DNA from: Escherichia phage vB_EcoM_G17 | Direction: 5' to 3' (one strand) | DNA: 64,000 nucleotides | Sequence record: MK327931.1 | Shown here: piece by piece, positions 1 to 64,000 of the stretch | Numbering within the stretch: the first letter of the stretch is position 1 | How the letters are laid out: each line of letters starts with the position of its first letter | The notes under the pieces: generated by a model | Told to the model about the DNA's origin: nothing | Database searches by the model: none | What the model saw: only the letters and a program-made list of their open reading frames with translations | Program-made: the position numbers and the translations under genes

Positions 1-269
1 AATTCCAGTAAATTTACACCAATCCAATCAACATCACTATCAGTACTTAATTCCAATCGTAGCTTACCGCTATGACTAACAATATCGCGGAATTTGTATA
101 TTTTATTATCACGAACTATACACAAATCATGGTAATATTCATGTAATTCATCCAAAAACTTTATCCATACCGAACGATAGATTTCACTGTAGAGATATTC
201 TCCAGCATCAACCGTAGCGTATTGGATATACAAAAATTTGTATGTGAATTGTATATCATTTAATAACAT
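1..269 (-). CDS. hypothetical protein, Family C paralog (3-prime end truncated by window edge)
   Basis: ATG at 267-269 with AAGAGG-like SD; N-terminus MLLNDIQFTYKFLY shares the IQFTYKxLYDL motif with the next three genes. Confidence 0.5.
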   Translation of the reverse strand, partial: MLLNDIQFTYKFLYIQYATVDAGEYLYSEIYRSVWIKFLDELHEYYHDLCIVRDNKIYKFRDIVSHSGKLRLELSTDSDVDWIGVNLLE

Positions 270-279
270 ATGTAACCTC

Positions 280-591
280 TTATAAATTCACCAACTTCAC
301 AACTTTAATCTCGATAAATCCCCTATCGGTTATTTCCTGAAATTGAACATGGATTATACCATTATATGATTGCACACCATAGAAATCGAATTTATCATTT
401 CCATCGATAAAAGTACTGTAATTCTTTTTTATATATTCACCTACTGAATCTAAGTACTCAATATATAAATCAATAAATGGTTGTTCTTTGGATCGGTTAT
501 GTGAACCTATGTTGTTACTAACAAGGTATACATCATACAAATCATATAGGATCTTATAAGTGAATTGTATATCATTTAAATTTAATCCCAA
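280..591 (-). CDS. hypothetical protein, Family C paralog
   Basis: ORF track; motif DIQFTYKILYDL; tandem paralogs. Confidence 0.6.
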   Translation of the reverse strand: MGLNLNDIQFTYKILYDLYDVYLVSNNIGSHNRSKEQPFIDLYIEYLDSVGEYIKKNYSTFIDGNDKFDFYGVQSYNGIIHVQFQEITDRGFIEIKVVKLVNL

Positions 592-848
592 GGGAATATC
601 TCCAACGGAATACTGGTAAATCCAAAATCAGTGTAGTACTGAACCTCAACTTTACCATCACGTCTAATGATTATATCAGAAAATTCTGCATGGTCATCAC
701 CAATAATAACAGTACTGAATTTTTTTTTAATCTTACCACGAATCGTATGAATCATTTCAGTGCATGTGTCTTCTAGACTAGGGCTATCATTGTCGTGTGC
801 TAAATCTCGAATAATCTTGTATGTTAGTAGGAAATCTTTATAATTCAT
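582..848 (-). CDS. hypothetical protein, Family C paralog
   Basis: ORF track; motif FLLTYKIIRDL; start overlaps upstream stop. Confidence 0.6.
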   Translation of the reverse strand: MNYKDFLLTYKIIRDLAHDNDSPSLEDTCTEMIHTIRGKIKKKFSTVIIGDDHAEFSDIIIRRDGKVEVQYYTDFGFTSIPLEIFPWD

Positions 849-1120
849 ATGTCCACCAAATCTATACTATATCTTTCATTAGTATTACTATCTATAAATG
901 ATAGTACTAATTTACCACCAAAACTATTAACTTGTTCTATCTTCTGTTTTTTACCACGAATGATTATCTCACTATTAACAAAATATTCACGTATCATTAT
1001 TAAGTGATTAATCCAGATAGTATGAGTGAATGTGTTTTCTCGTATTGTATTGAGATATCTTCCATTGTGATGTAAATCAAACAAAACACTGTATGTATAT
1101 TGTAGAACTTTATAATTCAT
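845..1120 (-). CDS. hypothetical protein, Family C paralog
   Basis: ORF track; motif LQYTYSVLFDL; ATGA overlap with neighbour. Confidence 0.6.
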   Translation of the reverse strand: MNYKVLQYTYSVLFDLHHNGRYLNTIRENTFTHTIWINHLIMIREYFVNSEIIIRGKKQKIEQVNSFGGKLVLSFIDSNTNERYSIDLVDI

Positions 1121-1166
1121 ATATCCCCTTACAAAAATAGCCCGAACTTATGTCGGGCTATGTACA

Positions 1167-1853
1167 TTATTCATCGTCGTCATCGTCATCTAGATCGATA
1201 TAGATACTATCATCACCATCATCAAAGTACTCCACAATAACTCCTGGAATATTAAGGGCAGTAAACATTGCATCATATTTCTCATCAGATGGAATCAAAA
1301 CAAATTCGTCAATGTTTTGAACTTCTGGCATTTTATCTTCGGGGATACCCATATCAACAAGTGACTGAATAATCTTTTCTTTGAATTCTAAAAACTTCTC
1401 TTCAGATTCAAAATCCATAATAAGCTGTGCAACATATCCTTCATCGTTACCGAATGAAATTGACATTTGTGCATCAGTACCGACATAGCACCAAACACGT
1501 TTACCTGTGTGCTGCTCAATAAAGTTTTGAATCTGTAACACAATGTCATGGCGAGAACTGTTAGCAATGTTGTTAAGATTTTCTACACCAGCATTAATTC
1601 CAGTACTGTCATTTGTTTCTTCAAATTCACCATAATCACCCAATACATACTGTACACCTTCATGATGTAATGCATATGCATAGTCAAGGTCAGCGAGTGA
1701 ATCGCACTTTCCACGGATCGGACGTAGGGAAAGACCTAAGCGAAGATAACGGAAGTATGTATTAGTATTTGTATTTGTCAACGTAATGCTCCTTAACAAT
1801 ATAAAAGTAGTTGCTGTTATTGTCAAAAAAGATAACCATCCCTTTATAGACAT
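1167..1853 (-). CDS. hypothetical protein with poly-Asp C-terminal tail
   Basis: ORF track; C-terminus DLDDDDDDE; N-terminal part low complexity so true start may be internal. Confidence 0.5.
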   Translation of the reverse strand: MSIKGWLSFLTITATTFILLRSITLTNTNTNTYFRYLRLGLSLRPIRGKCDSLADLDYAYALHHEGVQYVLGDYGEFEETNDSTGINAGVENLNNIANSSRHDIVLQIQNFIEQHTGKRVWCYVGTDAQMSISFGNDEGYVAQLIMDFESEEKFLEFKEKIIQSLVDMGIPEDKMPEVQNIDEFVLIPSDEKYDAMFTALNIPGVIVEYFDDGDDSIYIDLDDDDDDE

Positions 1854-2061
1854 TTACACCAATTTTGATTTCACATATGTTATTTGATTTACTCGCTTCA
1901 GTCAATAACATTTTGTGCTCTTTACTGAAAGTGTGGAACAGTGGTTTGACATGCCACATTTCGATACCATCCAGTACTGAAAATTTTTCACTAAATTTAA
2001 TCATTGATTCTTGTAAAAAATATCCTGTAAGATTTATTTCATCACACATGCAAGTTTCCAA
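1762..2061 (-). CDS. hypothetical protein
   Basis: ORF track; overlaps 1167..1853 by about 90 nt, boundaries uncertain. Confidence 0.4.
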   Translation of the reverse strand: METCMCDEINLTGYFLQESMIKFSEKFSVLDGIEMWHVKPLFHTFSKEHKMLLTEASKSNNICEIKIGVNVYKGMVIFFDNNSNYFYIVKEHYVDKYKY

Positions 2062-2335
2062 GAAAATTAATCACATCTGCATGTGATAATGTATCATTAC
2101 CTTCTAGTACATTAATGATAAACGGCACTTGACGATATAGTTCAGCCAGGAATTGTACCTCATCAGATGTGTAAGAATATCCCATAGGAACAACCTGTGC
2201 AGTCCAGTTTCCTAGAGTTTTGTTAGCAATAATTGCAACTACAGTATTACCTTTGTATTCAACATGGATGGAACGAAATCCTGATTGCTCATTTTGATCC
2301 CAAAGTACTGGATTGGTTTTGAACAGTACTGACAT
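2042..2335 (-). CDS. hypothetical protein
   Basis: ORF track; tiled in leftward operon. Confidence 0.55.
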   Translation of the reverse strand: MSVLFKTNPVLWDQNEQSGFRSIHVEYKGNTVVAIIANKTLGNWTAQVVPMGYSYTSDEVQFLAELYRQVPFIINVLEGNDTLSHADVINFLGNLHV

Positions 2336-2337
2336 AA

Positions 2338-2871
2338 TTATTTCCTCATGTATTTTATAACGTCTTCAAATAATTGTATTTTTAAGTCCTCGTCATTTCC
2401 AGGTAAAAACTCACGAAAACTATCAAAATCTTCATTTTTTGCGAAGTTACGCATTTGTGTTGAGCTATATTGACTTACATTACGGTCAATACCTGCCTGA
2501 ATTGCTTTTATACTACAAAAATTATACAACTTACCATTGTACATGTCAAGAGTTTTTTGAAAAGAATCAATACGGTCAGAACCACAAATGAAAAGAACAT
2601 CTAAGTACTTTCCATCCAGTTCTCTCATTATATCAAATAGATTGTCTTCTGTGTAGATGTTCTCTTGCACTGAAGGATAGAATCCCTCTGTATAATACAT
2701 TTTTAGTTCAGGTGGGAGTGGGTTTTTTATATTGTCAGTACTGGTGCTTAGATATATTTTTAAATCAGCATTGTACTGTTCTTGTAATGTTTTGGCCTTT
2801 TCAAAAACTAAACCATGTCCACGATGTACAGGATTAATACGACCAAACGTTAATACACATGTTTCTTTCAT
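2338..2871 (-). CDS. nucleotidyltransferase, NMN/NaMN adenylyltransferase-like
   Basis: N-terminal FGRINPVHRGH (GxFxPxHxGH nucleotidyltransferase signature) and C-terminal YSSTQMR (ISSTxxR-type motif); 177 aa. Confidence 0.7.
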   Translation of the reverse strand: MKETCVLTFGRINPVHRGHGLVFEKAKTLQEQYNADLKIYLSTSTDNIKNPLPPELKMYYTEGFYPSVQENIYTEDNLFDIMRELDGKYLDVLFICGSDRIDSFQKTLDMYNGKLYNFCSIKAIQAGIDRNVSQYSSTQMRNFAKNEDFDSFREFLPGNDEDLKIQLFEDVIKYMRK

Positions 2872-3389
2872 AAATTCTTCATCACCAATCCGAGAGATTT
2901 AAGATAATTAATTTTAGCAGTGGTTAAGTACTTATCCAGTACTATCAGACACGAAGGAAATGGTGCTGAATCTGTTTTCTTATCGGGTTCTTCTGGTATA
3001 CCAAATCGTAATCTTCCCTTAATAAAACAAATACAATCACATATTTTAGCAGCATAATCCTGAAAAGCAATTGTGTCGGTTCTTGAGGGTACAAGAATAA
3101 CTACAGTTGCCCCGTTATTATATGCATCTACTGCTTTAGATAACCAAGTTTTCAAATCACTGTATGGTGGATTCAACCAAACTATATTATTTCCCCAATC
3201 CTGTGATAGTGAATCATCTTCTGGAGTGAAAAAATTATCACACAATGCAGTCTCATCAACACAAGCAGCATCAAGTGTAAATCCCCATAACTCATCCAAA
3301 TCTTCAAAGAAATCTTTGGGAGTTGTCCAGTTATCTTTTCCAGTACTGAAATGTACTGAATGTTTTTTCGAAGCATCCTTCTTCGACAT
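2868..3389 (-). CDS. DNA N6-adenine methyltransferase (phage Dam family)
   Basis: NPPY catalytic motif (WLNPPYSD); N-terminal WTTPKDFF..LDAAC region typical of phage N6A methylases; ATGA overlap with upstream gene. Confidence 0.75.
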   Translation of the reverse strand: MSKKDASKKHSVHFSTGKDNWTTPKDFFEDLDELWGFTLDAACVDETALCDNFFTPEDDSLSQDWGNNIVWLNPPYSDLKTWLSKAVDAYNNGATVVILVPSRTDTIAFQDYAAKICDCICFIKGRLRFGIPEEPDKKTDSAPFPSCLIVLDKYLTTAKINYLKSLGLVMKNL

Positions 3390-3405
3390 TATATAATTCC
3401 TTTTG

Positions 3406-3948
3406 TTAGAGACAGTTGTGTACTATCTTATCAAAAGTACTACTGTCAATGTTATATTCATATAAAAATTTAAAATGTGAACCGTAACGCATCATCAGAT
3501 TAAACTCTTCTTCAGTATTGAACTTGTAATCATGAATAGTCTCAGGGGTACATTTTAAACCCAAGAACTCTATAATTTCAGATGTTACATCATATCCTGA
3601 ATTGAAGTATTTAACCCAAACACATTTTCCTTGTGGGTTGTATTTTCTATATTCTCCTTCTAGTTCTCCTTTAATAATATGAGCCTTAACACTTATTGAA
3701 TTATTACTATATCTTTCTTCAAAATAATTACCATACTGGGCTTTTGATATTGTTGGTTTTTGAGTAGGAAGTAATTTAACTGAAGTTACTTCAATTCCAT
3801 TTTGTAATTCCTTTATATAAGAAATGCATCCTTTTTCTTTAATAACCACATATCCAGTAAAGATATCTTCGTCTTGTGATTGATTAATGCAATCATCAAA
3901 ATTCAAAGTTTTATAAGTAACAGTTTTTTCTTTTCTAATAAATGCCAT
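3406..3948 (-). CDS. hypothetical protein
   Basis: ORF track 3406..4026 trimmed to ATG (MAFIRKEK) with AGGA SD. Confidence 0.5.
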   Translation of the reverse strand: MAFIRKEKTVTYKTLNFDDCINQSQDEDIFTGYVVIKEKGCISYIKELQNGIEVTSVKLLPTQKPTISKAQYGNYFEERYSNNSISVKAHIIKGELEGEYRKYNPQGKCVWVKYFNSGYDVTSEIIEFLGLKCTPETIHDYKFNTEEEFNLMMRYGSHFKFLYEYNIDSSTFDKIVHNCL

Positions 3949-4567
3949 CATTATTCCTATGGAAACATCAATGAATATACGTGACGTTGATTGCATCAAC
4001 ATCAGTAGAATTATCATGCTACGCATGTCTAATTCTACACAAGTACTATTTTCTTTTAATTAATATTGACGGGGTTTGCTTGAGCATATTTCATCCCCCC
4101 GCAGGGGAAAGAACAAAAAAATTTGACGCTGGTGGCCTTCACATAGTTCATATCACGAATTCTCTTACGAGACGAAAGCGGGTTGCTCTGTTTCTCTCTA
4201 TCGCGGTTCTTGTAGCAACGGTCGTCGGTCTTAAACATCCCGACACATAATACAAATACCATATGACCAGTACTTGTATTTGATTTCACAAAATTTGGAC
4301 GCAACTATATTGTATAATTCCGACCGCATATTTCTTATGAAATCTCCCTTAGATAATTGGTAAGGTGCGATCCTTATATGTCTATCGAGGAACTCTCTTT
4401 ATCCTATTGGAGTTCTTTATACAGCCGCATTGCCGTGAGTGGTTCAAACTATGCCATCATCTAACGGGTTTCATCTGCTGTTCGTACTGAAAGGACTACT
4501 CATCTACCCTCTACATTTTCGAGTGGATTAGGCTTTTAATCATTTCCTTATGGGAACCTTTCAGGAT

Positions 4568-4602
4568 TAAAAAAAGGTGACTAACATATTATGTTGTCAC
4601 CT
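4568..4602 (-). terminator. rho-independent terminator closing the leftward gene array
   Basis: Hairpin GGTGACAACAT/ATGTTAGTCACC at 4576-4601 followed on minus strand by U-run; directly after stop of 4632..5486. Confidence 0.7.
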
Positions 4603-4631
4603 TATATTATATCATTAACTTATCATTTGTC

Positions 4632-5486
4632 TCAGTTATATTCGGTTTTTTCTGTGAAATTTGTTAGTATATCAACACTAAAACTTCGAATAACCTCAAT
4701 CCTGCTTGGCATGAAACGATGTTTATTTTTAATATACAACTCATCATCTTCAATAAAAGACGTAAAAATAAATGTCATATCTTCACGTGGAATTTGTAAA
4801 ATATCACACATTTCATTTGCCGATGCTACTGGTGAATCGTTGTAGTACTGAGAGTATGCACTAGATTGGCGACCGATTATAATAGAATTTCTGATTAGAA
4901 AATTACTACAGTACTGAAAATCTTTGTAGTACTTTTCAATAATGTAAGGCATAAGTGCTTCTTTCACGTCTTCATAACCATTAGTACTATCAATTGCTAT
5001 ACAGTAATCTTCACGTTCTTTTTTCTCATGATGGTAATCATAAACATACTCAAAGAATGAATTTTTATTTAATGAATCATTTAAACCAACTGACCCACTA
5101 TAGTATGATTTTCTATCATTCATTCGATCATCTGGGCATGATGCATACATAGAAGTGTCATGTGATGATGTACCAATATAAATTTTCTTAGTAATATGAT
5201 TATACGCTATGTAATCATAATCTTGAACTCCAGTCAGCATTAACTGGAACATTAAATCATCAGGAACATCAATTAACGGGTACTCAAACTTCGAATATCT
5301 ACTGCGGCAGAAGTTCTTTTCAAATGCTCGGTATGCGATAAAATCTTTTAGATTTTTACAAGATTCATGTTCATGAGCACTACTGCTACGTACATTGACA
5401 TTAGTCGATGTGCAATATCCATCCGAATCTTCGGTGAAGTTACCAGCATAATCCTTATTGTAGTCAACGATTAGATAAAGTTTCAT
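4632..5486 (-). CDS. hypothetical protein, divergent FamA-like
   Basis: ORF track; 284 aa; contains DDLMFQLMLTG resembling FamA core. Confidence 0.6.
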   Translation of the reverse strand: MKLYLIVDYNKDYAGNFTEDSDGYCTSTNVNVRSSSAHEHESCKNLKDFIAYRAFEKNFCRSRYSKFEYPLIDVPDDLMFQLMLTGVQDYDYIAYNHITKKIYIGTSSHDTSMYASCPDDRMNDRKSYYSGSVGLNDSLNKNSFFEYVYDYHHEKKEREDYCIAIDSTNGYEDVKEALMPYIIEKYYKDFQYCSNFLIRNSIIIGRQSSAYSQYYNDSPVASANEMCDILQIPREDMTFIFTSFIEDDELYIKNKHRFMPSRIEVIRSFSVDILTNFTEKTEYN

Positions 5487-5497
5487 ACATCTCCAGA

Positions 5498-5532
5498 CAA
5501 AAAAAAGGACGAGATAACAAATCCCGTCCTTT
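5498..5532 (-). terminator. intra-array rho-independent terminator
   Basis: Hairpin AAGGACG..CGTCCTT at 5505-5531 with U-run on minus strand, between 5539..5844 and 4632..5486. Confidence 0.6.
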
Positions 5533-5538
5533 GGTTTA

Positions 5539-5844
5539 TTAGTGACTTGCCCAGCAGTAAACAGGACGTAGATTTTCCATTGGATTTACTTCAGGCTTCA
5601 GTACTGTTACACGTACTTCATATGGAGTTCCATCTGCGTGATGGAATGTTTCATAATGAATACTTTCAATAAATGTTTCGTATTCTTCTTGTGAACGTGA
5701 ACGTACTGATGATGAATATTTCTTTTTAGAATCTGCTTTAAGTGTAACACTAACTAGTTCTGATTCCTCACCTTCTTCAAGTTTGTTGAAATCGAACTCT
5801 GGTACACCTTCAAACATATCAAATTTCATTCCATTGTCTTCCAT
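5539..5844 (-). CDS. hypothetical protein
   Basis: ORF track; AAAGGA SD upstream. Confidence 0.6.
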   Translation of the reverse strand: MEDNGMKFDMFEGVPEFDFNKLEEGEESELVSVTLKADSKKKYSSSVRSRSQEEYETFIESIHYETFHHADGTPYEVRVTVLKPEVNPMENLRPVYCWASH

Positions 5845-5893
5845 TTTTAAATTCCTTTTATATAATGTTAATTAGATATTTTTAATAAGCAGA

Positions 5894-6280
5894 TTAGATT
5901 GTGTCATACTGTAGTGTTCCGTGACGGAATTTTTCAAGTCGTGCTAGAACTTCTTTTCGTTCAACAATTTCTGGAACATCTTCTTGTAGTTGATCACAAA
6001 CTTCAACAATGAAGTCCCAATCACTCTCACAACTTTGTCGTACCGCCTCAATTGTTTTCCAATCAGTACTGATATCACCATCAGCATTTTGATATACAGG
6101 CCAAACTTTTCCATAATCAGCAATGGATTTGTCATTTAGAATACGAATGGCATTGAAAATCTGACCAGTACTGAAGTGTTTTGTATTCTTCATATCTTCT
6201 AAACAGCATAGCTTTGGCTCACCTTTTACTTCAATGAGTAAAACACCACCAATTGCTTTTAGGACTGAACTTGTATTCAT
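5894..6280 (-). CDS. hypothetical protein
   Basis: ORF track; GGAGA SD upstream. Confidence 0.6.
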   Translation of the reverse strand: MNTSSVLKAIGGVLLIEVKGEPKLCCLEDMKNTKHFSTGQIFNAIRILNDKSIADYGKVWPVYQNADGDISTDWKTIEAVRQSCESDWDFIVEVCDQLQEDVPEIVERKEVLARLEKFRHGTLQYDTI

Positions 6281-6295
6281 CTATATCTCCGTTAT

Positions 6296-6350
6296 CAAAA
6301 AAAAGATGTGAACATTATATCACAAGAATCTAATATGTTCACATTATTTT
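6296..6350. terminator. bidirectional hairpin terminator
   Basis: 10-bp stem ATGTGAACAT/ATGTTCACAT at 6306-6344 flanked by A-run and T-run. Confidence 0.55.
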
Positions 6351-6352
6351 CA

Positions 6353-6646
6353 TTAGATTTTAATAATATTGTACCAGTTATCAAAATCCTCAATTGCTAG
6401 AATGAACATATTTTCATCATTGAAATCTAAAATATGTTCATTGTATAGGTAACTAATGTACTTGTTTTTGCATAGTCTAGCATTCATTAGTAACATTTCT
6501 ACTGCACGTTCATAAGAACAAGGAACAAGGTATAACTTAGTACCATCTTGGTGAATAATTTCCTCAGCACCATGTGGTATAAAACGTTCTGCTGTATGTG
6601 GAATATACGGCTTAGTTTTAAAAATAATTTTGAATTTAGTATCCAT
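6353..6646 (-). CDS. hypothetical protein
   Basis: ORF track. Confidence 0.6.
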   Translation of the reverse strand: MDTKFKIIFKTKPYIPHTAERFIPHGAEEIIHQDGTKLYLVPCSYERAVEMLLMNARLCKNKYISYLYNEHILDFNDENMFILAIEDFDNWYNIIKI

Positions 6647-6662
6647 ACCAAATCCTCCAGAT

Positions 6663-7517
6663 TTATAATGTTTCTTTTATGTTATGTAACATAGTATTAA
6701 CTATGCACATCTTACCACCTAACTTGTAGTAATATTCTAACTTATTAATAATATTACTTTTTAATATATCAAATATTTGATATTCATTTGGATCGAAACT
6801 AAGTTCGAATTGGAATGTATATAAATTGTTAAAGAGGTGAACTAATGATGCATCTGGTGATTCCATTGTAACTGTATATTTTTCACGATAACCAGTACTA
6901 ATCACTACTTCGGATATATCACCTTTCATGTATATGTCAATATTGTACATCATTGGTCTGCCTGTGGCAATATCTTTCATGCGAAAGAATGCAGTACTAC
7001 GATATACAATGCCTTCTGAAACCTGTTCTTGTATAGTGATATTTGAAACTTCACTCTCTTGGAATTTGGACTCGAATGAATGAGTGTAATTTGTTTTTTC
7101 ATTATCCGTGTGCATAGTACATGTGTATTTTCCAAAATCATCTCTAGATGTATATGATTTATCACTGCTAGTTTTATAGAACGAAACACCATTAATATGT
7201 TGTTCTTTATACATCATCGTGTCATGGGATTTGTAGTATGAACAATTAGGTGTTGAAAGAGATTCAAACTTGTTCACGTCATGACAGTAAGAAATAGAAG
7301 AATCGCTATACATTACTACATCACGAATTGCAACTTCTTTTGTAAAACCTTTTTTGACGGAAATTTGAAAGTCATTGTATGGGAAGATTGTATATCCATC
7401 GTATGCATCTGATGTACTGATACCAAATGGTGTAGTAGAATTCAGAAATTCGTTGATATGTTCAAGTACTGAATACTTTTTAAAATTAAGAAAATCTGAA
7501 ATATCTAACATATACAA
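6663..7517 (-). CDS. hypothetical protein
   Basis: ORF track; 284 aa. Confidence 0.6.
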   Translation of the reverse strand: MYMLDISDFLNFKKYSVLEHINEFLNSTTPFGISTSDAYDGYTIFPYNDFQISVKKGFTKEVAIRDVVMYSDSSISYCHDVNKFESLSTPNCSYYKSHDTMMYKEQHINGVSFYKTSSDKSYTSRDDFGKYTCTMHTDNEKTNYTHSFESKFQESEVSNITIQEQVSEGIVYRSTAFFRMKDIATGRPMMYNIDIYMKGDISEVVISTGYREKYTVTMESPDASLVHLFNNLYTFQFELSFDPNEYQIFDILKSNIINKLEYYYKLGGKMCIVNTMLHNIKETL

Positions 7518-7540
7518 TCCTCATAAATTTAGACAAAAAA

Positions 7541-7672
7541 TTAGTCGAGAATAAATCTCGACTTGTGTTTTACTTTACCATTTTTCATTTCTTTTTTACG
7601 ATCCACATGTGTCTGAGGCTTGTTAAACTCATTCATGTGTTTCTGTACGAAATTGTTTACTTTCTTAGCCAT
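7541..7672 (-). CDS. hypothetical small basic protein (43 aa)
   Basis: ATG with GGAG SD; lysine-rich; below ORF-track cutoff; 3-prime end overlaps terminator hairpin 7543-7563. Confidence 0.4.
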   Translation of the reverse strand: MAKKVNNFVQKHMNEFNKPQTHVDRKKEMKNGKVKHKSRFILD

Positions 7673-7674
7673 AC

Positions 7675-8148
7675 TTACTCCAAACTGGGATCTTTAACTG
7701 TTAGACTTTCTATGTCACTCGCATAAAGAACTACATTGGATTGATTTTCAGACACTTTAAAGTCGTGATAACTGTCTTTGACGATAAAATTATCTAATAT
7801 AAACCCTTTACTACAGCACATCATAATTTTATCATCTTTGATTGTGTAGGTGTTTTTCTTTTTACGTACTTCAGATTGTGGCGTAATACTATCGTTATTA
7901 CGAATAACACAATCAATATATTGTTCATTTGTACTCATAGGCATACCCATGATAAACGAGTTTTCAGTACTGATTGTTAGTATAAAAACGTTAGTATTTG
8001 GGTTGTGAAAAAAATCATGCATTGTCTTGCTACACAAAAATAGACATTGAATAATGTCCTTCACATTAAACATTATATCATGAACTTTGAATGCGTCCAA
8101 CTCTAAAATGTCATCAATTTTCCCATTTTCAACAGTTTTAATCTCCAT
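7675..8148 (-). CDS. hypothetical protein
   Basis: ORF track. Confidence 0.6.
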   Translation of the reverse strand: MEIKTVENGKIDDILELDAFKVHDIMFNVKDIIQCLFLCSKTMHDFFHNPNTNVFILTISTENSFIMGMPMSTNEQYIDCVIRNNDSITPQSEVRKKKNTYTIKDDKIMMCCSKGFILDNFIVKDSYHDFKVSENQSNVVLYASDIESLTVKDPSLE

Positions 8149-8190
8149 GATCTATCCTTGATCTTCTAATGCACTCCATGTGCGTTTTTA

Positions 8191-8688
8191 TTAAGTCACT
8201 GCATTATACTTCTCTATAGCATTAGTAATATTTAATATAGCTTCAGGAACCATTTCTTTATTGTATTCACGTTTTAAATTTTCCATTTTCTTAATAATTT
8301 CCAAGAAAAATGGCAAAATACATGAAGTATCTGTAAAATTACATGAGTACAAAGTACTCATTTGAAATAATTCACCTGAATCAATATTAAGAGATTTGTA
8401 TTCCTTAACAATGTTTTCGTTTGTATTGAAAATATGAAATACTGTTCCCATGTGATGAAGATATACACCATTCTCATTTTGAATATGGCATGGTGTGATT
8501 ACAATAGCAGTGTTGTCAATATTATTTACTATTGATAAACGTAGACTATGTAAACCTAAAATAACAGTACAATCACTTGAACTGCTTTGAATTTGGTCAG
8601 CAGTTTGTGTAACACTTGTAATATTTTCCCCATCAAGACAACTCTTGATTTTATCAAATGAATTTTTCATTGATTTAGTTAGATACAT
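8191..8688 (-). CDS. hypothetical protein, FamA paralog
   Basis: FamA core GELFQMSTLY. Confidence 0.65.
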   Translation of the reverse strand: MYLTKSMKNSFDKIKSCLDGENITSVTQTADQIQSSSSDCTVILGLHSLRLSIVNNIDNTAIVITPCHIQNENGVYLHHMGTVFHIFNTNENIVKEYKSLNIDSGELFQMSTLYSCNFTDTSCILPFFLEIIKKMENLKREYNKEMVPEAILNITNAIEKYNAVT

Positions 8689-9092
8689 TTATGAACACCT
8701 TCGAAATATTTGATTAATGATTTTATCATATCGCTACTAATGCCATGTAAGTCAACACCTAAACACTCGTATTGAAAAAAATCAATATCCTCCAGTGTGT
8801 TTAGATCAATTTCCACCTTATCATGACCCAACGAATTCATAATAACGTTTTTATCATTAATTGTCAAGAAAGTTTTTTTATCTGAACCTAAAAAGATTTT
8901 TACATGTTTTTTTGGCATTACATCATAAGATAAAGATTGTGAACCATAAATGTATATGCCTTCCATTGAACCAATATCTATAAAATATAGACGAATCCCT
9001 TTGTGGTATTTTGACTCCTTAGTGATCGCCTCTATTAGTTCATCTGTGGTTGTTAACCTTGTTTCTTTCTTCTCTAAATTGCTCAAATGCAT
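8679..9092 (-). CDS. hypothetical protein, FamA paralog
   Basis: FamA core IDFFQYECLG. Confidence 0.6.
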   Translation of the reverse strand: MHLSNLEKKETRLTTTDELIEAITKESKYHKGIRLYFIDIGSMEGIYIYGSQSLSYDVMPKKHVKIFLGSDKKTFLTINDKNVIMNSLGHDKVEIDLNTLEDIDFFQYECLGVDLHGISSDMIKSLIKYFEGVHKCI

Positions 9093-9513
9093 AAAATAAT
9101 ACCTTGATCATTTGTAATGTTTCTGACATTACATCAGCAGAAAATTGAACATCAGTGTATTTTACCATAGTACTTTGAGTAAAGAAAGTAGCTTCAATAT
9201 CTTCAAGGTCAAATGGTTCATCAAATAAATTAGTACTGAACATATCAGTTTTTTTCTTATAAGTCAACATAAACTTAGCACTGTATCTCAATACAATTTC
9301 ATCTTTACTTACTAAAATTCGTGCAATGTTCTGTCTACCCAGTGTTGTAATGTTAACATTAAACGTATTCTTTCGTGCCTCAACAATATCAACGAAATAA
9401 CCATCACCTTGGTAAACGTTATGACGAACTTCTAATCCTTGTTGAACTGTATTGAACAGTGCGTCCTGGATAAAATAATTTGCAGTATCGATGTTTCCTA
9501 AAATATCTAACAT
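9040..9513 (-). CDS. hypothetical protein, FamA paralog
   Basis: FamA variant core ATFFTQSTMV; start approximate (overlaps neighbour). Confidence 0.55.
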   Translation of the reverse strand: MLDILGNIDTANYFIQDALFNTVQQGLEVRHNVYQGDGYFVDIVEARKNTFNVNITTLGRQNIARILVSKDEIVLRYSAKFMLTYKKKTDMFSTNLFDEPFDLEDIEATFFTQSTMVKYTDVQFSADVMSETLQMIKVLFYAFEQFREERNKVNNHR

Positions 9514-10043
9514 AACTTCTCCTTTATAGCTGTCATATTTAGAAGAAATTCAGTAAGCAATTCCTCCGTAACATGCTCTGTATACCAGAATATCACAATA
9601 TCTTTTGAAAGTCGTGTATTCATAAAAATATCTACTAACTCTTTGTAGAACTCTAGTGTTTCGAGATTTGTGAGAATTAACGAGTACTGAAAGAGTAATT
9701 CTTCCGTTAGATTAAATTCTGGATAAAGTAAATCATTGAACTCATGTGATGCAGTTTGAACTTTAATTTCTTTGAAGTTATTGGTTATACAACCGGAATA
9801 AATATTTCGGTGCAACTCTCTGTACAACGCAGCATAATCTATGAATTTTGCTTTAGGGTTAAAATCAAGAACACTTTCACCTTTATATGACAATCGGTGG
9901 AACGCCGAGAACATAGTCACTTCCCACGGTTGCTTAATATCTAGCTCAGTAATATCAATATTATTGGACAGAAGAACCGTAAAAATCTCACCAATCTTTA
10001 ATAGTAACTTAGTACGTGCCAGTGCTACCATCGGGTCAGTCAT
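9507..10043 (-). CDS. hypothetical protein, FamA paralog
   Basis: FamA core EELLFQYSLI. Confidence 0.65.
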   Translation of the reverse strand: MTDPMVALARTKLLLKIGEIFTVLLSNNIDITELDIKQPWEVTMFSAFHRLSYKGESVLDFNPKAKFIDYAALYRELHRNIYSGCITNNFKEIKVQTASHEFNDLLYPEFNLTEELLFQYSLILTNLETLEFYKELVDIFMNTRLSKDIVIFWYTEHVTEELLTEFLLNMTAIKEKLC

Positions 10044-10456
10044 TATACACCTTCATATTCATCAAGAAAATCTTCGATAATCATTTCAGCTTCATCCATA
10101 TGCATAGCATCAACTTCAATGATGCGAACTTTAGATGCATCCCAAATCATAAAGCTAGGAACATTATCAGGCTCGTAGTCATTTTTGTACTGAACAGCAT
10201 CATAACCTTGAGCAGTGCAATTCTCAATAAGTGAACGCCACTCATCATCACTGCCTAAATCTTCACACAGAAGCACGTTATCAACATCAACTTCTAAGGT
10301 ATGCAAGTATACTGTACATGCGTCTACTACGTTCAGTGGGCTTCTCAGCTTGCGTAATGCAGCTTCCAAAGCACTGTGTTTACCTCCCATATGAAGACCA
10401 CCATACGGGATATAAAAGTTATCAATTTTTACAGTACTCGCATGATACAGTTTCAT
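10043..10456 (-). CDS. hypothetical protein (not FamA)
   Basis: ORF track; acidic C-terminus; no family motif. Confidence 0.6.
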   Translation of the reverse strand: MKLYHASTVKIDNFYIPYGGLHMGGKHSALEAALRKLRSPLNVVDACTVYLHTLEVDVDNVLLCEDLGSDDEWRSLIENCTAQGYDAVQYKNDYEPDNVPSFMIWDASKVRIIEVDAMHMDEAEMIIEDFLDEYEGV

Positions 10457-10465
10457 ATTTCATTC

Positions 10466-11050
10466 CTATTTCAGTACTTTAGTCAATGCTTTCACAGCGG
10501 TTTCGAGTTGAGCATAGTCGTTAATTGTAAGGTAATGAATACCATGTGCCTTCATTTCAGCATCTATTTTACTATATAAATCAAACATGTCAAGGATATG
10601 ATTGTATGCATATGAAGTATTTGAAACACACAATTCTTGGAACAAACGTTCTTCCAAGTCATTCACAACTTCTCCATGAATGTCAAGTACTACACCATCT
10701 TTGTAAGTGTAGTACTCTTCACTCCACTCTTCAGAAAGTCGGAACAGTAACGGATTCCCGCCGAACACTTCCATGTCATAGGAATTTATCTCACTAAGTA
10801 GTGTTTCACCTGGTTCTGGTGTGAAGTCAAAATATGCGAGTGTTGTACCATCATAGTCCTTGAGTGATATACCAGTATGATTTAAGGTTACTTCACCATA
10901 ATTATTATTCTTGAACTTGATTTTGATATTAATCTCAATGTATTTTATTGTCTCATCATCACTGAAATTGTAATCAACTTTATACTTTTTCCAAAGAAGT
11001 TTGATATCTTTGAAGTACTTTAATTTACTTTCAATTTCTTTAAAGTCCAT
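10466..11050 (-). CDS. hypothetical protein, FamA paralog
   Basis: FamA core EERLFQELCV. Confidence 0.6.
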   Translation of the reverse strand: MDFKEIESKLKYFKDIKLLWKKYKVDYNFSDDETIKYIEINIKIKFKNNNYGEVTLNHTGISLKDYDGTTLAYFDFTPEPGETLLSEINSYDMEVFGGNPLLFRLSEEWSEEYYTYKDGVVLDIHGEVVNDLEERLFQELCVSNTSYAYNHILDMFDLYSKIDAEMKAHGIHYLTINDYAQLETAVKALTKVLK

Positions 11051-11642
11051 CTGGAACCACCATTTCTTGAATGTGCTTACATTTTATATTTGCCATATTG
11101 GTATGTAATATAATGCTGTGTTTACGCAATGATTTTACTTTGTAGCACTCATTGAGTACTGAAATAATTCCCCATAACTCTTCTACACTAATAGTGATAG
11201 GTTCACTTGTACTCAGTTGCATCAGTGCTGCTTGAACATCATCTTTGTTATTAATAGTGAACTGGATTCCTCTTTTGAGAATTTTAGTTTTTGGATTGTA
11301 CTCAGCTAATACATCACCTTCTGGATAACCCTCATGAAGTAATAATGTTGTTTCAAAATCACCGCAGTTGAAGTTAATTTCATCATAATCAGGTACACAA
11401 ATGTTCCCTTCCCCGTACTCATTAGGTTCAGATTCTAGTGTTAAAATACGCTGAGTCTCATTGCTCAGGATGATAGAATCATTCCAGTACTGGGTAGTGA
11501 ATGCTCTACGTTTCTTTTGAAAGCACATACTCGACATTGAACCATACTTCTTGTATATGGACTTCTTGAACTCAATAGCAGCAGGAGCCACCTTGATAAC
11601 TTCACGAATTAAGTCAATAGCTTCTTGATAACTTTTTCTCAT
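11040..11642 (-). CDS. hypothetical protein
   Basis: ORF track; no clear FamA core. Confidence 0.55.
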   Translation of the reverse strand: MRKSYQEAIDLIREVIKVAPAAIEFKKSIYKKYGSMSSMCFQKKRRAFTTQYWNDSIILSNETQRILTLESEPNEYGEGNICVPDYDEINFNCGDFETTLLLHEGYPEGDVLAEYNPKTKILKRGIQFTINNKDDVQAALMQLSTSEPITISVEELWGIISVLNECYKVKSLRKHSIILHTNMANIKCKHIQEMVVPDGL

Positions 11643-12190
11643 TTATCGTATCCATATAAAATATGATCTAGTGTACTTTGTACTTCTTCATGAAAGAATG
11701 AAGGGTAAACTTGTATCAATTTATCTTTAAGTTCAAGGGAATGGCATAGTTCTAATGTTTTGTAACAATCCTCGTACTGTGCCAGATCATGTAATGTACT
11801 TAACTGAAAATGTTGTTCTTCGGAGTACAATAAATCATAAACCATATTATCGGATAAAAGATTAGATTTGATTGAAGGATCAAGTACTGTCTGGTGGTGA
11901 CCAACCCAAAAGATAGCTTTTGAGTTAATGTTATTACAACCCCATCCTTTCCCCATCTTTTGGTGAATAGCAAATACACAGGAATCATACAAATTAATGC
12001 TCAGACGTTCTTCGTCTGCATGGATAGTTACACCATCAATAGATAGTGTATATTTGAAATCCATAGCCCCCTCACTTCGTGCACGAGAACTAAAGACCAG
12101 ATATCGATGAATTATGGTATTGATTTTATCTGTCCATCCATCAACACATTTGGATGCACATAATGTAAAAAGATCATGATTGTAGTTCAT
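11639..12190 (-). CDS. hypothetical protein, FamA paralog
   Basis: FamA core EEQHFQLSTLH. Confidence 0.65.
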   Translation of the reverse strand: MNYNHDLFTLCASKCVDGWTDKINTIIHRYLVFSSRARSEGAMDFKYTLSIDGVTIHADEERLSINLYDSCVFAIHQKMGKGWGCNNINSKAIFWVGHHQTVLDPSIKSNLLSDNMVYDLLYSEEQHFQLSTLHDLAQYEDCYKTLELCHSLELKDKLIQVYPSFFHEEVQSTLDHILYGYDK

Positions 12191-12251
12191 AAAATTCTCC
12201 TTTAGGACAATGTATCATACAAAAATACCAGAGTCAACCCCTGGTACGAAT

Positions 12252-12833
12252 TTAATCCATCATAAGTGGGATAATTGCCCATATCTTTTTCATAATCATA
12301 TCTTCAGTAAAAACAAATGTTTTAGGAGCAGTATATGATATTGACACACCAAATGGAAGTTTGATTGCATCATCAATTATATTATGAATATCAAACCATG
12401 TTTTAACATAATCATACGGTGGAAGTTCATGAATTGTACTTAACTGAAAGTAATTCTCTTCACCAAAATCACTATATTCAATTTCACAAATTTTAGTGAA
12501 TTGATGATTCCATTTAGATATAATACTATTTTTATTATTGTACATAGTAGTTCTATGCATAAAACCATTTTTGCTAGTATGATTTGATATTACGTTTTCT
12601 TCAATGTCAGTATCTATTTTAAAATTCATATCAAAGTTGTAGTACGGACTTGACGATTCTTTGAATTTTAAATGTAAATTGCGATTGTTATTAATTTCAA
12701 TTTCAATACAAAACACATCTGAATCAAAACGATTAAACTTGTAATCGTTATCTTCCGGTAGATTCTGTATTTTTTTCATAATACTAAGCATAGGGTGTAC
12801 TACACTTTTAATAAAATCATTTGTTATTTTCAT
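12252..12833 (-). CDS. hypothetical protein, FamA paralog
   Basis: FamA core EENYFQLSTIH. Confidence 0.65.
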   Translation of the reverse strand: MKITNDFIKSVVHPMLSIMKKIQNLPEDNDYKFNRFDSDVFCIEIEINNNRNLHLKFKESSSPYYNFDMNFKIDTDIEENVISNHTSKNGFMHRTTMYNNKNSIISKWNHQFTKICEIEYSDFGEENYFQLSTIHELPPYDYVKTWFDIHNIIDDAIKLPFGVSISYTAPKTFVFTEDMIMKKIWAIIPLMMD

Positions 12834-13326
12834 AGTATTCCTTTAGAACTTTATATGATTCAACAATACTATCTTGTGTATAATTTGAACTATATACAAC
12901 AGCACTTGTTTTAGTTGACCATAGATATGACATAAAGGTTATAACACTACTACATGGACTTAATGTATTGTTTTGAAATTCAATTTCTTCAATGTTATCA
13001 GTACTGGTATAGATGAATTGGAAAGTACCCATTGATTTATTGGACAGCGATACTATAGTAGAATCCGTACCAGGACTATACATGAATGTCTCATTACTAA
13101 TTGAACTATCATTAGTATATGATGGTTTGGGAATATAAATCAAACGCATGATATCGCGTTCAAGACCTGACTTATTACTTTCCACCAAAGAAATCATATC
13201 TATATTTGATATATGTTCAACACTGACATGGAACTTTTTGTCGAGAATCACATCTCCATGAGAATTTTTATATGAAGACAAAATCTCATACATCTCAACT
13301 AATTCGCGTGCATTTAATAAACTCAT
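12817..13326 (-). CDS. hypothetical protein, FamA paralog
   Basis: FamA core EEIEFQNNTL. Confidence 0.6.
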   Translation of the reverse strand: MSLLNARELVEMYEILSSYKNSHGDVILDKKFHVSVEHISNIDMISLVESNKSGLERDIMRLIYIPKPSYTNDSSISNETFMYSPGTDSTIVSLSNKSMGTFQFIYTSTDNIEEIEFQNNTLSPCSSVITFMSYLWSTKTSAVVYSSNYTQDSIVESYKVLKEYYENNK

Positions 13327-13751
13327 GTTTTGTCTCTTAATGAAAGAATATCCTTAGTATAAACTGAAACAGAAATATGATTATATTTCATCATTAATTT
13401 ATACACATAAGAAGCTAGTACTAAATCGTAAATTAATTTAGTATTATACAGTACTTGGTATTGTAACGCAAGTGAATCAATATCATCTTTACTTTCAATA
13501 TCCAGAAATGTACCGAAAAATGTAGTACCGTAGAGATGAAAAGTGGAATTAATGCAATCAATGCATTCATTGTCCAATAGAGTAGATGCTGATGCCCTCG
13601 GTGAATCCCAAATAGTCACTGCGTGTATGCCCTCAACGAACAAATCTATCCATATTTTGTGTCGTTGTCTTTTTTTTGTTTTATAATTTTCTGGATTTGA
13701 AAGTGTAGTTTCAATTATATCCCATATGTACAAACAATCATCTCTTGTCAT
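13323..13751 (-). CDS. hypothetical protein
   Basis: ORF track; ATGA coupling; no clear FamA core. Confidence 0.55.
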   Translation of the reverse strand: MTRDDCLYIWDIIETTLSNPENYKTKKRQRHKIWIDLFVEGIHAVTIWDSPRASASTLLDNECIDCINSTFHLYGTTFFGTFLDIESKDDIDSLALQYQVLYNTKLIYDLVLASYVYKLMMKYNHISVSVYTKDILSLRDKT

Positions 13752-14329
13752 TATATAACCTTATCCATTGCTGCATTTAATGCTTTTAAACGATCTACAT
13801 TCAAATTATTGAAGATGTACGTTCCTAACATGTGGAAATCGAACTGGTTCTTTTTGTATTCATGATAAATTAAACTACAAAAAATAATAGTACTAAGAAC
13901 CTCTTCAGGTATAACAGTGCTCATCTGGAACAGTTCTTCTTCAACTGTACTTGAATCTGGATTGATAGATTTTAACACATACTCTTCATCACCGAATAGT
14001 ACTTTAATATTATATAAAACACCAACAGTACTAATATGGAATGGGTGGTGTGAAAAACTTCCATCATCCTTAATTTGTATATCGGTTCTAATCTCACACT
14101 CTTCATTACTTTTACTTTTATTTTTTACAATACAAATATTTCTGGCCCCAGAAATAGTAAGAATACCGTGGTCGTAATATTCATTTGACCAACATTTGGA
14201 TGAAATTGATACATCACGGATGAGATATTGTTTTTCAATTTCTTTCGCACTACCAACAATTGATAGCATTTTTTTACTGATATCATATAATAACTGATGG
14301 CGTTCTGTCATATAACTATAAGCGTTCAT
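13751..14329 (-). CDS. hypothetical protein, FamA paralog
   Basis: FamA core EEELFQMSTVI. Confidence 0.65.
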   Translation of the reverse strand: MNAYSYMTERHQLLYDISKKMLSIVGSAKEIEKQYLIRDVSISSKCWSNEYYDHGILTISGARNICIVKNKSKSNEECEIRTDIQIKDDGSFSHHPFHISTVGVLYNIKVLFGDEEYVLKSINPDSSTVEEELFQMSTVIPEEVLSTIIFCSLIYHEYKKNQFDFHMLGTYIFNNLNVDRLKALNAAMDKVI

Positions 14330-14900
14330 ATTTTTCCTTAACAGATTCTATATTTTGAAGTAGTGTATTCAGAACATCAGTCTTGCAATTGATAAAATCA
14401 TTGTACATAACTAGTTCACCACAATCAAGAATTTTTGCAGTATCGTAACAAAGCATTAAGTACTCGAATTCTTTGTAATTGTCCAACAAGGATTTCTGGA
14501 AAATGAATGCATCTCGAATATCTTCACTTTGGTCTAATTCTGGTGGAACATCCAACCCAATAAATCCATCATCTTCACTGAAATTAGATTCTACAATTTT
14601 ATTCATTTTTTCATGTAATGCATTCGCAAATACCATATTAGAAGAAATAGAACCAATACGTTCACGATTTCTGGATGTGCGAATGTACATAGTAATCGTA
14701 TCCCATGAACTTTTAATTTTTTTAGAAAATTCATAAGTTTTATATACATCCAACTGAACTGATCCAAAACGATGTTTGGATTTGTTTTCAATTTTCAGTC
14801 GATAATCATCAAATTCAACAATTTCTGTAATGTCATGAATCTCTGAAAGTTCTGCAATGTCATGCATGAGTCTCAAAATTTTAGTTCTGATATGGTTCAT
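14316..14900 (-). CDS. hypothetical protein, FamA paralog
   Basis: FamA core DAFIFQKSLL. Confidence 0.65.
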   Translation of the reverse strand: MNHIRTKILRLMHDIAELSEIHDITEIVEFDDYRLKIENKSKHRFGSVQLDVYKTYEFSKKIKSSWDTITMYIRTSRNRERIGSISSNMVFANALHEKMNKIVESNFSEDDGFIGLDVPPELDQSEDIRDAFIFQKSLLDNYKEFEYLMLCYDTAKILDCGELVMYNDFINCKTDVLNTLLQNIESVKEKYERL

Positions 14901-15463
14901 TGTGCATCCTCGAATTTAACAGGTACATGTTCATTAATGAAATTCTTAAGAGCCTGTACTAAATCCTCTAATTCTTTTGTACTGTATTTTAAAATAGTTT
15001 TAAAGTGAATCAAATCTTTTCTTTCCATGATCTTTGGAATTTTATATGCTAACTCTAAACAGCGTACAGTACTGGCATCATACAAAAGGTTTGCGTTGAA
15101 CATTAGAACATTGTATTCATCAGATGAAATTTTATAATTATATGTATCAATCACTTCATGTGTGTATAAATTCTTATACACAATTTTATTCTCACTGAAG
15201 TTTGAGCAAACACACAGATGATCGTTGTAAAATGAAGAACGATAATCTTGTTTACGTTGTACATCTGCTATGATTTGTAATACTGTATATTTTTCTTCAG
15301 AATCCAACTCAATGTTTGCATAACTGCTCGCAGTTTCAGATACAAGGATATTGATGTTATATTTCTCATTAACTTTAATGTACTGGCGTGAGCCAGTATC
15401 AGGAATGAACTTAAAACAATGCTTCAGAAGTAATGTGACTTCTTTAATTAATTCAGTACTCAT
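14897..15463 (-). CDS. hypothetical protein, divergent FamA-like
   Basis: ORF-track start is TTG; trimmed to ATG (MSTELIKEV) with GGAGGA SD. Confidence 0.55.
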   Translation of the reverse strand: MSTELIKEVTLLLKHCFKFIPDTGSRQYIKVNEKYNINILVSETASSYANIELDSEEKYTVLQIIADVQRKQDYRSSFYNDHLCVCSNFSENKIVYKNLYTHEVIDTYNYKISSDEYNVLMFNANLLYDASTVRCLELAYKIPKIMERKDLIHFKTILKYSTKELEDLVQALKNFINEHVPVKFEDAQ

Positions 15464-15490
15464 AGATTCCTCCAACTCTAGTTAAAATCA

Positions 15491-15519
15491 AGTATAACAC
15501 ACCTGAATGCTCTTGTAAA
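15491..15519 (-). promoter_or_regulatory. internal sigma70-like promoter
   Basis: -35 TTTACA, 17-bp spacer, -10 TATACT upstream of 14897..15463. Confidence 0.45.
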
Positions 15520-15528
15520 GCCATAAAC

Positions 15529-15550
15529 ACAAAAAGACCCATACGGGTCT
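15529..15550 (-). terminator. intra-array rho-independent terminator
   Basis: Hairpin GACCCGTATGGGTC with U-run on minus strand immediately after stop of 15551..16117. Confidence 0.6.
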
Positions 15551-16117
15551 TTATTTTGGTAAAACACTGTCGATGTACGCTAGAACCTCATCTCGAAGGT
15601 ACGTTCCATCTATAGTTAGGTAATAGTTCATGGGAATATCACTCCCAACCTTCTCATAAATTTTCATACATGATATCACATCTTCATCACAAATGGTACT
15701 CAATTGAAAAATAACTTCATCGGTTAACGGTACGATATCATGTTTAGATAGGGGATTTGTATTTTCATTCAACACAATATTAATCAAGTTAGGAGTATTC
15801 TTTGACGAAATATAACGATGCTTACTACGAATTACCATTCTCGATAGTGAAATACTGGAACTCCATCTTGGATCAACATCTTCATATGATAACGATATTA
15901 ACATCTCGTGAAAATCTTGAAATTTCATTGACGCATAATATGTTTTATCCTCACCGTACATACCAAATGATTTAAATTCAATATCCCCCACTTTGTATGT
16001 ATCGACATCATTATTTGAGAACTTTATTAAACTATTAATTAGTCTAATTAGAATATCATCTTTATCCATTCTTAAATAACTCCAAGTGCATGTCGTATAA
16101 ATCTCTGAAGTCTTCAT
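15551..16117 (-). CDS. hypothetical protein, FamA paralog
   Basis: FamA core DEVIFQLSTI. Confidence 0.65.
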   Translation of the reverse strand: MKTSEIYTTCTWSYLRMDKDDILIRLINSLIKFSNNDVDTYKVGDIEFKSFGMYGEDKTYYASMKFQDFHEMLISLSYEDVDPRWSSSISLSRMVIRSKHRYISSKNTPNLINIVLNENTNPLSKHDIVPLTDEVIFQLSTICDEDVISCMKIYEKVGSDIPMNYYLTIDGTYLRDEVLAYIDSVLPK

Positions 16118-16625
16118 AGAAATCTTTTTCTTCGAGAATATTCTTTAAACTGGGAATCTCTTCCATAATTTCATCTATATCTGATTCTATGAAAAATCCT
16201 GATGGATTATCGTAGTTTTGTAACAGATAACTGAAAGTAATAATGTAAAGAAGTTCATTAGGATTGTGAATTAAACTTAGCTGGAACATAGCTGATTCTA
16301 AATCTGATTCAGTACTAAGATCAACCCAACGTGAATTTCTATAATCAATTCGTACTTGACTTGTATTTGGATTCCATGTGAAGCAATGTGTACCAATATG
16401 ACCTATACAACCAACCCTTGTACTGTCTCCGGTATCAACACTGATATCAACAAATAGTTCAATACCGATATCGGTTGATGTTACACGACCTTTTTTCAGA
16501 AATAAATCATTATCCTTACGAAATTGTTTGGATGAAAGAGTGTCAATGATGCACATCAATGTTTTTGCAAATGCAACACAATGACGAAATTCAAGCCTAT
16601 GAAATTGGTAATCATTGATATTCAT
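16062..16625 (-). CDS. hypothetical protein, FamA paralog
   Basis: FamA core ESAMFQLSLIH; start approximate. Confidence 0.6.
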   Translation of the reverse strand: MNINDYQFHRLEFRHCVAFAKTLMCIIDTLSSKQFRKDNDLFLKKGRVTSTDIGIELFVDISVDTGDSTRVGCIGHIGTHCFTWNPNTSQVRIDYRNSRWVDLSTESDLESAMFQLSLIHNPNELLYIITFSYLLQNYDNPSGFFIESDIDEIMEEIPSLKNILEEKDFYEDFRDLYDMHLELFKNG

Positions 16626-17164
16626 AATTCAACCCTCAATATTTTATCAGCAATAGATATAACCTTATCATTGAATACATTACCAATCTCAATCCTTATA
16701 TACATAGCAGGTGGAATCTTTCCTTGTAGTGAATAATATGTTTGTATACCTAAGTACTCATTATCTGATAATGAAAATTTGATTCTCTCCATATCAATGT
16801 CTGTTACTGGTAAATCTATCATTTCATAATGGTAGTCAACGTTTTCATTGTATATTTTATCGAAGTAATTTGAATAATCACTACTAATGTAGATGCTATC
16901 ATCACGAATAATTACTTTATAATCAGAAGGTTCAAATTTATCTTTACAGGAAAAGAATGCATCATCTATTTTCTCTTCTCTTATGCCAAATAACATTCTA
17001 CCATCATATTTTACATCAAGAATACTACCTAGTATATTAATGGTACAATGCTCATCAATATTATGATGTAATGAACGTTTTTTGTATTTTGGGTTAATGA
17101 AAATTTTCATTAATTTTATACAAATTTCAGTAATGCATTTTACATTCTCATTTTCTATGTACAT
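16622..17164 (-). CDS. hypothetical protein
   Basis: ORF track; ATGA coupling; no clear FamA core. Confidence 0.55.
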   Translation of the reverse strand: MYIENENVKCITEICIKLMKIFINPKYKKRSLHHNIDEHCTINILGSILDVKYDGRMLFGIREEKIDDAFFSCKDKFEPSDYKVIIRDDSIYISSDYSNYFDKIYNENVDYHYEMIDLPVTDIDMERIKFSLSDNEYLGIQTYYSLQGKIPPAMYIRIEIGNVFNDKVISIADKILRVEL

Positions 17165-17651
17165 TAAAAGCCCTCTTTAATTCTTTTACATTTTTAATGA
17201 ATACTTTCATTGCAGAAATCTCAAAAGATAATGTATTAAATTTGCAGTACTTTTTAAAGTACGACATAATATATAACATTTTGAGTTCTTTTTCTGTATA
17301 AATTAAACTGTTTTGAAAGTAACTTTCTTCGGAAATGTCCGTAAGAAAAGAATAAAATGTATTTTGCTTGTGCACAATTTTAATACTATCAGACCAAGAT
17401 TTGTATGAAACGTAATCAGTACGTGCAAAATCATATAGTGAATTAGATGTATCTGTGTATGTTTCCGAGAACACAATCTTATATATCTTATCTTGAATTC
17501 GAGAACATATGTACCTATGGTCATCTGTCTCACTGATTGCAATGTATCTATGGAGTAAATCTTTATGAGCATTGATGAACTCAAACACTTCTAAACACTC
17601 CCTAGCGAACTTCATAGTTTCTCTGTACTTTCGGTTCATTAGTCTCTCCAA
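17148..17651 (-). CDS. hypothetical protein, FamA paralog
   Basis: FamA core EESYFQNSLIY. Confidence 0.65.
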   Translation of the reverse strand: MERLMNRKYRETMKFARECLEVFEFINAHKDLLHRYIAISETDDHRYICSRIQDKIYKIVFSETYTDTSNSLYDFARTDYVSYKSWSDSIKIVHKQNTFYSFLTDISEESYFQNSLIYTEKELKMLYIMSYFKKYCKFNTLSFEISAMKVFIKNVKELKRAFNVHRK

Positions 17652-18052
17652 ACTTTACCAGGGAAGTGTTTCTCGTAGTACTCATCATCACTTAACATAT
17701 AATCAGGAGTTTCTACTTCTATGGTTTTGAAGATTGTTTCTGGAATGTGTGTGACTTTATTGGGTTGTACTTTATGTTCGCGTAAAACCTTCTGTATCGC
17801 TCCTAGACGTTGTAAATCGATACATGTAGGAAAGACTAAGCTGTACTGAAATAACTCATCAGGGGTCATTATAGACACATCTTTAGCTTGTTTGATTTGA
17901 TAATTAGTACTAATGAATATATCAAATCCTTGTACAGCATTATAGCTTACATAGGTTGTTTTATTTTTGTCAATAGGAGCACTTAAACGATATCCATATA
18001 TCCCGTGTTGGTCAACAACACAACGTTGCATAATTTTAATCATTTCTAACAT
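17639..18052 (-). CDS. hypothetical protein, FamA paralog
   Basis: FamA core PDELFQYSLVF. Confidence 0.65.
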   Translation of the reverse strand: MLEMIKIMQRCVVDQHGIYGYRLSAPIDKNKTTYVSYNAVQGFDIFISTNYQIKQAKDVSIMTPDELFQYSLVFPTCIDLQRLGAIQKVLREHKVQPNKVTHIPETIFKTIEVETPDYMLSDDEYYEKHFPGKVWRD

Positions 18053-18398
18053 AATTTACCTCATATGTATTGTAACACCACGGTTTAACAATATCGATTT
18101 GTATATCATTTGCTTCATGAAAATGTTTAAGTACCTTCTGGTATTCCATTATTTCGTACACATCTTCAGTACTGATAGTGCTCTGCTGAAACAATTCCTC
18201 TTCTGATAAAGTACTATAATCAGGGATTTTTATTTCTGAATATATATCATTTATCTTTCCATTATATTGATAAATCTGGATATAAAATTGATTGTATTCT
18301 GGAATATAGGTCACATAATGGTTGTGGTTGATTACATATCTTGAAACAAAGTATTCAGTACCATCAGTCATGTACTGAATTGTTGTCGTATTTTTCAT
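18036..18398 (-). CDS. hypothetical protein, FamA paralog
   Basis: FamA core EEELFQQSTIS. Confidence 0.65.
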   Translation of the reverse strand: MKNTTTIQYMTDGTEYFVSRYVINHNHYVTYIPEYNQFYIQIYQYNGKINDIYSEIKIPDYSTLSEEELFQQSTISTEDVYEIMEYQKVLKHFHEANDIQIDIVKPWCYNTYEVNYVRND

Positions 18399-18858
18399 TC
18401 AAATAATCCACGCATTTATAGTATACTACTAAATCTAAAAAGAATCGTTGTTTGTATTTGTAATGATGAAGTAGTGCACCATAAAATAACATAGCATTAA
18501 GTACTTTTACATCATGAATACAAGAACCCTGAAAGTACATTTCCTCTGACATGAACACTAAATCATCATACTTAACAAATACTGCTTCTCTATAATTGTC
18601 AATATTAATCTTCAAATCAGACCCAGGGCAATATGAAATGTATCCGGCTTTGTAATGAAAGTCATTGTCATCAAAGTACTCGGCATAGATTTGATTACCT
18701 CTTTCATTAGTAAACGCAAGTCTTCCTTTGGATGAACTAAACTCATCGTATTCGAACATACCACCAAATGGGTCAGGACTTCTGAACTCCTTTGCAATGC
18801 GATAGATATTTTCTGCAAATTCTAAAACACCATCGTAATCATATTCTGTAGTAATCAT
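18364..18858 (-). CDS. hypothetical protein, FamA paralog
   Basis: FamA core EEMYFQGSCIH. Confidence 0.65.
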   Translation of the reverse strand: MITTEYDYDGVLEFAENIYRIAKEFRSPDPFGGMFEYDEFSSSKGRLAFTNERGNQIYAEYFDDNDFHYKAGYISYCPGSDLKINIDNYREAVFVKYDDLVFMSEEMYFQGSCIHDVKVLNAMLFYGALLHHYKYKQRFFLDLVVYYKCVDYLNEKYDNNSVHD

Positions 18859-19331
18859 AAACCATTTTTCTCCAGGTACTCAATAATACAATCGAGATTG
18901 TTCAGGTCCAAGTAGAAATGATCACTATCTGAATTTAGTTCATTTTTAAGGGCAGTGTAAATCACTGAACTGAAAACAATCCTCTCTGGATACACAGTAC
19001 TGTACTGGAAGAACTCTTCTTCAGTGTTAATTTCAGCCGTATCAAATCCTTCATTTATAAGATGATGATTGTAGTATTTGAAATTATCTGAACTTGGGAA
19101 ATGGTATGAAATAAAATCACCACTTGGTACTTCATCAAGCACTCTAATACTACAAGTTGATTCATCTGAACTATAGAGTAACCCATCCATAAAGGAAAGG
19201 TATCCATTTCGTTTTTTGACTGTATGTTTGCCTACGGAAAAATCTTCAGTAACATTTGTAAGGAATTTATAAACCCTGATAATGTCTTTTGCTATTTTTT
19301 GTGCATTGCTAAATGATAGGTCTTTGGACAT
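18855..19331 (-). CDS. hypothetical protein, FamA paralog
   Basis: FamA core EEEFFQYSTVY. Confidence 0.7.
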   Translation of the reverse strand: MSKDLSFSNAQKIAKDIIRVYKFLTNVTEDFSVGKHTVKKRNGYLSFMDGLLYSSDESTCSIRVLDEVPSGDFISYHFPSSDNFKYYNHHLINEGFDTAEINTEEEFFQYSTVYPERIVFSSVIYTALKNELNSDSDHFYLDLNNLDCIIEYLEKNGL

Positions 19332-19364
19332 TGTGATATAACCCTTTACAATTAATATAAAGAG

Positions 19365-19394
19365 ATTATATCACAAAGAATCGGAGGGTGTCAA
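19365..19394 (-). promoter_or_regulatory. internal sigma70-like promoter
   Basis: -35 TTGACA about 19389-19394, -10 TATAAT about 19365-19370; AT-rich inverted repeat TGTGATATAA/TTATATCACA between -10 and start of 18855..19331. Confidence 0.4.
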
Positions 19395-19975
19395 GATGGG
19401 TTGCGAAGTTCTACCATTTCTTTCCAAACTAATTGGTAATCTTCTAAGTCCAGATAGAAGTCTTCATTCCAGTGCTCATGAAAGTACTTATACATGAATA
19501 GAACTCCTAAATCGTATGCAGGAAACAATAATGATAGTTGAAAGTAGTATTCCTGATTTAAAACTATATCAATAAACTCTAATGTACGTATGCCACCTTT
19601 CGATGAACGTATCTCAATGTGTGAGGTATCCTTCATACTGTAACACATGAAACCACCTCTAAATTCTGGATCATATTCACATTCGAACTGCTCACTGTTG
19701 TTATAGAAATCTCTCCCACTTTCTTGATCTTTCGGTCTACGTACTGATACATGAATATTTTTATCACGGTACATTGAACGATTTAGTATTTTCAAACATT
19801 TGAACTTATCTTCTTTAATGAACTTGATAATATCAATTATATCTTGTGCTGTACTGATAGCTGATTCGAATGTATCCAACTTAAGATGATTATATTGGGT
19901 TCCAGAGTTCATTTTTTTATCTAACATATAAACCTCATAATTCATACATTTTTGATTTGAACTGCATATGACCAC
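19391..19975 (-). CDS. hypothetical protein, FamA paralog
   Basis: FamA core QEYYFQLSLLF. Confidence 0.65.
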   Translation of the reverse strand: MVICSSNQKCMNYEVYMLDKKMNSGTQYNHLKLDTFESAISTAQDIIDIIKFIKEDKFKCLKILNRSMYRDKNIHVSVRRPKDQESGRDFYNNSEQFECEYDPEFRGGFMCYSMKDTSHIEIRSSKGGIRTLEFIDIVLNQEYYFQLSLLFPAYDLGVLFMYKYFHEHWNEDFYLDLEDYQLVWKEMVELRNPS

Positions 19976-20276
19976 CTATTTCACATGGATAACAATTCAT
20001 AATTTTGTTCAATAGAATCTGGTATTTTTTAATAACTTCTATATCAATTTTTATATTACTATTAAAAACTAATGATTCTTGAAATAATTCCCCCTCGTCA
20101 AGTGAAGTAAAATCATTTATCTTCAAGGGTATATTGTTGCATCGCAAGGAGAATGTATTTTCATCACGAATTAAAGTATAGAAATCATTATGTTTTTTAT
20201 TATAATCAAATTTAACAAGTAGTAGTTTAATATGAGTAGCGTACATTACTTTAACTAATTCAGATTCACGTCGCAT
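19935..20276 (-). CDS. hypothetical protein, FamA paralog
   Basis: FamA core EGELFQESLVF. Confidence 0.6.
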   Translation of the reverse strand: MRRESELVKVMYATHIKLLLVKFDYNKKHNDFYTLIRDENTFSLRCNNIPLKINDFTSLDEGELFQESLVFNSNIKIDIEVIKKYQILLNKIMNCYPCEIGGHMQFKSKMYEL

Positions 20277-20698
20277 ACAATACCTCTCTTATGATGCAAA
20301 CATTCTTGCATAATGTGTTGTATTTTTCGTAACAGAAACACATCCAGTTCATTAAAAACAGTACTGTACTGGAACATCTCTTCTTCCCCGTACTCAGTTA
20401 AATCATCAATTTCATCTCTAGAAACAGCTACAATATTAAAACCACGTGTACTACAATAACCCTTAGTAAGATAATATATGTACTTGTACTCTCCGTTGAT
20501 ATCTAAGAGATCTTGTGTGATACAGAAGCTTTTGGGTGACAGTTTATCATCAGGAACCATATGCCTTGCTTGTACATAGCAACGGATACCATCACCTATA
20601 CTATATGTAATAACTTCAAATTCAATCTTCATAGGTGAATATAATCCTTTTATATTGCTCAGGTGCAGTACTGAAACGTTTGATTGGATAATTATCAA
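20255..20698 (-). CDS. hypothetical protein, FamA paralog
   Basis: FamA core EEEMFQYSTVF. Confidence 0.65.
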   Translation of the reverse strand: MIIIQSNVSVLHLSNIKGLYSPMKIEFEVITYSIGDGIRCYVQARHMVPDDKLSPKSFCITQDLLDINGEYKYIYYLTKGYCSTRGFNIVAVSRDEIDDLTEYGEEEMFQYSTVFNELDVFLLRKIQHIMQECLHHKRGIVCDVNLN

Positions 20699-20984
20699 AG
20701 ATTCTTTTCATTTCTTTCTGGATTAAACATAAGAAATCAAAGTTACAATCGTACTTATTATCCCATACTAAACTTTCTTGGAATAACTCATCCTCTTGCA
20801 TTAGTGTAGTGTCAATTACATCTTCACGGACATAGCTATATACTTCATAGCTCTTGAAGCCATCTTCTGATAATTCTAATTCATATGCAGCCATATCAAA
20901 CATATCATCATGGTTTGTCTTCAAAGATATTAAACAAGTAACTAATTTTTTAGTTGTATAGTATGTAATACTTAATGTGTTCAT
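20622..20984 (-). CDS. hypothetical protein, FamA paralog
   Basis: FamA core EDELFQESLVW; start approximate. Confidence 0.6.
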   Translation of the reverse strand: MNTLSITYYTTKKLVTCLISLKTNHDDMFDMAAYELELSEDGFKSYEVYSYVREDVIDTTLMQEDELFQESLVWDNKYDCNFDFLCLIQKEMKRIFDNYPIKRFSTAPEQYKRIIFTYED

Positions 20985-20989
20985 TTGTT

Positions 20990-21592
20990 TTATACCTCAG
21001 TATATAGCTTACAATAGCTTTCATCGAAATTACAAACACTTCTCAAGTACTGACACAGGTCATTGAAAATATTTACATTTGATATATATACATTATCAAA
21101 TTCTGTTCGTTGAAAGAATGTATACATAGAATTTGTAATATATCGCATTGCATCTTCACGTCCCATAGTTATATCATTTGTGAACATTGCATCTTCATCA
21201 GTACTGATGTGTTCTATTTTAAATGATTTCATAAATGGAATACTCTTTCCTAGGGCATAACCATCACCATATGATGCTTCTACTGCACCTTTAGAATAAA
21301 GGAATTGATATAAGTCCGAATCACGATTATAAAAAGTACGACATACGGAGGAACATAATTTATTATCTATATGAAATAAAAATCTTTTAGCATTTTTGTC
21401 TAATACTATTCGCAATGCATCACTCTCTAGAAATATATCACCATCAAGCATAAATGAGAACTGTACTAATGCTTTTTCTAAATCCGCTCGTTTGTGATAA
21501 ATCATTTCCTGCATATATATAATATCATTTGCTAATTTCTTAAAAAACAAATGCACATCTGCACTACAACATTTATTTGCATTTATTGACAT
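20990..21592 (-). CDS. hypothetical protein, divergent FamA-like
   Basis: ORF track; degenerate core EDAMFTNDIT. Confidence 0.5.
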   Translation of the reverse strand: MSINANKCCSADVHLFFKKLANDIIYMQEMIYHKRADLEKALVQFSFMLDGDIFLESDALRIVLDKNAKRFLFHIDNKLCSSVCRTFYNRDSDLYQFLYSKGAVEASYGDGYALGKSIPFMKSFKIEHISTDEDAMFTNDITMGREDAMRYITNSMYTFFQRTEFDNVYISNVNIFNDLCQYLRSVCNFDESYCKLYTEV

Positions 21593-22143
21593 AATAGTTC
21601 CTTATACATATGATGTACTTTACAAATCTCATTATAGTATTTCATATCAATGTCATTTGTATTAAAAACGGAAACAGACAATACTGCTAACTTATCAATT
21701 AAGTAATTATTATCGGCGTACTGTTTTAACTTATTGAACATATAGATGCATTTTATACTTAATTCATCATGCAACACACTGTTCTGAAAAATATTCTCTT
21801 CAGTATTAGGAGATAAGTAATCTTCAATTATATACGATAAACTACTATCGCAATCTTTATAGATTGAAATTGATGGATGTAATGTGTCATACATTACACT
21901 AAACAGATCACCGTCATATGTGGATATTAAACTATTATTGGAAACAGTAGGATGATAATATTTCAGTACTGAAAACTTTGAACAATCAGTGCAGTAAAAA
22001 TGATCCATCCCTCGACGACTTTCGTATGAGAATAGTTTACTTGTATATTCAATCCCTTTGGTGCGACGGATTGTTTCATGCATTTCTGCACATTGCATTA
22101 AAATTACCATACGTTCAAACGCAAGATCTAAATCATCGTACAT
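21583..22143 (-). CDS. hypothetical protein, FamA paralog
   Basis: FamA core EENIFQNSVLH. Confidence 0.65.
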   Translation of the reverse strand: MYDDLDLAFERMVILMQCAEMHETIRRTKGIEYTSKLFSYESRRGMDHFYCTDCSKFSVLKYYHPTVSNNSLISTYDGDLFSVMYDTLHPSISIYKDCDSSLSYIIEDYLSPNTEENIFQNSVLHDELSIKCIYMFNKLKQYADNNYLIDKLAVLSVSVFNTNDIDMKYYNEICKVHHMYKELLCQ

Positions 22144-22324
22144 AACGGATATCCTTCTTCAACGAATTAATATATTCCAAAATAACTTGTTCCTGATATT
22201 GGGTTCCCAAGTACATCAGTACTTTCAACTCTTTGAATTCAGTACTATATGAGTCTGTTTGCATCATTCTAGTAGAATATATATTGAATAGTTTAGCAAT
22301 ATCATCTTGGTCTATTATTTTCAT
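22133..22324 (-). CDS. hypothetical small protein, FamB paralog
   Basis: FamB core YLGTQYQEQV; isolated FamB pair embedded in FamA block. Confidence 0.6.
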   Translation of the reverse strand: MKIIDQDDIAKLFNIYSTRMMQTDSYSTEFKELKVLMYLGTQYQEQVILEYINSLKKDIRYVR

Positions 22325-22520
22325 TAACCCTCTTCTGTATTAGTTCCTGTAAGTGCTGAATATAACCCTTCATTGCAACATCCTGTTTGTTAGAGCCAAC
22401 GAAGAACAAGAGCTTAAAGTCATGGTAATCCATTTTTGGTTTAGTAGTGAACCATATGTCCCACACTGCACTCACAGTTCTCATGTATTCAATTCGATTA
22501 AATGTTTTTGAATACTTCAT
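22302..22520 (-). CDS. hypothetical small protein, FamB paralog
   Basis: FamB variant core FVGSNKQDVA. Confidence 0.55.
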   Translation of the reverse strand: MKYSKTFNRIEYMRTVSAVWDIWFTTKPKMDYHDFKLLFFVGSNKQDVAMKGYIQHLQELIQKRVNENNRPR

Positions 22521-23034
22521 CGATGTTCATTGCCAATAAGTTAATATACAAATTACTGTTAAATGCTATCTGCAATTCCATATAGAACTGAATGATTGCA
22601 TAGTCAGGGTCAGTACACGATAGTTGAAAACACTGTTCGTCGAATGCATTGTAATTGTACTTAGGGATGTGAATTTCACGCTTCAAATCAGGTTGCCCCC
22701 ACTTCATCGCGTACACACCAATGTTATTGTTCTTTTTCCTTTTCTTAAATGTTAATTGTTGAATATTTCCTGCGTTATCCAGGAAAATAGAATTATTCGA
22801 CACAGGTGCACCAATAGAAAACAATGATGTATCAATTACGTGTTTCTCACGTACATCACACTTCTGAAATGCACCTGTACCCTGTAATACACGATGAAAA
22901 TTGTACTTCTCATTAACAACAGTACTAGGATCAATTAAACCAGTACTGCATTTTTTGAGTACTGGTACGATGATACGAATCTTTTTTGATAAATCTTGTA
23001 ATGCATCAAAGTCATTGATGTTAACTTTCATCAC
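22498..23034 (-). CDS. hypothetical protein, FamA paralog
   Basis: FamA core DEQCFQLSCTD. Confidence 0.6.
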   Translation of the reverse strand: MMKVNINDFDALQDLSKKIRIIVPVLKKCSTGLIDPSTVVNEKYNFHRVLQGTGAFQKCDVREKHVIDTSLFSIGAPVSNNSIFLDNAGNIQQLTFKKRKKNNNIGVYAMKWGQPDLKREIHIPKYNYNAFDEQCFQLSCTDPDYAIIQFYMELQIAFNSNLYINLLAMNIDEVFKNI

Positions 23035-23480
23035 TCAAATGTGGCCTCTTCAGTAGTAACAAAATTGATTAGTGTATCCAGTTCAGCAGTGTCAAGATAA
23101 AATACATCCAGTACTGATTTCTGATATATTACACTGAATGTGCATAGATTGTCAAGCGTTCCTTGTTCATAAACAGTACTACCCTGGAAGTACCCTTCTT
23201 CAGTACTCAGGGATAAAATGTCTGAAATTTTAAAAGATTCTTCAGTCGCATGTCTTTCTATATTAACTAAATGTCCGTTTCGGTTCAATGAAATATAATC
23301 GTATGCTAACTCAATTAGACTATAATTATCCGCATTAGTGTCAAATAAAGCGACAATTTTTCGTCTCAATCTCTCATCGTGATCATGGTTTTCATCAGCT
23401 AAGTATTCAGGATTTTCTTTGAAGAACTGAACAACTTTTAGAATATCATTTGCTTTCTTGATTGCACTTTCGTAACTCAT
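23031..23480 (-). CDS. hypothetical protein, FamA paralog
   Basis: FamA core EEGYFQGSTVY. Confidence 0.7.
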   Translation of the reverse strand: MSYESAIKKANDILKVVQFFKENPEYLADENHDHDERLRRKIVALFDTNADNYSLIELAYDYISLNRNGHLVNIERHATEESFKISDILSLSTEEGYFQGSTVYEQGTLDNLCTFSVIYQKSVLDVFYLDTAELDTLINFVTTEEATFE

Positions 23481-23785
23481 AATAATTCAACCACTCCATC
23501 TCTAAAGTACATATAACTACCACCATTGGATACCTTGAATTCTATTGTCCCCAATAATATATTATATTTTTTTATTTCACATGTAGTACTGGTAGTGTAA
23601 GGCTCACCATCTCCTAAGTACATTGACATATGACATAGAACTTTTCTACCTGCATATTTCTCTTCAAACGATTGTTCAAAACTATGCATAATTTGATTTA
23701 AAGCTGAAATGTAATTAATAAAGTCAGGTATTTCTGTCAATGAATTATAAACCGTACAAAGTGAATCAAATTCATTTTTAGTCAT
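23477..23785 (-). CDS. hypothetical protein
   Basis: ORF track; ATGA coupling; no family core. Confidence 0.55.
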   Translation of the reverse strand: MTKNEFDSLCTVYNSLTEIPDFINYISALNQIMHSFEQSFEEKYAGRKVLCHMSMYLGDGEPYTTSTTCEIKKYNILLGTIEFKVSNGGSYMYFRDGVVELL

Positions 23786-24099
23786 TATATTTCTATCTCA
23801 ATGTAATCCTGTGTGATTAAGTAATCCCAATGATACTTCACCTGCTTTTGTAATTCAATTAACGTAAAGAAGTTGATCGATTTATCCCATACGAGCGATT
23901 CCTGGAAAATAAATGATTCATGTTCATCGTAATAATCACACTCTAAAAAATCAGGTATATATTCACTATCGTGAATGTATTCAACAAACGAACTAGCTTG
24001 GCATTTCTTTACTACTAGTAATAATGAATTATCATGATCAAACAGATACAATAAACTAATTTCACCAGGGACGTACTGAACACTGAATAAGTTTTTCAT
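23785..24099 (-). CDS. hypothetical protein, FamA paralog
   Basis: FamA core ESFIFQESLVW. Confidence 0.65.
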   Translation of the reverse strand: MKNLFSVQYVPGEISLLYLFDHDNSLLLVVKKCQASSFVEYIHDSEYIPDFLECDYYDEHESFIFQESLVWDKSINFFTLIELQKQVKYHWDYLITQDYIEIEI

Positions 24100-24548
24100 T
24101 CTATACCTTCTGGATCTTTACGAAGTTCTTCGAAATCCAAATAAAATCGAGGACAGTTAACACTCTTTAAGTACCACATAATAACTAATGCTTCAAGTAC
24201 TTCATCATCGTAAACAGTACTGTTTTGGAAGTAATACTCTTCACTATCCCACGGACCATCCAGTACTTCATAATTCAAAATTAATGGTTTTTTGCGATTA
24301 ATAAAACGAATGCTACCATTTTCAACATAACTAATAAATTCTGCATCTCTATTGTATTCAGAAAACGATATAGGACTATTGGAATTCAACCCAAGAATAA
24401 CCCTTACACCCACGGAGTTATTATACATTTCATCTTTGTAGTAGTTGCCGTTCTCGGCTTTGTACACTTCTTTGAACTTTCCTGCCTTTATATCGTCAAA
24501 GTATCCATGTAGTTCTTTTGCTTTTTCAAGAGCACTTTGTAATGACAT
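24096..24548 (-). CDS. hypothetical protein, FamA paralog (MSLQSAL subfamily)
   Basis: Core SEEYYFQNSTVY; N-term MSLQSALEKAK; C-term FYLDF. Confidence 0.7.
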   Translation of the reverse strand: MSLQSALEKAKELHGYFDDIKAGKFKEVYKAENGNYYKDEMYNNSVGVRVILGLNSNSPISFSEYNRDAEFISYVENGSIRFINRKKPLILNYEVLDGPWDSEEYYFQNSTVYDDEVLEALVIMWYLKSVNCPRFYLDFEELRKDPEGIE

Positions 24549-25014
24549 TACCTTCTCCTACAGTATTCTCTACATATTCATAATCAAAATAGAAACTACT
24601 GGAGTCAATACTTTTGAAATACCACATAATTACAATAACATCTAATTCTTCTTCATTGTACAACGTACTATTCTGGAAGTAATATTCTTCACTATCCCAC
24701 GGTCCTTCCAGTACTGAATAAGGAATGATAGTGTCATCAGCATCACTATCTGTGTTGTAGATGGTAATATCTTCATTACGGCAATAACTAATGTACTGAT
24801 TGTACATATGATATTCACAGTTATCACTGTCACCAGTATCAGTGTGCAGTACTAATGTTTCTGCACATATCTCGGACTCGTCATAATCGTCACGGTCTTT
24901 TACAAAAAATTCAGTATCAGATGTTTTATATACACCTGGTACTGAACCTTCCTGTACCATAATCATGTACTCATGAATCTTCTTTGCTTCTTTCAATGCA
25001 CTTTGTAATGACAT
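24526..25014 (-). CDS. hypothetical protein, FamA paralog (MSLQSAL subfamily)
   Basis: Core SEEYYFQNSTLY; N-term MSLQSALKEAK. Confidence 0.7.
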   Translation of the reverse strand: MSLQSALKEAKKIHEYMIMVQEGSVPGVYKTSDTEFFVKDRDDYDESEICAETLVLHTDTGDSDNCEYHMYNQYISYCRNEDITIYNTDSDADDTIIPYSVLEGPWDSEEYYFQNSTLYNEEELDVIVIMWYFKSIDSSSFYFDYEYVENTVGEGNVITKCS

Positions 25015-25457
25015 TACAAATCCCCTGTACTTAAATATTCACATGCTCCCCAGTCAAGAAAGAATGGTTCAAAATTCAATTCCTTAAAGTACCACAACAC
25101 AACCAAGGAATCAAGAATTTCTTGGTTAAAAATGAGACTCTGTTGGAAGTAATACTCTTCAGTACCCCACGGGCCATCAAGTACCCCGAAGTCAACAGGT
25201 GTATTTGTTGTGTCAAAAGTAATCTTAGTACCTGGAATATATACAAAAAAATTAGTATATTGACTACATGAAGAGTACTGTATAGTATTGTCTTTATCCT
25301 GTCCCATAAGTAAAATATCATCAGAGTATGTCTTTATACCTGATAGATAATACTCATCACCAAATGCACTTACTTTATCACCATAGAACCCACTTTTTAT
25401 GTTATCGTGGAAGTGATGTATTCTGTGTGCTAGTTCAAGTGCACTTGCTAAACTCAT
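25014..25457 (-). CDS. hypothetical protein, FamA paralog (MSLQSAL subfamily)
   Basis: Core TEEYYFQQSLIF; N-term MSLASALELAH. Confidence 0.7.
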   Translation of the reverse strand: MSLASALELAHRIHHFHDNIKSGFYGDKVSAFGDEYYLSGIKTYSDDILLMGQDKDNTIQYSSCSQYTNFFVYIPGTKITFDTTNTPVDFGVLDGPWGTEEYYFQQSLIFNQEILDSLVVLWYFKELNFEPFFLDWGACEYLSTGDL

Positions 25458-25924
25458 ATATCCTCTTTAATAACTCGTAGTAGATCCAAGTCCAAATAGA
25501 AGCTAGGACAATCTGTATTATTAAAGTACCACAGAATGACAAGCTTGTCAAGTACATCTTCCTCGTAGATAGTATTCTGCTGGAAGTAGTACTCTTCACT
25601 TCCCCAGTCATTATCCAGTACTGAATACGGAAGATGTTTCTCTGCTGCACCAGATATAATGTCAGAATCTTGTATTAAAATATCAGCATCACGACAGAAG
25701 TACATGTAATTATCTTCCAAATTAACATCACACCCATTGAGTGTTGTTTCAGAAGAATCTAAGTTTTCTTCATACATGTGAATGTACTCACTACTGTCAT
25801 CGTATCTCATTCGACAATATGATTTACCTTCCTTGAATAGATATCCATTAAGACAATTTGCTACAATTTCTTTGCTGCATAAATCAATTAACTTCGCAAT
25901 CTCTAATGCTCTTTCTAAACTCAT
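25454..25924 (-). CDS. hypothetical protein, FamA paralog (MSLQSAL subfamily)
   Basis: Core SEEYYFQQNTIY; N-term MSLERALEIAK. Confidence 0.7.
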   Translation of the reverse strand: MSLERALEIAKLIDLCSKEIVANCLNGYLFKEGKSYCRMRYDDSSEYIHMYEENLDSSETTLNGCDVNLEDNYMYFCRDADILIQDSDIISGAAEKHLPYSVLDNDWGSEEYYFQQNTIYEEDVLDKLVILWYFNNTDCPSFYLDLDLLRVIKEDI

Positions 25925-25925
25925 T

Positions 25926-26417
25926 TCAACCCCTGTTAATACCGTTATCTACAGTTTTCTTTACGTATTTGTAATCGAAATAGAAGTTCCCAGAACCAAT
26001 ACTTTTAAAGTACCACATAATTATAATAACATCAAGTACTTCATTATCATATACAGTACTTTGTTGGAAGTAATACTCTTCACTATCCCACGGACCTTCC
26101 AGTACTTCACTCGGAATTATAATGTCATTGGAATCGCTGTCAGTACTGTTGATGGTATCTGTATCATTAATATAGACCATGTACTCATTATGCATATTAA
26201 TGAAGCATTCATAATCATTAGGGTCGGTATCTAGTATGCACGTTTCTGTATCCAGTACGCACGTTTCTGTATCTGAGCAGTCATTATAAAGGAGGTTATC
26301 CGGTACATAATATTGAGTACTTGTGTCTTTGAAAACACCGTAAACTGAACCTTCTTTTGCCATATTCATGTACTCATGAATCTTCTTTGCTTTTTCCAAT
26401 GAACTCTGTAATGTCAT
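25926..26417 (-). CDS. hypothetical protein, FamA paralog (MSLQSAL subfamily)
   Basis: Core SEEYYFQQSTVY; N-term MTLQSSLEKAK. Confidence 0.7.
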   Translation of the reverse strand: MTLQSSLEKAKKIHEYMNMAKEGSVYGVFKDTSTQYYVPDNLLYNDCSDTETCVLDTETCILDTDPNDYECFINMHNEYMVYINDTDTINSTDSDSNDIIIPSEVLEGPWDSEEYYFQQSTVYDNEVLDVIIIMWYFKSIGSGNFYFDYKYVKKTVDNGINRG

Positions 26418-26426
26418 TTTATAATC

Positions 26427-26786
26427 TCATATATTGAAATAATAATTATTCGTTCTTGATGGGGATGGATTAAATACGTTTTCTTTTTCAAATCTCTTCA
26501 TTTCATTTTGCAAAGAAACCATTTCTTCAAATGTACAGGAGTACTTATTCTTATCAAACACTAATGCAGCCTGAAATAGTTCCCCATCGTCCAGTACTGT
26601 ATAATCTATAAGACTCTCAGATTCATAGTCATAGTCGTCATGTGATACATGAATAAATTTAAAACAAGAATCTTTGTAATGCATATATAAACTCAACTCA
26701 TGTTCCGAGTCGCCCTTAATAAGATTACAGCACAAGTCCCATCCTTTAGGTAACTTATAATAGTACATAGAATAATCATATGTCAT
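26427..26786 (-). CDS. hypothetical protein, FamA paralog
   Basis: FamA core GELFQAALVF. Confidence 0.65.
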   Translation of the reverse strand: MTYDYSMYYYKLPKGWDLCCNLIKGDSEHELSLYMHYKDSCFKFIHVSHDDYDYESESLIDYTVLDDGELFQAALVFDKNKYSCTFEEMVSLQNEMKRFEKENVFNPSPSRTNNYYFNI

Positions 26787-27139
26787 TCTTGAATTCCTAA
26801 ATTGAATTTGTATTCTTGATTAATACTTGCATTGGGTTTATGCAAAGCAGCATACTCTTTCATTTCATTTTGTATTGCAATAACTTCTTCAAATGTACAC
26901 AAGTACTTCTTATCAAATACTAATGATTCTTGGAATAGTTCTGCGGTATCCATTAATGTATAGTCCGGCATATCTTGGTGTGGATACTGTAATGAACTGT
27001 AATCAATGAATGTAAATTTACCCTGAGTGTAATGAATATACTCATTTGCACTGTGCATTAAATCACCTTTGTTTAAATTACAAAAGTACTGATAACTGTG
27101 CTTGAAAGTATGTACTGATATTAAAAAATCAAATTCCAT
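26783..27139 (-). CDS. hypothetical protein, FamA paralog
   Basis: FamA core AELFQESLVF; N-terminus MEFDFLISVH. Confidence 0.65.
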   Translation of the reverse strand: MEFDFLISVHTFKHSYQYFCNLNKGDLMHSANEYIHYTQGKFTFIDYSSLQYPHQDMPDYTLMDTAELFQESLVFDKKYLCTFEEVIAIQNEMKEYAALHKPNASINQEYKFNLGIQE

Positions 27140-27510
27140 CAGTACTCAACCTCTACATAAATAGATTCAGGAAACTTAGTCATATAATCTTCTGGATAGT
27201 TCTGCATTACTTTGATCATTTCTGCCTGTGTAGCACGGACGTATTCAATTGGTGCTCCTGGTAAATTCCAGACAGTACTTTCCTGAAAGAATTCCTCTTC
27301 TGACAGTACTGTCAGATTTACAAAATCATTACGGTAATTTTTTGAATCATCATATGTGAAGATTTTAAAAGACCCATTTTCATATAGTACAAGAACAAAA
27401 TGGGAGAATTTTTGTAATGCACCACCAAGGCTTTCCACGACCGCATGATTCAGTGTACAGATGACCTCTTTTTTCCTCATACCGAATTGAATTCTAATTT
27501 CTTTTTTCAT
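27139..27510 (-). CDS. hypothetical protein, FamA paralog
   Basis: FamA core EEEFFQESTVW. Confidence 0.65.
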   Translation of the reverse strand: MKKEIRIQFGMRKKEVICTLNHAVVESLGGALQKFSHFVLVLYENGSFKIFTYDDSKNYRNDFVNLTVLSEEEFFQESTVWNLPGAPIEYVRATQAEMIKVMQNYPEDYMTKFPESIYVEVEY

Positions 27511-27582
27511 AAAATCTCCTTCAGATTAGTACTGAATTTGTACAGAATATTAGAACTGTATACAGCCTCTGTATCTGTATCC

Positions 27583-27669
27583 ATAATCAAATCACCTTTG
27601 TTTAAATTACAAAAGTACTGATAACTGTGCTTAAAAGAATGTACTGATATTAAAAAATCAAATTCCATC
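27583..27669 (-). pseudogene. 5-prime gene fragment duplicated from 26783..27139
   Basis: About 87 bp nearly identical to 27056-27141 (start region of 26783..27139), encodes MEFDFLISVHSFKHSYQYFCNLNKGD then diverges. Confidence 0.5.
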
Positions 27670-28045
27670 ACACTTCCCCTAGATTGAAATGATTACAAAA
27701 ATCATCTTCACCAGTACTGCACCAGATATCTATACATTCCCTGTGAATACATTTAATTCTACGCTGTAATTCAATCATCTCTTCTAATGTACAGATGTAC
27801 TTCTTATCAAATACTAATGCCGCCTGAAACAGTGCAGCATCATCAAGTACTGTATAGTCCAACATCTCGGTTGCTTTACCCCTAAACCCAGTACTAAAAT
27901 CCATCAAATAAAAGTCAGCATTCCAGTACTTTAAAATCTTGTCCCTAGCGTAGTTTAAATCACCCTTGTATAAGTTAGAGTGCGTAACTAACTCACCAGT
28001 GTACATCCATGTCCTTGCACAAAATTCATTATATTTTATTTCCAT
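27668..28045 (-). CDS. hypothetical protein, FamA paralog
   Basis: FamA core AALFQAALVF; ORF-track N-terminal extension through GC-rich non-coding stretch removed (start at MEIKYNEF). Confidence 0.55.
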   Translation of the reverse strand: MEIKYNEFCARTWMYTGELVTHSNLYKGDLNYARDKILKYWNADFYLMDFSTGFRGKATEMLDYTVLDDAALFQAALVFDKKYICTLEEMIELQRRIKCIHRECIDIWCSTGEDDFCNHFNLGEV

Positions 28046-28243
28046 CTTAATCTCTACTATAATTAATAAGGTAAACTCCAATATAAGGAGAACGTTCGGC
28101 GGCGGGGTATTTTTTGTTTCAAGAAACATGAACTGTACTCTGAAAAACACAATATAAAACTTTATATTAAACATATACCTTAGCATGTTTTTCAGCGGAA
28201 ATTTTTTTGACCCCCCCCTGCGGCCTGTCAAAATGAAACGTCT

Positions 28244-28468
28244 CTATTTATTCAGCCTAGAAACCTTGATTTCTTCAATCCTTTTCATTGCACAAAGCCT
28301 TCGACTCGTCCTCTCGTATATATTCAATACTCGCTGTAATGCATTATCTGTATTATCTGCAACTGCAATCTGAACCAAATATGTATCCTTCAAAATAGAA
28401 TCCATCATGAATTCAAAACCTTTCACACTAAAGCAATATGCCACTTCCGGCTCTTCAAACGTAATCAT
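28244..28468 (-). CDS. hypothetical protein (non-family)
   Basis: ORF track. Confidence 0.5.
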   Translation of the reverse strand: MITFEEPEVAYCFSVKGFEFMMDSILKDTYLVQIAVADNTDNALQRVLNIYERTSRRLCAMKRIEEIKVSRLNK

Positions 28469-28685
28469 AATTCCAATCCCCTATTCCCTCTAACCTTCTA
28501 AGATATCTTGCGTAAATTATTTCGAAATATCTGTGCAACGAAATTACGGATTGCTCATAATCATCATTCCTGTACATTGTGCATGTCAGAAAATCATTTA
28601 ACCCAAAATCTAAACTGCACTTGAACTTCTCCTTTGCAATATCACTATTACTTGCACTTTTCATAATAAACCCTTTGTACCGCAT
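28455..28685 (-). CDS. hypothetical protein (non-family)
   Basis: ORF track. Confidence 0.5.
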   Translation of the reverse strand: MRYKGFIMKSASNSDIAKEKFKCSLDFGLNDFLTCTMYRNDDYEQSVISLHRYFEIIYARYLRRLEGIGDWNYDYV

Positions 28686-28846
28686 TGGTGTACTGTGAAC
28701 TCAGCACCACTAATAGGTAATCTATATTGTAAGCACGATTTCCTCGTTGACTAGCACGGCTGGAATAAAGAATATTATCCACATATGTATTGAACTGATC
28801 TTCAAATAACTCTTTCATCAGCATTATACCATCACATAATCATACA

Positions 28847-29470
28847 TCATACATTAACAACTTTATCGATGTAATCTTCTAACATATCAATATATCTGGT
28901 ATTGGTTCTAACTAAAAGGTATGCAAATCCAGAAAACTCCTGTGTATAATGCTTTACAGCGTACATACAACGAAGCTTATCATTGTCATACATTGTACTG
29001 TACTGAAACAAACTCTCGTCTGATAGCTCTAATAACGCTTGGGCTTCACTTCTCGTGAACTTCATAGGGTCATGTACTGCATCACAAAAACAAACCTGTG
29101 TCTCGCTATTGAAACCCTGTGATAGATATATACCTTCACACTCTGAACGCACCGATACTGCATTATAACTATGTGTTGCCCCCATCATATCTGAACTCAA
29201 AACTAAAATCAACCCATTTTTATTTTTAATCAACAAATCTGACTTAAGGGATTTGATCTCCGTATGGGAAATATCACCAAATCTTCCTGGGACTTCAAAC
29301 TTATCAACGTTGTATACAATCTTTTGTACTTGCTCTTTTAAACGCTTAATTGCACTTCTGTCTTTTTCTAATGTATCTAATAAACTCATTGAACTCATTG
29401 TACTTTCCTTACATATTTGTACCGAACAAAACGGAACTTTGAATGCCATTAATCGACACTTCATGTACAT
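28847..29470 (-). CDS. hypothetical protein, FamA paralog
   Basis: FamA core DESLFQYSTMY. Confidence 0.65.
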   Translation of the reverse strand: MYMKCRLMAFKVPFCSVQICKESTMSSMSLLDTLEKDRSAIKRLKEQVQKIVYNVDKFEVPGRFGDISHTEIKSLKSDLLIKNKNGLILVLSSDMMGATHSYNAVSVRSECEGIYLSQGFNSETQVCFCDAVHDPMKFTRSEAQALLELSDESLFQYSTMYDNDKLRCMYAVKHYTQEFSGFAYLLVRTNTRYIDMLEDYIDKVVNV

Positions 29471-29753
29471 ATATATTTTGTCTGAACAAAGGAACTAATT
29501 GAACTAAACTCGTTTGCATAATAATATGCATATGTACATTGTCATATGCCGTTTCGTATTGGAATCGTGCAGCTTCATCTTCTATGAAATTCGGAACTTG
29601 GACTGGATTCTCAAAATTTGTCCTTGTACTGAACTGTACATCATTGTCCTGTACCTTAATACCATATGAATTATCATTGTTATCAACTACATCAAATTCA
29701 ATTAAACTACCATCTTTACTGACGTTTACTATATAAACCGAAAATCGACTCAT
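29409..29753 (-). CDS. hypothetical protein, FamA paralog
   Basis: FamA core EAARFQYETAY; start approximate. Confidence 0.55.
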   Translation of the reverse strand: MSRFSVYIVNVSKDGSLIEFDVVDNNDNSYGIKVQDNDVQFSTRTNFENPVQVPNFIEDEAARFQYETAYDNVHMHIIMQTSLVQLVPLFRQNIYVHEVSINGIQSSVLFGTNM

Positions 29754-30265
29754 AAACCTATTTCCTCTAAATCTTTGACAAATGTATCATAATCCGATAA
29801 TGACAAAAATATGTCTGTACTGATGTTTTGACGTAATGTATTAAACAAATTATGTACCTGTAATAAATCAGGTGCATAAATCAGGGATTGCTGGAAATAC
29901 GATTCTTCTGTATCTAATATATCCCTGCACTCAATTTCACGAACTCGTTGGTATATTGAATTTAATAATACATTTTCATCTTTGAGCATTGGAAGGTATC
30001 GGATGTACATGTGCTCCATCAACTCATCCTGGATTGAACCCCTGAACTGCAACACGTATTCAAAACACATCACTACATCTTGTAGGTAATTGGCACTGTA
30101 ATTATTGCTGTAAACAATCTTATGACTTCTGAACTCATCATCATTTCTGAACCAATTGTCACCTACTTTGGTGTACTTATGACTAAGCTTCCCATCCTCC
30201 AACGCTCGAATGAACTTCATAATGTTAATTGCAAAATCATATGAATGATGCTTGTGTTGATGCAT
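29750..30265 (-). CDS. hypothetical protein, FamA paralog
   Basis: FamA core EESYFQQSLIY. Confidence 0.65.
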   Translation of the reverse strand: MHQHKHHSYDFAINIMKFIRALEDGKLSHKYTKVGDNWFRNDDEFRSHKIVYSNNYSANYLQDVVMCFEYVLQFRGSIQDELMEHMYIRYLPMLKDENVLLNSIYQRVREIECRDILDTEESYFQQSLIYAPDLLQVHNLFNTLRQNISTDIFLSLSDYDTFVKDLEEIGL

Positions 30266-30273
30266 TTTTTACC

Positions 30274-30468
30274 TCAATTCTGTCCGAAAAAATAACCAAA
30301 ATGTTTAAAGCAAGAAAGCATTACTATGTTCATCACTCTATCATCAAATTCATCTTGTGTTTCTGCACATAATGTTTCACAGATATTCAAATGTAATAAT
30401 TCAAGCTGGAAACTGTCGGTGAACCAATCAAACTTACGGTATTTTTGTTTAACATCAACTGTAAGCAT
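30274..30468 (-). CDS. hypothetical small protein
   Basis: ORF track; 64 aa. Confidence 0.45.
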   Translation of the reverse strand: MLTVDVKQKYRKFDWFTDSFQLELLHLNICETLCAETQDEFDDRVMNIVMLSCFKHFGYFFGQN

Positions 30469-30469
30469 A

Positions 30470-31093
30470 CTATATATCCAACCCTTTTACAACATCTACG
30501 AAATGTTCAAACACTTCTTTTGAAAAATAACCACCTTCACAAAAAAGCATACTAAACGGTGGCAGCATGTCCGATAACTCTTTAGCTAAATTGATTTCTG
30601 CTCTTAACTCTTGAACATCAATGATATCATGTACTAAAGATAATTGAAACATGAATGCATCTACATCTTCATTCATTTCTGAATTGTAATATAACTCTTC
30701 AGGGAATTTGTCGGTTTCGTAATAATAAAAAACTTTATTGTTGAACACACCACTAATAGGAACATCATTTTCATCTTTCTTTGAAATGTTTGTTTCCCAT
30801 GACTCTATATTATTAGGAACAAAAAAATCATAGGCTGATTTTGAACCCTGTACTGAATCCAACTTTATTCCATAATATTCCGTATCCATGTATTTCTGCT
30901 GTAATGTAATACCACGTGTACTGACATTCACTTGGAATATATCATCTTTATCTGGAACACTAAATGGAATACATAACACTGAATTCTCAGGGTATTTGGC
31001 AATGAATGCATCCAGCACTTTATTAAGCACCGGAATGGCAATTTTACTGTACTGCATCAAATCATACATTTTAATTCTGGTCATATCATTCAC
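30470..31093 (-). CDS. hypothetical protein, FamA paralog
   Basis: FamA core DAFMFQLSLVH. Confidence 0.65.
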   Translation of the reverse strand: MNDMTRIKMYDLMQYSKIAIPVLNKVLDAFIAKYPENSVLCIPFSVPDKDDIFQVNVSTRGITLQQKYMDTEYYGIKLDSVQGSKSAYDFFVPNNIESWETNISKKDENDVPISGVFNNKVFYYYETDKFPEELYYNSEMNEDVDAFMFQLSLVHDIIDVQELRAEINLAKELSDMLPPFSMLFCEGGYFSKEVFEHFVDVVKGLDI

Positions 31094-31625
31094 CTGTGTA
31101 TGTTTTCACCCTTAGCGATTCAAAATCCCATACATCACTGATTGTACCATTGTGCCTGTAATCATAATATTCTACTAATACATTATACAATAACTTCAAC
31201 GATACAAATTCATGATTCCACGGAGCTTTATTGTCATGAACACATTTGGTGATATAAGGTATAATATATAAACTAAACAACACTAATGGTGAATGTATAC
31301 ATTGCATTTGAAAATATTCTTCTTCTTGCATACAATGTTCAGGAATAATTAGATCATAATGTGTCTCAAATAAATGTAAACCTATTGTGGTTTTTTTCGT
31401 ATCACATGCGTACCATATTGTACTATCCGAAATAAATGGAATGATACCATTATTGTTTGCAATGTACATCATATGGTAAGAGCGATTTGTCTTGTTAAAT
31501 ATCTCGATACTTTCGATATTACTACAAATCATGTATTCAAGGCAATCAATGATCTTATCTTTAAATGTACCAATTTCATTGAATGACATTGCTTTCTGTA
31601 CTTTTGATACTGTTGTACTGCTCAT
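31086..31625 (-). CDS. hypothetical protein, FamA paralog
   Basis: FamA core EEEYFQMQCIH. Confidence 0.65.
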   Translation of the reverse strand: MSSTTVSKVQKAMSFNEIGTFKDKIIDCLEYMICSNIESIEIFNKTNRSYHMMYIANNNGIIPFISDSTIWYACDTKKTTIGLHLFETHYDLIIPEHCMQEEEYFQMQCIHSPLVLFSLYIIPYITKCVHDNKAPWNHEFVSLKLLYNVLVEYYDYRHNGTISDVWDFESLRVKTYTGE

Positions 31626-32164
31626 ATGTTCTCCTTAAAAAAATCCAAATACTCTTCATTGAAAGCATATGTATCATCTTTTATGTTATGCACCACATAA
31701 TCATAAAGAGCTATGAATGCAGGGATTATGATCTTACATGATTTATTATTGTATTTGTACTGCTCCAAATCAACGGTGTTCAATTTAGCAATAAGCATAG
31801 CAGCAAAGATATCTTCATGGCGGTGTACTGTGCTGTACTGAAAATACTCATCCTCTCCAATATCGGGATGATATAACGGTATAACCAAATTATTACGAAT
31901 TGACATTTTATATTTTTGTAATGCAGCTAAATGCATGAACCACAATCTATCTTCATGGAAAGATGGAAAAATAATTTTGTCTGTGCTAATAAAAATTTCT
32001 TCATTTCGATTATTTGTCACAAGAGGTGCATACATTTTAATTTTTGCAGATTTAATAATTAAATTAAAAATATAATGAATCTTATGAACTGCACTTGATG
32101 CATCTTCGTATGTACTTGGGATTATGAAACTCACTATATGTTCTCCTTTAAAATGAATACACAT
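31622..32164 (-). CDS. hypothetical protein, FamA paralog
   Basis: FamA core EDEYFQYSTVH; true start possibly GTG a few codons in. Confidence 0.6.
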   Translation of the reverse strand: MCIHFKGEHIVSFIIPSTYEDASSAVHKIHYIFNLIIKSAKIKMYAPLVTNNRNEEIFISTDKIIFPSFHEDRLWFMHLAALQKYKMSIRNNLVIPLYHPDIGEDEYFQYSTVHRHEDIFAAMLIAKLNTVDLEQYKYNNKSCKIIIPAFIALYDYVVHNIKDDTYAFNEEYLDFFKENI

Positions 32165-32191
32165 GATAACAGCTTTGGTCTTCTATGTCAA
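32163..32191 (-). promoter_or_regulatory. internal sigma70-like promoter
   Basis: -35 TTGACA 32186-32191, 17-bp spacer, -10 TATCAT 32163-32168. Confidence 0.4.
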
Positions 32192-32200
32192 TACCAAAAC

Positions 32201-32239
32201 GAAAAAAGCCCATATCTTACGATACAGGCGTTATGGGCA
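32201..32239 (-). terminator. intra-array rho-independent terminator
   Basis: Stem GCCCATA/TATGGGC about 32208-32238 with U-run on minus strand; overlaps stop of 32217..32723. Confidence 0.5.
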
Positions 32240-32723
32240 TGTTGATTTGAATTTCATTGTACAAATCATCAATATATAGACATGAAAAAAACACACTATC
32301 TTGTACTATATTGTTGTGATAAAGCATTTTAAATACTACATAAAAAAATAAATCAATATCATCGTGGACTAAATTCTGCTGGAACCACCACTCGTCTGTT
32401 AAATCTTGTGCATTAAAATCATCAGGAACTTCAATGAACGACATATCACAATCTTCTTTGTACTCAAACCACATGTCGTCATTCGGATAACGTTCATGCT
32501 TCTCTGGGTAACAATTGCTGGGATTAAATGTTAAAATATTAAACCCCGTAGAGCAACGTTCTTTATTTAAAAATGTATTATTCCATACCTGATATTTTTC
32601 ACCAACATCAAGCTCTTCTGTTACTGATTTTATTGCACATAATGTACTGTATATTGTTTCTATCTTGTGAACATATTTAAATGCAGCATCTAAGCTGAAC
32701 TCTAAATCATACATGTACTGCAT
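32217..32723 (-). CDS. hypothetical protein, FamA paralog
   Basis: FamA core DEWWFQQNLVH. Confidence 0.65.
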   Translation of the reverse strand: MQYMYDLEFSLDAAFKYVHKIETIYSTLCAIKSVTEELDVGEKYQVWNNTFLNKERCSTGFNILTFNPSNCYPEKHERYPNDDMWFEYKEDCDMSFIEVPDDFNAQDLTDEWWFQQNLVHDDIDLFFYVVFKMLYHNNIVQDSVFFSCLYIDDLYNEIQINMPITPVS

Positions 32724-33043
32724 AAAATTACCTCAACTAAAGCAAGAACTGTATTAAATTCAACTATACTTGTAATTCCTTGAAGGTACATGTACTTTGC
32801 TACTACATATTTCTGTACTAAATTATAATTATTAAATTCCTCAAAATTGTAATTTAGAACAAAATCTGTACTCAAAAATATCTTATGCATCTCTAATGCA
32901 CTTTGATAATACGCGTACAACTCACGGATATCAATACTGGTTAAATTATATTGTTCATATCTATGATACGGGATGGCTTCAATTTCAATACTATAAAACC
33001 ATTCTCTTAACTTATTAATATCAAATGTATTATTCAGCTTCAT
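32702..33043 (-). CDS. hypothetical protein
   Basis: ORF track; no family core. Confidence 0.5.
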   Translation of the reverse strand: MKLNNTFDINKLREWFYSIEIEAIPYHRYEQYNLTSIDIRELYAYYQSALEMHKIFLSTDFVLNYNFEEFNNYNLVQKYVVAKYMYLQGITSIVEFNTVLALVEVILCSTCMI

Positions 33044-33596
33044 AACTCAATACCTCCATTAAACACTCATACACACCATCAATCGCATAAGCACAAAAAT
33101 TGAAATTAATTTTGTGATTCTTGTGTAATGGACTATTGTGTACTGTACTCATTATGACATTATAAAATAACAAACGCACTGGTACAAGCATTGAACCTTG
33201 GAAAAATTCTTCCTCTGATTTATATGTATTGTACTCTATTGTTTTGTTCGTTTCTTTATCATATGTTACCATTACTAATGGGGAATTTTTATTATACCAT
33301 GCGTACTCTAAATCATTCTTTCCAATAACAGCACCAGGTGCGAAATCCAAAAGACCAATAACACTACGGGCATTTGGTATATCTGGTGTATTGAATCGTT
33401 TATCAAAATGACTCGTGCACGCAATATATGTATTGTACTTCGATGGAATAATACCAATACATTTGTGGAAATGACGCTTGTGATATTTCTGGGCATTATA
33501 TAAGGATGCAACAATACAAGCTAACTTTTGTCCCATAAGGATTGCATTAGCGTAGGTGTACTGAATTTCATTGCTGGTACGGTACTTCGAGGTCAT
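33030..33596 (-). CDS. hypothetical protein, FamA paralog
   Basis: FamA core EEEFFQGSMLV. Confidence 0.65.
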   Translation of the reverse strand: MTSKYRTSNEIQYTYANAILMGQKLACIVASLYNAQKYHKRHFHKCIGIIPSKYNTYIACTSHFDKRFNTPDIPNARSVIGLLDFAPGAVIGKNDLEYAWYNKNSPLVMVTYDKETNKTIEYNTYKSEEEFFQGSMLVPVRLLFYNVIMSTVHNSPLHKNHKINFNFCAYAIDGVYECLMEVLSYEAE

Positions 33597-33879
33597 AATA
33601 TTTCCTTTGCCATATCATGGGCTTAAAATCAATAACAGCTTTCTGTATCTTTTTTAATAATAAGACATCATAACCACCCGTGTCAATCACTAATTGCTGT
33701 TGGAACAATTCTTCATCGGATAATGTATTGAAATCTACAAAATAATCTGTAACTATCGAATCATTTAAATGTGCCATGTACCAACCTGAACTTCTTGAAT
33801 AAATCAAATTCCACCCATCGTCATCATCTTCTAATTCAACATAAATCATATCTGGGGTATACATCATTTTATACTTCAT
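33568..33879 (-). CDS. hypothetical protein, FamA paralog
   Basis: FamA core DEELFQQQLVI. Confidence 0.6.
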   Translation of the reverse strand: MKYKMMYTPDMIYVELEDDDDGWNLIYSRSSGWYMAHLNDSIVTDYFVDFNTLSDEELFQQQLVIDTGGYDVLLLKKIQKAVIDFKPMIWQRKYYDLEVPYQQ

Positions 33880-34417
33880 AACTATATCCTTGCATTAATA
33901 AATCATAAACTACATGGACTAAATTTAATTGAATATAAAATTTTAAACCTTTAATTAATGAATTCAAATGCATTGTACTGAATAACATTAGATACATCAT
34001 CTCATGCGGTTTTGTGATTAATGATTTTTGAAATACGCCAGCTTCATCATAAGGGTCTATGAACTGAAATTTGTCTTCATCATAATTTGTATTGGAATGC
34101 TGATATATAAAATAATCATCATTGGTATTGTACCACAAATATCCTTCGAATCCTGTACTAACATCTTTGGTCAATGGGGATGCTGATACTGGATTTGAAC
34201 TGATTAATGCACCTACATCAACAATCCCCGTTGTATCATATTCGATTTCAACATCAATATCAATGTATTTCCTTGCGATATCTGCGTTTATGGACAAATA
34301 TAAACTACCACCTGTCCTCTGACTCAGGATTCCATCTATATGCGATATAGGATGGTTGTTATTGAGGATAAGCATTATTGTACTTATCTTGTGTGCTAAT
34401 AACTCTATCTCATTCAT
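33869..34417 (-). CDS. hypothetical protein, FamA paralog
   Basis: FamA core EAGVFQKSLIT. Confidence 0.6.
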   Translation of the reverse strand: MNEIELLAHKISTIMLILNNNHPISHIDGILSQRTGGSLYLSINADIARKYIDIDVEIEYDTTGIVDVGALISSNPVSASPLTKDVSTGFEGYLWYNTNDDYFIYQHSNTNYDEDKFQFIDPYDEAGVFQKSLITKPHEMMYLMLFSTMHLNSLIKGLKFYIQLNLVHVVYDLLMQGYSYEV

Positions 34418-34617
34418 AATTTACCTATCGATGGATACCTAGGATTTGTAGGATGTAAAATCCTGTCCTGTACTGAAAGGTGCTCAAATGTAATTAAACT
34501 CAAATAATAATCGTAATTATCAATACCACCCTTCAAATGTATATTGTAATACATCTTAATACTATCTAATAATGAATCCTGTAATGCATTTAATGTTATC
34601 GTATTAATCTTTTGCAT
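34414..34617 (-). CDS. hypothetical small protein
   Basis: ORF track; ATGA coupling. Confidence 0.5.
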   Translation of the reverse strand: MQKINTITLNALQDSLLDSIKMYYNIHLKGGIDNYDYYLSLITFEHLSVQDRILHPTNPRYPSIGKL

Positions 34618-34765
34618 TAATGTTCTTCTCTTAAAAATCGTTTGATAGCATAATCTAAATAAAATTCATAACACATGCTATCTCTGTTCTTTATCCATAT
34701 TTTGTAATCGGATTTTATATTACGCAACAAATAATTTGTATTAATTGTGTAATAATCTAATCGCC

Positions 34766-35158
34766 CTAATCTTTCCATTTAATAGGATACTCCTTTCCTT
34801 GTACTATATATGACAAAATCCATCCGTAATGAATAGGATGATTTTTGTCTGAATCAGGAATAAAATATAAAGCTGTACTTGGATTATGACTGAATAAATC
34901 TTTATTGTCAAATGTAAAATGTGATAATATAATTTTCCTTGCACTTGGACGAATAACATTCTTAACACTGAACTCTGAACCTTTGTATTTCTCCGATAAT
35001 TCAAATAATGCATCTGTAATTAAATCACTGATCTCTTGGATTACAAAATTCTGATAAAATGCATTAATCTCTTTTAACTCTGTATACAATTCACTTCTGG
35101 TATTCAAAAGAAATATTACTTTTTTAAGATCCTGAACTATTTCTGGATTCATATTCAT
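34766..35158 (-). CDS. hypothetical protein
   Basis: ORF track. Confidence 0.55.
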   Translation of the reverse strand: MNMNPEIVQDLKKVIFLLNTRSELYTELKEINAFYQNFVIQEISDLITDALFELSEKYKGSEFSVKNVIRPSARKIILSHFTFDNKDLFSHNPSTALYFIPDSDKNHPIHYGWILSYIVQGKEYPIKWKD

Positions 35159-35390
35159 TTATCTCATTCTGTAACTTAAGCATCAAAATTTGCATATTAA
35201 TTTTTTGTAAAAGGTGCTTGATAAATTTCTGTGCCATTTCTTCTTGTTCTTTTGTACCAAGATAAAATAACAGATTAAATTCTGATAATCGCAAAGAAAA
35301 ATCTTCATCACCACCCTTTAAACAAAAATCCCTGTACTTTGTAGCGTACAAATATTGGTTTACCTTTTTATAATACCCTGTGTTTTGCAT
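35124..35390 (-). CDS. hypothetical small protein, FamB paralog
   Basis: FamB core YLGTKEQEEM. Confidence 0.6.
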   Translation of the reverse strand: MQNTGYYKKVNQYLYATKYRDFCLKGGDEDFSLRLSEFNLLFYLGTKEQEEMAQKFIKHLLQKINMQILMLKLQNEINEYESRNSSGS

Positions 35391-35578
35391 ACTATCTCCG
35401 TTCGCAACGAATTTATATAATAATGAACAAATTGTTCTTGTGAACGTGTTCCAAGAAAAATAAACATATCAAACTCTGTTGTTTTTAAATTCAATGCATC
35501 TTTTGTAAAATTCCTGTTGAATTCCCTGTACTTTTGGGTCTTCCATTCTTGATTAATTGTCTTGTATATCGATTTCAA
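35360..35578 (-). CDS. hypothetical small protein, FamB paralog
   Basis: FamB core FLGTRSQEQF. Confidence 0.6.
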   Translation of the reverse strand: MKSIYKTINQEWKTQKYREFNRNFTKDALNLKTTEFDMFIFLGTRSQEQFVHYYINSLRTEIVCKTQGIIKR

Positions 35579-35879
35579 TGATTCTCCCTGATGTACCTTG
35601 TATTAGCTTATCATACATATCGAGCATCACTTTTTGAATACTAATTAGTACTGGCATCGTGCAAATATCAATGTCGTATACTAAGCTGTACTGGAATAAT
35701 TCATCTTCCTGCATTTGTACTAAATTAGGTAAAGGATAATTGTCTGCCTCTTCATCCTGGTACTTGAAATGCATAACACCATCCTTTTTGTACAAAAGAA
35801 TGTCAATATCACCTAACTCATCAGCATAACCAAAAATACATATACTCGATGTTTTTGCTATATTAAATTTCATCTCCAC
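35553..35879 (-). CDS. hypothetical protein, FamA paralog
   Basis: FamA core EDELFQYSLVY. Confidence 0.65.
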   Translation of the reverse strand: MEMKFNIAKTSSICIFGYADELGDIDILLYKKDGVMHFKYQDEEADNYPLPNLVQMQEDELFQYSLVYDIDICTMPVLISIQKVMLDMYDKLIQGTSGRIIEIDIQDN

Positions 35880-36115
35880 CTCTCTCCGTCAGCACAAGAG
35901 TACTGGTACGTTGTCGTTAGGGTAGGGACCATGTTTGTAATGGGCATATTATTAACAATAACGGTAACAGGCATAAGAATCGTCTCTACTCTACTCTGTC
36001 CTGTCCTTGTACAATTCATCTTCTGCATTTCATCTGAATCCATGAAATACAATACAAATGGTGCAATCCCAAGAACAATACACAAGACGATAAGGAAATT
36101 TAAAAAATTTAACAT
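35870..36115 (-). CDS. hypothetical small membrane protein
   Basis: ORF track; hydrophobic N-terminal segment LNFLIVLCIVLGIAPFVLYF. Confidence 0.5.
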   Translation of the reverse strand: MLNFLNFLIVLCIVLGIAPFVLYFMDSDEMQKMNCTRTGQSRVETILMPVTVIVNNMPITNMVPTLTTTYQYSCADGERWR

Positions 36116-36144
36116 AATTTTTACCCTATGATTAACGTTAGTGT

Positions 36145-36173
36145 ACTATATCAGTAATGAAAAGTACTGTCAA
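36145..36173 (-). promoter_or_regulatory. internal sigma70-like promoter
   Basis: -35 TTGACA 36168-36173, 17-bp spacer, -10 TATAGT 36145-36150. Confidence 0.4.
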
Positions 36174-36174
36174 G

Positions 36175-36579
36175 CTAGTATTGCACTGTTCTAATGAAAG
36201 TACCTTTACTCATGGATTTAAGCTTATGAACCTCTTCCTGCATACCCTTAATTAACCCTAAAGGTATAGGTAAATCATGTACTAAGCTGTACTGAAAGTA
36301 TTCTTCTTCAGATAAAGTACTAACATCTGGAACGCCAATTTTAGTTATATAATCTTGATGTGTTGACCAATAAATTATATCTTCAGTACTATTGTACTCC
36401 CCATATACTGAACAATATTGATGAATATCTTTCCTGTACCCTTGAGCAATAAAGAACTTATCTAATGCATTACCAGCATTAATAGAATTTACTTCGATTG
36501 TCACAGTACTTGAGCTTGTATAACTCTTAATATTATCAGTACTCTTAATACTCAACGATGTGTTCTTCATAATCACCAT
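36175..36579 (-). CDS. hypothetical protein, FamA paralog
   Basis: FamA core EEEYFQYSLVH. Confidence 0.65.
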   Translation of the reverse strand: MVIMKNTSLSIKSTDNIKSYTSSSTVTIEVNSINAGNALDKFFIAQGYRKDIHQYCSVYGEYNSTEDIIYWSTHQDYITKIGVPDVSTLSEEEYFQYSLVHDLPIPLGLIKGMQEEVHKLKSMSKGTFIRTVQY

Positions 36580-36889
36580 TAGGCTCCTGTTTAGATTCTT
36601 TCATTAGTACTATCATCTTATGTACTAATGGCATAGGGAACTCTAAATCCCATACTAATGATTCCTGGAAGTATTCCTCTGGTGATAAAGTACTTAAATC
36701 TTTAATATCAACGTGCTTGTATATTTTATTTTCGTAATTAACAAATGATATATATAAATCACTAACATAAGAATCATAGGTAATTGTGAATGGCTTACCC
36801 TTGTAATCCATTACATCTCTACATAGACTACTTTTGATATATGTATGTTCAAATGATTTATATACCTTGAGTTGTATATTAGTTTTCAT
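36545..36889 (-). CDS. hypothetical protein, FamA paralog
   Basis: FamA core PEEYFQESLVW. Confidence 0.65.
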   Translation of the reverse strand: MKTNIQLKVYKSFEHTYIKSSLCRDVMDYKGKPFTITYDSYVSDLYISFVNYENKIYKHVDIKDLSTLSPEEYFQESLVWDLEFPMPLVHKMIVLMKESKQEPNGDYEEHIVEY

Positions 36890-37154
36890 ATTTCTCTTTA
36901 TTAGCTTGTTTGGTTTTATAGTGAATTAAATCTATTAATGTAATCAAGTACAACGTCAAATAGTACTCTTGTTGATCTGTACCTAATGATACAAAGAACT
37001 TGTGCTCATAGATTAAAACCTGTTTCTCTTCAAATGGACATTTAATCCTCTGTATAGGCTTAAGTAAATGATAGTACTTATTAAATCTATGATACATTTC
37101 TAGTTCTGTCAGTACTTTCATATTAAACACATACTCCATTAGCTGTAGCATCAC
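36879..37154 (-). CDS. hypothetical small protein, FamB paralog
   Basis: FamB core SLGTDQQEYY. Confidence 0.6.
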   Translation of the reverse strand: MMLQLMEYVFNMKVLTELEMYHRFNKYYHLLKPIQRIKCPFEEKQVLIYEHKFFVSLGTDQQEYYLTLYLITLIDLIHYKTKQANKEKYEN

Positions 37155-37344
37155 GTAAAGCTGTCAAATACTTCTGTACGGCTTGCTCTTGCTTATTTGT
37201 ACCTAAAAGTATATACATCCATAATTCACTGTAATGTACATCTTGTGTATAAGGGTCATTGTAACTTTTTGATAATATAGCATCAAATTCAGATGCATGA
37301 ACCCTTGTGAACTTAAGAATATCTTGTTGTGTTATGATTCTCAT
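37123..37344 (-). CDS. hypothetical small protein, FamB paralog
   Basis: FamB core LLGTNKQEQA. Confidence 0.65.
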   Translation of the reverse strand: MRIITQQDILKFTRVHASEFDAILSKSYNDPYTQDVHYSELWMYILLGTNKQEQAVQKYLTALRDATANGVCV

Positions 37345-37556
37345 ATCTTTTCCTGTACAATCTGTATAAGAATACCTATGTGTGAATTAACAGTTCTCTC
37401 TTGATGCTGTGTTCCTAAGAGTGTCAGTACTATCATATCTGAACGCAAAAGATTTTTTTCAAGTTCACTTATATCAGTTCTTGAATCAAGTGCCATATAT
37501 TTGTGATTATTCTTCCTGAATAGTGCCAAGTACTCTTGGTTTGATATTATCTTCAT
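37341..37556 (-). CDS. hypothetical small protein, FamB paralog
   Basis: FamB core LLGTQHQERT. Confidence 0.65.
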   Translation of the reverse strand: MKIISNQEYLALFRKNNHKYMALDSRTDISELEKNLLRSDMIVLTLLGTQHQERTVNSHIGILIQIVQEKI

Positions 37557-37768
37557 AGTTTACTTTTAATTTCCATTAAAAGTGCTCTAATATGCTCATT
37601 GACAAATCGCTCTTGGGAATCTGTGTCTAGGGTGAGAAGCATTCTTAAATCGGAACCTCTGATGGTATATTCTAAATCATTCTTTGATTCTCGCATAAGT
37701 TTCTGAAAGGATGAGAAGTGTAATCCCATGAGTTCAATGTATTCTGCTGTTCCTAGTGGTTTTGGCAT
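37553..37768 (-). CDS. hypothetical small protein, FamB paralog
   Basis: FamB core TLDTDSQERF. Confidence 0.65.
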   Translation of the reverse strand: MPKPLGTAEYIELMGLHFSSFQKLMRESKNDLEYTIRGSDLRMLLTLDTDSQERFVNEHIRALLMEIKSKL

Positions 37769-37986
37769 TTTAGTTCAATAGCTCGTTTAAGTGTATTAAT
37801 ATAATCTTTAATGTCGTGTTCTTGATAGTTCGTTCCAAGGGTAGCTAGAACATAGACTTCATTTCTCTTAATAATTTTATCCATATCTGGTATATCTGAT
37901 GTGTTAATGACGAAGAGCTTCAAAAACAGTCCATTTATGATTGTTAGGTATTCTACATCGGTAATGATTTTCATTTGCATTTGCAT
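37753..37986 (-). CDS. hypothetical small protein, FamB paralog
   Basis: FamB core TLGTNYQEHD. Confidence 0.65.
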   Translation of the reverse strand: MQMQMKIITDVEYLTIINGLFLKLFVINTSDIPDMDKIIKRNEVYVLATLGTNYQEHDIKDYINTLKRAIELKCQNH

Positions 37987-38192
37987 TTTCTCAGTACTGA
38001 TTCTTTAAGTTCATTGATGTAGCACTCTACATATTCTTCTTGTAGGTTTGTTCCGATATGTAACAGTACTCTTAAATCTGCTCTCAGTACTTCTTTGTCA
38101 TCTTCATCTATATCAGACAGTGTTATGTTTAAGAATTTACTTGAACTCTCTATAAGTAATATTACTGAATCACCTTTGCTTAAAATTTTCAT
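37971..38192 (-). CDS. hypothetical small protein, FamB paralog
   Basis: FamB core HIGTNLQEEY. Confidence 0.65.
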   Translation of the reverse strand: MKILSKGDSVILLIESSSKFLNITLSDIDEDDKEVLRADLRVLLHIGTNLQEEYVECYINELKESVLRKCKCK

Positions 38193-38400
38193 AATCTCTT
38201 TTTGCTTTCCTCGCCAAAAGGTACATATACGATTCTTCGTATTGTGCTTGGTAGTTTGTGTTTAAGAGTCGAAACAACTTCTGTTCTGCTAGAACTAGTT
38301 GCTTATCTTCATAACAACGGTAGCGTATCAACTTTTTGTATTCGATGTTGATTACATCCATTACTATAAGCCCATGTTCATCATCTGTCAAGTGTTTCAT
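38170..38400 (-). CDS. hypothetical small protein, FamB paralog
   Basis: FamB core LLNTNYQAQY. Confidence 0.65.
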   Translation of the reverse strand: MKHLTDDEHGLIVMDVINIEYKKLIRYRCYEDKQLVLAEQKLFRLLNTNYQAQYEESYMYLLARKAKRDYENFKQR

Positions 38401-38639
38401 GCATTTTTTCTTTTTCTTATATGTTTAGTTAAAAGGTATATTAGTTTTCTGATGTATTCTTCTTGATAGTTTGTTCCTAAGAGTGCAAGAAGTTTTGCTT
38501 CAACTAAAGCTAGTTGTCGTTCTTCGAATGTGTGTTCCAGTATGTACTTGGGGTTTGATTTTTTAGCGTAAGCACTATTAGTCTTCATTACAATCTTATG
38601 ATATTCATTAGCTGTTAGGATTTTTAAATACTTGATCAT
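38397..38639 (-). CDS. hypothetical small protein, FamB paralog
   Basis: FamB core LLGTNYQEEY. Confidence 0.65.
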   Translation of the reverse strand: MIKYLKILTANEYHKIVMKTNSAYAKKSNPKYILEHTFEERQLALVEAKLLALLGTNYQEEYIRKLIYLLTKHIRKRKNA

Positions 38640-38859
38640 GTATCTTTTCCTTTATAGAGAATTTAAGATATCGAAGCATACTTTCAATGTAATACTCTTG
38701 TCTGTCAGTGCCAAGAAAGTACATGAGTTGAATGTATAAAACTTCTGCACTCCTTTCCGCTGGAGACTTGTTTGTGTCGTTTGGAAGTTGATTTGTATGT
38801 TTTCTTGATTTAATTAGTCGTTCTTTTAACTCATCGTCTGTTAAGTATTTCATTTTCAT
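38608..38859 (-). CDS. hypothetical small protein, FamB paralog
   Basis: FamB core FLGTDRQEYY. Confidence 0.65.
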   Translation of the reverse strand: MKMKYLTDDELKERLIKSRKHTNQLPNDTNKSPAERSAEVLYIQLMYFLGTDRQEYYIESMLRYLKFSIKEKIHDQVFKNPNS

Positions 38860-39085
38860 TTACTTTTTCCTTAATAGTGATTTTAAGATATCTAATCATA
38901 CGTGCAACATATTCCTCTTGTCTATCAGTTCCCAGAAGATATGGTAGTGATTGGAATAATACTTCTGCACTCCTTTCTGCTGGGGTTTGGTTTAGGTCAA
39001 TTGGACGTTTATTGGTATATCTCTTGGCACGAACTAATCTCTCGACGTATTCATTATAGGTTAAGTATATCATTTCATTTTGCAT
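38831..39085 (-). CDS. hypothetical small protein, FamB paralog
   Basis: FamB core LLGTDRQEEY. Confidence 0.65.
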   Translation of the reverse strand: MQNEMIYLTYNEYVERLVRAKRYTNKRPIDLNQTPAERSAEVLFQSLPYLLGTDRQEEYVARMIRYLKITIKEKVNENEILNRR

Positions 39086-39305
39086 TTACTTTTTCCTTAA
39101 TACTCATTATAAGATGTTCAATCATATTTTGAACCATAAATTCTTGTTTATCAGTTCCAAGAACGTATGGTAGCTTCTGAAACAATACATTTGCAGATAC
39201 TTCAGATATTGATTGATTTGGAACGAACTTAAGAGTAATGTTTTTGGTTTTTAACATCTTCTCTTGAAATTCTTCATTCGTTAAGTATATCATTTCATTT
39301 TGCAT
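39075..39305 (-). CDS. hypothetical small protein, FamB paralog
   Basis: FamB core VLGTDKQEFM. Confidence 0.65.
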   Translation of the reverse strand: MQNEMIYLTNEEFQEKMLKTKNITLKFVPNQSISEVSANVLFQKLPYVLGTDKQEFMVQNMIEHLIMSIKEKVNAK

Positions 39306-39521
39306 TTACATTCTCTCATATATATTTTGGGTTAAAAGGTCAATCCAGATTTCCACATATCGTTGTTGGTGTTGCGTCCCTAACAGTACACCCAACTTAG
39401 CTTCACACTCTAATAACAATCTGGTTTTGTATGGTAGACTTTGGAATCCTATAGTAGCATCTAATTTGGTAATTGCATAGTTGATTCGGATGAATCTTTC
39501 TTGCAATGTGATGTTGTTCAT
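39306..39521 (-). CDS. hypothetical small protein, FamB paralog
   Basis: FamB core LLGTQHQQRY. Confidence 0.65.
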   Translation of the reverse strand: MNNITLQERFIRINYAITKLDATIGFQSLPYKTRLLLECEAKLGVLLGTQHQQRYVEIWIDLLTQNIYERM

Positions 39522-39808
39522 TTCTTAGTACACCTCAGTGGTTGGGTCATTTGATAAAAGTACAGCTTACCTTTGATTTCCAGTAGTAACTCCGCGATTA
39601 AGCGATTTACTTCTGTATCTTGATAGTTTGTTCCTAAGAATACACCCATCTTTAACTCACGCATCATAATCATTTTCTTACTGTGTTGAATTTCTGGGTT
39701 GTGATAGATTGTATTACGTTTGTGCGTAATTTTTGTCATACGCTCGGTATATTCATCTTTACTTAAATTGATCATTTGCATGTTCATCAACCTCACATTT
39801 ATTTTCAA
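39518..39808 (-). CDS. hypothetical small protein, FamB paralog
   Basis: FamB core FLGTNYQDTE. Confidence 0.65.
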   Translation of the reverse strand: MKINVRLMNMQMINLSKDEYTERMTKITHKRNTIYHNPEIQHSKKMIMMRELKMGVFLGTNYQDTEVNRLIAELLLEIKGKLYFYQMTQPLRCTKK

Positions 39809-39810
39809 TA

Positions 39811-40077
39811 CTATTCTTTAGTTTGTAGATATAGTTTTCTTCCAATGTATCTCTTAAGTGCGATTATGTATTCATCTACATAATACTCCTGATAGTTTGT
39901 TCCTATGAATGCACCCACCTTTAACTCAAGTTTCATAATCATCTTATTTCCGTGTTTAATGACTTCTCCGTGATGGATTTCATTAAGTCCAGGTGCAATT
40001 TTCACCAGGCGTTCTTTATATTTTGCTTGAGATAATTTAATCATTTTCATGTTAATTACCCTTACATTTATTTTCAA
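39811..40077 (-). CDS. hypothetical small protein, FamB paralog
   Basis: FamB core FIGTNYQEYY. Confidence 0.65.
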   Translation of the reverse strand: MKINVRVINMKMIKLSQAKYKERLVKIAPGLNEIHHGEVIKHGNKMIMKLELKVGAFIGTNYQEYYVDEYIIALKRYIGRKLYLQTKE

Positions 40078-40282
40078 TACTATTCATGAGTTCTATAAGA
40101 TAGTTTTCTACCTTACCTTCCTGATAGTTAGTCCCTAGGAAGTTGCACAACACGGCTTCTATGATTTTGATTTTCCTGATATCAGGCTTCAATCTTTTGT
40201 TATTGAATATTTGAATCCTTATATCTCTGGATGCATTTAAACGTTTTTGATATTCATGGTAAGTTAAATGAATCATTTTCAT
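40052..40282 (-). CDS. hypothetical small protein, FamB paralog
   Basis: FamB core FLGTNYQEGK. Confidence 0.65.
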   Translation of the reverse strand: MKMIHLTYHEYQKRLNASRDIRIQIFNNKRLKPDIRKIKIIEAVLCNFLGTNYQEGKVENYLIELMNSIENKCKGN

Positions 40283-40497
40283 TTACGTTTAACCTCTCGC
40301 TGGAGGGCATCAATTAACATCAGTACAGCATTCTCTTGATAGTTTGTTCCTAAGACTGAAAGCATCTTTATCTCATTTACTAAAATCAACTTCTTTGAGG
40401 GTTCAATAATGTGACTATCATAAACGGCCTTACGTGCTGGATAAGTTTTCGCCAGTATAACATAAAATTCGTCTTTACTTAAATTAATCATTTGCAT
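40279..40497 (-). CDS. hypothetical small protein, FamB paralog
   Basis: FamB core VLGTNYQENA. Confidence 0.65.
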   Translation of the reverse strand: MQMINLSKDEFYVILAKTYPARKAVYDSHIIEPSKKLILVNEIKMLSVLGTNYQENAVLMLIDALQREVKRK

Positions 40498-40706
40498 TTA
40501 CTTTTAACCTCTTTCTGTAGAGCGTCAATCCATAGATCTACATACATTTGTTGATAGTTTGTGCCTAAGAGTGCACCTACATAGAGTTCAGTTACTAGTG
40601 CGTGCTTAAGGTTAGCTTGGATGCTCTTATCGCTTGATATCATTCTCCTTCTGCTTCCACATGTTTTCAGGAGTCTGATGTATTCAAAGCCTTGTAAATT
40701 TCTCAT
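40488..40706 (-). CDS. hypothetical small protein, FamB paralog
   Basis: FamB core LLGTNYQQMY. Confidence 0.65.
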   Translation of the reverse strand: MRNLQGFEYIRLLKTCGSRRRMISSDKSIQANLKHALVTELYVGALLGTNYQQMYVDLWIDALQKEVKSKCK

Positions 40707-40918
40707 ATTTTGGATACCACCTTGTTACGTAAGGAACTTAATAATACGTCAGTGTAGATGTTTTGATAGTTTGTCCCTACGAATACACCCAACTTCATTT
40801 CAGCTATTATAACACATTTGTCCTCTTGTGCAATAGATTTGTTTAACACAATACTATACACTTTTGATTTGATAGTTTGTAACCTCCAATGATACTGATA
40901 CTCATTAAGGATTATCAT
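40703..40918 (-). CDS. hypothetical small protein, FamB paralog
   Basis: FamB core FVGTNYQNIY. Confidence 0.65.
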   Translation of the reverse strand: MIILNEYQYHWRLQTIKSKVYSIVLNKSIAQEDKCVIIAEMKLGVFVGTNYQNIYTDVLLSSLRNKVVSKI

Positions 40919-41165
40919 TCTCTTTCCTCCAGATTTCGGTTCTCATGTGTTGGCAGTGTGCATCAATATATTGCTCTATCGATCTGGCGATTGCTGTTTT
41001 ATCAGTGCCTGTCATCAGTACAAGCATCTCGGCCTCACAGTGAAGTAAACGCATGATATCATAGGGTAATATTTCAGATACCGTGTCATAGTGTTTCTGT
41101 GCCAGTGTCTGCAATAGTTTACAATACATTTTGTGATTTAGTCTTTGTCGCATTGTTTCTTCCAT
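40905..41165 (-). CDS. hypothetical small protein, divergent FamB paralog
   Basis: Variant core LMTGTDKTAI. Confidence 0.55.
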   Translation of the reverse strand: MEETMRQRLNHKMYCKLLQTLAQKHYDTVSEILPYDIMRLLHCEAEMLVLMTGTDKTAIARSIEQYIDAHCQHMRTEIWRKENDNP

Positions 41166-41410
41166 TCTCTTCTGGCTTGGCGGGTTTTATCTGATATTTC
41201 GTTTCTCAATGCAGAGATATATCGTAGAGTGAACAGTTCTTGATAGTTAGTCCCTATGAATTTATTAAGATATACATCAGCGTTGACGATATCAGCTTCA
41301 CGGGAATTATAAAGTTTATTGTTAGTGCGAAGGGTGTTTAGAAGAGAGAAGAGGGCAGTCTGATACTCAGTGCTTGATAAAGTTTTCATATTTTTCCACA
41401 ATTCGTTCAT
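41138..41410 (-). CDS. hypothetical small protein, FamB paralog
   Basis: FamB core FIGTNYQELF. Confidence 0.65.
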   Translation of the reverse strand: MNELWKNMKTLSSTEYQTALFSLLNTLRTNNKLYNSREADIVNADVYLNKFIGTNYQELFTLRYISALRNEISDKTRQARREWKKQCDKD

Positions 41411-41624
41411 TTAGTTTTATCTGTATAAGATCCATTAGTTGTTCAAGATAATCGGTACAATATTTCTCTTGATATTGGGTTCCCACAAAGTACAGCAACC
41501 ATAGCTCATGAACTTTAACTTTCATCTCGTTCCATGAAAGTGCATCGTCATCGTAGATTACTCTTGCTTCTGGGGTGAGCTTTCGAATTCTAAGTGAATA
41601 TTCATCGTCCGTCAAGTGTTTCAT
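41367..41624 (-). CDS. hypothetical small protein, FamB paralog
   Basis: FamB core FVGTQYQEKY. Confidence 0.65.
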   Translation of the reverse strand: MKHLTDDEYSLRIRKLTPEARVIYDDDALSWNEMKVKVHELWLLYFVGTQYQEKYCTDYLEQLMDLIQIKLNERIVEKYENFIKH

Positions 41625-41779
41625 TTACATTTATCCCTTATTAGATTTGTGAGTGCAACTATGTGTTCATGGATATAAAAATTTTGATGAGAAGTTCCAA
41701 GAAAGTACAGCATCCATCCCTCACTCTGCTCGACTTCTAGTTTAGTATCGAGTTGGTCAGATATGTTAATGAAAACCAT
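41621..41779 (-). CDS. hypothetical small protein, FamB paralog (52 aa)
   Basis: Below ORF-track cutoff; reading by eye gives MVFINISDQ...FLGTSHQNFY; fills gap in array with ATGA/TAATG coupling. Confidence 0.5.
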   Translation of the reverse strand: MVFINISDQLDTKLEVEQSEGWMLYFLGTSHQNFYIHEHIVALTNLIRDKCK

Positions 41780-42036
41780 TAGTTCTTTTCCTTTCTTTCT
41801 ATTTGTTTCATAAGAACATCGATATACTCACCCGCAAACCTATTCTGATACTGCGTCCCCATGAATTCCAACATCCATACTTCAGCAACCTTTTCTTCAA
41901 TTTCAGTCCATTGTAAGTACATCATAGTGAAGTAAATGGTGTTCTCTTTTTTTCTGGCACTCTTAGCACGGGCCTCGTATTCAAAGTTATTAATGATGTT
42001 CATTACATTTGTCCATAATGTAATTCTTGAGTGCAA
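41779..42036 (-). CDS. hypothetical small protein, FamB paralog
   Basis: FamB core FMGTQYQNRF. Confidence 0.65.
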   Translation of the reverse strand: MHSRITLWTNVMNIINNFEYEARAKSARKKENTIYFTMMYLQWTEIEEKVAEVWMLEFMGTQYQNRFAGEYIDVLMKQIERKEKN

Positions 42037-42217
42037 CTATGTGTGCAATAACATACTCTTCCTGGAAGTTCGTCCCCAGTACAGCCAACATGCGTACATC
42101 GGTGGTGTTTATCTTGTGTTCCAATCGAGTTAAACCTTTTATTTGTAAAAGGGTATCGTATTTGTTTAATGCATCAATGATAATTCTCATCTTCTCAATA
42201 TTACTTAAATGTTTCAT
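41990..42217 (-). CDS. hypothetical small protein, FamB paralog
   Basis: FamB core VLGTNFQEEY. Confidence 0.65.
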   Translation of the reverse strand: MKHLSNIEKMRIIIDALNKYDTLLQIKGLTRLEHKINTTDVRMLAVLGTNFQEEYVIAHIVALKNYIMDKCNEHH

Positions 42218-42426
42218 AGTTTACTCTTAATGTAGTTCTGAAGTTCAATTAAGTATTTCCCTACATAATACTCCTGAAAGTCTGTATCCAAAAATGCACC
42301 CAAAAGTAAATCCTTCTCCATTGCCCTTGATAAGTTAAGGTCTGCATTTGAAAGGTATATAAGTAATATTTCAGTCTGGACAGAATTAAAACGTTTCTTA
42401 TATTCTTCAGGTGTTAATATAATCAT
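42214..42426 (-). CDS. hypothetical small protein, FamB paralog
   Basis: FamB core FLDTDFQEYY. Confidence 0.65.
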   Translation of the reverse strand: MIILTPEEYKKRFNSVQTEILLIYLSNADLNLSRAMEKDLLLGAFLDTDFQEYYVGKYLIELQNYIKSKL

Positions 42427-42638
42427 AATTTGCTCCTGATGTATTTCTCAAGAGATGACAAATACTTTTCCTCATAATACTCCTGATAGTCTGTTCCCAA
42501 GAATGCACCCATAAGTATTTCATTTTCCAATACCTCGGCTAAGTTTAAATCAGACGTCTCTTCGTATATTATGAGGATTTCAAGTTGTCTGGCAGCGATG
42601 CGTTCAGTATATTGATATGAGTTTTCTATAATAATCAT
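42423..42638 (-). CDS. hypothetical small protein, FamB paralog
   Basis: FamB core FLGTDYQEYY. Confidence 0.65.
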   Translation of the reverse strand: MIIIENSYQYTERIAARQLEILIIYEETSDLNLAEVLENEILMGAFLGTDYQEYYEEKYLSSLEKYIRSKL

Positions 42639-42844
42639 ATTTTACTCTTAATATCTTCTATTAAAAATCGAATCCATTCTTCAACATAATCTTCCTGATG
42701 GTTTGTGTTCAGTACAGCCAACATGCGGATCTCTGCTCTTGCAACTTCAATTTCAGTTTTAGGCAGGTCTTTGCTGATATCCACCATTAAGTCCATGTAT
42801 TTCAAGATAAGACCGTATGATTGGGTTCGTGTTATAGTTTTCAT
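42635..42844 (-). CDS. hypothetical small protein, FamB paralog
   Basis: FamB core VLNTNHQEDY. Confidence 0.65.
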   Translation of the reverse strand: MKTITRTQSYGLILKYMDLMVDISKDLPKTEIEVARAEIRMLAVLNTNHQEDYVEEWIRFLIEDIKSKI

Positions 42845-43041
42845 TGTTTCCTCGTGGACAATATTTTATTTTTCAATGTATCCATATATTGCCACACCCA
42901 TCTACCCTGATAGTTTGTTCCCAATGTAATCAAAAGGTATAACTCCATTCGTTCTACGTGTGTGTCTGTGTTGTAAATCTTTACGTAGTTTTTACGTAAC
43001 AGTGATTGATATTCTTCTTTATTTAAAATACGCATTTTCAT
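42841..43041 (-). CDS. hypothetical small protein, FamB paralog
   Basis: FamB core TLGTNYQGRW. Confidence 0.65.
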   Translation of the reverse strand: MKMRILNKEEYQSLLRKNYVKIYNTDTHVERMELYLLITLGTNYQGRWVWQYMDTLKNKILSTRKQ

Positions 43042-43265
43042 AGTTTACTCGTTATATCTTCAATTAAATACCAAATCCAATCGTTGACATACCTTTCCTG
43101 AAAGTTAGTTCCAATGAATAGTGCCATAATTAATTCACGCTTATAGGCAATACCACGGTCATGGGACTTATACATTATCATAGCCATGTTATTGATAAGT
43201 CTTTCGTGGTGCTGTTCTTTAGTTAAAATACGCATAGGGACTCCCTTAAAATTAATATCAATCAT
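43038..43265 (-). CDS. hypothetical small protein, FamB paralog (first gene of array)
   Basis: FamB core FIGTNFQERY; AAGGGAG SD before internal ATG (MRILTKEQ). Confidence 0.6.
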   Translation of the reverse strand: MIDINFKGVPMRILTKEQHHERLINNMAMIMYKSHDRGIAYKRELIMALFIGTNFQERYVNDWIWYLIEDITSKL

Positions 43266-43484
43266 ATTTTATACGATTCATATAAAAAGTCAATAACATT
43301 TTATTCGTAATACCCCTTTATCGAAGTCGCTAAGGTTACCCGCCCTTTAGCCCCCTACGCATTTTGCCATAGTCCAATCCCTTTTATTTCAAAAAAGTCA
43401 AGGGATTACCTATGCATTTTTTTAACGCATAATTTTAAAAACGCCTTGACTTTTTTCTGAATCAGTACTAGATCCCTTTACGCA
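43266..43484 (-). promoter_or_regulatory. non-coding control region upstream of the paralog super-array
   Basis: About 220 bp without ORF; TTGACT -35-like boxes, inverted repeat AAAAAAGTCAAGG/CCTTGACTTTTTT, repeated ACGCAT-containing motifs. Confidence 0.45.
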
Positions 43485-43694
43485 TTAATCCTTCGTTACG
43501 CTAACGATTATCTGTGTATCCCCGTAGTCCTGCCATACTTCCACGCCATCGGTCGCCCTGGTTAGTCGTGCTGTCATCTGCTTAATGGTCTTAGGCTTTA
43601 GTGGAACCTGTTGCAGTACTGTACGCATAGCATCATTGACGTTATCATGTACGCCTGCAATAGTACCTAGAACGCTGTATACTGTATAGAACAT
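43485..43694 (-). CDS. hypothetical protein
   Basis: ORF track; AGGAGGG SD; preceded by hairpin AGGCCGC/GCGGCCT at 43721-43740. Confidence 0.6.
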   Translation of the reverse strand: MFYTVYSVLGTIAGVHDNVNDAMRTVLQQVPLKPKTIKQMTARLTRATDGVEVWQDYGDTQIIVSVTKD

Positions 43695-43762
43695 ATGTAT
43701 GCCCTCCTGATATAGTTAAGGCCGCTACAAGGCGGCCTATGATGTTTGGTGATGTGTAACGC

Positions 43763-44164
43763 TTACAGTCCTAAGATAGTGCGTGCTTCGTTACGTTCCG
43801 TACACAGCTGCATGATGTGAGCAAGTAAGTCCTTGCTAATGTATCCGGTGTTCATAGCTTCACGAATAGATACATCATACGCACCGAACCCCGTGCGAAC
43901 GATACGCACATCATTCAGGTTAGTATTATAGATACCGCCGAGATCAACGGCTTCGAATACTACATCAACAGAATATTCATTGTTGCCATCGTGGAAGTTT
44001 TCCAGTGCAATAGTATTGGATACCGCCCAACGTTTGCAGTTTCCAATGATGCGGCACTGTTCCGGTTGGATAGTACCATTACTTACAGCGTACTCCAGTG
44101 CATCTTTACCAAAAGTCCGAGCCAGTACTAAAACGTCAGCGAAGGAATTGATTGAGAAGGTCAT
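43763..44164 (-). CDS. hypothetical protein
   Basis: ORF track 43763..44197 trimmed: first ATG lies inside leader hairpin; second ATG has AAGGAG SD. Confidence 0.6.
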   Translation of the reverse strand: MTFSINSFADVLVLARTFGKDALEYAVSNGTIQPEQCRIIGNCKRWAVSNTIALENFHDGNNEYSVDVVFEAVDLGGIYNTNLNDVRIVRTGFGAYDVSIREAMNTGYISKDLLAHIMQLCTERNEARTILGL

Positions 44165-44183
44165 GATAAAACTCCTTAATTTA

Positions 44184-44246
44184 GGAGGGAGAACCATTTC
44201 CCCCTCTCTATGTAAAACATTATACTTGATTCTAAGTACTATGCAA
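44184..44246 (-). promoter_or_regulatory. sigma70-like promoter + leader hairpin cassette (PeSL-like)
   Basis: -35 TTGCAT 44241-44246, 16-bp spacer, -10 TATAAT 44219-44224, GC hairpin about 44184-44208. Confidence 0.6.
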
Positions 44247-44253
44247 GTACTTT

Positions 44254-44586
44254 TTACATTTTAATACCTGGATTCAGGTAGCGGTGAGATCCATATTCTG
44301 GATCGGTTTCGGTCCAGTACTGTAAATCGATAGTACCTTTCGCGTTAATCTTGTCTACCAGCTTATTCATCTTAGTGTATACTACGTCAGCATCGATGCG
44401 TTTAAAGCCAGTAGCTTTAGTGAAGTAGTAGTGATTTGCTTCACTATCATTAAGGATATACCGAGCACCGTTTGCAGTCTGTGCGATAATGATTGAGTAT
44501 TCTACTTCCCGATCCAGACCGTCGATGAATACAGATGAAACATTGGTACGGATGAAAGCTTTAACGATAGCGATTGAAGTACTCAT
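44254..44586 (-). CDS. hypothetical protein
   Basis: ORF track; AGGAGA SD. Confidence 0.65.
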   Translation of the reverse strand: MSTSIAIVKAFIRTNVSSVFIDGLDREVEYSIIIAQTANGARYILNDSEANHYYFTKATGFKRIDADVVYTKMNKLVDKINAKGTIDLQYWTETDPEYGSHRYLNPGIKM

Positions 44587-44606
44587 TTTGAATCTCCTAA
44601 CTTTGT

Positions 44607-44668
44607 GGGCCGTCGCACCATTGCCGCCCTACGAGATACATTATTGCAGTACTGATATACTTTGTCAA
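44607..44668 (-). promoter_or_regulatory. sigma70-like promoter + leader hairpin cassette
   Basis: -35 TTGACA 44663-44668, weak -10 (AATAAT/CAATAA), GC-rich hairpin about 44607-44629. Confidence 0.5.
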
Positions 44669-44737
44669 TACTTTTTTTATTAATAGTTTTCACCCCACCA
44701 GCAGATAGTTACTCACCGTTATTAACTATATATTTTA

Positions 44738-44830
44738 GATACACTCCTGCACCCAGTGGGCTAGTTTTTGTCTATGCGTATATAATAGCAAAGGGACTGA
44801 CCGGAGTCAATCCCTTTTTTTATTCTTTTT
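44738..44830. repeat. repeated intergenic element copy A with bidirectional terminator
   Basis: Motif GATACACTCCTGCACCCAGTGGGCTAG 44738-44764, then hairpin GGGACTGACCGGAGTCAATCCC 44793-44814 and T-run; recurs near 47485-47580, 50758-50840, 54042-54130. Confidence 0.6.
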
Positions 44831-44832
44831 TG

Positions 44833-45033
44833 TTAGATGATTCTCCAATCTTCTACGATCATGGTAAGATAACGGACCATCGATTCAAGTGATTCGAATT
44901 CCCGATAGTCTGCCGCTCCACCAGCGGTACAAGTACAGCCGATTAAACCATTTTGTAATTCCTTAATCTGTACATCGATAAGGTTGGCTTTAGCTTCTTT
45001 CAGTACTTCAACCAGGGCGATAGCGATAGACAT
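44833..45033 (-). CDS. hypothetical protein
   Basis: ORF track; GGAG SD; own promoter cassette. Confidence 0.55.
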   Translation of the reverse strand: MSIAIALVEVLKEAKANLIDVQIKELQNGLIGCTCTAGGAADYREFESLESMVRYLTMIVEDWRII

Positions 45034-45056
45034 AATGTTTTACTCCAAACTATTGA

Positions 45057-45116
45057 CGGGAGAACTATTCCCCCGCTCTATGTAAAACATTATACATTAC
45101 TGGTTAGTACTGTCAA
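45057..45116 (-). promoter_or_regulatory. sigma70-like promoter + leader hairpin cassette
   Basis: -35 TTGACA 45111-45116, 16-bp spacer, -10 TATAAT 45089-45094, hairpin CGGGGGAATAGTTCTCCCG 45057-45075. Confidence 0.6.
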
Positions 45117-45122
45117 ATAGTT

Positions 45123-45380
45123 TTATGAAATATCTTCGATGTAGTCGGCCCATTTCATTTTTTCAGTACTGTCAATGGCTACCGGATTATTTGGATCAAA
45201 CCATTCACCATTCCCGCAATACATACCCACGGCAACGGTTTTATATCCATCCTGTGCAGTACTCCACGACATAGCACGATAGATATGGCCTTTAACTGGT
45301 TGCAATACTGGTAATGTTTTATGGTCTTCTACGTAGGCCATAGCTTGAGGATTTACCCGATATTGTGTGAACTGTTCCAT
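45123..45380 (-). CDS. hypothetical protein
   Basis: ORF track. Confidence 0.65.
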   Translation of the reverse strand: MEQFTQYRVNPQAMAYVEDHKTLPVLQPVKGHIYRAMSWSTAQDGYKTVAVGMYCGNGEWFDPNNPVAIDSTEKMKWADYIEDIS

Positions 45381-45408
45381 TATGTTTCCCCTTGTAGTTA
45401 GTAAAGTT

Positions 45409-45437
45409 ATTACATCAGTACTATCAAGCTATGTCAA
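45409..45437 (-). promoter_or_regulatory. sigma70-like promoter (no leader hairpin)
   Basis: -35 TTGACA 45432-45437, 17-bp spacer, -10 TGTAAT 45409-45414. Confidence 0.5.
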
Positions 45438-45456
45438 TAGTACTGAAATAAAACTT

Positions 45457-45681
45457 TTAGATTAGATTATTGATGCCGTTGATGGTAGACTCGCTTTCTT
45501 CTTTCTCCCATTGGCGGTAGTACTTCCATGCTTCATGATATGTGGCGATTAGTTCATCTTTTTGATCCTGAGTACATGCCAGTACTGAATCACGGTGAGC
45601 GGTTTTATAGATAGAATCGAATGATTTCTTCTCTTCTGCCAGGTTAGCTACTTCCCGCATCAGTTCATCAAAGTTAGCCAT
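45457..45681 (-). CDS. hypothetical protein
   Basis: ORF track; AAGGAG SD. Confidence 0.65.
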   Translation of the reverse strand: MANFDELMREVANLAEEKKSFDSIYKTAHRDSVLACTQDQKDELIATYHEAWKYYRQWEKEESESTINGINNLI

Positions 45682-45699
45682 TTTATTACTCCTTTTAGT

Positions 45700-45756
45700 G
45701 GGGGAGGATATCTCCCCCTATGCAAAACATTATACTTTGTTTTAGTTATTATGCAA
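45700..45756 (-). promoter_or_regulatory. sigma70-like promoter + leader hairpin cassette
   Basis: -35 TTGCAT 45751-45756 (overlaps stop of 45749..46012), 16-bp spacer, -10 TATAAT 45729-45734, hairpin GGGGGAG..CTCCCCC 45700-45718. Confidence 0.6.
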
Positions 45757-46012
45757 GTACTTTTTTCATATAAAGATTATATTCTACACCGCCGTAACCT
45801 TCTACGATGATATGTTTTGCGTTATCACGTTTGCACATAGTGAAACCGTTGTTGATGTGTTCTGCATTTTCCAGGGCGACATCACCGATAGCGGCACATA
45901 CGGCACTAATAACAGTATTCCGCAAAGTACTGGTATCATTAGCGGTCATAGTAGTTTGCAGTACTACGTTGTCGTATACGTGTGCATTGATAGTGATTTC
46001 GATAGTGTTCAT
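45749..46012 (-). CDS. hypothetical protein
   Basis: ORF track; GGAG SD. Confidence 0.65.
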   Translation of the reverse strand: MNTIEITINAHVYDNVVLQTTMTANDTSTLRNTVISAVCAAIGDVALENAEHINNGFTMCKRDNAKHIIVEGYGGVEYNLYMKKVLA

Positions 46013-46030
46013 GGTGTATCTCCTGGACTG

Positions 46031-46091
46031 GCGGGAGAACTATTCCCCCGCTCTATGTAAAACATTATACGTTAATCTAACTACAATGCAA
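46031..46091 (-). promoter_or_regulatory. sigma70-like promoter + leader hairpin cassette
   Basis: -35 TTGCAT 46086-46091, 16-bp spacer, -10 TATAAT 46064-46069, hairpin 46031-46051. Confidence 0.6.
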
Positions 46092-46098
46092 GTACTTT

Positions 46099-46290
46099 TT
46101 AAATTTTATTTCCGATATAGTCCGGTCTATTCTTTTCGGTCATACGCTTTGCTAATGTTTGCATATGGCTTATTGCGTTTAATGTGTCTTCCTCCAGGGA
46201 TGAATCAACATAATCAGGATCATTCTTCACCTTGCAATGATTATGATAGCGTAGTACTGCCAGTACTTTTTTAACTTCTTCTACTGTCAT
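46099..46290 (-). CDS. hypothetical protein
   Basis: ORF track; ATGA-coupled to 46287..46559. Confidence 0.6.
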   Translation of the reverse strand: MTVEEVKKVLAVLRYHNHCKVKNDPDYVDSSLEEDTLNAISHMQTLAKRMTEKNRPDYIGNKI

Positions 46291-46559
46291 AATAAGTACC
46301 CCACTTCGTTAGCTTTCAGGTTAGTATCAATCATCAGTGGATTTTTGTAGTTCACAAAACGATTAGTTTTCTCGATAGCGAATCCCATATAATCCAGCTT
46401 ACTAACAGTACATTCATTCTTAAAAACTTCTTTCGCTGCATCGATGGCTGATTGCATGGATAACCGACCATCTAAATTAATGTTTCCAAATGATCCACCA
46501 GCAGAAGTAGGATTACCGTTCATATCTTTAATGATCATAGTAGCGGAGTAGCTGGACAT
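46287..46559 (-). CDS. hypothetical protein
   Basis: ORF track; AAGGA SD. Confidence 0.65.
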   Translation of the reverse strand: MSSYSATMIIKDMNGNPTSAGGSFGNINLDGRLSMQSAIDAAKEVFKNECTVSKLDYMGFAIEKTNRFVNYKNPLMIDTNLKANEVGYLL

Positions 46560-46581
46560 AATTTTGTTTCCTTTTAGTATC

Positions 46582-46640
46582 GGGGAGAACTATTCTCCCC
46601 TTGATGTAAACTATTATACAGTACTGATATACTTTGTCAA
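46582..46640 (-). promoter_or_regulatory. sigma70-like promoter + leader hairpin cassette
   Basis: -35 TTGACA 46635-46640, 16-bp spacer containing CAGTACTG, -10 TATAAT 46613-46618, hairpin GGGGAGAA-TAG-TTCTCCCC 46582-46600. Confidence 0.65.
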
Positions 46641-46646
46641 ATACTT

Positions 46647-47054
46647 TTATTCGCCCATATAGATTAAGTTATCATCGCCTACATAGGGATCGCAAACGTT
46701 GATTTCTTCGCAGTACTTCGTGAATACATCGCCATAGTGACCTAAACCACGATCCCAAAAACCAGTTCCGTGACCTTCGCGGGTAAGGAACAGATCATGA
46801 CCAGCTTGCTCATAACCGTAATCAATAAACATACCGCGAACTACTTCCAGATCATTACCGTGTTTCTCAATGAAGCGAGAACATGCAATCACCGCCGCTT
46901 GACGTGCTTCATCAGATAACTCATAATCTTCCAGGTAATCGCCGTTATCATTATGTACAGTACTGAATTGCATAGCTTCAATGTAAGCTACAACCATTGC
47001 AGCATGATTTTTATCGTTAGTGATGTTCCGAGCGAGATTAGTAGTAGTAGACAT
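46647..47054 (-). CDS. hypothetical protein
   Basis: ORF track; AAGGAA SD. Confidence 0.7.
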   Translation of the reverse strand: MSTTTNLARNITNDKNHAAMVVAYIEAMQFSTVHNDNGDYLEDYELSDEARQAAVIACSRFIEKHGNDLEVVRGMFIDYGYEQAGHDLFLTREGHGTGFWDRGLGHYGDVFTKYCEEINVCDPYVGDDNLIYMGE

Positions 47055-47075
47055 GATTTTATTCCTTATTGTATT

Positions 47076-47134
47076 GGGGAGAACTATTCTCCCCTTGATG
47101 TAAACTATTATACAGTACTGATATACTTTGTCAA
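47076..47134 (-). promoter_or_regulatory. sigma70-like promoter + leader hairpin cassette
   Basis: -35 TTGACA 47129-47134, 16-bp spacer, -10 TATAAT 47107-47112, hairpin 47076-47094; stop of upstream gene 4 bp from -35. Confidence 0.65.
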
Positions 47135-47137
47135 TAC

Positions 47138-54266: not shown

Positions 54267-54356
54267 TTAAATCACCATAAAGAATAGATAGGTTACTAAC
54301 AACGCCGCGATCAATGCACCGACCAGGGCCGAACTATAGTAAGCTAATGTTTTCAT
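54267..54356 (-). CDS. hypothetical hydrophobic micro-protein (29 aa)
   Basis: MKTLAYYSSALVGALIAALLVTYLFFMVI; coupled between two small genes. Confidence 0.3.
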   Translation of the reverse strand: MKTLAYYSSALVGALIAALLVTYLFFMVI

Positions 54357-54505
54357 TTTTTAGCCTGAAAATAATGTTTAATTTGTGCGGCGGTCAATGC
54401 ACAATTACGCAGGAAGTTTTCTGTATAACTGCGGCGAGTACTGAAAGAGAATTGACCTTTGCCGTTGCCGATAGTAACATCAAACCGAGCGTTGTATTGT
54501 TTCAT
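54353..54505 (-). CDS. hypothetical small protein (50 aa)
   Basis: Below ORF-track cutoff; ATG with AAGGAG SD directly after promoter cassette. Confidence 0.45.
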   Translation of the reverse strand: MKQYNARFDVTIGNGKGQFSFSTRRSYTENFLRNCALTAAQIKHYFQAKK

Positions 54506-54521
54506 TTTGATTCTCCTTGTA

Positions 54522-54586
54522 TCAGGGGAGAACCATTTCCCCCCCCTCTATGTAAACAATTATACAGTACTGGAAACTAATTGCAA
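54522..54586 (-). promoter_or_regulatory. sigma70-like promoter + leader hairpin cassette
   Basis: -35 TTGCAA 54581-54586, 16-bp spacer, -10 TATAAT 54559-54564, hairpin GGGGAGAACCATTTCCCCC about 54522-54546. Confidence 0.6.
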
Positions 54587-54589
54587 GTA

Positions 54590-54736
54590 CTATTTTTTAG
54601 ATTTACGCAAACTTTCTACCATCTCAGGAGTAAGGCCCGGCGGGTAGGAAACCACTTCATCCACAAAACGCAAAGGGAATACCCCAGCGAAAGGTGAACG
54701 TGCTTTCTTGTTAGTACTCTTTTTTGATGCTTTCAT
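54590..54736 (-). CDS. hypothetical small basic protein (48 aa)
   Basis: Below ORF-track cutoff; ATG with AAGGAA SD. Confidence 0.45.
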   Translation of the reverse strand: MKASKKSTNKKARSPFAGVFPLRFVDEVVSYPPGLTPEMVESLRKSKK

Positions 54737-54755
54737 TTCATATTCCTTAATTAGT

Positions 54756-54815
54756 GGGGAGAATCATTTCTCCCCTTCATGTAAAACATTATACAGTACT
54801 GAAAACTAATTGCAA
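54756..54815 (-). promoter_or_regulatory. sigma70-like promoter + leader hairpin cassette
   Basis: -35 TTGCAA 54810-54815, 16-bp spacer, -10 TATAAT 54788-54793, hairpin GGGGAGAA..TTCTCCCC 54756-54775. Confidence 0.6.
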
Positions 54816-55015
54816 GTACTATTTGAAAGTAAATGCTCATACGCTGCATTAACTACGTTTTCAATAACCGACTGTACAGAAAGATCCCCCACGTCCCGGC
54901 TATAGTAGAAATCGCTTACAGTGGTGTCATCGTATGCAAATACTTTACCAGGTACGGCATCAATCACATACATATTAACCTTTAAGATGTCGATCTTATC
55001 CTGTACAGTAAGCAT
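54806..55015 (-). CDS. hypothetical protein
   Basis: ORF track; 3-prime end overlaps -35 of downstream cassette. Confidence 0.55.
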   Translation of the reverse strand: MLTVQDKIDILKVNMYVIDAVPGKVFAYDDTTVSDFYYSRDVGDLSVQSVIENVVNAAYEHLLSNSTCN

Positions 55016-55020
55016 ATTAA

Positions 55021-55293
55021 TTAACCTTTTAAGTACTGGCTTAAGTAGTCTTGTTGATCTTCGGTGATTGCAGCCATCTTCCCTAGTACTGGATTGATGA
55101 TATAATCCCCTGTAACGTCCTGTAACGCATTCTCAGGCGGTTTAACGGCTGGGGTAGCCATAGCCATTGCCTGGACTTGTTCGACGCTGTAACGCTCATA
55201 AAGGCGGCATTCTTCCGGTGTTAACATAGCATCAGTACGCTTCATCGGTTTAATGATGCTTTCGATCTCATTCAGTACTTGATTAACGTTCAT
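55021..55293 (-). CDS. hypothetical protein
   Basis: ORF track. Confidence 0.65.
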   Translation of the reverse strand: MNVNQVLNEIESIIKPMKRTDAMLTPEECRLYERYSVEQVQAMAMATPAVKPPENALQDVTGDYIINPVLGKMAAITEDQQDYLSQYLKG

Positions 55294-55344
55294 GGTATAA
55301 TCCCCAATATAAGCGGCCTGAATCGACCGCTAACGATGTTTTGA

Positions 55345-55614
55345 TTAATAGGTGTATGGTTGACGTTCAAACAATGATTGCACGTTGTACGCCCCACTAA
55401 TGGGCTTTGCTGGTAAATCAATTTTATATTGTTCACGCTTAAAGATAATAAAACGGCAATTGTTTTTTACATCAAAATTGATTGAACGTTCCAGGAGTTT
55501 TCCATCGTGTACAAATACAAGATAACCGCTTGCTACTTGTTTTGTAGTACTGGTTGCAACCATAGACCGACGAACATGCGTACCTGCATCGATTAAAGTA
55601 CTGATATTTTTCAT
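55345..55614 (-). CDS. hypothetical protein
   Basis: ORF track; AGAGGA SD. Confidence 0.65.
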   Translation of the reverse strand: MKNISTLIDAGTHVRRSMVATSTTKQVASGYLVFVHDGKLLERSINFDVKNNCRFIIFKREQYKIDLPAKPISGAYNVQSLFERQPYTY

Positions 55615-55694
55615 TATACGATCCTCTTAAGTTAATTTAATTTCTTTCCCCTATGCAGACACTATATCAAAGTATCTGCATAAAGTAAAGCTAA

Positions 55695-56018
55695 TTAAAG
55701 ATCTTTTTTGCGTTTAACATTCTGTACAGTACAATGCAACGGGATATTAAGATCATTGCACACACGAGTAAGGGAGGTTTCATCAGTATTAAGCCCGTCT
55801 ACTGATTCCTTTAAGAGAGATAACGCCGTTTGTTGATATGCATCTTCATAGCCATAAGTAAATGATTCAACCGCCAGATCATTCAAACCGTTATCCAGTT
55901 CAACGCTTACATGACAAGAATGATAAGTATTGCCATATGAATCAGTCCAACGTTTACCGTCAACATTGATTGCACGGATTGCAGCCAGGGAAACGGTGTT
56001 AATGATAGTTTTAGCCAT
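55695..56018 (-). CDS. hypothetical protein (paralog of 49577..49900)
   Basis: ORF track; AAGGAA SD; shared RWTDxxGNTYHSC motif. Confidence 0.7.
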   Translation of the reverse strand: MAKTIINTVSLAAIRAINVDGKRWTDSYGNTYHSCHVSVELDNGLNDLAVESFTYGYEDAYQQTALSLLKESVDGLNTDETSLTRVCNDLNIPLHCTVQNVKRKKDL

Positions 56019-56059
56019 TTTTGTATTCCTTAAATTAATATGTTGTCTTGATAAAATCT

Positions 56060-56088
56060 ATTATGCCAGTACTATCAAACTATGTCAA
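56060..56088 (-). promoter_or_regulatory. sigma70-like promoter (no GC hairpin)
   Basis: -35 TTGACA 56083-56088, 17-bp spacer, -10 CATAAT 56060-56065. Confidence 0.5.
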
Positions 56089-56107
56089 TAGTACTGTGAT
56101 AATATTT

Positions 56108-56251
56108 TTACTTACTTTTTGCTTTCTTTGCTGCTTCCACCTGGTCGGCCCATTCTTTACCCCATACTTGTAAATTATAATGGTACTGGCAAAGAGCAAC
56201 GCCCCGCTTTAAACCCGTAATAGATTTCTGACCACATTGACAAGTTTTCAT
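56108..56251 (-). CDS. hypothetical small Cys-containing protein (47 aa)
   Basis: Below ORF-track cutoff; MKTCQCGQ...CQYH; ATG with AAGGAA SD. Confidence 0.45.
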   Translation of the reverse strand: MKTCQCGQKSITGLKRGVALCQYHYNLQVWGKEWADQVEAAKKAKSK

Positions 56252-56268
56252 TTTAGTTTCCTTGTAGT

Positions 56269-56328
56269 GGGGAGAACCATTTCTCCCCTTGATGTAATGT
56301 ATTATACTTTATTCGATTTACTTTGCAA
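56269..56328 (-). promoter_or_regulatory. sigma70-like promoter + leader hairpin cassette
   Basis: -35 TTGCAA 56323-56328, 16-bp spacer, -10 TATAAT 56301-56306, hairpin GGGGAGAA..TTCTCCCC 56269-56288. Confidence 0.65.
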
Positions 56329-56337
56329 GTACTTTTT

Positions 56338-56565
56338 TTAATTTAATTCATCCAGGCAAAGGATACGCTCAACGCCCAAATCAGTTAAACTAATCGACGG
56401 CACTTGATAGGTTTCAATGTATGCTACACTTGCCCACTGACCGAACTCATTAACGGCCCAGGTATTCATTGCATTTTGCAATTCCGCACCTTCCTTGTTG
56501 GTAATTACAGCAACAGTAGAAGAATTACCAGTAGTACCAGATACGCGAGTGATTACGATAGCCAT
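56338..56565 (-). CDS. hypothetical protein
   Basis: ORF track. Confidence 0.65.
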   Translation of the reverse strand: MAIVITRVSGTTGNSSTVAVITNKEGAELQNAMNTWAVNEFGQWASVAYIETYQVPSISLTDLGVERILCLDELN

Positions 56566-56597
56566 TTTTTAATTCCTATTCAGTAGTTGATGTATGT

Positions 56598-56626
56598 ATT
56601 ATGTCAGTACTTAAAACTATTGTCAA
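56598..56626 (-). promoter_or_regulatory. sigma70-like promoter (no GC hairpin)
   Basis: -35 TTGACA 56621-56626, 17-bp spacer, -10 CATAAT 56598-56603. Confidence 0.5.
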
Positions 56627-56634
56627 ACTATTTT

Positions 56635-56787
56635 TTAAAGTTTATCAATGATTGATGCCGTTTCATTGATAGTCTTGCCGTGTTTTGCACACGCGATAAC
56701 TGCTTTAAATTCCTTTGATGACCAATCTTTCTTGCTGCATACTGACATTACTTGTAAAGTAAAACAATCCAGTTCATAAGTATTCAT
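56635..56787 (-). CDS. hypothetical small protein (50 aa)
   Basis: Below ORF-track cutoff; ATG with GAGGA SD. Confidence 0.45.
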   Translation of the reverse strand: MNTYELDCFTLQVMSVCSKKDWSSKEFKAVIACAKHGKTINETASIIDKL

Positions 56788-56832
56788 CTTTAAATCCTCA
56801 GTTAGTTAAGGTGTCTCGCCTTGATGTAATTA

Positions 56833-56860
56833 ATTATACGCTAATCTCTTAATCGTGCAA
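56833..56860 (-). promoter_or_regulatory. sigma70-like promoter (short leader hairpin)
   Basis: -35 TTGCAC 56855-56860, 16-bp spacer, -10 TATAAT 56833-56838. Confidence 0.5.
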
Positions 56861-57001
56861 GTACTTTTTATTACTTTTTGCAAAATACTTTAAACGCTCT
56901 CAATCGCATTCTAACGACCTTAACTCCACCAGCTAGGGCGATGTATCAGATAATCAGTTTAATGCGTTAGGCGGTGCTAGTGGACTGGAATACTATAGAC
57001 A

Positions 57002-57030
57002 CAAAAAAGCCCACTGTTTAAGGTGGGCTA
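57002..57030 (-). terminator. rho-independent terminator
   Basis: Hairpin AGCCCAC-CTTAAACA-GTGGGCT 57008-57029 followed on minus strand by U6; after stop of 57051..57533. Confidence 0.7.
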
Positions 57031-57050
57031 GTGATTCAGTACTTTAATTT

Positions 57051-57533
57051 TTATGCTTCAACTTTGCGATGAGCTTCGATCCATTCCTCGCGAGTCATAC
57101 CGCTTTCTTTGATAGCGTCCAGTACTACCGCAATGCAGTTACCGCGTACAGGAATCAAATGTTCTTCCCCGTTATCAAGTACTACCGCTACACGTTCCTG
57201 AATCCATTTTTTAGGCTTAGATTCCGGCTTATCTTCACCATACTTAACCGCCAGGGCTTTATGTGCCATTTCCACAACCACTTCCAGATCCAATCCAGAC
57301 ACTGCCGCCTGAATACTTTCAATTGTTGCTTGTAGTTCTGCTTCACGGGCTTTTTTCTGTTCTTCCAGTTCTGCTACCTTTTTGGCTTGCAGTTCTTTCG
57401 CAGTACTGTACGCAATGTTAAAATTGTTGCGTACCGCTTTCATGGTATCGCTATCCAGTTCAGCCAGGATTTCTGCCGCTACGTTAGTTTCATTTGCTAC
57501 CAGTGCTTTGATGAATGATTTTACATTAGCCAT
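57051..57533 (-). CDS. hypothetical protein (coiled-coil rich)
   Basis: ORF-track start is TTG; trimmed to ATG (MANVKSF) with GAGGA SD; Lys/Glu/Ala-rich helical repeats. Confidence 0.65.
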   Translation of the reverse strand: MANVKSFIKALVANETNVAAEILAELDSDTMKAVRNNFNIAYSTAKELQAKKVAELEEQKKAREAELQATIESIQAAVSGLDLEVVVEMAHKALAVKYGEDKPESKPKKWIQERVAVVLDNGEEHLIPVRGNCIAVVLDAIKESGMTREEWIEAHRKVEA

Positions 57534-57656
57534 TTTATAAATCCTCAATTAAAGTTTAGTTTACGTTAGATAGTGTATCAAAGTTTTCTCGACGTGTCCA
57601 GTTTTTCGTTCGACTTACTGGCGGTCTACTTAGTGCTCCCCGTCTTGATGTAATAC
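57534..57656 (-). other. conserved structured leader element, copy 3 (5-prime UTR of 57051..57533)
   Basis: About 120-nt leader beginning ACATCAAGACGGGGAGC, homologous to 50596-50680 and 60584-60672. Confidence 0.4.
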
Positions 57657-57684
57657 ATTCTACGCTTTTCTGTGGTAATGTCAA
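57657..57684 (-). promoter_or_regulatory. sigma70-like promoter
   Basis: -35 TTGACA 57679-57684, 16-bp spacer, -10 TAGAAT 57657-57662. Confidence 0.55.
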
Positions 57685-57737
57685 CTACTTTTTTAAAACT
57701 ATTTTTAAAGTATCTCAGTACTACGATACTACAAAAA

Positions 57738-57766
57738 CAAAAAAGCCCACTGTTTAAGGTGGGCTA
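57738..57766 (-). terminator. rho-independent terminator (duplicate of 57002-57030)
   Basis: Identical hairpin AGCCCACTGTTTAAGGTGGGCT 57744-57765 with A/U runs; after stop of 57783..58082. Confidence 0.7.
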
Positions 57767-57782
57767 GTGATTCAGTACTAGA

Positions 57783-58082
57783 TTATAAACAGTTAATTAC
57801 TCCGGTGTGCGTTACTTTCTCAGTATCCATAACCGTGACCGATCCACGCTTAGTACTGGCATCATAATAAATTGTGGTGCTACCGTTTTCGTCTTCTTCA
57901 TGGAACGGGCCGTTTTTAAATGCTTCCGGCTGGATCTCTAAATCCTTTAATACAATCTCGCCAGTTCTTTCATCGGTCATTGCAACAGTGCACTGAATGA
58001 ATTTTTCATTACTTACATCTAATGACGCATTAACAGCGAAAGAGGAAACAGATAAAGCCAGGGCGATGATTGCAATTTTCAT
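57783..58082 (-). CDS. hypothetical secreted or lipoprotein-like protein
   Basis: N-terminal signal-peptide-like MKIAIIALALSVSSFAVNAS; AAGGA SD. Confidence 0.65.
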   Translation of the reverse strand: MKIAIIALALSVSSFAVNASLDVSNEKFIQCTVAMTDERTGEIVLKDLEIQPEAFKNGPFHEEDENGSTTIYYDASTKRGSVTVMDTEKVTHTGVINCL

Positions 58083-58102
58083 TTGATTATCCTTAGTTAC
58101 CA

Positions 58103-58161
58103 GGGGGAACCGCTCCCCCTTGCTATGTAAAATATTATACAGTACTAAAAACTAATTGCAA
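58103..58161 (-). promoter_or_regulatory. sigma70-like promoter + leader hairpin cassette
   Basis: -35 TTGCAA 58156-58161, 16-bp spacer, -10 TATAAT 58134-58139, hairpin GGGGGAACCGCTCCCCC 58103-58119. Confidence 0.6.
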
Positions 58162-58166
58162 GTACT

Positions 58167-58403
58167 TTATGATTTTTTATAAAACATTTCGGCAGTGATA
58201 TTTTTACCCGTTGGCTGTACTTTATCCAGAATTTTTTGATGCCCTGGCCGTCCAAATGAATATGATCCGTAAACCGTAAACCAGTAGTTACCCTCAGTGT
58301 TTACATGTACAGCACAATAGGGAACGCCCCGCGATTCATCACTAGTAAAGTGTGCTACCGTTCCCGTTACATTCGAAGTCGTTGATTTGATTTGTTCAAG
58401 CAT
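58167..58403 (-). CDS. hypothetical protein
   Basis: ORF track; AAGGAA SD. Confidence 0.65.
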   Translation of the reverse strand: MLEQIKSTTSNVTGTVAHFTSDESRGVPYCAVHVNTEGNYWFTVYGSYSFGRPGHQKILDKVQPTGKNITAEMFYKKS

Positions 58404-58423
58404 TTTCTTATTCCTTAGTTACC

Positions 58424-58477
58424 AGGGGAACCGCTCCCCTATGCAAAACATTATACGCGTTTAAAAACTAATAGCAA
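58424..58477 (-). promoter_or_regulatory. sigma70-like promoter + leader hairpin cassette
   Basis: -35 TTGCTA 58472-58477, 16-bp spacer, -10 TATAAT 58450-58455, hairpin AGGGGAACCGCTCCCCT 58424-58440. Confidence 0.55.
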
Positions 58478-58510
58478 GTATTTTAATAAAAAGTATTTGG
58501 AAAATAATTG

Positions 58511-58539
58511 TTGACAAGTGCATCCAGTACTGGCATAAT
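58511..58539 (+). promoter_or_regulatory. plus-strand sigma70-like promoter
   Basis: -35 TTGACA 58511-58516, 17-bp spacer with AGTACT, -10 CATAAT 58534-58539; opposite orientation to flanking genes. Confidence 0.5.
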
Positions 58540-58545
58540 TACTAC

Positions 58546-58653
58546 ATCAAGACGAAACAGTCACTAACCCACCGGGTGCATAGATCCGTCTATTAAATGA
58601 TTCAGTACTGAAAAAGTAACGGGGAGTTATTATCTCCCCGCGTTGTTATTTTG
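58546..58653 (+). ncRNA. candidate small RNA (promoter-to-terminator unit, about 105 nt)
   Basis: Starts about 7 nt after -10, contains motif AACCCACCGGGTGCATAG, ends at hairpin CGGGGAG-TTATTAT-CTCCCCG 58620-58640 plus U-rich tail; no ORF. Confidence 0.4.
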
Positions 58654-58867
58654 TAAGGTATAAACAGAAGTCACCTTTATTTGCTACGCCGCCAGTGTAA
58701 CGCGATGAATAGTTAGAAATATCTTGTACTTCTGCTATTACCAGTGTATCATCATTCATTTCGTCGCAGAAGCAAACGGCTGGATCTTTTACGCCGATAT
58801 TGTCGGCATGTTCCCGCATAGATTTAACCAGTGCTTCCAGTTGAGAAAGAGTAGTGATATTAGCCAT
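58646..58867 (-). CDS. hypothetical protein
   Basis: ORF track 58646..58897 trimmed to ATG (MANITTLSQ) with GAGGA SD. Confidence 0.6.
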   Translation of the reverse strand: MANITTLSQLEALVKSMREHADNIGVKDPAVCFCDEMNDDTLVIAEVQDISNYSSRYTGGVANKGDFCLYLTK

Positions 58868-58885
58868 TGTATTTTCCTCATTACC

Positions 58886-58945
58886 AGGGAGAACCATTTC
58901 TCCCCTCTATGTAAACTATTATACAGTACTGAAAACTAATTGCAA
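58886..58945 (-). promoter_or_regulatory. sigma70-like promoter + leader hairpin cassette
   Basis: -35 TTGCAA 58940-58945, 16-bp spacer, -10 TATAAT 58918-58923, hairpin about 58886-58906. Confidence 0.6.
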
Positions 58946-58953
58946 GTACTTTT

Positions 58954-59157
58954 TTAATTTAATTGCTTTAAAACATACTCAAAGACACCACGCACATCAT
59001 TGATCATCGCCTGGCGGTTAGCAGGTAACGCATCAGGATCGCCACTATCCCAGGCATTGATAAAACTCCCCAAATCATGATAGATTTTATTCTGTAAGCC
59101 GATTAACTGTAATTCTTTTTCTTCAAGCTCTTTGATGCGGTCGATTAAATCACTCAT
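58954..59157 (-). CDS. hypothetical protein
   Basis: ORF track 58954..59193 trimmed to ATG (MSDLIDRIK) with TGAGGATTATCTA SD. Confidence 0.55.
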   Translation of the reverse strand: MSDLIDRIKELEEKELQLIGLQNKIYHDLGSFINAWDSGDPDALPANRQAMINDVRGVFEYVLKQLN

Positions 59158-59174
59158 TAGATAATCCTCAGTAC

Positions 59175-59459
59175 TTAACTGTAAGATCCGCAACGGTCGC
59201 AGTAGTGCCCGTCCTCGTCATCGTCAACGAATTGACCGACGAAATGATCTACTTTCGCTTTCAGGTTATTATAATCGTTTTCTACTTCATTTAAACGCTT
59301 CTGGTAGTATTCCAGTGCTTTAAGATATGCCGCATCAGCAGTTTTCTCCTGCATAGCTAAATTCATGCCACGCGTTTCATCGTACAGCCAAAAACCATCG
59401 GTGCACTGGCTAATAGATAATGACTTGCTTAGTACTGTATAGTTAATTACTTTACCCAT
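59175..59459 (-). CDS. hypothetical protein
   Basis: ORF track; same SD sequence as downstream gene; C-terminal CDRCG. Confidence 0.65.
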   Translation of the reverse strand: MGKVINYTVLSKSLSISQCTDGFWLYDETRGMNLAMQEKTADAAYLKALEYYQKRLNEVENDYNNLKAKVDHFVGQFVDDDEDGHYCDRCGSYS

Positions 59460-59476
59460 TAGATAATCCTCAGTAA

Positions 59477-59537
59477 AGGCGGGAACTATTCCCCGCCTCG
59501 ATATAAAGTATTATACGTTAATCTAACTACAATGCAA
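59477..59537 (-). promoter_or_regulatory. sigma70-like promoter + leader hairpin cassette
   Basis: -35 TTGCAT 59532-59537, 16-bp spacer, -10 TATAAT 59510-59515, hairpin AGGCGGGAACTATTCCCCGCCT 59477-59498. Confidence 0.6.
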
Positions 59538-59551
59538 GTACTTTTTAAATT

Positions 59552-59818
59552 TTATAATCCTTTTACTGCATCAGGTGCGACTACTCCATCAATGTATTGA
59601 ACATCGTTTTCAACTTCACGGGCGGCATCATTCAGCAGATCAAAATTAAATTCCATTTCTTCCAGATCATCGAAATCAGGCTCATAACCATTAATTGTTG
59701 AATAAGTCCAAGTACCTTTTTCATAAGTTACGACACTTACATCAGGGAAGAAATCTTGCACATGATCCATCGCATCCCGAACCAATTGATGTGCAGTTGT
59801 GATATTTAAAGTTTTCAT
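59552..59818 (-). CDS. hypothetical protein
   Basis: ORF track. Confidence 0.65.
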   Translation of the reverse strand: MKTLNITTAHQLVRDAMDHVQDFFPDVSVVTYEKGTWTYSTINGYEPDFDDLEEMEFNFDLLNDAAREVENDVQYIDGVVAPDAVKGL

Positions 59819-59839
59819 TTTGTTGCCCTTTTAGTGTGA

Positions 59840-59899
59840 GCGGGGAACCACTCCCCGCCTCGATGTAAAGTATTATACGCTTTTAAACTTAGTTTGCAA
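59840..59899 (-). promoter_or_regulatory. sigma70-like promoter + leader hairpin cassette
   Basis: -35 TTGCAA 59894-59899, 16-bp spacer, -10 TATAAT 59872-59877, hairpin GCGGGGAACCACTCCCCGC 59840-59858. Confidence 0.6.
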
Positions 59900-59911
59900 G
59901 TACTTTTTAAA

Positions 59912-60523
59912 TTAATATGCGATTGATTCTACTACGTCATCAATAACATTGAATTGATATTCGTTACCCTCAATCAGTGCCGTAATGTTTTCAGTAGTGA
60001 ATTGATCCTCATATGCATTCTCTAAATCACGGTACAACTTGCGGGATAATTCACGAATAGTTTCAGTGAGTAGTTCCTCAAGCTCATTAACTAACGTTTC
60101 TTGTTTTGCGGTTAAATCAGTGTAAGCCGATTCAATGTACCCGCTTACAGTATTCTCATGCGAGTAGTGGGAGTGAGAACGCTTTACACTCATCGCCAAA
60201 TCATCTTCATTCAGCAGGTGACGGATTGAGCGATACTTAGTTAATGCTCTTACCTTGCGTAAAAACTTCACTGCGTCAACGTGGTCAGTACTGATTGATG
60301 CACCGTCACCCTGGGACCAAAAACCACTGAATTGTATTTCAGCTTCATTAATGCCATATTCCGGTAGTACTGTTTCTTTATAGTATTCAATTTCACTTTC
60401 AGAAAAATAATTGTCGTTTGAGTTTTTTTCACGTTCCCGAACCAGTTCGATAGCTGACGTTTTTTGTTCTGCGTTCAATTCAGAAAAATCCATAACGAAA
60501 GTAGTAGTAGTGATAGTTTTCAT
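59912..60523 (-). CDS. hypothetical protein
   Basis: ORF track; 203 aa; contains SGFWSQGDGAS; GAGGG SD. Confidence 0.7.
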   Translation of the reverse strand: MKTITTTTFVMDFSELNAEQKTSAIELVREREKNSNDNYFSESEIEYYKETVLPEYGINEAEIQFSGFWSQGDGASISTDHVDAVKFLRKVRALTKYRSIRHLLNEDDLAMSVKRSHSHYSHENTVSGYIESAYTDLTAKQETLVNELEELLTETIRELSRKLYRDLENAYEDQFTTENITALIEGNEYQFNVIDDVVESIAY

Positions 60524-60555
60524 TTTGTAACCCTCATTCAGTAGTTGATGTAAGT

Positions 60556-60583
60556 ATTATACGCTTTTAAAAACATTTGTCAA
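60556..60583 (-). promoter_or_regulatory. sigma70-like promoter
   Basis: -35 TTGACA 60578-60583, 16-bp spacer, -10 TATAAT 60556-60561. Confidence 0.55.
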
Positions 60584-60672
60584 ACTATTTTATCAGGGGA
60601 GTTTTTCGTGTGCCTTACTCCTGGGCTACTTAACGGGAAGTTACTTATTTCGTTCCCCGTCCTGATGTAAAA
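60584..60672 (-). other. conserved structured leader element, copy 2
   Basis: Homologous to 50596-50680, differing at a handful of positions; no ORF. Confidence 0.4.
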
Positions 60673-60673
60673 C

Positions 60674-60701
60674 ATTATACGCCTTTAAACATAGTTTGCA
60701 A
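60674..60701 (-). promoter_or_regulatory. sigma70-like promoter
   Basis: -35 TTGCAA 60696-60701, 16-bp spacer, -10 TATAAT 60674-60679. Confidence 0.5.
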
Positions 60702-60746
60702 GTACTTTTTAAAAATAGTTTTCAGTACTGAATATTTAAAAAAGTA

Positions 60747-60775
60747 TTGACAGCATTATCAAGTACTGGCATAAT
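60747..60775 (+). promoter_or_regulatory. plus-strand sigma70-like promoter
   Basis: -35 TTGACA 60747-60752, 17-bp spacer, -10 CATAAT 60770-60775; transcript would begin with AGCTAACCCACCGGGTGCAC motif. Confidence 0.45.
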
Positions 60776-60890
60776 ATACCCCATGACAACAGCTAACCCA
60801 CCGGGTGCACAATTGTAACTATACTAAACTACTTTTTCTATAGATACACTCCCGCACCCTATGGGCTACGGCTTATCTGCCAATGAATAC

Positions 60891-60919
60891 ATTATGCCAG
60901 TACTGACAAAATAAGTCAA
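60891..60919 (-). promoter_or_regulatory. minus-strand promoter convergent with plus promoter at 60747-60775
   Basis: -35 TTGACT 60914-60919, 17-bp spacer, -10 CATAAT 60891-60896. Confidence 0.4.
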
Positions 60920-60949
60920 TACCGGCAATTGTAAAGATTTGTAAACTGC

Positions 60950-61180
60950 TTATACTGCAATCGCGTCCAGGCTATAATAATAATAAGTGCCGTATTGGTG
61001 TACTTTATTACCTTTTATTTCAGTACTGAATGAATCCGAACGGTTTGCATATGATGTTAATTTAAAGTACTTTGATTTGCTGATACGTTGCCATACACCG
61101 CAGATCCGCTGTAAGTAAGTAGTTTTATTCGTGGTAGTATCTTTTACAGTTTTAACTTCAGTCATATACATATTAGTCAT
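60950..61180 (-). CDS. hypothetical protein
   Basis: ORF track; GGAG SD. Confidence 0.6.
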   Translation of the reverse strand: MTNMYMTEVKTVKDTTTNKTTYLQRICGVWQRISKSKYFKLTSYANRSDSFSTEIKGNKVHQYGTYYYYSLDAIAV

Positions 61181-61201
61181 TTTTATTACTCCAGGTTATA
61201 G

Positions 61202-61260
61202 GCGGGAAGAGTTCCCGCTCTCGATGTAAAACATTATACGCCATTAAACATAGTTTGCAA
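61202..61260 (-). promoter_or_regulatory. sigma70-like promoter + leader hairpin cassette
   Basis: -35 TTGCAA 61255-61260, 16-bp spacer, -10 TATAAT 61233-61238, hairpin GCGGGAA-GAG-TTCCCGC 61202-61218. Confidence 0.6.
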
Positions 61261-61267
61261 GTACTTT

Positions 61268-61534
61268 TTATTCAAGTACTGCAATCTTTTTAGTACGGTA
61301 CACGGTCACGCGGTTGCCCTTTCGGTCGAGCTTTATTTCTACCACTCGACGCGATACACTATCAGGACTTTTCAACGCCGCTAACCAGTACTGTAATGAT
61401 CTGGCGGTACTACGCTTTATAATGGCCCAACGTTTACCACGTTCCGATTGTACGCCCATATCTTTAAACGTTGCCCCGTCCTGGCGTGCGGCGATCCGAG
61501 CTTGTTCACGCGTCGCAAAATACTTAATATTCAT
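61268..61534 (-). CDS. hypothetical protein (paralog of 49086..49490)
   Basis: ORF track 61268..61570 trimmed to ATG (MNIKYFATREQAR) with AAGGG SD. Confidence 0.6.
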   Translation of the reverse strand: MNIKYFATREQARIAARQDGATFKDMGVQSERGKRWAIIKRSTARSLQYWLAALKSPDSVSRRVVEIKLDRKGNRVTVYRTKKIAVLE

Positions 61535-61575
61535 GCTGTTGCCCTTATCGTTGGTGTATGAATAAAACACTATTA

Positions 61576-61606
61576 TAAAGTACTATCGCAAAAAATGATA
61601 GTACTT
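61576..61606. promoter_or_regulatory. 11-bp inverted repeat AAAGTACTATC / GATAGTACTTT (candidate operator or attenuator)
   Basis: Perfect 11-bp arms separated by 9 bp, each containing AGTACT; sits where a -35 box would be expected upstream of 61268..61534. Confidence 0.35.
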
Positions 61607-61619
61607 TAAATAAATTCTA

Positions 61620-61859
61620 TTACATTCCAACCATTGCAGCACGGATCGCAGTAGTGCTATATTTGAATCCGTCCGGCGTTTTATCTTGTCCAGTCTGTTC
61701 TAAAAATAACATCATATGACGGGCCGCATCATTACGATTAGTATTGGCGGCAATAAAGTCCTGGGCCAACCGGTATAATGATTCATCGTTATTAATCCAA
61801 AGGCTTACATTCCAATGAGTTTTGTTTTTGTGACCTAAGAACATTTTTGATTTAGCCAT
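61620..61859 (-). CDS. hypothetical protein
   Basis: ORF track 61620..61898 trimmed to ATG (MAKSKMF) with AAGAGGA SD. Confidence 0.6.
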   Translation of the reverse strand: MAKSKMFLGHKNKTHWNVSLWINNDESLYRLAQDFIAANTNRNDAARHMMLFLEQTGQDKTPDGFKYSTTAIRAAMVGM

Positions 61860-61880
61860 TTTTTTAATCCTCTTATATAG

Positions 61881-61938
61881 TGGGGAACTATTCCCCACCT
61901 GATGTAAAACATTATACGCTTTTAAACATAGTTTGCAA
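61881..61938 (-). promoter_or_regulatory. sigma70-like promoter + leader hairpin cassette
   Basis: -35 TTGCAA 61933-61938, 16-bp spacer, -10 TATAAT 61911-61916, hairpin TGGGGAA-CTA-TTCCCCA 61881-61897. Confidence 0.6.
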
Positions 61939-61952
61939 GTACTTTATTAAAC

Positions 61953-62315
61953 TTATTCGTAAATTTTGCCACTGTCAGCCCATACCAGGAAACGAGGCAT
62001 ATTATCCCATGCATCTTGTTTTAAATTTAAACCGTGTAATACTTCTGTACTTTCCATTCCTGGTACTGGTTTACTATACACCGCGAAATTTTCGCCCATA
62101 TACTGATAAACCATCGTCAAATCACTGGCGATCATCTTATGGATCATCGCATCAAGCATCACGGTAGCGGCGTATTGTTCACGCTTAAGCGGCAACATTG
62201 TAATAAGTTCCCGATAAGCTGAAATGTGAATTTTTACCGTTTCAGCCGGAAGACCTTTCATCTCTTCACGGAAGTTGACCAGGTTAGAAATAATTTTATT
62301 GATTTGGGTCGCCAT
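61953..62315 (-). CDS. hypothetical protein
   Basis: ORF track 61953..62372 trimmed to ATG (MATQINKII). Confidence 0.6.
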   Translation of the reverse strand: MATQINKIISNLVNFREEMKGLPAETVKIHISAYRELITMLPLKREQYAATVMLDAMIHKMIASDLTMVYQYMGENFAVYSKPVPGMESTEVLHGLNLKQDAWDNMPRFLVWADSGKIYE

Positions 62316-62339
62316 CGTATTAATCTCTTTTAAAGTGTA

Positions 62340-62398
62340 GCGGGAAGTGTTCCCGCTCTCGATGTAAAACATTATACGCCTTTAAACATAGTTTGCAA
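62340..62398 (-). promoter_or_regulatory. sigma70-like promoter + leader hairpin cassette (first of the leftward small-gene cluster)
   Basis: -35 TTGCAA 62393-62398, 16-bp spacer, -10 TATAAT 62371-62376, hairpin GCGGGAA-GTG-TTCCCGC 62340-62357. Confidence 0.6.
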
Positions 62399-62634
62399 GT
62401 ACTTTCTACATGTACTTTTAAAATAGTTTTCTTTCTATATAGGGGAACTATCATTCAGTACTATTATTCAGTACTGAATCAACCAAATCACTACTACACC
62501 CCATAAAACGGCCTCAGACGCATTCTAACGCATTAATACACCTAAGCTATACATTTGCACCATTCCAATCATTCCAGGGCTTTACGGGCCGTTTAAACGC
62601 GTTAAATTATTTTCAATTATTTTGTTTTTAGCTA

Positions 62635-62662
62635 TTGACTCAGTACAGAAAAAGCGTATAAT
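62635..62662 (+). promoter_or_regulatory. plus-strand sigma70-like promoter
   Basis: -35 TTGACT 62635-62640, 16-bp spacer, -10 TATAAT 62657-62662. Confidence 0.45.
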
Positions 62663-62850
62663 TACTACATAGACGCGAGAAAGCGGAAACCCCAGAGGGT
62701 GCGGAATTACGCCCAAAATTCAAGATATAAAAAAAGGATACACTCCCGCACCCTAGCAGGTAAACGCACTTTCTCAGTACTGAAATATAGTACCATAGTC
62801 CGGCCCAGGATAGCAAGCAAATTAATTAAAACTTTTTTGCTTCCAGGGTA

Positions 62851-62878
62851 TTGCTTTATTTTTTCAGTACTGTATAAT
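62851..62878 (+). promoter_or_regulatory. plus-strand sigma70-like promoter
   Basis: -35 TTGCTT 62851-62856, 16-bp spacer with CAGTACTG, -10 TATAAT 62873-62878; followed by CATCAAG..AGCCCACCGGGTGCATAG. Confidence 0.45.
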
Positions 62879-63099
62879 AGTTCCATCAAGTCGAGAAAGA
62901 CTCAAGCCCACCGGGTGCATAGTTACGCCCAAAATTCAGTACTGAAAAAATTTTTAAAAATATCCGTCCAGGCCGTTGACATTGCCCCCAGTTTATAAGA
63001 TAATGATTCCAGATTCAGAAAAATCTAACTCCAGATACTGCGGGGAAACTATCCCCACGCGGTAGGGGAACTATTGGAAAAAACAAAATAAAATTTTGA

Positions 63100-63230
63100 T
63101 TTAGCCGTCTATACTTCCAGACGTGTAACCATCTAGCCGTTTAGCCGTCCAAACGTCTAGCCATCCAGAAATCTAGCCGTCTAGATGGATAGCCATCTTT
63201 ACTTCCAGACTTCTGGAGGGCTAGACATAT
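63100..63230. repeat. iteron-like cluster of short direct repeats (TCTAGCC / TAGCCGTC / TAGCCATC)
   Basis: At least 7 copies of CTAGCC-type units within about 130 bp of ORF-free DNA. Confidence 0.5.
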
Positions 63231-63607
63231 CTACGCCCAAAATCCATCCAGGGTAACTACACCCAAAATCCGTCAGTACTATACCATAGATCTATCTTTT
63301 GAAAGGGAGTATTCAGTACTGCCATCATAGCCCTCACTATGTTACCCTAGGAGGATGAAGACCATCATGTAGTACTGAATACTGTTAGAGGGAATCCACC
63401 AGCACAAGCTGGTGGTATAATGCTTTAGATTAAAATCAGTACTGACACCATTCTGTTAATATCAGTACTGTTATTACGATTTTCATATGAGGTTCAAAAA
63501 GATGTACCACCACAGGAGGAACTATCTTTTCTGTACTGTCTCACGACAGGAGGTAGAGTAAATGAATTGTTCGCAGCAACTCATCACCCCTTGAAGCTAT
63601 GTAGAAC

Positions 63608-63635
63608 ATTATACAGTACTGAATCATAATGTCAA
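63608..63635 (-). promoter_or_regulatory. sigma70-like promoter in right-hand control region
   Basis: -35 TTGACA 63630-63635, 16-bp spacer, -10 TATAAT 63608-63613; no obvious downstream ORF. Confidence 0.4.
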
Positions 63636-64000
63636 TAGCTTTCTTTCATTATTCAGTACTGATATTCTTGAGAACTACCCGACTACAAACATCATTATAT
63701 CCCACAAATCATAAACGTCCCAACGTAAATTTCAACTTTCGAAGATCCAACTTTTATTTCATAGGTACTCCAAAATTTTTAGGATCGAGATTTAGGATGG
63801 AGTACTAACCAACTTTTTGCTGGAGCCTCAAGGGGTAATTGAATTTTACCCCGAAGGGTAAAAGGGTAATTGTAATTAAGGTGAAAGTAATAATTCAGTA
63901 CTAATCATTGCGTGATTACTTTTGATTACATTTGATGTAATTTGCAAAATGGAAAAGGAGCTTGGAAACTACAAAGTACGGCAGACTTCCTCTGCCTACT

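Follow-up and report, generated by a model that had tools for sequence, protein, structure and literature searches.

Family A is a genuine tandem paralogue family, far above chance expectation, with about 45 diverged copies lying head-to-tail in the early-gene region of an E. coli jumbo phage. The window, that is the whole 64,000-nucleotide stretch analysed, was read as Escherichia phage Sharanji (Asteriusvirus, 121Q/PBECO4 group; genome ~350 kb). We give about an even chance to the explanation that this ancient multigene family supplies a set of early, cytoplasmic, non-structural proteins that interact with the host and share one new scaffold.

An HMM seeded with a 28-member BLAST cluster and iterated to convergence (cut-off E<1e-3) placed 43 minus-strand ORFs, spanning 8191-36889, in one family. 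The strict pattern FQ.[SN][TLCVM][VILM] was present in 38 of the 69 minus-strand ORFs within 8191-36889 versus 0 of 101 ORFs elsewhere in the window, while residue shuffles gave 0.16 on average and 3 at most. These counts bear out the tandem array of the original prediction, and all five motifs quoted there were recovered (in 18855-19331, 20622-20984, 24096-24548, 16062-16625 and 32217-32723). A further 4-8 divergent ORFs carry the motif under HMM significance: four of them (29409-29753, 14316-14900, 22498-23034 and 8679-9092) have FQ after acidic residues at the expected place, with E=0.004 or hhalign P of 0.001-0.03, and the ORFs at 11040, 9040 and 13323 are degenerate candidates. The predicted figure of at least 48 members is therefore attainable only under a loose definition, the HMM count being 43. 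The left boundary, which had been set at 4632, moves to 8191, where the first solid member begins. ORF 4632-5486 (284 aa) was rejected as a member, its look-alike DDLMFQLMLT lying 205 residues from the C-terminus with no HMM support. The members are, in transcription order:

36545..36889 (-): member, 114 aa, SPEEYFQESLV, first in transcription order; HMM E=3.1e-17, motif
36175..36579 (-): member, 134 aa, SEEEYFQYSLV; HMM E=8.7e-24, motif
35553..35879 (-): member, 108 aa, QEDELFQYSLV; HMM E=2.6e-17, motif
33869..34417 (-): member, 182 aa, DEAGVFQKSLI; HMM E=2.1e-23, motif
33568..33879 (-): member, 103 aa, SDEELFQQQLV; HMM E=7e-19, motif
33030..33596 (-): member, 188 aa, SEEEFFQGSML; HMM E=1.2e-25, motif
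32217..32723 (-): member, 168 aa, TDEWWFQQNLV; HMM E=5.6e-25, motif
31622..32164 (-): member, 180 aa, GEDEYFQYSTV; HMM E=4.3e-15, motif
31086..31625 (-): member, 179 aa, QEEEYFQMQCI, without reciprocal orthologue in fEgEco12; HMM E=4.4e-20, motif
30470..31093 (-): member, 207 aa, VDAFMFQLSLV; HMM E=1e-21, motif
29750..30265 (-): member, 171 aa, TEESYFQQSLI; HMM E=9.9e-26, motif
29409..29753 (-): probable divergent member, 114 aa, EDEAARFQYETAY; HMM E=0.004, hhalign P=0.01, sequence
28847..29470 (-): member, 207 aa, SDESLFQYSTM; HMM E=8.4e-26, motif
27668..28231 (-): member, DDAALFQAALV, 187-aa ORF from a TTG start; HMM E=2.2e-24, motif
27507..27671 (-): 54-aa N-terminal fragment of a member; HMM E=3.5e-07, 92.9% aa identity to 26783-27139
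27139..27510 (-): member, 123 aa, SEEEFFQESTV; HMM E=5.8e-16, motif
26783..27139 (-): member, 118 aa, DTAELFQESLV; HMM E=9e-26, motif
26427..26786 (-): member, 119 aa, DDGELFQAALV; HMM E=9.9e-20, motif
25926..26417 (-): member, 163 aa, SEEYYFQQSTV, young 5-copy sub-array, AF2-modelled; HMM E=2.2e-35, DNA repeat family D1
25454..25924 (-): member, 156 aa, SEEYYFQQNTI, young sub-array; HMM E=1.3e-26
25014..25457 (-): member, 147 aa, TEEYYFQQSLI, young sub-array; HMM E=1.4e-28
24526..25014 (-): member, 162 aa, SEEYYFQNSTL, young sub-array; HMM E=1.1e-34
24096..24548 (-): member, 150 aa, SEEYYFQNSTV, young sub-array; HMM E=2e-34
23785..24099 (-): member, 104 aa, HESFIFQESLV; HMM E=6.6e-10, motif
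23031..23480 (-): member, 149 aa, TEEGYFQGSTV; HMM E=1.1e-22, motif
22498..23034 (-): probable divergent member, 178 aa, FDEQCFQLSCT; hhalign P=0.0034 (C-terminal half versus motif region), sequence
21583..22143 (-): member, 186 aa, TEENIFQNSVL; HMM E=2.9e-17, motif
20622..20984 (-): member, 120 aa, QEDELFQESLV; HMM E=6.2e-17, motif
20255..20698 (-): member, 147 aa from a TTG start, GEEEMFQYSTV; HMM E=1.3e-22, motif
19935..20276 (-): member, 113 aa, DEGELFQESLV; HMM E=6.3e-14, motif
19391..19975 (-): member, 194 aa from a GTG start, NQEYYFQLSLL; HMM E=6.6e-24, motif
18855..19331 (-): member, 158 aa, TEEEFFQYSTV; HMM E=9.2e-28, motif
18364..18858 (-): member, 164 aa, SEEMYFQGSCI, collinear RaK2 orthologue L002:19823-20314; HMM E=1.8e-27, BLAST 3e-12
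18036..18398 (-): member, 120 aa, SEEELFQQSTI; HMM E=3.1e-18, motif
17639..18052 (-): member, 137 aa, TPDELFQYSLV; HMM E=5.6e-14, motif
17148..17651 (-): member, 167 aa, SEESYFQNSLI; HMM E=1.2e-28, motif
16062..16625 (-): member, 187 aa, LESAMFQLSLI, second AF2 model, RaK2 orthologue L002:22429-23037; HMM E=9.9e-23, BLAST 5e-14
15551..16117 (-): member, 188 aa, TDEVIFQLSTI; HMM E=4e-21, motif
14316..14900 (-): probable divergent member, 194 aa, RDAFIFQKSLL; hhalign P=0.0011 (residues 108-160 versus motif region), sequence
13751..14329 (-): member, 192 aa, VEEELFQMSTV; HMM E=1.2e-23, motif
12817..13326 (-): member, 169 aa, IEEIEFQNNTL, RaK2 orthologue L002:25849-26340; HMM E=9.8e-15, BLAST 9e-9
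12252..12833 (-): member, 193 aa, GEENYFQLSTI, RaK2 orthologue L002:26328-26921; HMM E=5.3e-26
11639..12190 (-): member, 183 aa, SEEQHFQLSTL; HMM E=8.6e-16, motif
10466..11050 (-): member, 194 aa, LEERLFQELCV; HMM E=1e-15, motif
9507..10043 (-): member, 178 aa, TEELLFQYSLI, RaK2 orthologue L002:29109-29660; HMM E=5.7e-12
8679..9092 (-): possible divergent member, 137 aa, LEDIDFFQYECL; hhalign P=0.029, motif, weak
8191..8688 (-): member, 165 aa, DSGELFQMSTL, last in transcription order; HMM E=9.5e-17, BLAST 5e-11 to RaK2 (orthologue L002:30564-31061, likewise last in the RaK2 array)

The 187-aa ORF at 27668..28231 is probably over-extended, its phAPEC6 counterpart gp447c having 125 aa. The fragment 27507-27671, also found in phAPEC6 as gp446c, is a truncated recent duplicate of 26783-27139 via an 85-nt repeat (96% identical). 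The end/start of the Sharanji GenBank record falls within this fragment.

The F-Q pair is invariant and occupies the same HMM-alignment column in 42 of 42 full-length members, in the context [ST][DE]E..FQxS[TL][VIL], so the core is positionally conserved as had been proposed; it lies 39-75 residues from the C-terminus, not the 25-60 first given. Synonymous codons vary at the core (Phe TTT 22, TTC 20; Gln CAG 25, CAA 17; Ser both AGY and TCN), and constraint therefore acts on the protein. The proteins are small (about 105-205 aa) and soluble with negative GRAVY, and their acidity (median pI 4.9 versus 6.1 for other ORFs) is moderate and non-uniform, ranging from 4.05 to 9.07.

Structure prediction for two members suggests that one alpha/beta domain is common to all. 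The AF2 model of 25926..26417 reached pLDDT 83.9 and pTM 0.78, with pLDDT 92-97 across the motif-bearing blocks, and that of 16062..16625, built from a 132-sequence alignment, had the same topology at moderate confidence (pLDDT 65.9). The chain is predicted to begin with an amphipathic helix, followed by a beta-meander of six strands, a short helix that would bear the invariant core, and one to three C-terminal helices. Sequence and fold searches returned no known relatives, in keeping with the earlier statement that the core matches no characterised family: only 153 relatives were found among 1.84 billion representatives, all named matches being 'hypothetical' and on ~350-kb contigs, and the BFVD fold matches were all uncharacterised proteins of 121Q, RaK2, SP27, GAP32, fHe-Yen9 and Serratia BF.

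The array lies directly inside the left direct terminal repeat (DTR) of Rak2-like jumbo phages. In fEgEco12, with termini established by experiment (PMC13070987), the DTR comes first from the left end, followed by Family B and then Family A, all transcribed inward, and in fENko-Kae01 the first member begins 23 bp beyond the reported DTR length. The predicted start/stop coupling is evident at the junctions within the array (ATGA 13 times, GTGA twice, TAATG five times and TGATG once). The total of promoter-like consensus matches is not above the shuffled expectation; the one suggestive aspect is where they fall, strong sigma-70-like sites and terminator-like hairpins lying in the few gaps between genes:

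36145..36173 (-): sigma-70-type promoter-like site, TTGACA-17-TATAGT with TG, in one of the few intergenic gaps
32163..32229 (-): terminator-like hairpin (32229-32208), then promoter-like site TTGACA-17-TATCAT, gap 32165-32216
19365..19394 (-): perfect-consensus promoter-like site, TTGACA-18-TGnTATAAT, upstream of 18855-19331
15491..15552 (-): terminator-like hairpin (15552-15533) and promoter-like site TTTACA-17-TATACT
12225..12247 (-): terminator-like hairpin, gap 12191-12251

The T4-type late promoter TATAAATA does not occur anywhere in the window. In the Rak2-clade phage PA5oct the genes of the DTR are early genes (PMC7318152), and the equivalent region of CBB is predicted to be early, from RpoD-like promoters (PMC5259590). 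Since translational coupling joins the genes into operons with sigma-70-type promoter-like sites just inside the DTR, host RNA polymerase most likely transcribes the array early, judging from these matches and from relatives. None of the members of the phAPEC6 array (gp404c-gp466c) was among the 62 virion proteins of that phage, suggesting that Family A is non-structural.

The array is syntenic in Klebsiella phage RaK2 (about 31 members, with six of our members having collinear orthologues) and in Salmonella 7t3 (about 21 members, 17+4), its layout recurs in uncultured relatives, and fEgEco12 has a 1:1 syntenic orthologue for 38 of the 43. For 37 orthologue pairs between Sharanji and fEgEco12 the median Nei-Gojobori dN/dS was 0.26 and no pair exceeded 1, which indicates long-term retention and not the gene-wide diversifying selection that had been invoked. 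Constraint is about 2-3 times laxer than in flanking genes (omega 0.26 versus 0.09-0.11; median dN 0.150 versus 0.077 downstream and 0.015 in the DTR). The divergence between copies is thus a product of age and of the retention of distinct paralogues, gene-wide positive selection being absent. The expansion would be older than the divergence of the lineages infecting E. coli (Asteriusvirus), Klebsiella (RaK2) and Salmonella (7t3/Munch), with paralogues persisting as separate orthologous lines under moderately relaxed purifying selection, and low-level duplication, truncation and replacement probably still going on; the five-copy sub-array at 24096-26417 is young.

The proteins would most likely act as early cytoplasmic effectors of host takeover or counter-defence. 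On this view the FQxS helix may either nucleate the fold in all copies or offer them a docking surface in common, and the specificity of each copy may come from its variable N-terminal helix and sheet. Alternatively [ST]EE could simply cap the N-terminus of a helix and F-Q be a pair critical to the fold, in which case a shared 'docking' function is not required. The early region by the terminal repeat, sigma-70-type promoters, non-virion proteins and a Dam gene downstream make a setting that fits accessory host-interaction genes; this part of the counter-defence proposal is supported, while its inference of diversifying selection is not.

We consider it rather unlikely that the copies take part in an arms race, as counter-defence, immunity-like or host-range factors driven apart by such selection. 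Paralogue divergence is extreme (median pairwise identity 17%), dN and omega exceed those of flanking genes, Sharanji and fEgEco12 differ in about 12% of members, roughly half of the related genomes lack the promoter-proximal half (about 27-36 kb) or have it in diverged form, and genes of counter-defence type lie nearby (Dam here; RnlA and PseT in RaK2). However, gene-wide dN/dS stays below 1, which does not point to an arms race: pooled values are 0.29, 0.18 and 0.26 in the N-terminal part, core and C-terminal part, the copies are mostly 1:1 orthologues, several collinear across genera, and paralogue dS is saturated and thus carries no signal. Moreover, neither PADLOC models nor solved anti-defence proteins matched Family A. 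Retention of 1:1 orthologues under purifying selection would also suit a phage-internal role, for example as regulators or chaperones of the phage's own replication, transcription or assembly, each paralogue being paired with one of the phage's many other paralogous components. These phages have other large paralogous sets, among them the 'DNA condensation' proteins of phAPEC6 (roughly 41 kDa), and two 284-aa proteins (4632-5486 and 6663-7517, the latter with homologues in Asteriusvirus and Alcyoneusvirus alike) always adjoin the array. We nevertheless consider this role quite improbable, given the sigma-70 promoter region lacking late-promoter motifs, the absence from virions and a copy content that differs among close relatives, which is unusual in core machinery.

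The most conserved HMM positions (D97, E103, E104, F107, Q108 and S110) cluster, and the Q is invariant in 132 of 132 sequences from four lineages, as might be expected of a ligand-binding, metal-binding or catalytic site in small enzymes or 'sponges' for host signalling molecules. This is very unlikely, because similarity to enzymes or solved sponge proteins is nil, over 40 co-resident copies of a single enzyme would be unprecedented, and S or acidic residues are replaced in several members (FQAALV, FQELCV, FQMQCI). We give hardly any credence to the array being functionless duplicated DNA or to the motif being a protease cleavage site of the E-x-x-Y-x-Q/(S,G) type. Tandem duplication has been proposed as a path to jumbo genomes (Hua et al. 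2017, PMC5646251), and one copy is truncated. Intact reading frames, an omega of 0.26 and conservation across genera argue against padding. As for cleavage, the motif resembles the potyviral NIa/TEV site, with YFQG or FFQG in three members, yet it sits in a confidently predicted helix, and we know of no such protease in these phages. It also differs from that site in position, P1' being variable in Family A and the conserved Ser lying at P2'.

The tandem minus-strand paralogues carrying an FQxS core (Family A) constitute one non-virion protein family with a positionally invariant core, which is syntenic across genera, is under purifying selection, adjoins the direct terminal repeat (DTR) and lies behind host-type promoters. 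The window is 100% identical to Escherichia phage Sharanji (OR545507.1), a 350-kb jumbo myovirus of the genus Asteriusvirus, in the 121Q/PBECO4/phAPEC6 group of Rak2-like phages, and throughout the region every gene is annotated as 'hypothetical protein'. The main features are:

4632-5486 and 6663-7517, minus strand: two 284-aa ORFs directly downstream of the Family A array
8191-36889, minus strand: the Family A array
36879-43265, plus 22133-22520 and 35124-35578, minus strand: Family B, a second tandem family of 32 ORFs of ~63-96 aa
~43,400-64,000: left DTR, placed by homology with the related phage fEgEco12

The same homology puts the physical left end near window position ~64,000; the fEgEco12 termini were confirmed by restriction mapping (PMC13070987), and the DTR of Sharanji has a reported length of 20,668 bp (PMC11895373). 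With the DTR placed on this basis, the order on the minus strand from the physical left end is therefore DTR, Family B and then Family A, all transcribed inward; in fEgEco12, Family A lies 27-56 kb in from that confirmed end (PMC13070987). The end/start junction of the Sharanji GenBank record falls at window 27632/27633, in the middle of Family A and inside the ORF of a 54-aa fragment, but this junction is arbitrary and not a physical terminus, the DNA being contiguous there in 121Q, phAPEC6, SHEFM2K and other relatives. Family A is flanked by genes for hypothetical proteins, Dam and a cytidylyltransferase-like protein. Neither Rfam nor tRNA scanning gave a match in the 64-kb window.

An all-against-all BLAST of the non-overlapping minus-strand ORF set linked 28 ORFs, and an iterative HMM (membership at E<1e-3) reached 43 at convergence, from 8191 to 36889. 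One of these 'members' is the 54-aa fragment, which arose from a very recent duplication of 85 nt (96% identical). Four further ORFs (29409, 14316, 22498 and 8679) have an acidic run and FQ at the expected place, with an HMM E of 0.004 or an hhalign P of 0.001-0.03, and there are degenerate candidates at 11040 ('LMQLSTS'), 9040 ('FFTQSTMV') and 13323. Widening the HMM with 150 representatives and the members from Klebsiella phage RaK2 added no significant member in the window. The original prediction of at least 48 paralogues from 4632 onwards thus holds as regards a large family, but the significance test gives 43 and a count of 48 needs a loose definition; nor does the array begin at 4632, the first supported member being at 8191. 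The two 284-aa ORFs were considered as members, or as double-domain members, and rejected, as they have no HMM support (hhalign P=0.025 and 0.18). ORFs in the same position as this pair occur in RaK2 (ORF441, ORF445) and in Salmonella phage 7t3 (0241, 0242), and BLAST homologues of 6663-7517 were found in Asteriusvirus, in Alcyoneusvirus and in one Erwinia phage, where the match covers about a quarter of the length.

The copies are highly diverged, with a median pairwise identity of 17% and only two pairs above 40%. Even so, the F-Q pair occupies the same column of the HMM-guided alignment in 42/42 full-length members, 39-75 residues before the C-terminus and within the local consensus [ST][DE]E-x-[YLF]-F-Q-x-S-[TL]-[VIL], confirming the positional conservation originally proposed. 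A strict form of the motif occurs in 38 of the 69 ORFs within the array versus none of 101 outside it (residue shuffles, mean 0.16). Conservation of the core is at the protein level. Across the 42 members Phe is encoded by TTT (22) or TTC (20), Gln by CAG (25) or CAA (17), and Ser by both codon boxes, and this freedom of synonymous codons at F, Q and S rules out the core as a DNA-level recombination or regulatory site. Altogether this one family fills ~70-75% of 28.7 kb, and the start/stop coupling noted earlier is borne out by junctions of the types ATGA (13), GTGA (2), TAATG (5) and TGATG (1).

Family A has no known relatives or fold neighbours. Pfam-A, NCBIfam and PADLOC scans of all 42 members assigned none to a characterised family, no family threshold being reached, and the best sub-threshold matches were isolated and to single members (Pfam E=0.0058, NCBIfam 0.0015, PADLOC 9e-05). 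PHROGs splits the family over ~35 groups (12674, 13866, 9317, 15629 and others), those listed all being of 'unknown function', and no PHROG with an annotated function was matched; none of these four databases recognises Family A as a family. Among 1.84 billion representative proteins, a profile search returned only 153 relatives, all of 65-208 aa and most with FQxS, while a word-indexed protein search matched only 'hypothetical' proteins on ~350-kb contigs and tBLASTn with the HMM consensus gave matches confined to the phage's own genus. A 132-sequence profile found nothing in the PDB even at E<=10, and the comparison with PDB representatives returned no structural neighbour, so that neither sequence profile nor fold revealed similarity to any PDB chain.

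The members are soluble, mostly acidic and presumably cytoplasmic proteins (median pI 4.9, range 4.05-9.07; negative GRAVY). For 25926-26417, AlphaFold2 predicted a confident single domain (pLDDT 83.9, pTM 0.78) composed of an N-terminal helix, six beta-strands, a short motif helix, a long helix, a strand and a final helix, the short helix carrying EEYYFQQS within blocks of pLDDT 92-97. In the distant member 16062-16625 the elements follow one another in the same order, in a less confident model (pLDDT 65.9). Conservation along the profile is highest at D97, E103, E104, F107, Q108, S110, L/T111 and V/I/L112, together with three tyrosines of the sheet, and the [ST]-E-E that opens the motif helix resembles an N-capping box.

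No relatives of Family A were detected outside Rak2-like jumbo phages. Within them RaK2 (Alcyoneusvirus) has 31 members at the syntenic place, upstream of two ~290-aa ORFs, Dam and the cytidylyltransferase; 7t3 has 17 significant and four motif-only members; and E. coli phage EJP2 has a homologue. Fold matches to uncharacterised proteins of 121Q, RaK2, SP27, GAP32, fHe-Yen9 and Serratia BF give weak structural hints as to how far the family extends. In fENko-Kae01, a relative of 7t3 with a reported DTR of 19,736 bp (PMC13070987), the first member begins immediately past the repeat, at 19,759. Two distant metagenomic relatives lie in arrays of similar layout, one of which comprises 20 HMM-significant members within a 20-kb locus. 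For six members (18364, 16062, 12817, 12252, 9507 and 8191) the best RaK2 match is better than any within the genome and the order is conserved, and part of the array is therefore older than the split between the genera.

Comparison of Sharanji with fEgEco12 gave 38 reciprocal best hits among the 43 members, in conserved order, with five members in Sharanji and six in fEgEco12 lacking a partner. Nei-Gojobori estimates for the orthologous pairs were as follows.

Substitution rates between Sharanji and fEgEco12 orthologues (medians)
Family A: dN 0.150, dS 0.56, omega (dN/dS) 0.26; omega above 1 in 0 of 37 pairs
Downstream neighbours: dN 0.077, dS 0.853, omega 0.09; no pair above 1
DTR genes: dN 0.015, dS 0.100, omega 0.11; no pair above 1
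Family B: dN 0.097, dS 0.278, omega 0.34; two pairs above 1

The diversifying selection originally expected of the array is thus not seen gene-wide: no Family A pair exceeds 1 around the median of 0.26, and omega pooled by region is 0.29 for the N-terminal part, 0.18 for the motif core and 0.26 for the C-terminal part. Between paralogues dS is saturated, and a younger five-copy sub-array at 24096-26417 is visible as DNA repeats of 66-77% nucleotide identity. From the orthology, omega and repeat data we therefore conclude that Family A is functional and retained, under purifying selection with relaxed constraint and with slow birth and death of copies. Between adjacent orthologous genes (window 8000-37000 against fEgEco12) dS swings from ~0.06 to >3, which points to gene-by-gene mosaicism through recombination with diverged phages.

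Only about six intergenic gaps in the array exceed 40 nt, and these contain terminator-like hairpins and sigma-70-type promoter-like sites, including a perfect TTGACA-18-TGnTATAAT at 19394-19365. The total of promoter-like matches is no greater than in shuffles, and the weight rests on their placement in the gaps. The T4-type late promoter octamer TATAAATA is absent from both strands of the 64-kb window (30-39% GC), where ATAAATA occurs only three times, and none of the phAPEC6 counterparts (gp404c-gp466c) is within the 62-protein virion proteome. In PA5oct, of the Rak2 clade, DTR genes are early and their transcription depends on host RNA polymerase (PMC7318152); because the PA5oct-like Pseudomonas phage Paride has no Family A array at the cytidylyltransferase locus, only this general point can be carried over. 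The equivalent block of short hypothetical genes in CBB was proposed to be early, from RpoD-like promoters (PMC5259590). The features defining the early, host-RNA-polymerase class of Rak2-like and T4-like phages (sigma-70-type promoters, no late promoters, a place at or adjoining the terminal repeat, non-virion products) are all found in Family A, which makes this its predicted class and argues for early expression.

Within the DTR itself (~43,700-62,000, minus strand) almost every small gene has its own promoter-hairpin cassette, repeated more than 20 times, with a near-consensus sigma-70 promoter (TTGACA or ACTTGCA, N17, TATAAT) followed by GTTTTACAT and then a GC hairpin GGGGAGAA...TTCTCCCC in the 5' leader. 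A longer intergenic element is repeated on the minus strand at 44587-44832, 47435-47580, 50535-50849, 53919-54128 and 60524-60949; in it a promoter-like TTGACT...TATTAT lies within a hairpin (AAAGGGATTGACTCCGGTCAGTCCCTTTGCTATTATATA), after which comes a conserved ...CCCAC.GGGTGC.GGAGTGTATCTA segment. The element has no Rfam match and may encode a small RNA or act as a regulatory module. The DTR gene 47581-48222 (minus strand) has a weak, sub-threshold Pkinase match (E=0.003), and its counterparts in fEgEco12 and Turkey3 are annotated as Ser/Thr kinases, so its product may be a host-takeover kinase. Family B starts at the inner DTR boundary, with four copies interspersed in Family A. Its core is [FL]LGT[ND]YQE, with a helix after it; Pfam gives no match, and 7t3 apparently lacks the family. 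Kinship of Family A with the adjacent array of 72-aa Family B proteins, through the FQES and YQE cores, was rejected (hhalign probability 0.2%).

We suggest that Family A has a role in interaction with the host. Most likely, with about even confidence, the array is a battery of early effectors for host takeover or counter-defence, all built on a common scaffold, in which the FQxS helix would be the shared fold nucleus or a docking surface and the variable N-terminal half the specificity element of each copy. More speculatively, and with doubt, the new fold might be a modular adaptor system, the FQxS helix docking all copies on one hub (a machine of the host, or else a protease or regulator that the phage encodes) and the variable N-terminal helix and sheet of ~45 copies picking different host targets or defence proteins, as a phage counterpart of the terminal multigene families of large eukaryotic viruses. 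An arms race is suggested by the divergence between copies and the partnerless members; omega below 1 in every pair and region makes this reading unlikely. A role internal to the phage would fit ancient, collinear retention under purifying selection, and with the products outside the virion and the genes behind host-type promoters we regard it as rather improbable.

The clustering of the most conserved positions, the invariant Q among them, could also reflect a ligand-binding or enzymatic site, which we consider very unlikely, the searches having shown no similarity to an enzyme. Still further down, junk DNA or a protease site is barely credible: the fragment ORF might suggest junk, against which stand the orthology and omega values, and the core agrees with the NIa/3C-type site (E-x-x-Y-x-Q, S/G) at P6 E, P2 F and P1 Q. 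Such a substrate calls for an accessible linker, a small P1' (S/G) and a cognate protease, but in Family A P1' is variable, the conserved Ser is at P2' and the motif is part of a helix predicted with confidence, and the candidate was rejected. DNA-mimic anti-restriction proteins of the Ocr/ArdA type, which have a strongly acidic, DNA-like surface, were likewise discarded, the pI reaching 9.07 despite the acidic median and no fold match having been found.

Family A takes up ~20 kb, or ~6% of the 350-kb genome. Its copies have been retained one by one from a time before the E. coli, Klebsiella and Salmonella lineages parted, which means that it must matter to these phages, several of which are phage therapy candidates. 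With the family defined (HMM, invariant F-Q, boundaries and orthologue map), dozens of 'hypothetical proteins' in each genome become a single tractable question; if these are target-specific host effectors on a common scaffold, no other bacteriophage would be known to have so large a repertoire of the kind.

Tandem paralogues have been mentioned in 121Q and RaK2 in a single sentence per paper, with no family definition (PMC5646251; PMC3622015), and Hua et al. (PMC5646251) noted tandem arrays in jumbo phages 121Q and G. These are the same phenomenon as Family A, lineage-specific tandem expansions of small genes of unknown function, and for 121Q and RaK2 even the genomes are the same. The literature searched held only such passing remarks and no family definition, motif, fold, distribution, cross-genus synteny or selection analysis; relative to it, the motif, fold, cross-genus synteny and selection regime are new. 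Bacterial arrays of polymorphic-toxin immunity genes (SUKH-type and other immunity families; esaG strings, bioRxiv 10.1101/2022.01.07.475358) are similar as strings of non-identical tandem paralogues encoding small cytoplasmic alpha+beta proteins. We rejected this identity, since the PDB representatives include no structural neighbour and no toxin domain was found among the flanking genes.

Family A is a lineage-specific jumbo-phage expansion of a protein family without known relatives. Conceptually it comes closest to the plastic early regions found in T4-like phages and to the multigene families at the genome ends of large eukaryotic viruses. The former are clusters of small non-essential genes under sigma-70-type early promoters, credited with host adaptation. 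The likeness, in what is here a distant T4 relative, lies in small overlapping ORFs behind host-type promoters that vary among relatives; T4-like regions, however, are assortments of unrelated ORFs, in contrast to the single family that fills most of this array. The ASFV MGF families and poxvirus ankyrin/PRANC proteins, which act on eukaryotic immunity or ubiquitin ligases, likewise comprise dozens of diverged paralogues in tandem close to one end of the genome, with a strain-variable copy number and a variable body joined to a short conserved C-proximal motif, but they have no sequence or fold relation to it, and the likeness is an analogy that implies no adaptor function.

What the first reader, a model, noticed from the sequence alone, without database searches (positions are those of the whole stretch)
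4632..43265. Compositional split between the paralog arrays and the small-gene cluster
The 39-kb array region looks markedly more AT-rich (by eye about 30 percent GC) than the 43-62 kb small-gene region (about 40 percent), and its promoters and terminators are sparser and weaker. Such a split within one genome may reflect different origin, different expression timing or mutational bias from repeated recombination.
Basis: seen in the sequence. Interest (0 to 1): 0.45.

Follow-up and report, generated by a model that had tools for sequence, protein, structure and literature searches.

The report
GC step marks phage terminal repeat
The jump in base composition is real and falls exactly at the inner edge of this giant E. 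coli phage's 20.7-kb terminal repeat, a block of about 50 small, separately promoted, probably first-expressed genes whose DNA looks more like the host's than the rest of the phage does.

Summary
The window is 100% identical to Escherichia phage Sharanji (350 kb, Asteriusvirus). Measured GC is 32.25% for 4632-43265 and 38.3% for 43266-62000. The gap is 6.0 points, not about 10, but is highly significant, and the best changepoint is at 43,300.

The "small-gene cluster" is the phage's direct terminal repeat (DTR), window 43333-64000. Two relatives with annotated DTRs map both DTR ends onto these coordinates. The resulting length, 20,668 bp, equals the published Sharanji DTR length.

The DTR is the GC maximum of the whole genome and its only segment without CpG depletion. 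It holds 11 of the genome's 31 perfect sigma-70 promoters, in cassettes that recur at least 24 times (promoter, 5' hairpin, ribosome-binding site). Its codon use leans towards E. coli and away from codons read by the phage's own tRNAs.

The arrays are two lineage-specific paralog families. They form the genome's GC minimum because of amino-acid composition (low GC1 and GC2), not because of AT bias at synonymous sites.

The same DTR shift occurs in relatives and in T5, SPO1 and phage K, and is reversed in 0305phi8-36. The best reading is expression timing and host adaptation. Recent foreign origin and recombination bias are poorly supported. This is an ordinary genome architecture with a tidy, apparently unreported compositional signature.

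The parts
43333..64000 (-). Direct terminal repeat (DTR) of phage Sharanji, 20,668 bp. It holds about 50 small genes, all read on the minus strand, inward from the physical genome end at 64000. It is the genome's GC maximum (38.38%) and its only segment without CpG depletion.
   Evidence: vB_Ec-M-J annotates its DTR as 1-21525. Its position 1 aligns to window 64000 and its position 21525 to window 43333/43334. The fEgEco12 DTR is 20,993 bp and was confirmed by restriction digests. Its position 1 aligns to window 64000 and its position 20993 to window 43333. The implied length of 20,668 bp equals the PhageTerm DTR length published for Sharanji.
43266..43332 (-). First 67 bp of unique sequence inside the DTR boundary. 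It carries a promoter-like site (TTGACT-N16-TAAAAT, 43293 to 43266) directly upstream of the first gene of the 72-aa array.
   Evidence: Promoter scan; alignment of the boundary region with vB_Ec-M-J.
36879..43265 (-). Tandem array of paralog family H1. The family has 31 members of 52-96 aa, with three more members at 22133-22520 and 35124-35390. The genes are packed with overlapping stops and starts. GC1/2/3 is 0.40/0.26/0.34 and AT skew is about -0.2.
8191..36889 (-). Array of paralog family H2, with at least 35 members of 54-207 aa interleaved with singleton ORFs. Coding density is 91%. GC1/2/3 is 0.40/0.28/0.29.
44200..62414 (-). At least 24 copies of an intergenic cassette of about 95 nt, one in front of most DTR genes. 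Read on the gene strand it runs: A-rich stretch + AGTACT, -35 (TTGACA or TTGCAA), N16, TATAAT, about 12 nt, hairpin GGGGAGAA-N3/4-TTCTCCCC, Shine-Dalgarno, ATG. A representative copy is at 46563-46640.
   Evidence: Direct-repeat families D1-D8. The hairpin is predicted in 6 of 6 cassettes folded, at -13.6 to -16.5 kcal/mol. The promoters are listed.
45089..60583 (-). Ten perfect 12/12 sigma-70 consensus promoters on the gene strand: 60583-60556, 53561-53534, 52968-52941, 51565-51538, 50595-50568, 49984-49957, 49554-49526, 47134-47107, 46640-46613 and 45116-45089.
   Evidence: Genome-wide there are 31 perfect sites, all on this strand, and 11 of them lie in the DTR, which is 6% of the genome. 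Sites of at least 11/12 number 104 on this strand, against about 15 expected from shuffles.
44790..54126 (-). Four copies of a terminator-like hairpin that contains a -35 box and is followed by an extended -10: AAAGGGATTGACTCCGGTCAGTCCCTTT-GCTATTATAT. The copies are at 44790-44817, 47542-47569, 50811-50838 and 54099-54126.
   Evidence: The terminator and promoter scans overlap at these sites. Repeat family D9 covers them.
47581..48222 (-). DTR gene with weak similarity to protein kinases.
   Evidence: Pfam Pkinase match at E = 0.003, below the curated cut-off. Homologs in relatives are annotated as Ser/Thr kinases. It has a homolog in the fENko-Kae01 DTR at 7e-33.
52193..52450 (-). DTR gene for a DksA-like zinc-finger protein, a possible RNA-polymerase modulator.
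   Evidence: phrog_54 match at 4.9e-19. It is 73% identical to a gene in the fENko-Kae01 DTR.
62373..64000 (.). Non-coding outer 1.6 kb of the DTR, ending at the physical genome end. It has many CAGTACTG motifs and GGCTAGA/T-like iterons at about 63100-63240.
   Evidence: Sequence read directly and the ORF list. vB_Ec-M-J 1-1565 and fEgEco12 1-1200 align here at 96-97% identity.

Best explanation
The compositional step is the inner boundary of the phage's 20,668-bp direct terminal repeat (window 43333-64000). It results from two independent departures from the genome norm (34.1% GC) that happen to lie next to each other.

(a) The DTR. It is a compartment of about 50 small genes. Most have their own near-consensus host-type (sigma-70) promoter, a 5' hairpin and a ribosome-binding site, and all are read inward from the physical end of the DNA. 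I infer that these are the first genes expressed, by unmodified host RNA polymerase and the host tRNA pool. I further infer that selection therefore keeps their coding sequence host-like. GC3 is 0.37 against 0.235 in the bulk genome. CpG is at host-like levels in all three codon contexts. Host-common codons (CTG, CCG, GCG, CGC, GGC, ATC) are enriched, and codons served by the phage's own tRNAs are used least.

(b) The arrays. The two downstream paralog arrays are long, tightly packed, promoter-poor gene trains. Their proteins are poor in Ala, Gly and Pro and rich in Ile, Leu, Tyr, Lys and Phe, which lowers GC1 and GC2. They use the codons cognate to phage tRNAs the most.

Shown here: the GC step, its coincidence with the DTR edge, the promoter density, the codon and dinucleotide signatures, and their conservation in relatives and in other phages with long terminal repeats. 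Inferred: that the Sharanji DTR genes are immediate-early, and that early expression causes the host-like composition.
For: DTR identity rests on three independent mappings that all give 43333-64000 = 20,668 bp.

Outlier status: the DTR is the GC maximum of the genome, about 4 SD above other windows. The only four 5-kb bins (of 70) with CpG rho >= 0.95 are the DTR bins.

Promoters: 10 perfect sigma-70 sites in the DTR against 0 in the adjacent 20 kb, and 11 of the genome's 31 perfect sites. The cassette recurs at least 24 times.

Decomposition by codon position (GC1/2/3): DTR 0.470/0.345/0.372; arrays 0.40/0.26-0.28/0.29-0.34; bulk genome 0.452/0.339/0.235. The GC3 difference is not a gene-length effect: among genes of 120 aa or less, GC3 is 0.368 in the DTR and 0.274 elsewhere.

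Host likeness: RSCU correlation with E. coli is +0.38 to +0.44 for the DTR and -0.33 to +0.17 for the other classes. Median CAI is 0.405 for the DTR against 0.27-0.33 (p 1e-6 to 1e-4). CpG rho at the codon boundary is 1.03 in the DTR (CI 0.95-1.11) and 1.00-1.06 in E. coli, against 0.60-0.73 elsewhere in the phage.

Phage-tRNA codons (ACA, AGA, GGA, TCA) make up 19.7% of Thr/Arg/Gly/Ser codons in the DTR, 34-40% in the arrays and 26-30% elsewhere.

The composition is maintained rather than a relic. 22 of 55 DTR ORFs have homologs in the fENko-Kae01 DTR and 10 in the CBB DTR, none outside those DTRs in the DNA sampled. The conserved genes have the same GC3 and CpG as the rest.

The same shift is seen elsewhere. 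DTR GC3 is above neighbouring sequence in vB_Ec-M-J, fENko-Kae01, CBB, T5, SPO1 and phage K. It is below neighbouring sequence in 0305phi8-36, whose host is AT-richer than the phage.

Experimental precedent: the PA5oct DTR genes are early by RNA-seq. The T5 terminal repeat is the first-step-transfer DNA that carries the pre-early genes (annotation).
Against: No expression data exist for Sharanji, so early timing is inferred from promoters and from relatives.

The enrichment of GC-ending codons correlates with average E. coli usage (rho 0.54, p = 0.002) but not significantly with the usage of ribosomal-protein genes (rho 0.27). The most enriched codon, CGG (21-fold), is not translationally optimal in E. 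coli. The signal therefore looks like general host-likeness rather than classical translational optimisation.

The CpG difference at the codon boundary is not explained by tRNA matching.

DTR intergenic GC is also raised (0.356 against 0.314). Part of the shift therefore lies outside coding sequence, and GC-rich hairpins may account for it.

The second promoter-rich early-looking region (record 56-106 kb) has only intermediate GC3 (0.27).

The cross-phage comparison covers few independent lineages, and host GC values for the Bacillus and Staphylococcus hosts come from memory.
Confidence: 0.6

Rival explanations
1. Gene flux. The DTR is a hyperplastic region whose promoter cassettes mediate continual exchange of small early genes with other virulent coliphages. 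Its composition would then be that of a shared gene pool closer to 39-44% GC, not the result of selection in place.
For: Pieces of DTR genes occur at 80-90% nucleotide identity in unrelated coliphages (Phapecoctavirus/Justusliebigvirus and rV5-like Vequintavirus). The DTR query matched 196 phage records, against 35, all from close relatives, for the arrays. Close relatives cover the DTR only patchily (PBECO4 26%, CMSTMSU 38%) but cover the arrays at 83-100%. The dinucleotide signature distance (delta* x1000) from the DTR to the rest of its own genome is 100-143. That is as large as the distance to E. coli (108) and larger than the distance to T5 (75). The cassettes resemble the PeSL shuffling elements of T4-type phages.
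Against: 40% of DTR ORFs are conserved inside the DTRs of relatives that are only 30-70% identical in protein sequence, where synonymous sites must be saturated. Yet these genes have the same GC3 (0.383 against 0.363) and CpG (1.22 against 1.20) as the non-conserved ones. [quoted passage not shown] In the rows examined, cross-family matches cover only 0-4% of the DTR per record.
Confidence: 0.2
2. Recombination-associated GC bias. The terminal repeat and the DNA near the ends recombine most (circularisation, concatemer formation, end invasion). GC-biased repair of heteroduplex DNA would then raise GC there.
For: GC3 falls gradually with distance from the physical left end: 0.372, 0.366, 0.331, 0.315, 0.282, 0.271 and on down to about 0.20. 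DTR intergenic GC is also raised. The DTR is GC-richer than neighbouring sequence in six phages whose hosts are GC-richer than the phage.
Against: In 0305phi8-36 the terminal repeat is AT-richer than its neighbours (40.4% against 43.1%; GC3 0.347 against 0.374), which is the opposite of a universal GC bias. The enrichment is codon-specific, with none for GAG, AAG, AGG or TTG. Intergenic CpG in the DTR (0.80) is no higher than in the arrays (0.83). GC1 and GC2 change as a sharp step at the boundary, not as a gradient. The two DTR copies in one virion are identical, so heteroduplex mismatches need mixed infections (inference).
Confidence: 0.1
3. The arrays would be AT-rich because repeated recombination or duplication among the paralogs imposes an AT-ward mutational bias.
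For: The array region is essentially the lowest-GC stretch of its size in the genome, and it consists of two large paralog families.
Against: Synonymous sites in the arrays are GC-richer than in the bulk genome (GC3 0.288-0.340 against 0.235). The deficit lies in GC1 and GC2 and tracks amino-acid content: Ala+Gly+Pro is 8.3-8.9% against 14.1%. The paralogs are only 23-56% identical, so the duplications are old. The dinucleotide signature of the arrays is close to the rest of the genome (delta* x1000 of 42-86).
Confidence: 0.04

Closest known systems
Terminal repeat of coliphage T5 (first-step-transfer DNA with the pre-early genes)
   Same: It is a long direct terminal repeat at the DNA end. 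It carries small genes behind strong host-type promoters, ahead of the rest of the genome. In T5 the repeat is also richer in GC3 and CpG than the next 35 kb: GC3 0.394 against 0.330, and CpG rho 1.31 against 0.76.
   Different: The T5 repeat is 10.2 kb, with divergent transcription and a defined injection-stop signal. Two-step DNA transfer is not known for Sharanji. No homology between the gene sets was detected.
Host-takeover module in the 13.2-kb terminal redundancy of Bacillus phage SPO1
   Same: It is a cluster of about 24 small genes, each with its own strong early promoter, lying inside the terminal repeat. The repeat is GC-richer than the rest of the genome (42.2% against 39.0-39.3%; GC3 0.426 against 0.365-0.385).
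   Different: SPO1 belongs to a different phage family and infects a Gram-positive host. Host shut-off functions are demonstrated for several SPO1 genes (annotation), but for none here.
DTR of Pseudomonas jumbo phage PA5oct and of RaK2-like phages (CBB, fENko-Kae01, fEgEco12, vB_Ec-M-J)
   Same: These belong to the same broad phage group and have the same layout. Their DTRs are 20-39 kb and full of small genes of unknown function. PA5oct DTR genes are highly transcribed early (PMC7318152). CBB has RpoD-like promoters in and near its DTR (PMC5259590). 22 Sharanji DTR ORFs have homologs in the fENko-Kae01 DTR and 10 in the CBB DTR, and the compositional shift is the same.
   Different: In the passages of those papers that I searched, I found no mention of the compositional or CpG discontinuity or of the repeated promoter-hairpin cassette. 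The 72-aa paralog array next to the DTR was not found in the sampled fENko-Kae01 or CBB DNA.
PeSL (promoter-early stem-loop) cassettes of T4-type phage hyperplastic regions (Arbiol et al. 2010, PMC2839356; PMC4122927)
   Same: Both are repeated intergenic cassettes made of an AT-rich stretch, a consensus sigma-70 promoter, a G-run/C-run stem-loop, a Shine-Dalgarno sequence and a start codon, placed in front of small non-conserved genes. A subclass with the stem-loop downstream of the -10 box is described for PeSLs. Four copies here have the hairpin overlapping the -35 box, which is another described subclass.
   Different: In most copies here the hairpin has no U-tract and lies in the 5' untranslated region. 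It is therefore more likely a 5' mRNA element than a terminator. Shuffling and mini-circle formation were not tested. These cassettes lie in a terminal repeat, not in internal hyperplastic regions.
Time-of-expression codon-usage classes in phages (T4: Cowe and Sharp 1991, from my own knowledge; survey by Mioduser et al. 2017, PMC5683454)
   Same: Early and late genes of one phage differ in synonymous codon use. This is partly linked to the host tRNA pool and to GC content. The present case fits that pattern: DTR genes avoid phage-tRNA codons.
   Different: Here the contrast is spatially sharp. It coincides with a structural feature, the DTR edge, and it includes a dinucleotide (CpG) contrast at codon boundaries that tRNA matching does not explain.

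Membership tests
Direct terminal repeat of Asteriusvirus / RaK2-like jumbo phages | The sequence is homologous to DTRs determined in relatives, and both repeat boundaries map onto it. | tested here: met
   vB_Ec-M-J positions 1 and 21525 map to window 64000 and 43333/4. fEgEco12 positions 1 and 20993 map to window 64000 and 43333.
Direct terminal repeat of Asteriusvirus / RaK2-like jumbo phages | The length agrees with the DTR reported for this very phage. | tested here: met
   The mapped interval is 20,668 bp, identical to the PhageTerm value in PMC11895373.
Direct terminal repeat of Asteriusvirus / RaK2-like jumbo phages | Read depth is doubled, or physical ends are found at these positions in virion DNA. 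| not testable with these tools
   No sequencing reads are available. For fEgEco12 the ends were confirmed by restriction digests.
Terminal-repeat-borne immediate-early / host-takeover gene cluster (T5 pre-early, SPO1 host-takeover type) | Small genes inside the terminal repeat, each with a strong host-RNA-polymerase promoter. | tested here: met
   About 50 genes of mean length 88 aa, with coding density 74%. About 35 near-consensus promoters lie on the gene strand in 20.7 kb.
Terminal-repeat-borne immediate-early / host-takeover gene cluster (T5 pre-early, SPO1 host-takeover type) | The genes are transcribed in the first minutes of infection, independently of phage protein synthesis. | not testable with these tools
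   The only evidence is RNA-seq from the relative PA5oct.
Terminal-repeat-borne immediate-early / host-takeover gene cluster (T5 pre-early, SPO1 host-takeover type) | The gene products shut off or redirect host functions. | tested here: inconclusive
   There are only two hints, a weak kinase-like match and a DksA-like zinc finger. The remaining genes fall in PHROGs of unknown function.
Terminal-repeat-borne immediate-early / host-takeover gene cluster (T5 pre-early, SPO1 host-takeover type) | Two-step DNA injection with an injection-stop signal (specific to T5). | not tested
   No homolog of the T5 region was detected. This needs an experiment.
PeSL regulatory cassettes (T4-type phages) | A repeated intergenic motif with a sigma-70 consensus promoter, an AT-rich upstream stretch and a G-run/C-run stem-loop, ending in a Shine-Dalgarno sequence and a start codon. 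| tested here: met
   Repeat families D1-D8, the fold predictions and the PeSL definition read.
PeSL regulatory cassettes (T4-type phages) | The stem-loop acts as a terminator or attenuator. | tested here: inconclusive
   The main hairpin lacks a U-tract and lies after the -10 box. Only the four copies of AAAGGGATTGACTCCGGTCAGTCCCTTT score as terminator-like.
PeSL regulatory cassettes (T4-type phages) | Recombination between cassettes causes the gene insertions, deletions and replacements seen between close relatives, and produces mini-circles. | not tested
   Patchy coverage of the DTR by relatives is compatible with this, but breakpoints were not mapped.
Recently acquired foreign island | GC content and dinucleotide signature are atypical for the genome. 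| tested here: met
   The DTR is 4.3 GC points above the genome mean. Its delta* x1000 to other regions is 100-143, against 15-86 among those regions.
Recently acquired foreign island | The region is absent from, or not conserved in, related genomes, and its higher-order oligonucleotide pattern is foreign. | tested here: not met
   40% of DTR ORFs are conserved in the DTRs of distant relatives. The tetranucleotide correlation with the phage's own genome is 0.76-0.83, against 0.27 with E. coli. No tRNA gene is present in the window.

The most novel reading that the evidence does not exclude
Long direct terminal repeats of virulent phages may form a compositionally insulated, host-mimicking compartment. 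GC3, CpG and codon-pair context would be shifted towards the host, and away from codons read by phage tRNAs. This state would be actively maintained over deep evolutionary time and would recur in unrelated lineages (RaK2-like jumbo phages, T5, SPO1 and phage K, and 0305phi8-36 with the sign reversed). If so, the edge of a long DTR and the first-expressed gene set could be predicted from sequence composition alone. The bulk-genome CpG depletion that spares the DTR would then point to a DNA-level or codon-pair-level constraint that applies only to genes expressed after host takeover.
Probability: 0.3. Interest if true: 0.6.

Novelty: new member of a known kind. Interest (0 to 1): 0.4.

Why it matters
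The result places the published but unlocated 20.7-kb terminal repeat of phage Sharanji on its sequence. The GenBank record is not oriented on the physical ends, starts inside a paralog array, and carries a 77-bp overlap between its ends.

It singles out about 50 genes as the likely immediate-early, host-takeover set of a little-studied group of giant coliphages. It also provides the promoter-hairpin cassette that drives them.

More generally, it suggests that a composition scan (GC3 plus CpG) can locate long terminal repeats and early-gene compartments in jumbo-phage assemblies, which are usually deposited in arbitrary circular permutations. It also gives a simple comparative test, the direction of the shift relative to host GC, that separates host adaptation from recombination-driven GC bias.

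Tried and rejected
Searches that gave nothing useful:
- Pfam searches of array proteins found nothing, and PHROG matches were all of unknown function.
- The afdb50 fold library was unavailable.
- There are no tRNA genes and no Rfam families in the window.
- The Sharanji paper and the 2026 jumbo-phage review say nothing about where the DTR lies, about the paralog arrays, or about composition.

Explanations considered and rejected:
- Gene-length artefact for GC3: length-matched small genes elsewhere have GC3 0.274, against 0.368 in the DTR.
- GC-rich intergenic elements as the cause: coding GC alone is 39.8% against 32.1%.
- AT-ward mutation in the arrays: their GC3 is above that of the bulk genome.
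- Recent foreign origin of the DTR.

Full report
IDENTITY OF THE WINDOW
The window is 100% identical to Escherichia phage Sharanji (OR545507.1; 350,079 bp; genus Asteriusvirus; the 121Q/PBECO4 group of RaK2-like jumbo phages). Window position equals record position plus 27,555. The window runs across the arbitrary start of the GenBank record, whose two ends overlap by 77 bp, which I read as an assembly circularisation artefact. All real genes in the window lie on the minus strand.

THE OBSERVATION
GC is 32.25% for 4632-43265 and 38.31% for 43266-62000. The gap is 6.0 points. The difference is significant: 1-kb windows give Mann-Whitney p = 1.4e-9, and a changepoint scan puts the break at 43,300 with a log-likelihood gain of 113.

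I assembled the whole genome from the public record. Its GC is 34.10%, which matches the paper. The highest-GC window of 20,668 bp in the genome starts 23 bp from the start of the small-gene block. It has 38.4% GC, against 33.8 +/- 1.1% for windows elsewhere. The array region is essentially the lowest-GC stretch of its size in the genome.

The promoter contrast is also real. The GC-rich block has ten perfect TTGACA-N16/17-TATAAT sites, all on the gene strand. The adjacent 20 kb has none, and its total count is at chance level. The terminator contrast is weak once base composition is allowed for.

WHAT THE GC-RICH BLOCK IS
It is the phage's direct terminal repeat (DTR). The Sharanji paper reports a 20,668-bp DTR from PhageTerm but gives no position for it.
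- The relative vB_Ec-M-J annotates its DTR as 1-21525. Its position 1 aligns to window 64000, and its position 21525 to window 43333/43334.
- The relative fEgEco12 has a 20,993-bp DTR confirmed by restriction digests. Its position 1 also aligns to window 64000, and its position 20993 to window 43333.
- The interval 43333-64000 is exactly 20,668 bp.

Genes are read inward from the physical end at 64000. The order is the DTR, then the 72-aa array, then the larger-gene array. The distant relative fENko-Kae01 has the same layout: a DTR of small, spaced genes followed by a tight array of 170-200-aa genes.

ANATOMY OF THE DTR
The DTR has about 50 ORFs with a mean length of 88 aa. Only 74% of it is coding, against 91-93% in the arrays.

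The intergenic gaps hold a cassette of about 95 nt that is present at least 24 times. On the gene strand the cassette reads as follows:
- an A-rich stretch with AGTACT;
- a -35 box (TTGACA or TTGCAA), 16 nt, then TATAAT;
- about 12 nt, then a hairpin GGGGAGAA-N3/4-TTCTCCCC;
- a Shine-Dalgarno sequence and ATG.

The hairpin is predicted in all six copies that I folded. Four further sites have a terminator-like hairpin that contains the -35 box.

Genome-wide, sites matching the sigma-70 consensus at 11/12 or better number 104 on the gene strand, against about 15 expected from shuffles and 12 on the other strand. Eleven of the 31 perfect sites fall in the DTR, which is 6% of the genome.

This architecture matches the published description of PeSL cassettes in T4-type phages. 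The difference is that the main hairpin here lacks a U-tract and would lie in the 5' untranslated region.

Functional hints are few: a weak kinase-like gene at 47581-48222 and a DksA-like zinc finger at 52193-52450. The outer 1.6 kb of the DTR is non-coding and contains iterons.

ANATOMY OF THE ARRAYS
There are two paralog families.
- H1 has 31 genes of about 72 aa, with its tandem run at 36879-43265. The predicted structure is a 4-helix bundle with pLDDT 97.
- H2 has at least 35 genes of 54-207 aa, spread over 8191-36889. The predicted structure has pLDDT 90.

Neither family has a Pfam match or an informative structural match. H2-like folds appear only in RaK2-like phages.

WHERE THE GC DIFFERENCE COMES FROM
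GC by codon position (GC1/GC2/GC3) is as follows:
- DTR: 0.470 / 0.345 / 0.372
- 72-aa array: 0.402 / 0.264 / 0.340
- large array: 0.398 / 0.278 / 0.288
- rest of the genome: 0.452 / 0.339 / 0.235

The split is thus the sum of two departures from the genome norm in opposite directions. The DTR differs from the bulk genome almost only at synonymous sites (+14 points of GC3). The arrays differ at positions 1 and 2, because their proteins have 8.3-8.9% Ala+Gly+Pro against about 14% elsewhere. The arrays' GC3 is actually above that of the bulk genome.

GC3 declines gradually with distance from the physical left end: 0.37, 0.37, 0.33, 0.32, 0.28, 0.27 and on down to about 0.20 in the structural genes. 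GC1 and GC2, by contrast, drop as a step at the DTR edge. The GC3 difference is not a gene-length effect.

HOST LIKENESS
- Codon usage. The RSCU of DTR genes correlates positively with that of E. coli genes (+0.38 to +0.44). The other classes range from -0.33 to +0.17. CAI is higher in the DTR.
- Which codons. The enrichment of GC-ending codons is codon-specific. It is strong for CGG, CTG, GCG, CCG, GGC, TGC, CGC, GCC and ATC, and absent for GAG, AAG, AGG and TTG. It follows average E. coli usage (rho 0.54) rather than the usage of ribosomal-protein genes.
- Phage-tRNA codons. The codons cognate to the phage's own tRNAs (ACA, AGA, GGA, TCA) are used least in the DTR (19.7% of Thr/Arg/Gly/Ser codons) and most in the arrays (34-40%).
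- Dinucleotide signature. The delta* x1000 distance of the DTR from every other part of its genome is 100-143. Distances among the other parts are 15-86. The main contrasts are CpG 1.07 against 0.69-0.78 and TpG/CpA 1.02 against 1.17-1.28.
- CpG at the codon boundary. CpG rho is 1.03 in the DTR (bootstrap 0.95-1.11) and 1.00-1.06 in E. coli genes. It is 0.60-0.73 in every other phage gene class.
- Whole-genome view. The only four 5-kb bins of the genome with CpG rho of at least 0.95 are the DTR bins.
- Intergenic CpG is not raised in the DTR.

ORIGIN VERSUS MAINTENANCE
Some DTR gene pieces occur at 80-90% nucleotide identity in unrelated coliphages, and close relatives cover the DTR patchily. 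There is therefore some gene flux.

However, 22 of 55 DTR ORFs have protein homologs in the fENko-Kae01 DTR and 10 in the CBB DTR. None has a homolog outside those DTRs in the DNA sampled. These conserved genes have the same GC3 and CpG as the non-conserved ones. The Markov-normalised tetranucleotide pattern of the DTR still resembles the rest of the genome (0.76-0.83, against 0.27 with E. coli). The composition is therefore maintained in place. It is not a leftover of recent acquisition.

OTHER PHAGES
The terminal repeat is shifted in the same sense in several other phages (values are repeat against neighbouring sequence):
- vB_Ec-M-J: GC 38.6% against 32.0%
- fENko-Kae01: GC 37.3% against 33.4%
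- CBB: GC 37.8% against 35.2%
- T5: GC3 0.394 against 0.330; CpG rho 1.31 against 0.76
- SPO1: GC 42.2% against 39.0-39.3%
- phage K, at GC3 only: 0.252 against 0.20-0.22

In 0305phi8-36 the repeat is AT-richer than its neighbours (40.4% against 43.1%). The host of 0305phi8-36 is AT-richer than the phage; that host value comes from my own knowledge and was not measured here. This direction-dependent pattern favours adaptation towards the host over a universal GC-biased repair process. The number of independent lineages is small, however.

Experimentally, PA5oct DTR genes are early by RNA-seq. The T5 repeat is the first-step-transfer DNA that carries the pre-early genes (annotation).

VERDICT
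"Different origin" holds only in the weak sense of ongoing gene exchange. "Mutational bias from repeated recombination" is not supported.

The underlying structure, a long terminal repeat full of individually promoted small early genes, is a known kind of phage architecture. New here, as far as the literature I could search shows, are three things:
- the placement of the DTR on the Sharanji sequence;
- the sharp GC3/CpG discontinuity at its edge;
- the PeSL-like cassette family.

Early timing in Sharanji, and the causal link between early expression and composition, remain inferences.

Noticed in passing
[not shown]
   Followed up: partly
window 36879-43265 (also 22133-22520 and 35124-35390): Family H1 has 31 tandem genes of about 72 aa. 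The predicted structure is a 4-helix bundle (pLDDT 97) with the conserved motif L-GT(N/D)xQ-E. The stretch has a strong AT skew (about -0.2) and the highest use of AGA, GGA and ACA codons. No homolog was found in the sampled DNA of fENko-Kae01 or CBB.
   Followed up: partly
whole genome; densest in window 43333-64000: The palindrome AGTACT occurs 902 times in the genome, against about 118 expected, and 132 times in the DTR, against 6.7 expected. It often flanks -35 boxes (CAGTACTG...TTGTCAA, AAAAAGTACTTGCAA). It may be a binding or modification site.
   Followed up: partly
window 58511-58588, 62635-62734 and 62872-62950: Three copies of a conserved 54-79-nt element each sit just downstream of a plus-strand sigma-70-like promoter, that is, transcribed against the direction of the genes. 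They are candidate small RNAs. There is no Rfam match.
   Followed up: no
window 62373-64000: The outer 1.6 kb of the terminal repeat is non-coding. It contains GGCTAGA/T-like iterons at about 63100-63240 and many CAGTACTG motifs. This is a candidate packaging or end-recognition region.
   Followed up: no
window 27556-27632: The GenBank record OR545507 starts here, inside the paralog array. Its first 77 bases repeat its last 77, which looks like an assembler circularisation overlap. The deposited record is therefore not oriented on the physical ends.
   Followed up: yes
whole genome outside window 43333-64000: The bulk genome is CpG-depleted (median rho 0.73) with an excess of TpG and CpA, including at codon boundaries. 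The cause is unknown. The phage encodes a C5-type ('HaeIII-like') methylase (record 107182-108042), but no link was tested.
   Followed up: partly
physical map, 0-100 kb from window 64000 inward: GC3 falls smoothly with distance from the left physical end (0.37 down to about 0.23 over 90 kb), whereas GC1 and GC2 change stepwise. A positional or temporal gradient could explain this.
   Followed up: partly
L001 40817-50000 and L003 1-4854 (record 40817-54854, just beyond the window): There is another paralog array here: about 12 plus-strand genes of about 380 aa, one of them annotated as an RCC1-repeat protein. It lies next to the right-hand end of the unique sequence.
   Followed up: no
phage records MG065689.1 and MG065677.1 (hits H42 and H62): Records named 'Campylobacter phage A110a' and 'A13b' share 86-88% nucleotide identity with Sharanji DTR genes. 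In size and matches they resemble rV5-type or phAPEC8-type coliphages, so their host label may be wrong.
   Followed up: no
window 44790-44817, 47542-47569, 50811-50838 and 54099-54126: A 12-bp-stem hairpin, AAAGGGATTGACTCCGGTCAGTCCCTTT, scores as a terminator. It also contains a -35 box that is followed, at the correct spacing, by an extended -10. It is a composite terminator-promoter element.
   Followed up: partly

Follow-up and report, generated by a model that had tools for sequence, protein, structure and literature searches.

The window, a stretch of 64,000 nucleotides from Escherichia phage vB_EcoM_G17 (MK327931.1), is 100% identical to Escherichia phage Sharanji (Asteriusvirus, 121Q/PBECO4 group), and its minus strand carries every gene between 1 and 42 kb. 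The genes of this array are packed stop-on-start, with stop and start codons overlapping, and intergenic DNA makes up about 3% (3.2% of 40 kb). GenBank records of Asteriusvirus annotate coding sequences only across the array. The few true gaps are where the candidate transcription signals are located (Table 1). Nine of these had been listed in a sequence-only reading of the same DNA, and all nine are present where it placed them, on the minus (coding) strand; the resulting set of boundaries is real, although incomplete, as the terminator at 12225-12247 was missed.

The sites were compared in EC.P1, PBECO4, SP27, Turkey5 and A4. EC.P1 is a relative with 82% overall identity to Sharanji, and Turkey5 and A4 represent two further lineages whose DNA can hardly be aligned to Sharanji.

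Table 1. Candidate transcription signals and predicted units of the array (z, hairpin z-score)
Feature	Position	Strand	Description
Promoter P36173	36145-36173	minus	TTGACA-17-TGaTATAGT, 11/12
Terminator T32229	32208-32229	minus	9-bp stem, then T6; z -3.4
Promoter P32191	32163-32191	minus	TTGACA-17-TGtTATCAT, 11/12
Promoter P19394	19365-19394	minus	TTGACA-18-TGaTATAAT, 12/12
46-nt hairpin	19331-19376	minus	-21.2 kcal/mol; z -8.9
Terminator T15552	15533-15552	minus	8-bp stem, then TTTTTGTGTTT; z -4.2
Promoter P15519	15491-15519	minus	TTTACA-17-TGtTATACT, 10/12
Cassette T12247	12209-12247	minus	9-bp hairpin 12225-12247, then T5; z -3.9; not listed previously
Hairpin T7563	7543-7563	minus	8-bp stem, AA, then T6; z -4.5
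Composite site	6306-6344	minus	hairpin ATGTGAACAT...ATGTTCACAT, then C+T8, enclosing promoter; z -3.4
Promoter P6341 (within 6306-6344)	-35 6341-6336, -10 6319-6314	minus	TGAACA-16-TGaTATAAT
Terminator T5532	5504-5532	minus	12-bp stem, then T8; -16 kcal/mol; z -5.0
Promoter-like sequence and hairpin	4574-4635	minus	GAGACA-16-TGaTATAAT, directly followed by hairpin 4574-4603 (T4603) and T7; z -5.2; outside range read previously
Terminator	1137-1161	minus	after gene 1167-1853; z -3.9; outside range read previously
Predicted unit	36173 to 32208	minus	11 ORFs
Predicted unit	32191 to 15533	minus	40 ORFs; P19394 boosting last 8
Predicted unit	15519 to 12225	minus	6 ORFs
Predicted unit	12190 to 7543	minus	10 ORFs, via read-through
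Predicted unit	7517 to 6353	minus	2 ORFs, via read-through
Predicted unit	6341 to 5504	minus	2 ORFs
Predicted unit	gene 4632-5486	minus	via read-through

Promoters and hairpins in the gaps

The four listed promoters had been described as weak. However, they match the consensus at 10-12 of 12 positions and carry the TG of an extended -10 element, and by sequence they therefore look strong. Each promoter has a Shine-Dalgarno sequence and a start codon at the correct distance, and is located immediately after a hairpin, within one, or at a site that has none. P36173 has no terminator ahead of it, is followed about 25 nt downstream by a ribosome-binding site and ATG 36115, and has a spacer (gtact...tactg) similar to those of early promoters further upstream, at 45116 and 52186; EC.P1, PBECO4 and SP27 have the same two hexamers, and Turkey5 and A4 retain both. 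P32191 begins 16 nt past the T run of T32229, and the gene behind it most likely starts at GTG 32134, after AAGGAG, rather than at ATG 32164. The -35 box of P19394 overlaps the TGA stop of gene 19391-19945, with no terminator at the site, and this promoter is conserved in all five relatives. P15519 is followed by GGAGG and ATG 15463; its -10 box is TATAAT in EC.P1, PBECO4, SP27 and Turkey5, and its counterpart in A4 is TTGACA-17-TAGAAT. In P32191 and P6341, the hexamers are preserved despite turnover of the spacer: EC.P1 and Turkey5 retain TTGACA-17-TACAAT around a wholly different spacer at the former, and at the latter (followed by GGAG and ATG 6280) the -10 box and TG are invariant in EC.P1, Turkey5 and A4, with TGGACA as the -35 box and a diverged spacer.

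The total number of sigma70-like matches is not above chance (121 vs 125 in shuffles, and 111 vs 121), and the argument for promoters therefore rests on the extended -10 subclass, on position and on conservation. The placement of this subclass is non-random, with seven of the ten coding-strand matches of at least 10/12 falling in the gaps (binomial p ~1e-8) and no such matches on the plus strand. Both hexamers are also kept in relatives in intragenic matches at 2549, 8099, 10593 and 33686, and the true set of start sites may thus be larger. Upstream of the array, the 44-64 kb region contains many 12/12 promoters, and 102 matches were counted at 40-60 kb vs 71 +/- 10 in shuffles. Terminator-like sites are likewise enriched, with 16 found in 1-20 kb vs 6.0 +/- 2.3 expected.

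Five of the hairpins have the full form of an intrinsic terminator, with a G+C-containing stem of 8-12 bp and 5-8 T directly after it. Hairpin z-scores range from -3.4 to -5.2 (-3.4 to -5.0 at the five listed sites), and a T run follows each. The compact G+C-containing hairpins with a T run on the minus strand all lie 0-8 nt past a stop codon. Overlap with the preceding stop, previously described as frequent, is found in three of the five listed hairpins, but not in T5532 or the 6344 hairpin. The loop of T32229 contains the TAA of gene 32217-32723, the stem base of T15552 overlaps the TAA of gene 15551-16117, and the last base of T7563 is the first base of the TAA of a previously unlisted 43-aa ORF (7541-7672, Pfam DUF7230). 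T5532 lies 6 nt past the stop of gene 5539-5844, and hairpin 4574-4603 closes the unit holding gene 4632-5486.

Comparison with the relatives shows these structures to be conserved. In hairpins 1161, 5532, 7563, 15552 and 32229, all of the approximately 94 stem nucleotides are identical between Sharanji and EC.P1, and the four substitutions, including those in T5532, are all in loops. T32229 is identical in EC.P1, as is the 1137-1161 terminator despite diverged flanks. The T runs are conserved together with the stems. In Turkey5 and A4, hairpins of similar energy are found at the homologous gaps, via compensatory pairs or a replaced stem, with the 6344 hairpin as the exception. T15552 and T7563 retain identical stems in EC.P1, Turkey5 and A4 and vary only in the loop, T32229 has a compensatory A-U to G-C change in Turkey5 (-12.8 vs -15.3 kcal/mol), T5532 has compensatory and wobble changes in both lineages (-16.6, -15.0 and -16.9 kcal/mol), and hairpin 4574-4603 has a different stem in both with pairing maintained. 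The 1137-1161 terminator is also kept in Turkey5.

The site at 6306-6344 had been listed as a terminator; the hairpin is present, but this description is incomplete, as the hairpin wraps a promoter. Its 10-bp stem is A/T-rich and its loop is large, and the terminator scan missed it because the loop exceeds 8 nt. The hairpin is kept in Turkey5 with wobble pairs (-10.6 kcal/mol) and is weak in A4 (-4.5 kcal/mol). T7563, with AA before its T run, is predicted to terminate or attenuate weakly, and both T7563 and the A/T-rich 6344 hairpin, which decays in A4, may terminate poorly.

Proposed transcription units and competing readings

It is likely that the array consists of a few units cut by intrinsic terminators and sigma70 promoters, arranged as compact cassettes in an early region. 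The location of the signals in true gaps, their spacing to ribosome-binding sites and starts, and their conservation with compensatory changes bear out the earlier proposal that the array is divided. The region would correspond to the "hyperplastic" part of a T4-related jumbo phage, which is early and rich in ORFans, and would be transcribed leftward along the minus strand by host RNA polymerase with sigma70. The promoter-dense 44-64 kb zone would send transcripts into the array, where the few cassettes would re-set transcription: incoming transcripts would be stopped or attenuated at T32229, T15552, T12247, T7563, the 6344 hairpin, T5532 and then T4603, and new transcripts would start from P36173, P32191, P19394, P15519 and P6341, near-consensus extended -10 promoters 25-35 nt before a ribosome-binding site. 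At T5532, T7563 and T12247, the next gene begins 10-30 nt on (ATG 5486 for T5532) with no good promoter between (at T12247, a weak one at most), and the genes behind these sites would therefore have to depend on read-through. No transcript mapping for any Asteriusvirus was found in the literature searched, and we therefore infer cassette activity, and likewise terminator efficiency and timing, from the sequence. The phage also encodes its own RpoD-like sigma factor (PMC11895373), which counts against a firm assignment of the array sites to the sigma70 holoenzyme.

It is possible, if doubtful, that the cassettes are mainly recombination sites, mobile regulatory modules for insertion, deletion and swapping of ORFans and paralogs, with a secondary role in transcription. 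The loop of T12247 holds TTGACT, followed after a 17-nt spacer by TGaTACATT, a weak promoter match (9/12 plus TG). The cassette is missing from EC.P1 through a clean 50-nt indel, with the genes abutting there, and it is dispensable in that clade, which also counts against the main transcriptional reading. Turkey5 has at this position a cassette with an unrelated stem, again around TTGACT, and A4 has a full version with the same core and TGcTATTAT at L007 14664-14736, elsewhere in its array, for which positional homology to T12247 is not established. The core also resembles the repeated form of cassette found upstream of the array in the 44-64 kb region (at 44810, 47562, 50831 and 54119). Turkey5 and A4 have additional cassettes at other positions, A4 has a further two genes, of which one encodes an HNH endonuclease, immediately behind the 7563 hairpin, a one-gene deletion in 121Q ends exactly at 36174, beside P36173, and the T32229-P32191 cassette of A4 is almost identical to that of Sharanji despite the divergence of the genomes. 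Exactly such a role has been reported for similar elements of T4-like phages, the PeSLs described below (PMC2839356, PMC4122927). However, most breakpoints of gene gain and loss lie outside the cassettes, between tandem paralogs or at ordinary gene junctions (e.g., 20263-20619, and 36174-36523 between paralogs g36579 and g36889), and the array cassettes share little sequence besides the hexamers and would therefore offer little homology for exchange. A recombination role would in any case supplement the transcriptional role, not replace it.

The sequence-only reading had suggested graded or differential expression of paralog subsets. In this version, weak promoters and terminators inside the array would set different levels for different subsets, with dosage graded by paralog group, which now seems unlikely. 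Unit lengths are very different and some terminators have no promoter after them, which makes it plausible that expression declines in steps along the array; the three terminators without a good promoter behind them are consistent with graded expression as such. However, paralog subfamilies are not separated by the unit boundaries. A single 16.6-kb unit holds the two recent tandem paralog clusters (23031-26417 and 26427-28045), and differential expression of paralog subsets therefore has no basis in the sequence. Strong matches to the promoter consensus, the fact that most paralogs have just the motif in common, and the presence of the same cassettes around the non-family genes at 4632-8148 also argue against this version. 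Taken together, the earlier observations are partly confirmed and their interpretation is partly supported.

It is quite improbable that the hairpins are instead mainly RNA-level elements (protectors of processed 3' ends, nuclease sites or translational operators) in an array transcribed throughout. The 19331-19376 hairpin lacks a T run and is clearly directed at a ribosome-binding site, small conserved hairpins without a T run occur in other gaps (e.g., 8149-8190), the T run of T7563 is interrupted, and the genes directly behind T5532 and T7563 have no promoter, so that RNA polymerase must pass both at some rate. Against this stand the full intrinsic-terminator form of five hairpins, the conservation of T runs along with stems, and the promoter immediately behind three hairpins, which fits the stopping of incoming transcription. 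Finally, chance matches in A+T-rich DNA, as the shuffled total and the near-consensus matches within genes might suggest, are hardly credible as an explanation for the sites given the strand- and gap-specific enrichment and the hairpin z-scores, and are contradicted by the comparative data, in which stems stay unchanged at an overall identity of 82% and two further lineages show compensatory changes.

Relation to known early regions

A layout of promoters and terminators of this type is not new, and is already well known from T4-like phages. The T4 early units are transcribed by host sigma70 polymerase from several strong early promoters on one strand, with genes behind terminators reached only via read-through. 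The array resembles these immediate-early and delayed-early units in its sigma70-type promoters on one strand and its predicted read-through genes behind terminators. There is no evidence here for the T4 modifiers (Alt/Mod, AsiA/MotA), and no MotA-box enrichment was found in the gaps. In keeping with an early region, the T4-type late motif TATAAATA has no occurrences in all 64 kb, and a motif search of the window found ATAAATA three times vs ~54 expected.

The closest parallel is provided by the promoter-early stem-loops (PeSLs) of RB49/phi1, T4/PST and KVP40/nt-1 (Arbiol et al. 2010, PMC2839356; Comeau et al. 2014, PMC4122927). PeSLs, found in the hyperplastic regions of T4-like phages, combine a strong sigma70 promoter with a stem-loop upstream of the promoter, between its boxes or over the -10 box, and have been shown to promote and terminate transcription (PMC2839356; PMC4122927). 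On sequence grounds, the array cassettes appear to be PeSL-like early promoter/terminator cassettes of this known kind. They share the same three stem-loop positions, a 3' end that carries the Shine-Dalgarno sequence and start codon, the location between ORFans in variable early regions, and presence or absence that varies among close relatives. In contrast to PeSLs, which are copies of one ~100-bp repeat, the array cassettes are individually different in sequence and sparse (seven in 31 kb; one unit runs to 40 ORFs). Their promoters are of the extended -10 type, mostly without an A-rich UP element, and the phage is an Asteriusvirus jumbo phage outside the T4 subfamily.

Similar signals have been described within the same broad phage group. 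In the relative CBB, RpoD-like promoters are predicted to be clustered where the short, early ORFs lie (PMC5259590). In PA5oct, a more distant relative, sigma70-like promoters and terminators coincide with the ends of transcripts mapped by RNA-seq, and its growth is sensitive to rifampicin (PMC7318152). As in the array, the sigma70-like promoters predicted in CBB and GAP32 and those supported by RNA-seq in PA5oct are concentrated among short hypothetical ORFs taken as early, and intrinsic terminators are many. Their sites, unlike those described here, are listed genome-wide in other genera, and neither the CBB/GAP32 paper (PMC5259590) nor the PA5oct paper (PMC7318152) maps the sites of the 121Q/Sharanji array.

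The hairpin over a ribosome-binding site at P19394

P19394 lies partly inside the 19331-19376 hairpin, which pairs the -10 region of the promoter with the translation start of gene 18855-19331 (its ribosome-binding site and the A of its AUG). The inner stem is different in each of three lineages, with nearly constant energies (-21.2, -21.7 and -21.5 kcal/mol), and double compensatory changes are found in 4 of 14 consensus pairs. The 5' arm would exist only in read-through transcripts from upstream, in which the hairpin would mask the ribosome-binding site; RNA started at P19394 would lack this arm, and the gene would therefore be translated mainly from its own promoter. A hairpin likewise masks the ribosome-binding site of the T4 genes e, soc, 49 and I-TevI in read-through RNA, and the site is free in RNA that starts from a promoter within the hairpin; the 19331-19376 hairpin similarly stretches between the -10 box of P19394 and the ribosome-binding site with its AUG. 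However, the internal promoter of the T4 genes is a late promoter, which results in a temporal switch, whereas P19394 is of the sigma70 type and belongs to an early array, and the effect would therefore be to uncouple gene 18855-19331 from upstream transcripts.

Promoter and terminator signals in the gaps of the array

Between 1 and 42 kb every ORF lies on the minus strand, and stops overlap starts nearly throughout, so that a non-overlapping gene map leaves only ~17 true gaps (~1.27 kb, 3.2% of 40 kb). A sequence-only reading had placed five terminators and four promoters here and had proposed that they split the array into sub-operons. When the minus strand was read and folded at each of these places, all of the listed sites proved to be present; they are genuine and not randomly placed, and the proposed interpretation is partly right. 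The sites are compiled below, where T denotes a terminator-like hairpin and P a promoter.

Sites and predicted transcription units of the early array, with folding energies in the order Sharanji / Turkey5 / A4
Feature	Position	Strand	Form	Energy (kcal/mol)	Differences among lineages
P36173	36173-36145	-	TTGACA-17-TGaTATAGT, 11/12		
P32191	32191-32163	-	TTGACA-17-TGtTATCAT, 11/12		
P19394	19394-19365	-	TTGACA-18-TGaTATAAT, 12/12		
P15519	15519-15491	-	TTTACA-17-TGtTATACT, 10/12		
P6341	inside hairpin 6306-6344	-	TGAACA-16-TGaTATAAT; GGAG and ATG downstream		
T32229	32208-32229	-	9-bp stem, T6 tail, z -3.4	-12.8 / -15.3 / 	A-U to G-C in Turkey5; A4 cassette nearly identical to Sharanji's
T15552	15533-15552	-	8-bp stem, tail TTTTTGTGTTT, z -4.2	about -11 / -12.8 / -12.5	stem same, loop varies
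T12247	12225-12247	-	9-bp stem, T5, z -3.9; in 61-nt gap after gene 12252-12833; not in the sequence-only reading		
T7563	7543-7563	-	8-bp stem, AA then T6, z -4.5	-12.0 / -12.0 / -11.5	stem same, loop varies
T6344	6306-6344	-	10-bp A/T-rich stem, large loop, C+T8 tail, z -3.4	-12.1 / -10.6 / -4.5	A4 hairpin decayed, promoter kept
T5532	5504-5532	-	12-bp stem, T8 tail, about -16.6 to -16.8 kcal/mol, z -5.0	-16.6 / -15.0 / -16.9	A-U to C-G plus wobble pairs
T4603 and promoter-like site	4574-4635	-	just below the range of the sequence-only reading	-13.5 / -15.1 / -12.2	stems differ
T1161	1137-1161	-	terminator; just below the same range		
Predicted unit	P36173 to T32229	-	11 ORFs		
Predicted unit	P32191 to T15552	-	40 ORFs, 16.6 kb; P19394 adds to last 8		
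Predicted unit	P15519 to T12247	-	6 ORFs		
Predicted unit	12190 to T7563	-	10 ORFs		
Predicted unit	7517 to 6353	-	2 ORFs		
Predicted unit	P6341 to T5532	-	2 ORFs		
Predicted unit	gene 4632-5486, up to T4603	-	1 ORF		

The form of an intrinsic terminator, a G+C-containing stem-loop followed by a U run, is found at T5532, T12247, T15552 and T32229, as well as at the two out-of-range sites T1161 and T4603; T6344 and T7563 fit it loosely, given the stem and loop of the former and the AA ahead of the T run in the latter. All of the terminator hairpins lie 0-8 nt past a stop codon or overlap one. Actual overlap, which had been described as frequent, holds for T15552, T32229 (TAA in the loop) and T7563 (the stop of a previously unlisted ORF, 7541-7672), and does not hold for T5532 or T6344. 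Terminator-like sites number 16 at 1-20 kb, where 6.0 +/- 2.3 are expected; the near-expected count at 20-40 kb (8 vs 6.4) fits the single terminator, T32229, in that stretch. A separate scan for hairpins with T runs recovered these gap sites and a few weaker intragenic ones. Within gene 24526-25014 there is also a strong hairpin (24906-24950, minus strand, -18.6 kcal/mol) followed by T6, which may act as an attenuator within the gene or may have arisen by chance.

The promoters had been called weak, a description that their sequences contradict: P36173, P32191, P19394, P15519 and P6341 all have the extended -10 form, with near-consensus hexamers (10-12/12), a 16-18 bp spacer and TGn. Because the total of sigma70-like matches does not exceed that of shuffled sequences (121 vs 125.5 +/- 11.9; 111 vs 121.2 +/- 12.1), these promoters would be indefensible on consensus alone. 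The TGn subclass behaves differently: of its 10 matches of at least 10/12 on the coding strand in 40 kb, seven fall within gaps (binomial p about 1e-8), and the opposite strand has none. Each extended -10 promoter has a ribosome-binding site and a start codon 25-35 nt downstream. Upstream of the -35 box, where PeSL cassettes of T4-like phages (see below) carry an A+T-rich, UP-like stretch, the sequence is T-rich at P32191 and P15519, where a terminator tail lies ahead, and is ordinary coding sequence at P19394 and P36173. For the gene behind P32191 the most likely start is GTG 32134, preceded by AAGGAG: the alternative ATG 32164 overlaps the -10 box, and in the relative EC.P1 an ATG stands in place of this GTG. 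Middle promoters of the CBB type (TGAAACG), MotA boxes (TGCTTtA) and late motifs (TATAAATA) were sought in the gaps and none were found.

Four sigma70-like matches on the minus strand are intragenic (2521-2549, which scores 12/12 at 2549; 8072-8099; 10566-10593; 33657-33686). Relatives preserve both hexamers of each and differ in the spacers, with a chance probability of about 0.09 per site per lineage, and on this weak evidence the four are possible internal promoters and could be additional starts.

Upstream of the array, early promoter cassettes of a stereotyped form recur on the minus strand at 44-64 kb, roughly 40 in all and one per 0.3-1 kb. They have an A-rich upstream stretch and read aaaAGTAC-TTGCAA or TTGACA, a 16-bp spacer, TATAAT, gtTTTACATC and then a ribosome-binding site. 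In many of them a G/C-rich stem-loop (GGGGAGAA...TTCTCCCC) lies between the last two elements. A second type places TTGACT in a 12-bp hairpin followed by TGcTATTAT (44810, 47562, 50831, 54119). Promoter matches at 40-60 kb number 102 vs 71.4 +/- 9.7 expected, and nine are 12/12. The 44-64 kb stretch would thus be a promoter-dense early zone whose transcripts head toward the array. Neither strand of the 64-kb window contains the T4-type late motif TATAAATA, and ATAAATA occurs three times (roughly 54 expected), a marked avoidance of the late core that would suit a region from which late starts are excluded. The late core is also rare at 100-150 kb of Sharanji, where a single minus-strand TATAAATA lies right behind a terminator-like hairpin (about 28991 in that segment).

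Conservation of the cassettes among related phages

Over window positions 5000-25000 the identity is 100% with Escherichia phage Sharanji (OR545507.1, 350 kb) and 94-99% with 121Q, PBECO4, SP27 and phAPEC6; a second clade, which includes EC.P1, stands at ~82%. Sharanji and EC.P1 were compared over 20 kb (82.5% identity) at five hairpins, T1161, T5532, T7563, T15552 and T32229. The ~94 stem nucleotides are all unchanged, vs ~17 changes expected, and the four substitutions present are all in loops. P19394 and P36173 keep 12/12 hexamer positions in EC.P1, and at P15519 the -10 box is improved to TATAAT. Elsewhere the hexamers are kept while the spacer drifts: at P32191, TTGACA-17-TACAAT is retained around a wholly different spacer, and at P6341, TGaTATAAT is kept with a diverged spacer and a -35 box of TGGACA.

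In a 4.8-kb test stretch, only 2-4% can be aligned between Sharanji and two further lineages, Turkey5 and A4, which keep gene order and have gaps at homologous places. Pairing in the terminators is maintained among three to four lineages through compensatory and loop-only changes, although the independent events are few. Together with the placement statistics, these comparisons contradict a chance origin of the signals. The site at 6306-6344 had been listed as a terminator, and the hairpin does exist; it is not a plain terminator, as it encloses P6341, and since in A4 the hairpin has decayed and the promoter persists, the conserved element here is the promoter. RNA begun at P6341 would start in or after the 3' arm, so that the hairpin would form solely in incoming RNA.

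T12247 is cleanly deleted in the EC.P1 clade, where the flanking genes abut, and its position in Turkey5 holds a cassette with an unrelated stem; a similar cassette is present in A4 (14664-14736 of the A4 sequence). All three enclose TTGACT within the hairpin, the design of the repeated cassettes at 44810, 47562, 50831 and 54119, and A4 has the full TGcTATTAT -10 box. Other indels that touch cassettes are at 36174 and after T7563, where A4 has two extra genes, one of them encoding an HNH endonuclease; the remaining indels lie away from cassettes. These breakpoints come from a few clean indels only, because paralogs confuse the BLAST colinear chain past 20 kb.

Several smaller observations concern the gaps and their neighbors. 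The minus-strand gaps 5845-5893 and 8149-8190 contain blocks conserved in Turkey5 and A4 (CTAATTAACATTATATAAAAAGGAATTTAAAATG, and GCACAnGGAGTGC...GATCAAGGATAGATCATGG), with no recognizable promoter or terminator in either gap. ORF 7541-7672 (minus strand), whose stop adjoins the T7563 hairpin, encodes a basic protein of 43 amino acids, MAKKVNNFVQKHMNEFNKPQTHVDRKKEMKNGKVKHKSRFILD, assigned to Pfam DUF7230 (E = 4e-17) and to phrog_1359. The ORF is conserved, with synonymous substitutions, and is an annotated CDS in EC.P1, SP27, 121Q, Turkey5 and A4. A role as an ArfA-like ribosome-rescue peptide made from truncated mRNA was considered and rejected: the Pfam family is DUF7230 rather than ArfA, a PDB search at E up to 10 gave no match, and the stop precedes the T run.

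Predicted transcription units and known early cassettes

In the proposed scheme, host sigma70 polymerase would transcribe the array early, and the cassettes would stop or attenuate incoming RNA and then restart transcription. The genes after T12247, T7563 and T5532 are without a good promoter of their own, so either these terminators would be leaky or the genes behind them silent. The suggestion of graded expression therefore survives to the extent that genes so placed follow these three sites. Its companion, that subsets of paralogs are expressed differentially, finds no support in the sequence. The motif [ST][ED]EE[LYF]FQxS is common to ~45 proteins encoded between 8191 and 36889, and the genes at 4.6-8.1 kb are outside this family; most paralogs share the motif alone, and the recent tandem clusters (23031-26417 and 26427-28045) both fall within one predicted unit, so that the boundaries do not follow paralog subfamilies. 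The FQxS proteins match no Pfam family and belong to PHROG families of unknown function. Their motif resembles TEV and 3C-type protease cleavage sites (SEEMYFQGS in gene 18364-18858, TEEGYFQGS in gene 23031-23480), a likeness that may be only a structural motif.

Database records of the 121Q/PBECO4/Sharanji group give the array genes solely as 'hypothetical protein' CDS. The literature searched held no Asteriusvirus transcriptome (RNA-seq or Term-seq); the phAPEC6 paper has no RNA-seq, and the Sharanji paper says nothing about promoters or terminators. The units proposed here, drawn from sequence, offer a concrete predicted transcription map for ~70 unannotated early genes of this group and indicate to those working on the FQxS paralogs which genes would share a transcript. 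The genes starting at 36115, 32134, 19331, 15463 and 6280 each appear to have their own strong host-type promoter, and the cassettes are natural boundaries for cloning or deletions.

The closest known elements are the promoter-early stem-loops (PeSLs) of T4-like phages. In these, a strong sigma70-type early promoter is combined with a stem-loop of terminator or attenuator function, located upstream of the promoter, between its boxes or over the -10 box; the cassettes end in an SD sequence and ATG, occur among ORFans of hyperplastic regions and take part in indels (PMC2839356; PMC4122927). The array cassettes likewise sit among ORFans, and a promoter, stem-loop and SD/start are combined in a short gap at T32229/P32191, T15552/P15519, T6344/P6341, T12247 and the -10 hairpin of P19394. 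In contrast, P36173 is without a stem-loop, and the array cassettes share only hexamers and are not copies of a common ~100-bp repeat. Only P36173, whose spacer pattern is common to two 44-64 kb promoters, and T12247 resemble the repeated cassettes of that zone. Given the lack of a shared repeat and the mixed link to indels, the array cassettes are termed PeSL-like: they would work like PeSLs without being members of the sequence family. Elements of this kind have been described before; what is new are the individual sites, which lack annotation. For the relative CBB, RpoD-like promoters were predicted to cluster in the early region of short ORFs, together with 74 terminators elsewhere or there (PMC5259590); for PA5oct, another relative, sigma70-like promoters and terminators have RNA-seq support (PMC7318152). 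The general understanding of phage gene regulation is unchanged; the PeSL-type design would reach the Asteriusvirus jumbo phages, outside the T4 subfamily.

The strongest structure is not a terminator. It is a 46-nt hairpin at 19331-19376 (-21.2 kcal/mol, z -8.9) in which the -10 box region of P19394 is paired with two elements of gene 18855-19331, its AAAGGG ribosome-binding site and the A of its AUG. Its equivalents in Turkey5 and A4 fold at -21.7 and -21.5 kcal/mol with different inner stems, and double compensatory changes occur in 4 of the 14 consensus pairs across the three lineages. The SD and start codon are thus paired with sequence that precedes the point at which an internal promoter would initiate. 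RNA begun ~7 nt past the -10 box of P19394 would not contain the 5' arm, which would be present in read-through RNA from P32191; for that reason gene 18855-19331 may be translated mainly from the RNA of its own promoter. In T4, the ribosome-binding sites of genes e and soc are masked by a promoter-containing hairpin, an arrangement that this one resembles.

The AGTACT palindrome and conserved non-coding stretches

AGTACT is the most over-represented hexamer of the window, with 251 copies (about 21 expected from composition) that are densest at 44-64 kb. The commonest 8-mer, CAGTACTG, is built on the same core (63 vs <1 expected), and the wider context is palindromic as well (TT-CAGTACTG-AA). 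Intragenic copies fall in the three codon frames 42/25/27, and 47/62 sites (76%) are kept in EC.P1 at 82% identity, vs 39% for hexamers in general. Most of the early promoters listed at 44-64 kb have AGTACT next to one of their boxes (-10 or -35), and aaaaAGTAC stands there upstream of the -35 box. The motif is also enriched at genome positions 100-150 kb (88 vs 17 expected). No copy lies within 28244-35553 and hardly any at about 39-43 kb; the 28.2-35.5 kb block is free of it in four relatives too. One guess is that a dimeric phage protein binds this palindrome. That CAGTACTG marks DNA bound by a factor of the phage's own, which would turn off or obstruct early transcription as a second, undescribed control layer partitioning the array, seems improbable; if it were, AGTACT-free blocks would be expressed differently from their neighbors, independent of the terminators. 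A literature search for CAGTACTG returned only primer sequences.

A search of the whole window against Rfam at the gathering threshold gave nothing meaningful, and neither did ARAGORN. Two non-coding stretches of the minus strand are well preserved. The first, ~310 nt at 4263-4573 behind hairpin 4574-4603, is the best conserved DNA of its neighborhood, with 94.8% identity in EC.P1 and 89.5% in Turkey5, where the flanking genes are barely alignable. It has a raised G+C content and a predicted fold of -77 kcal/mol, and being nearly invariant it leaves no detectable covariation. It contains no tRNA or tmRNA, has no Rfam match at E up to 1, and is a candidate non-coding RNA or DNA element. The second, ~200 nt at 28046-28243, lies at the lower edge of the AGTACT-free block and contains a G8 run, CCCCGCCGCCG and a hairpin (TTGAC...GTCAA) with A7 behind it; here too there was no Rfam match at E up to 1. 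It is 94-97% identical in four relatives, recurs in large part in A4 and is weakly conserved in Turkey5. Finally, an apparent 162-nt gap at 35391-35552 (minus strand) holds a broken small ORF of a second paralog family (..FLGTRSQEQFVHYY..) that is otherwise arrayed at 37-43 kb, and this is probably a decayed paralog copy.
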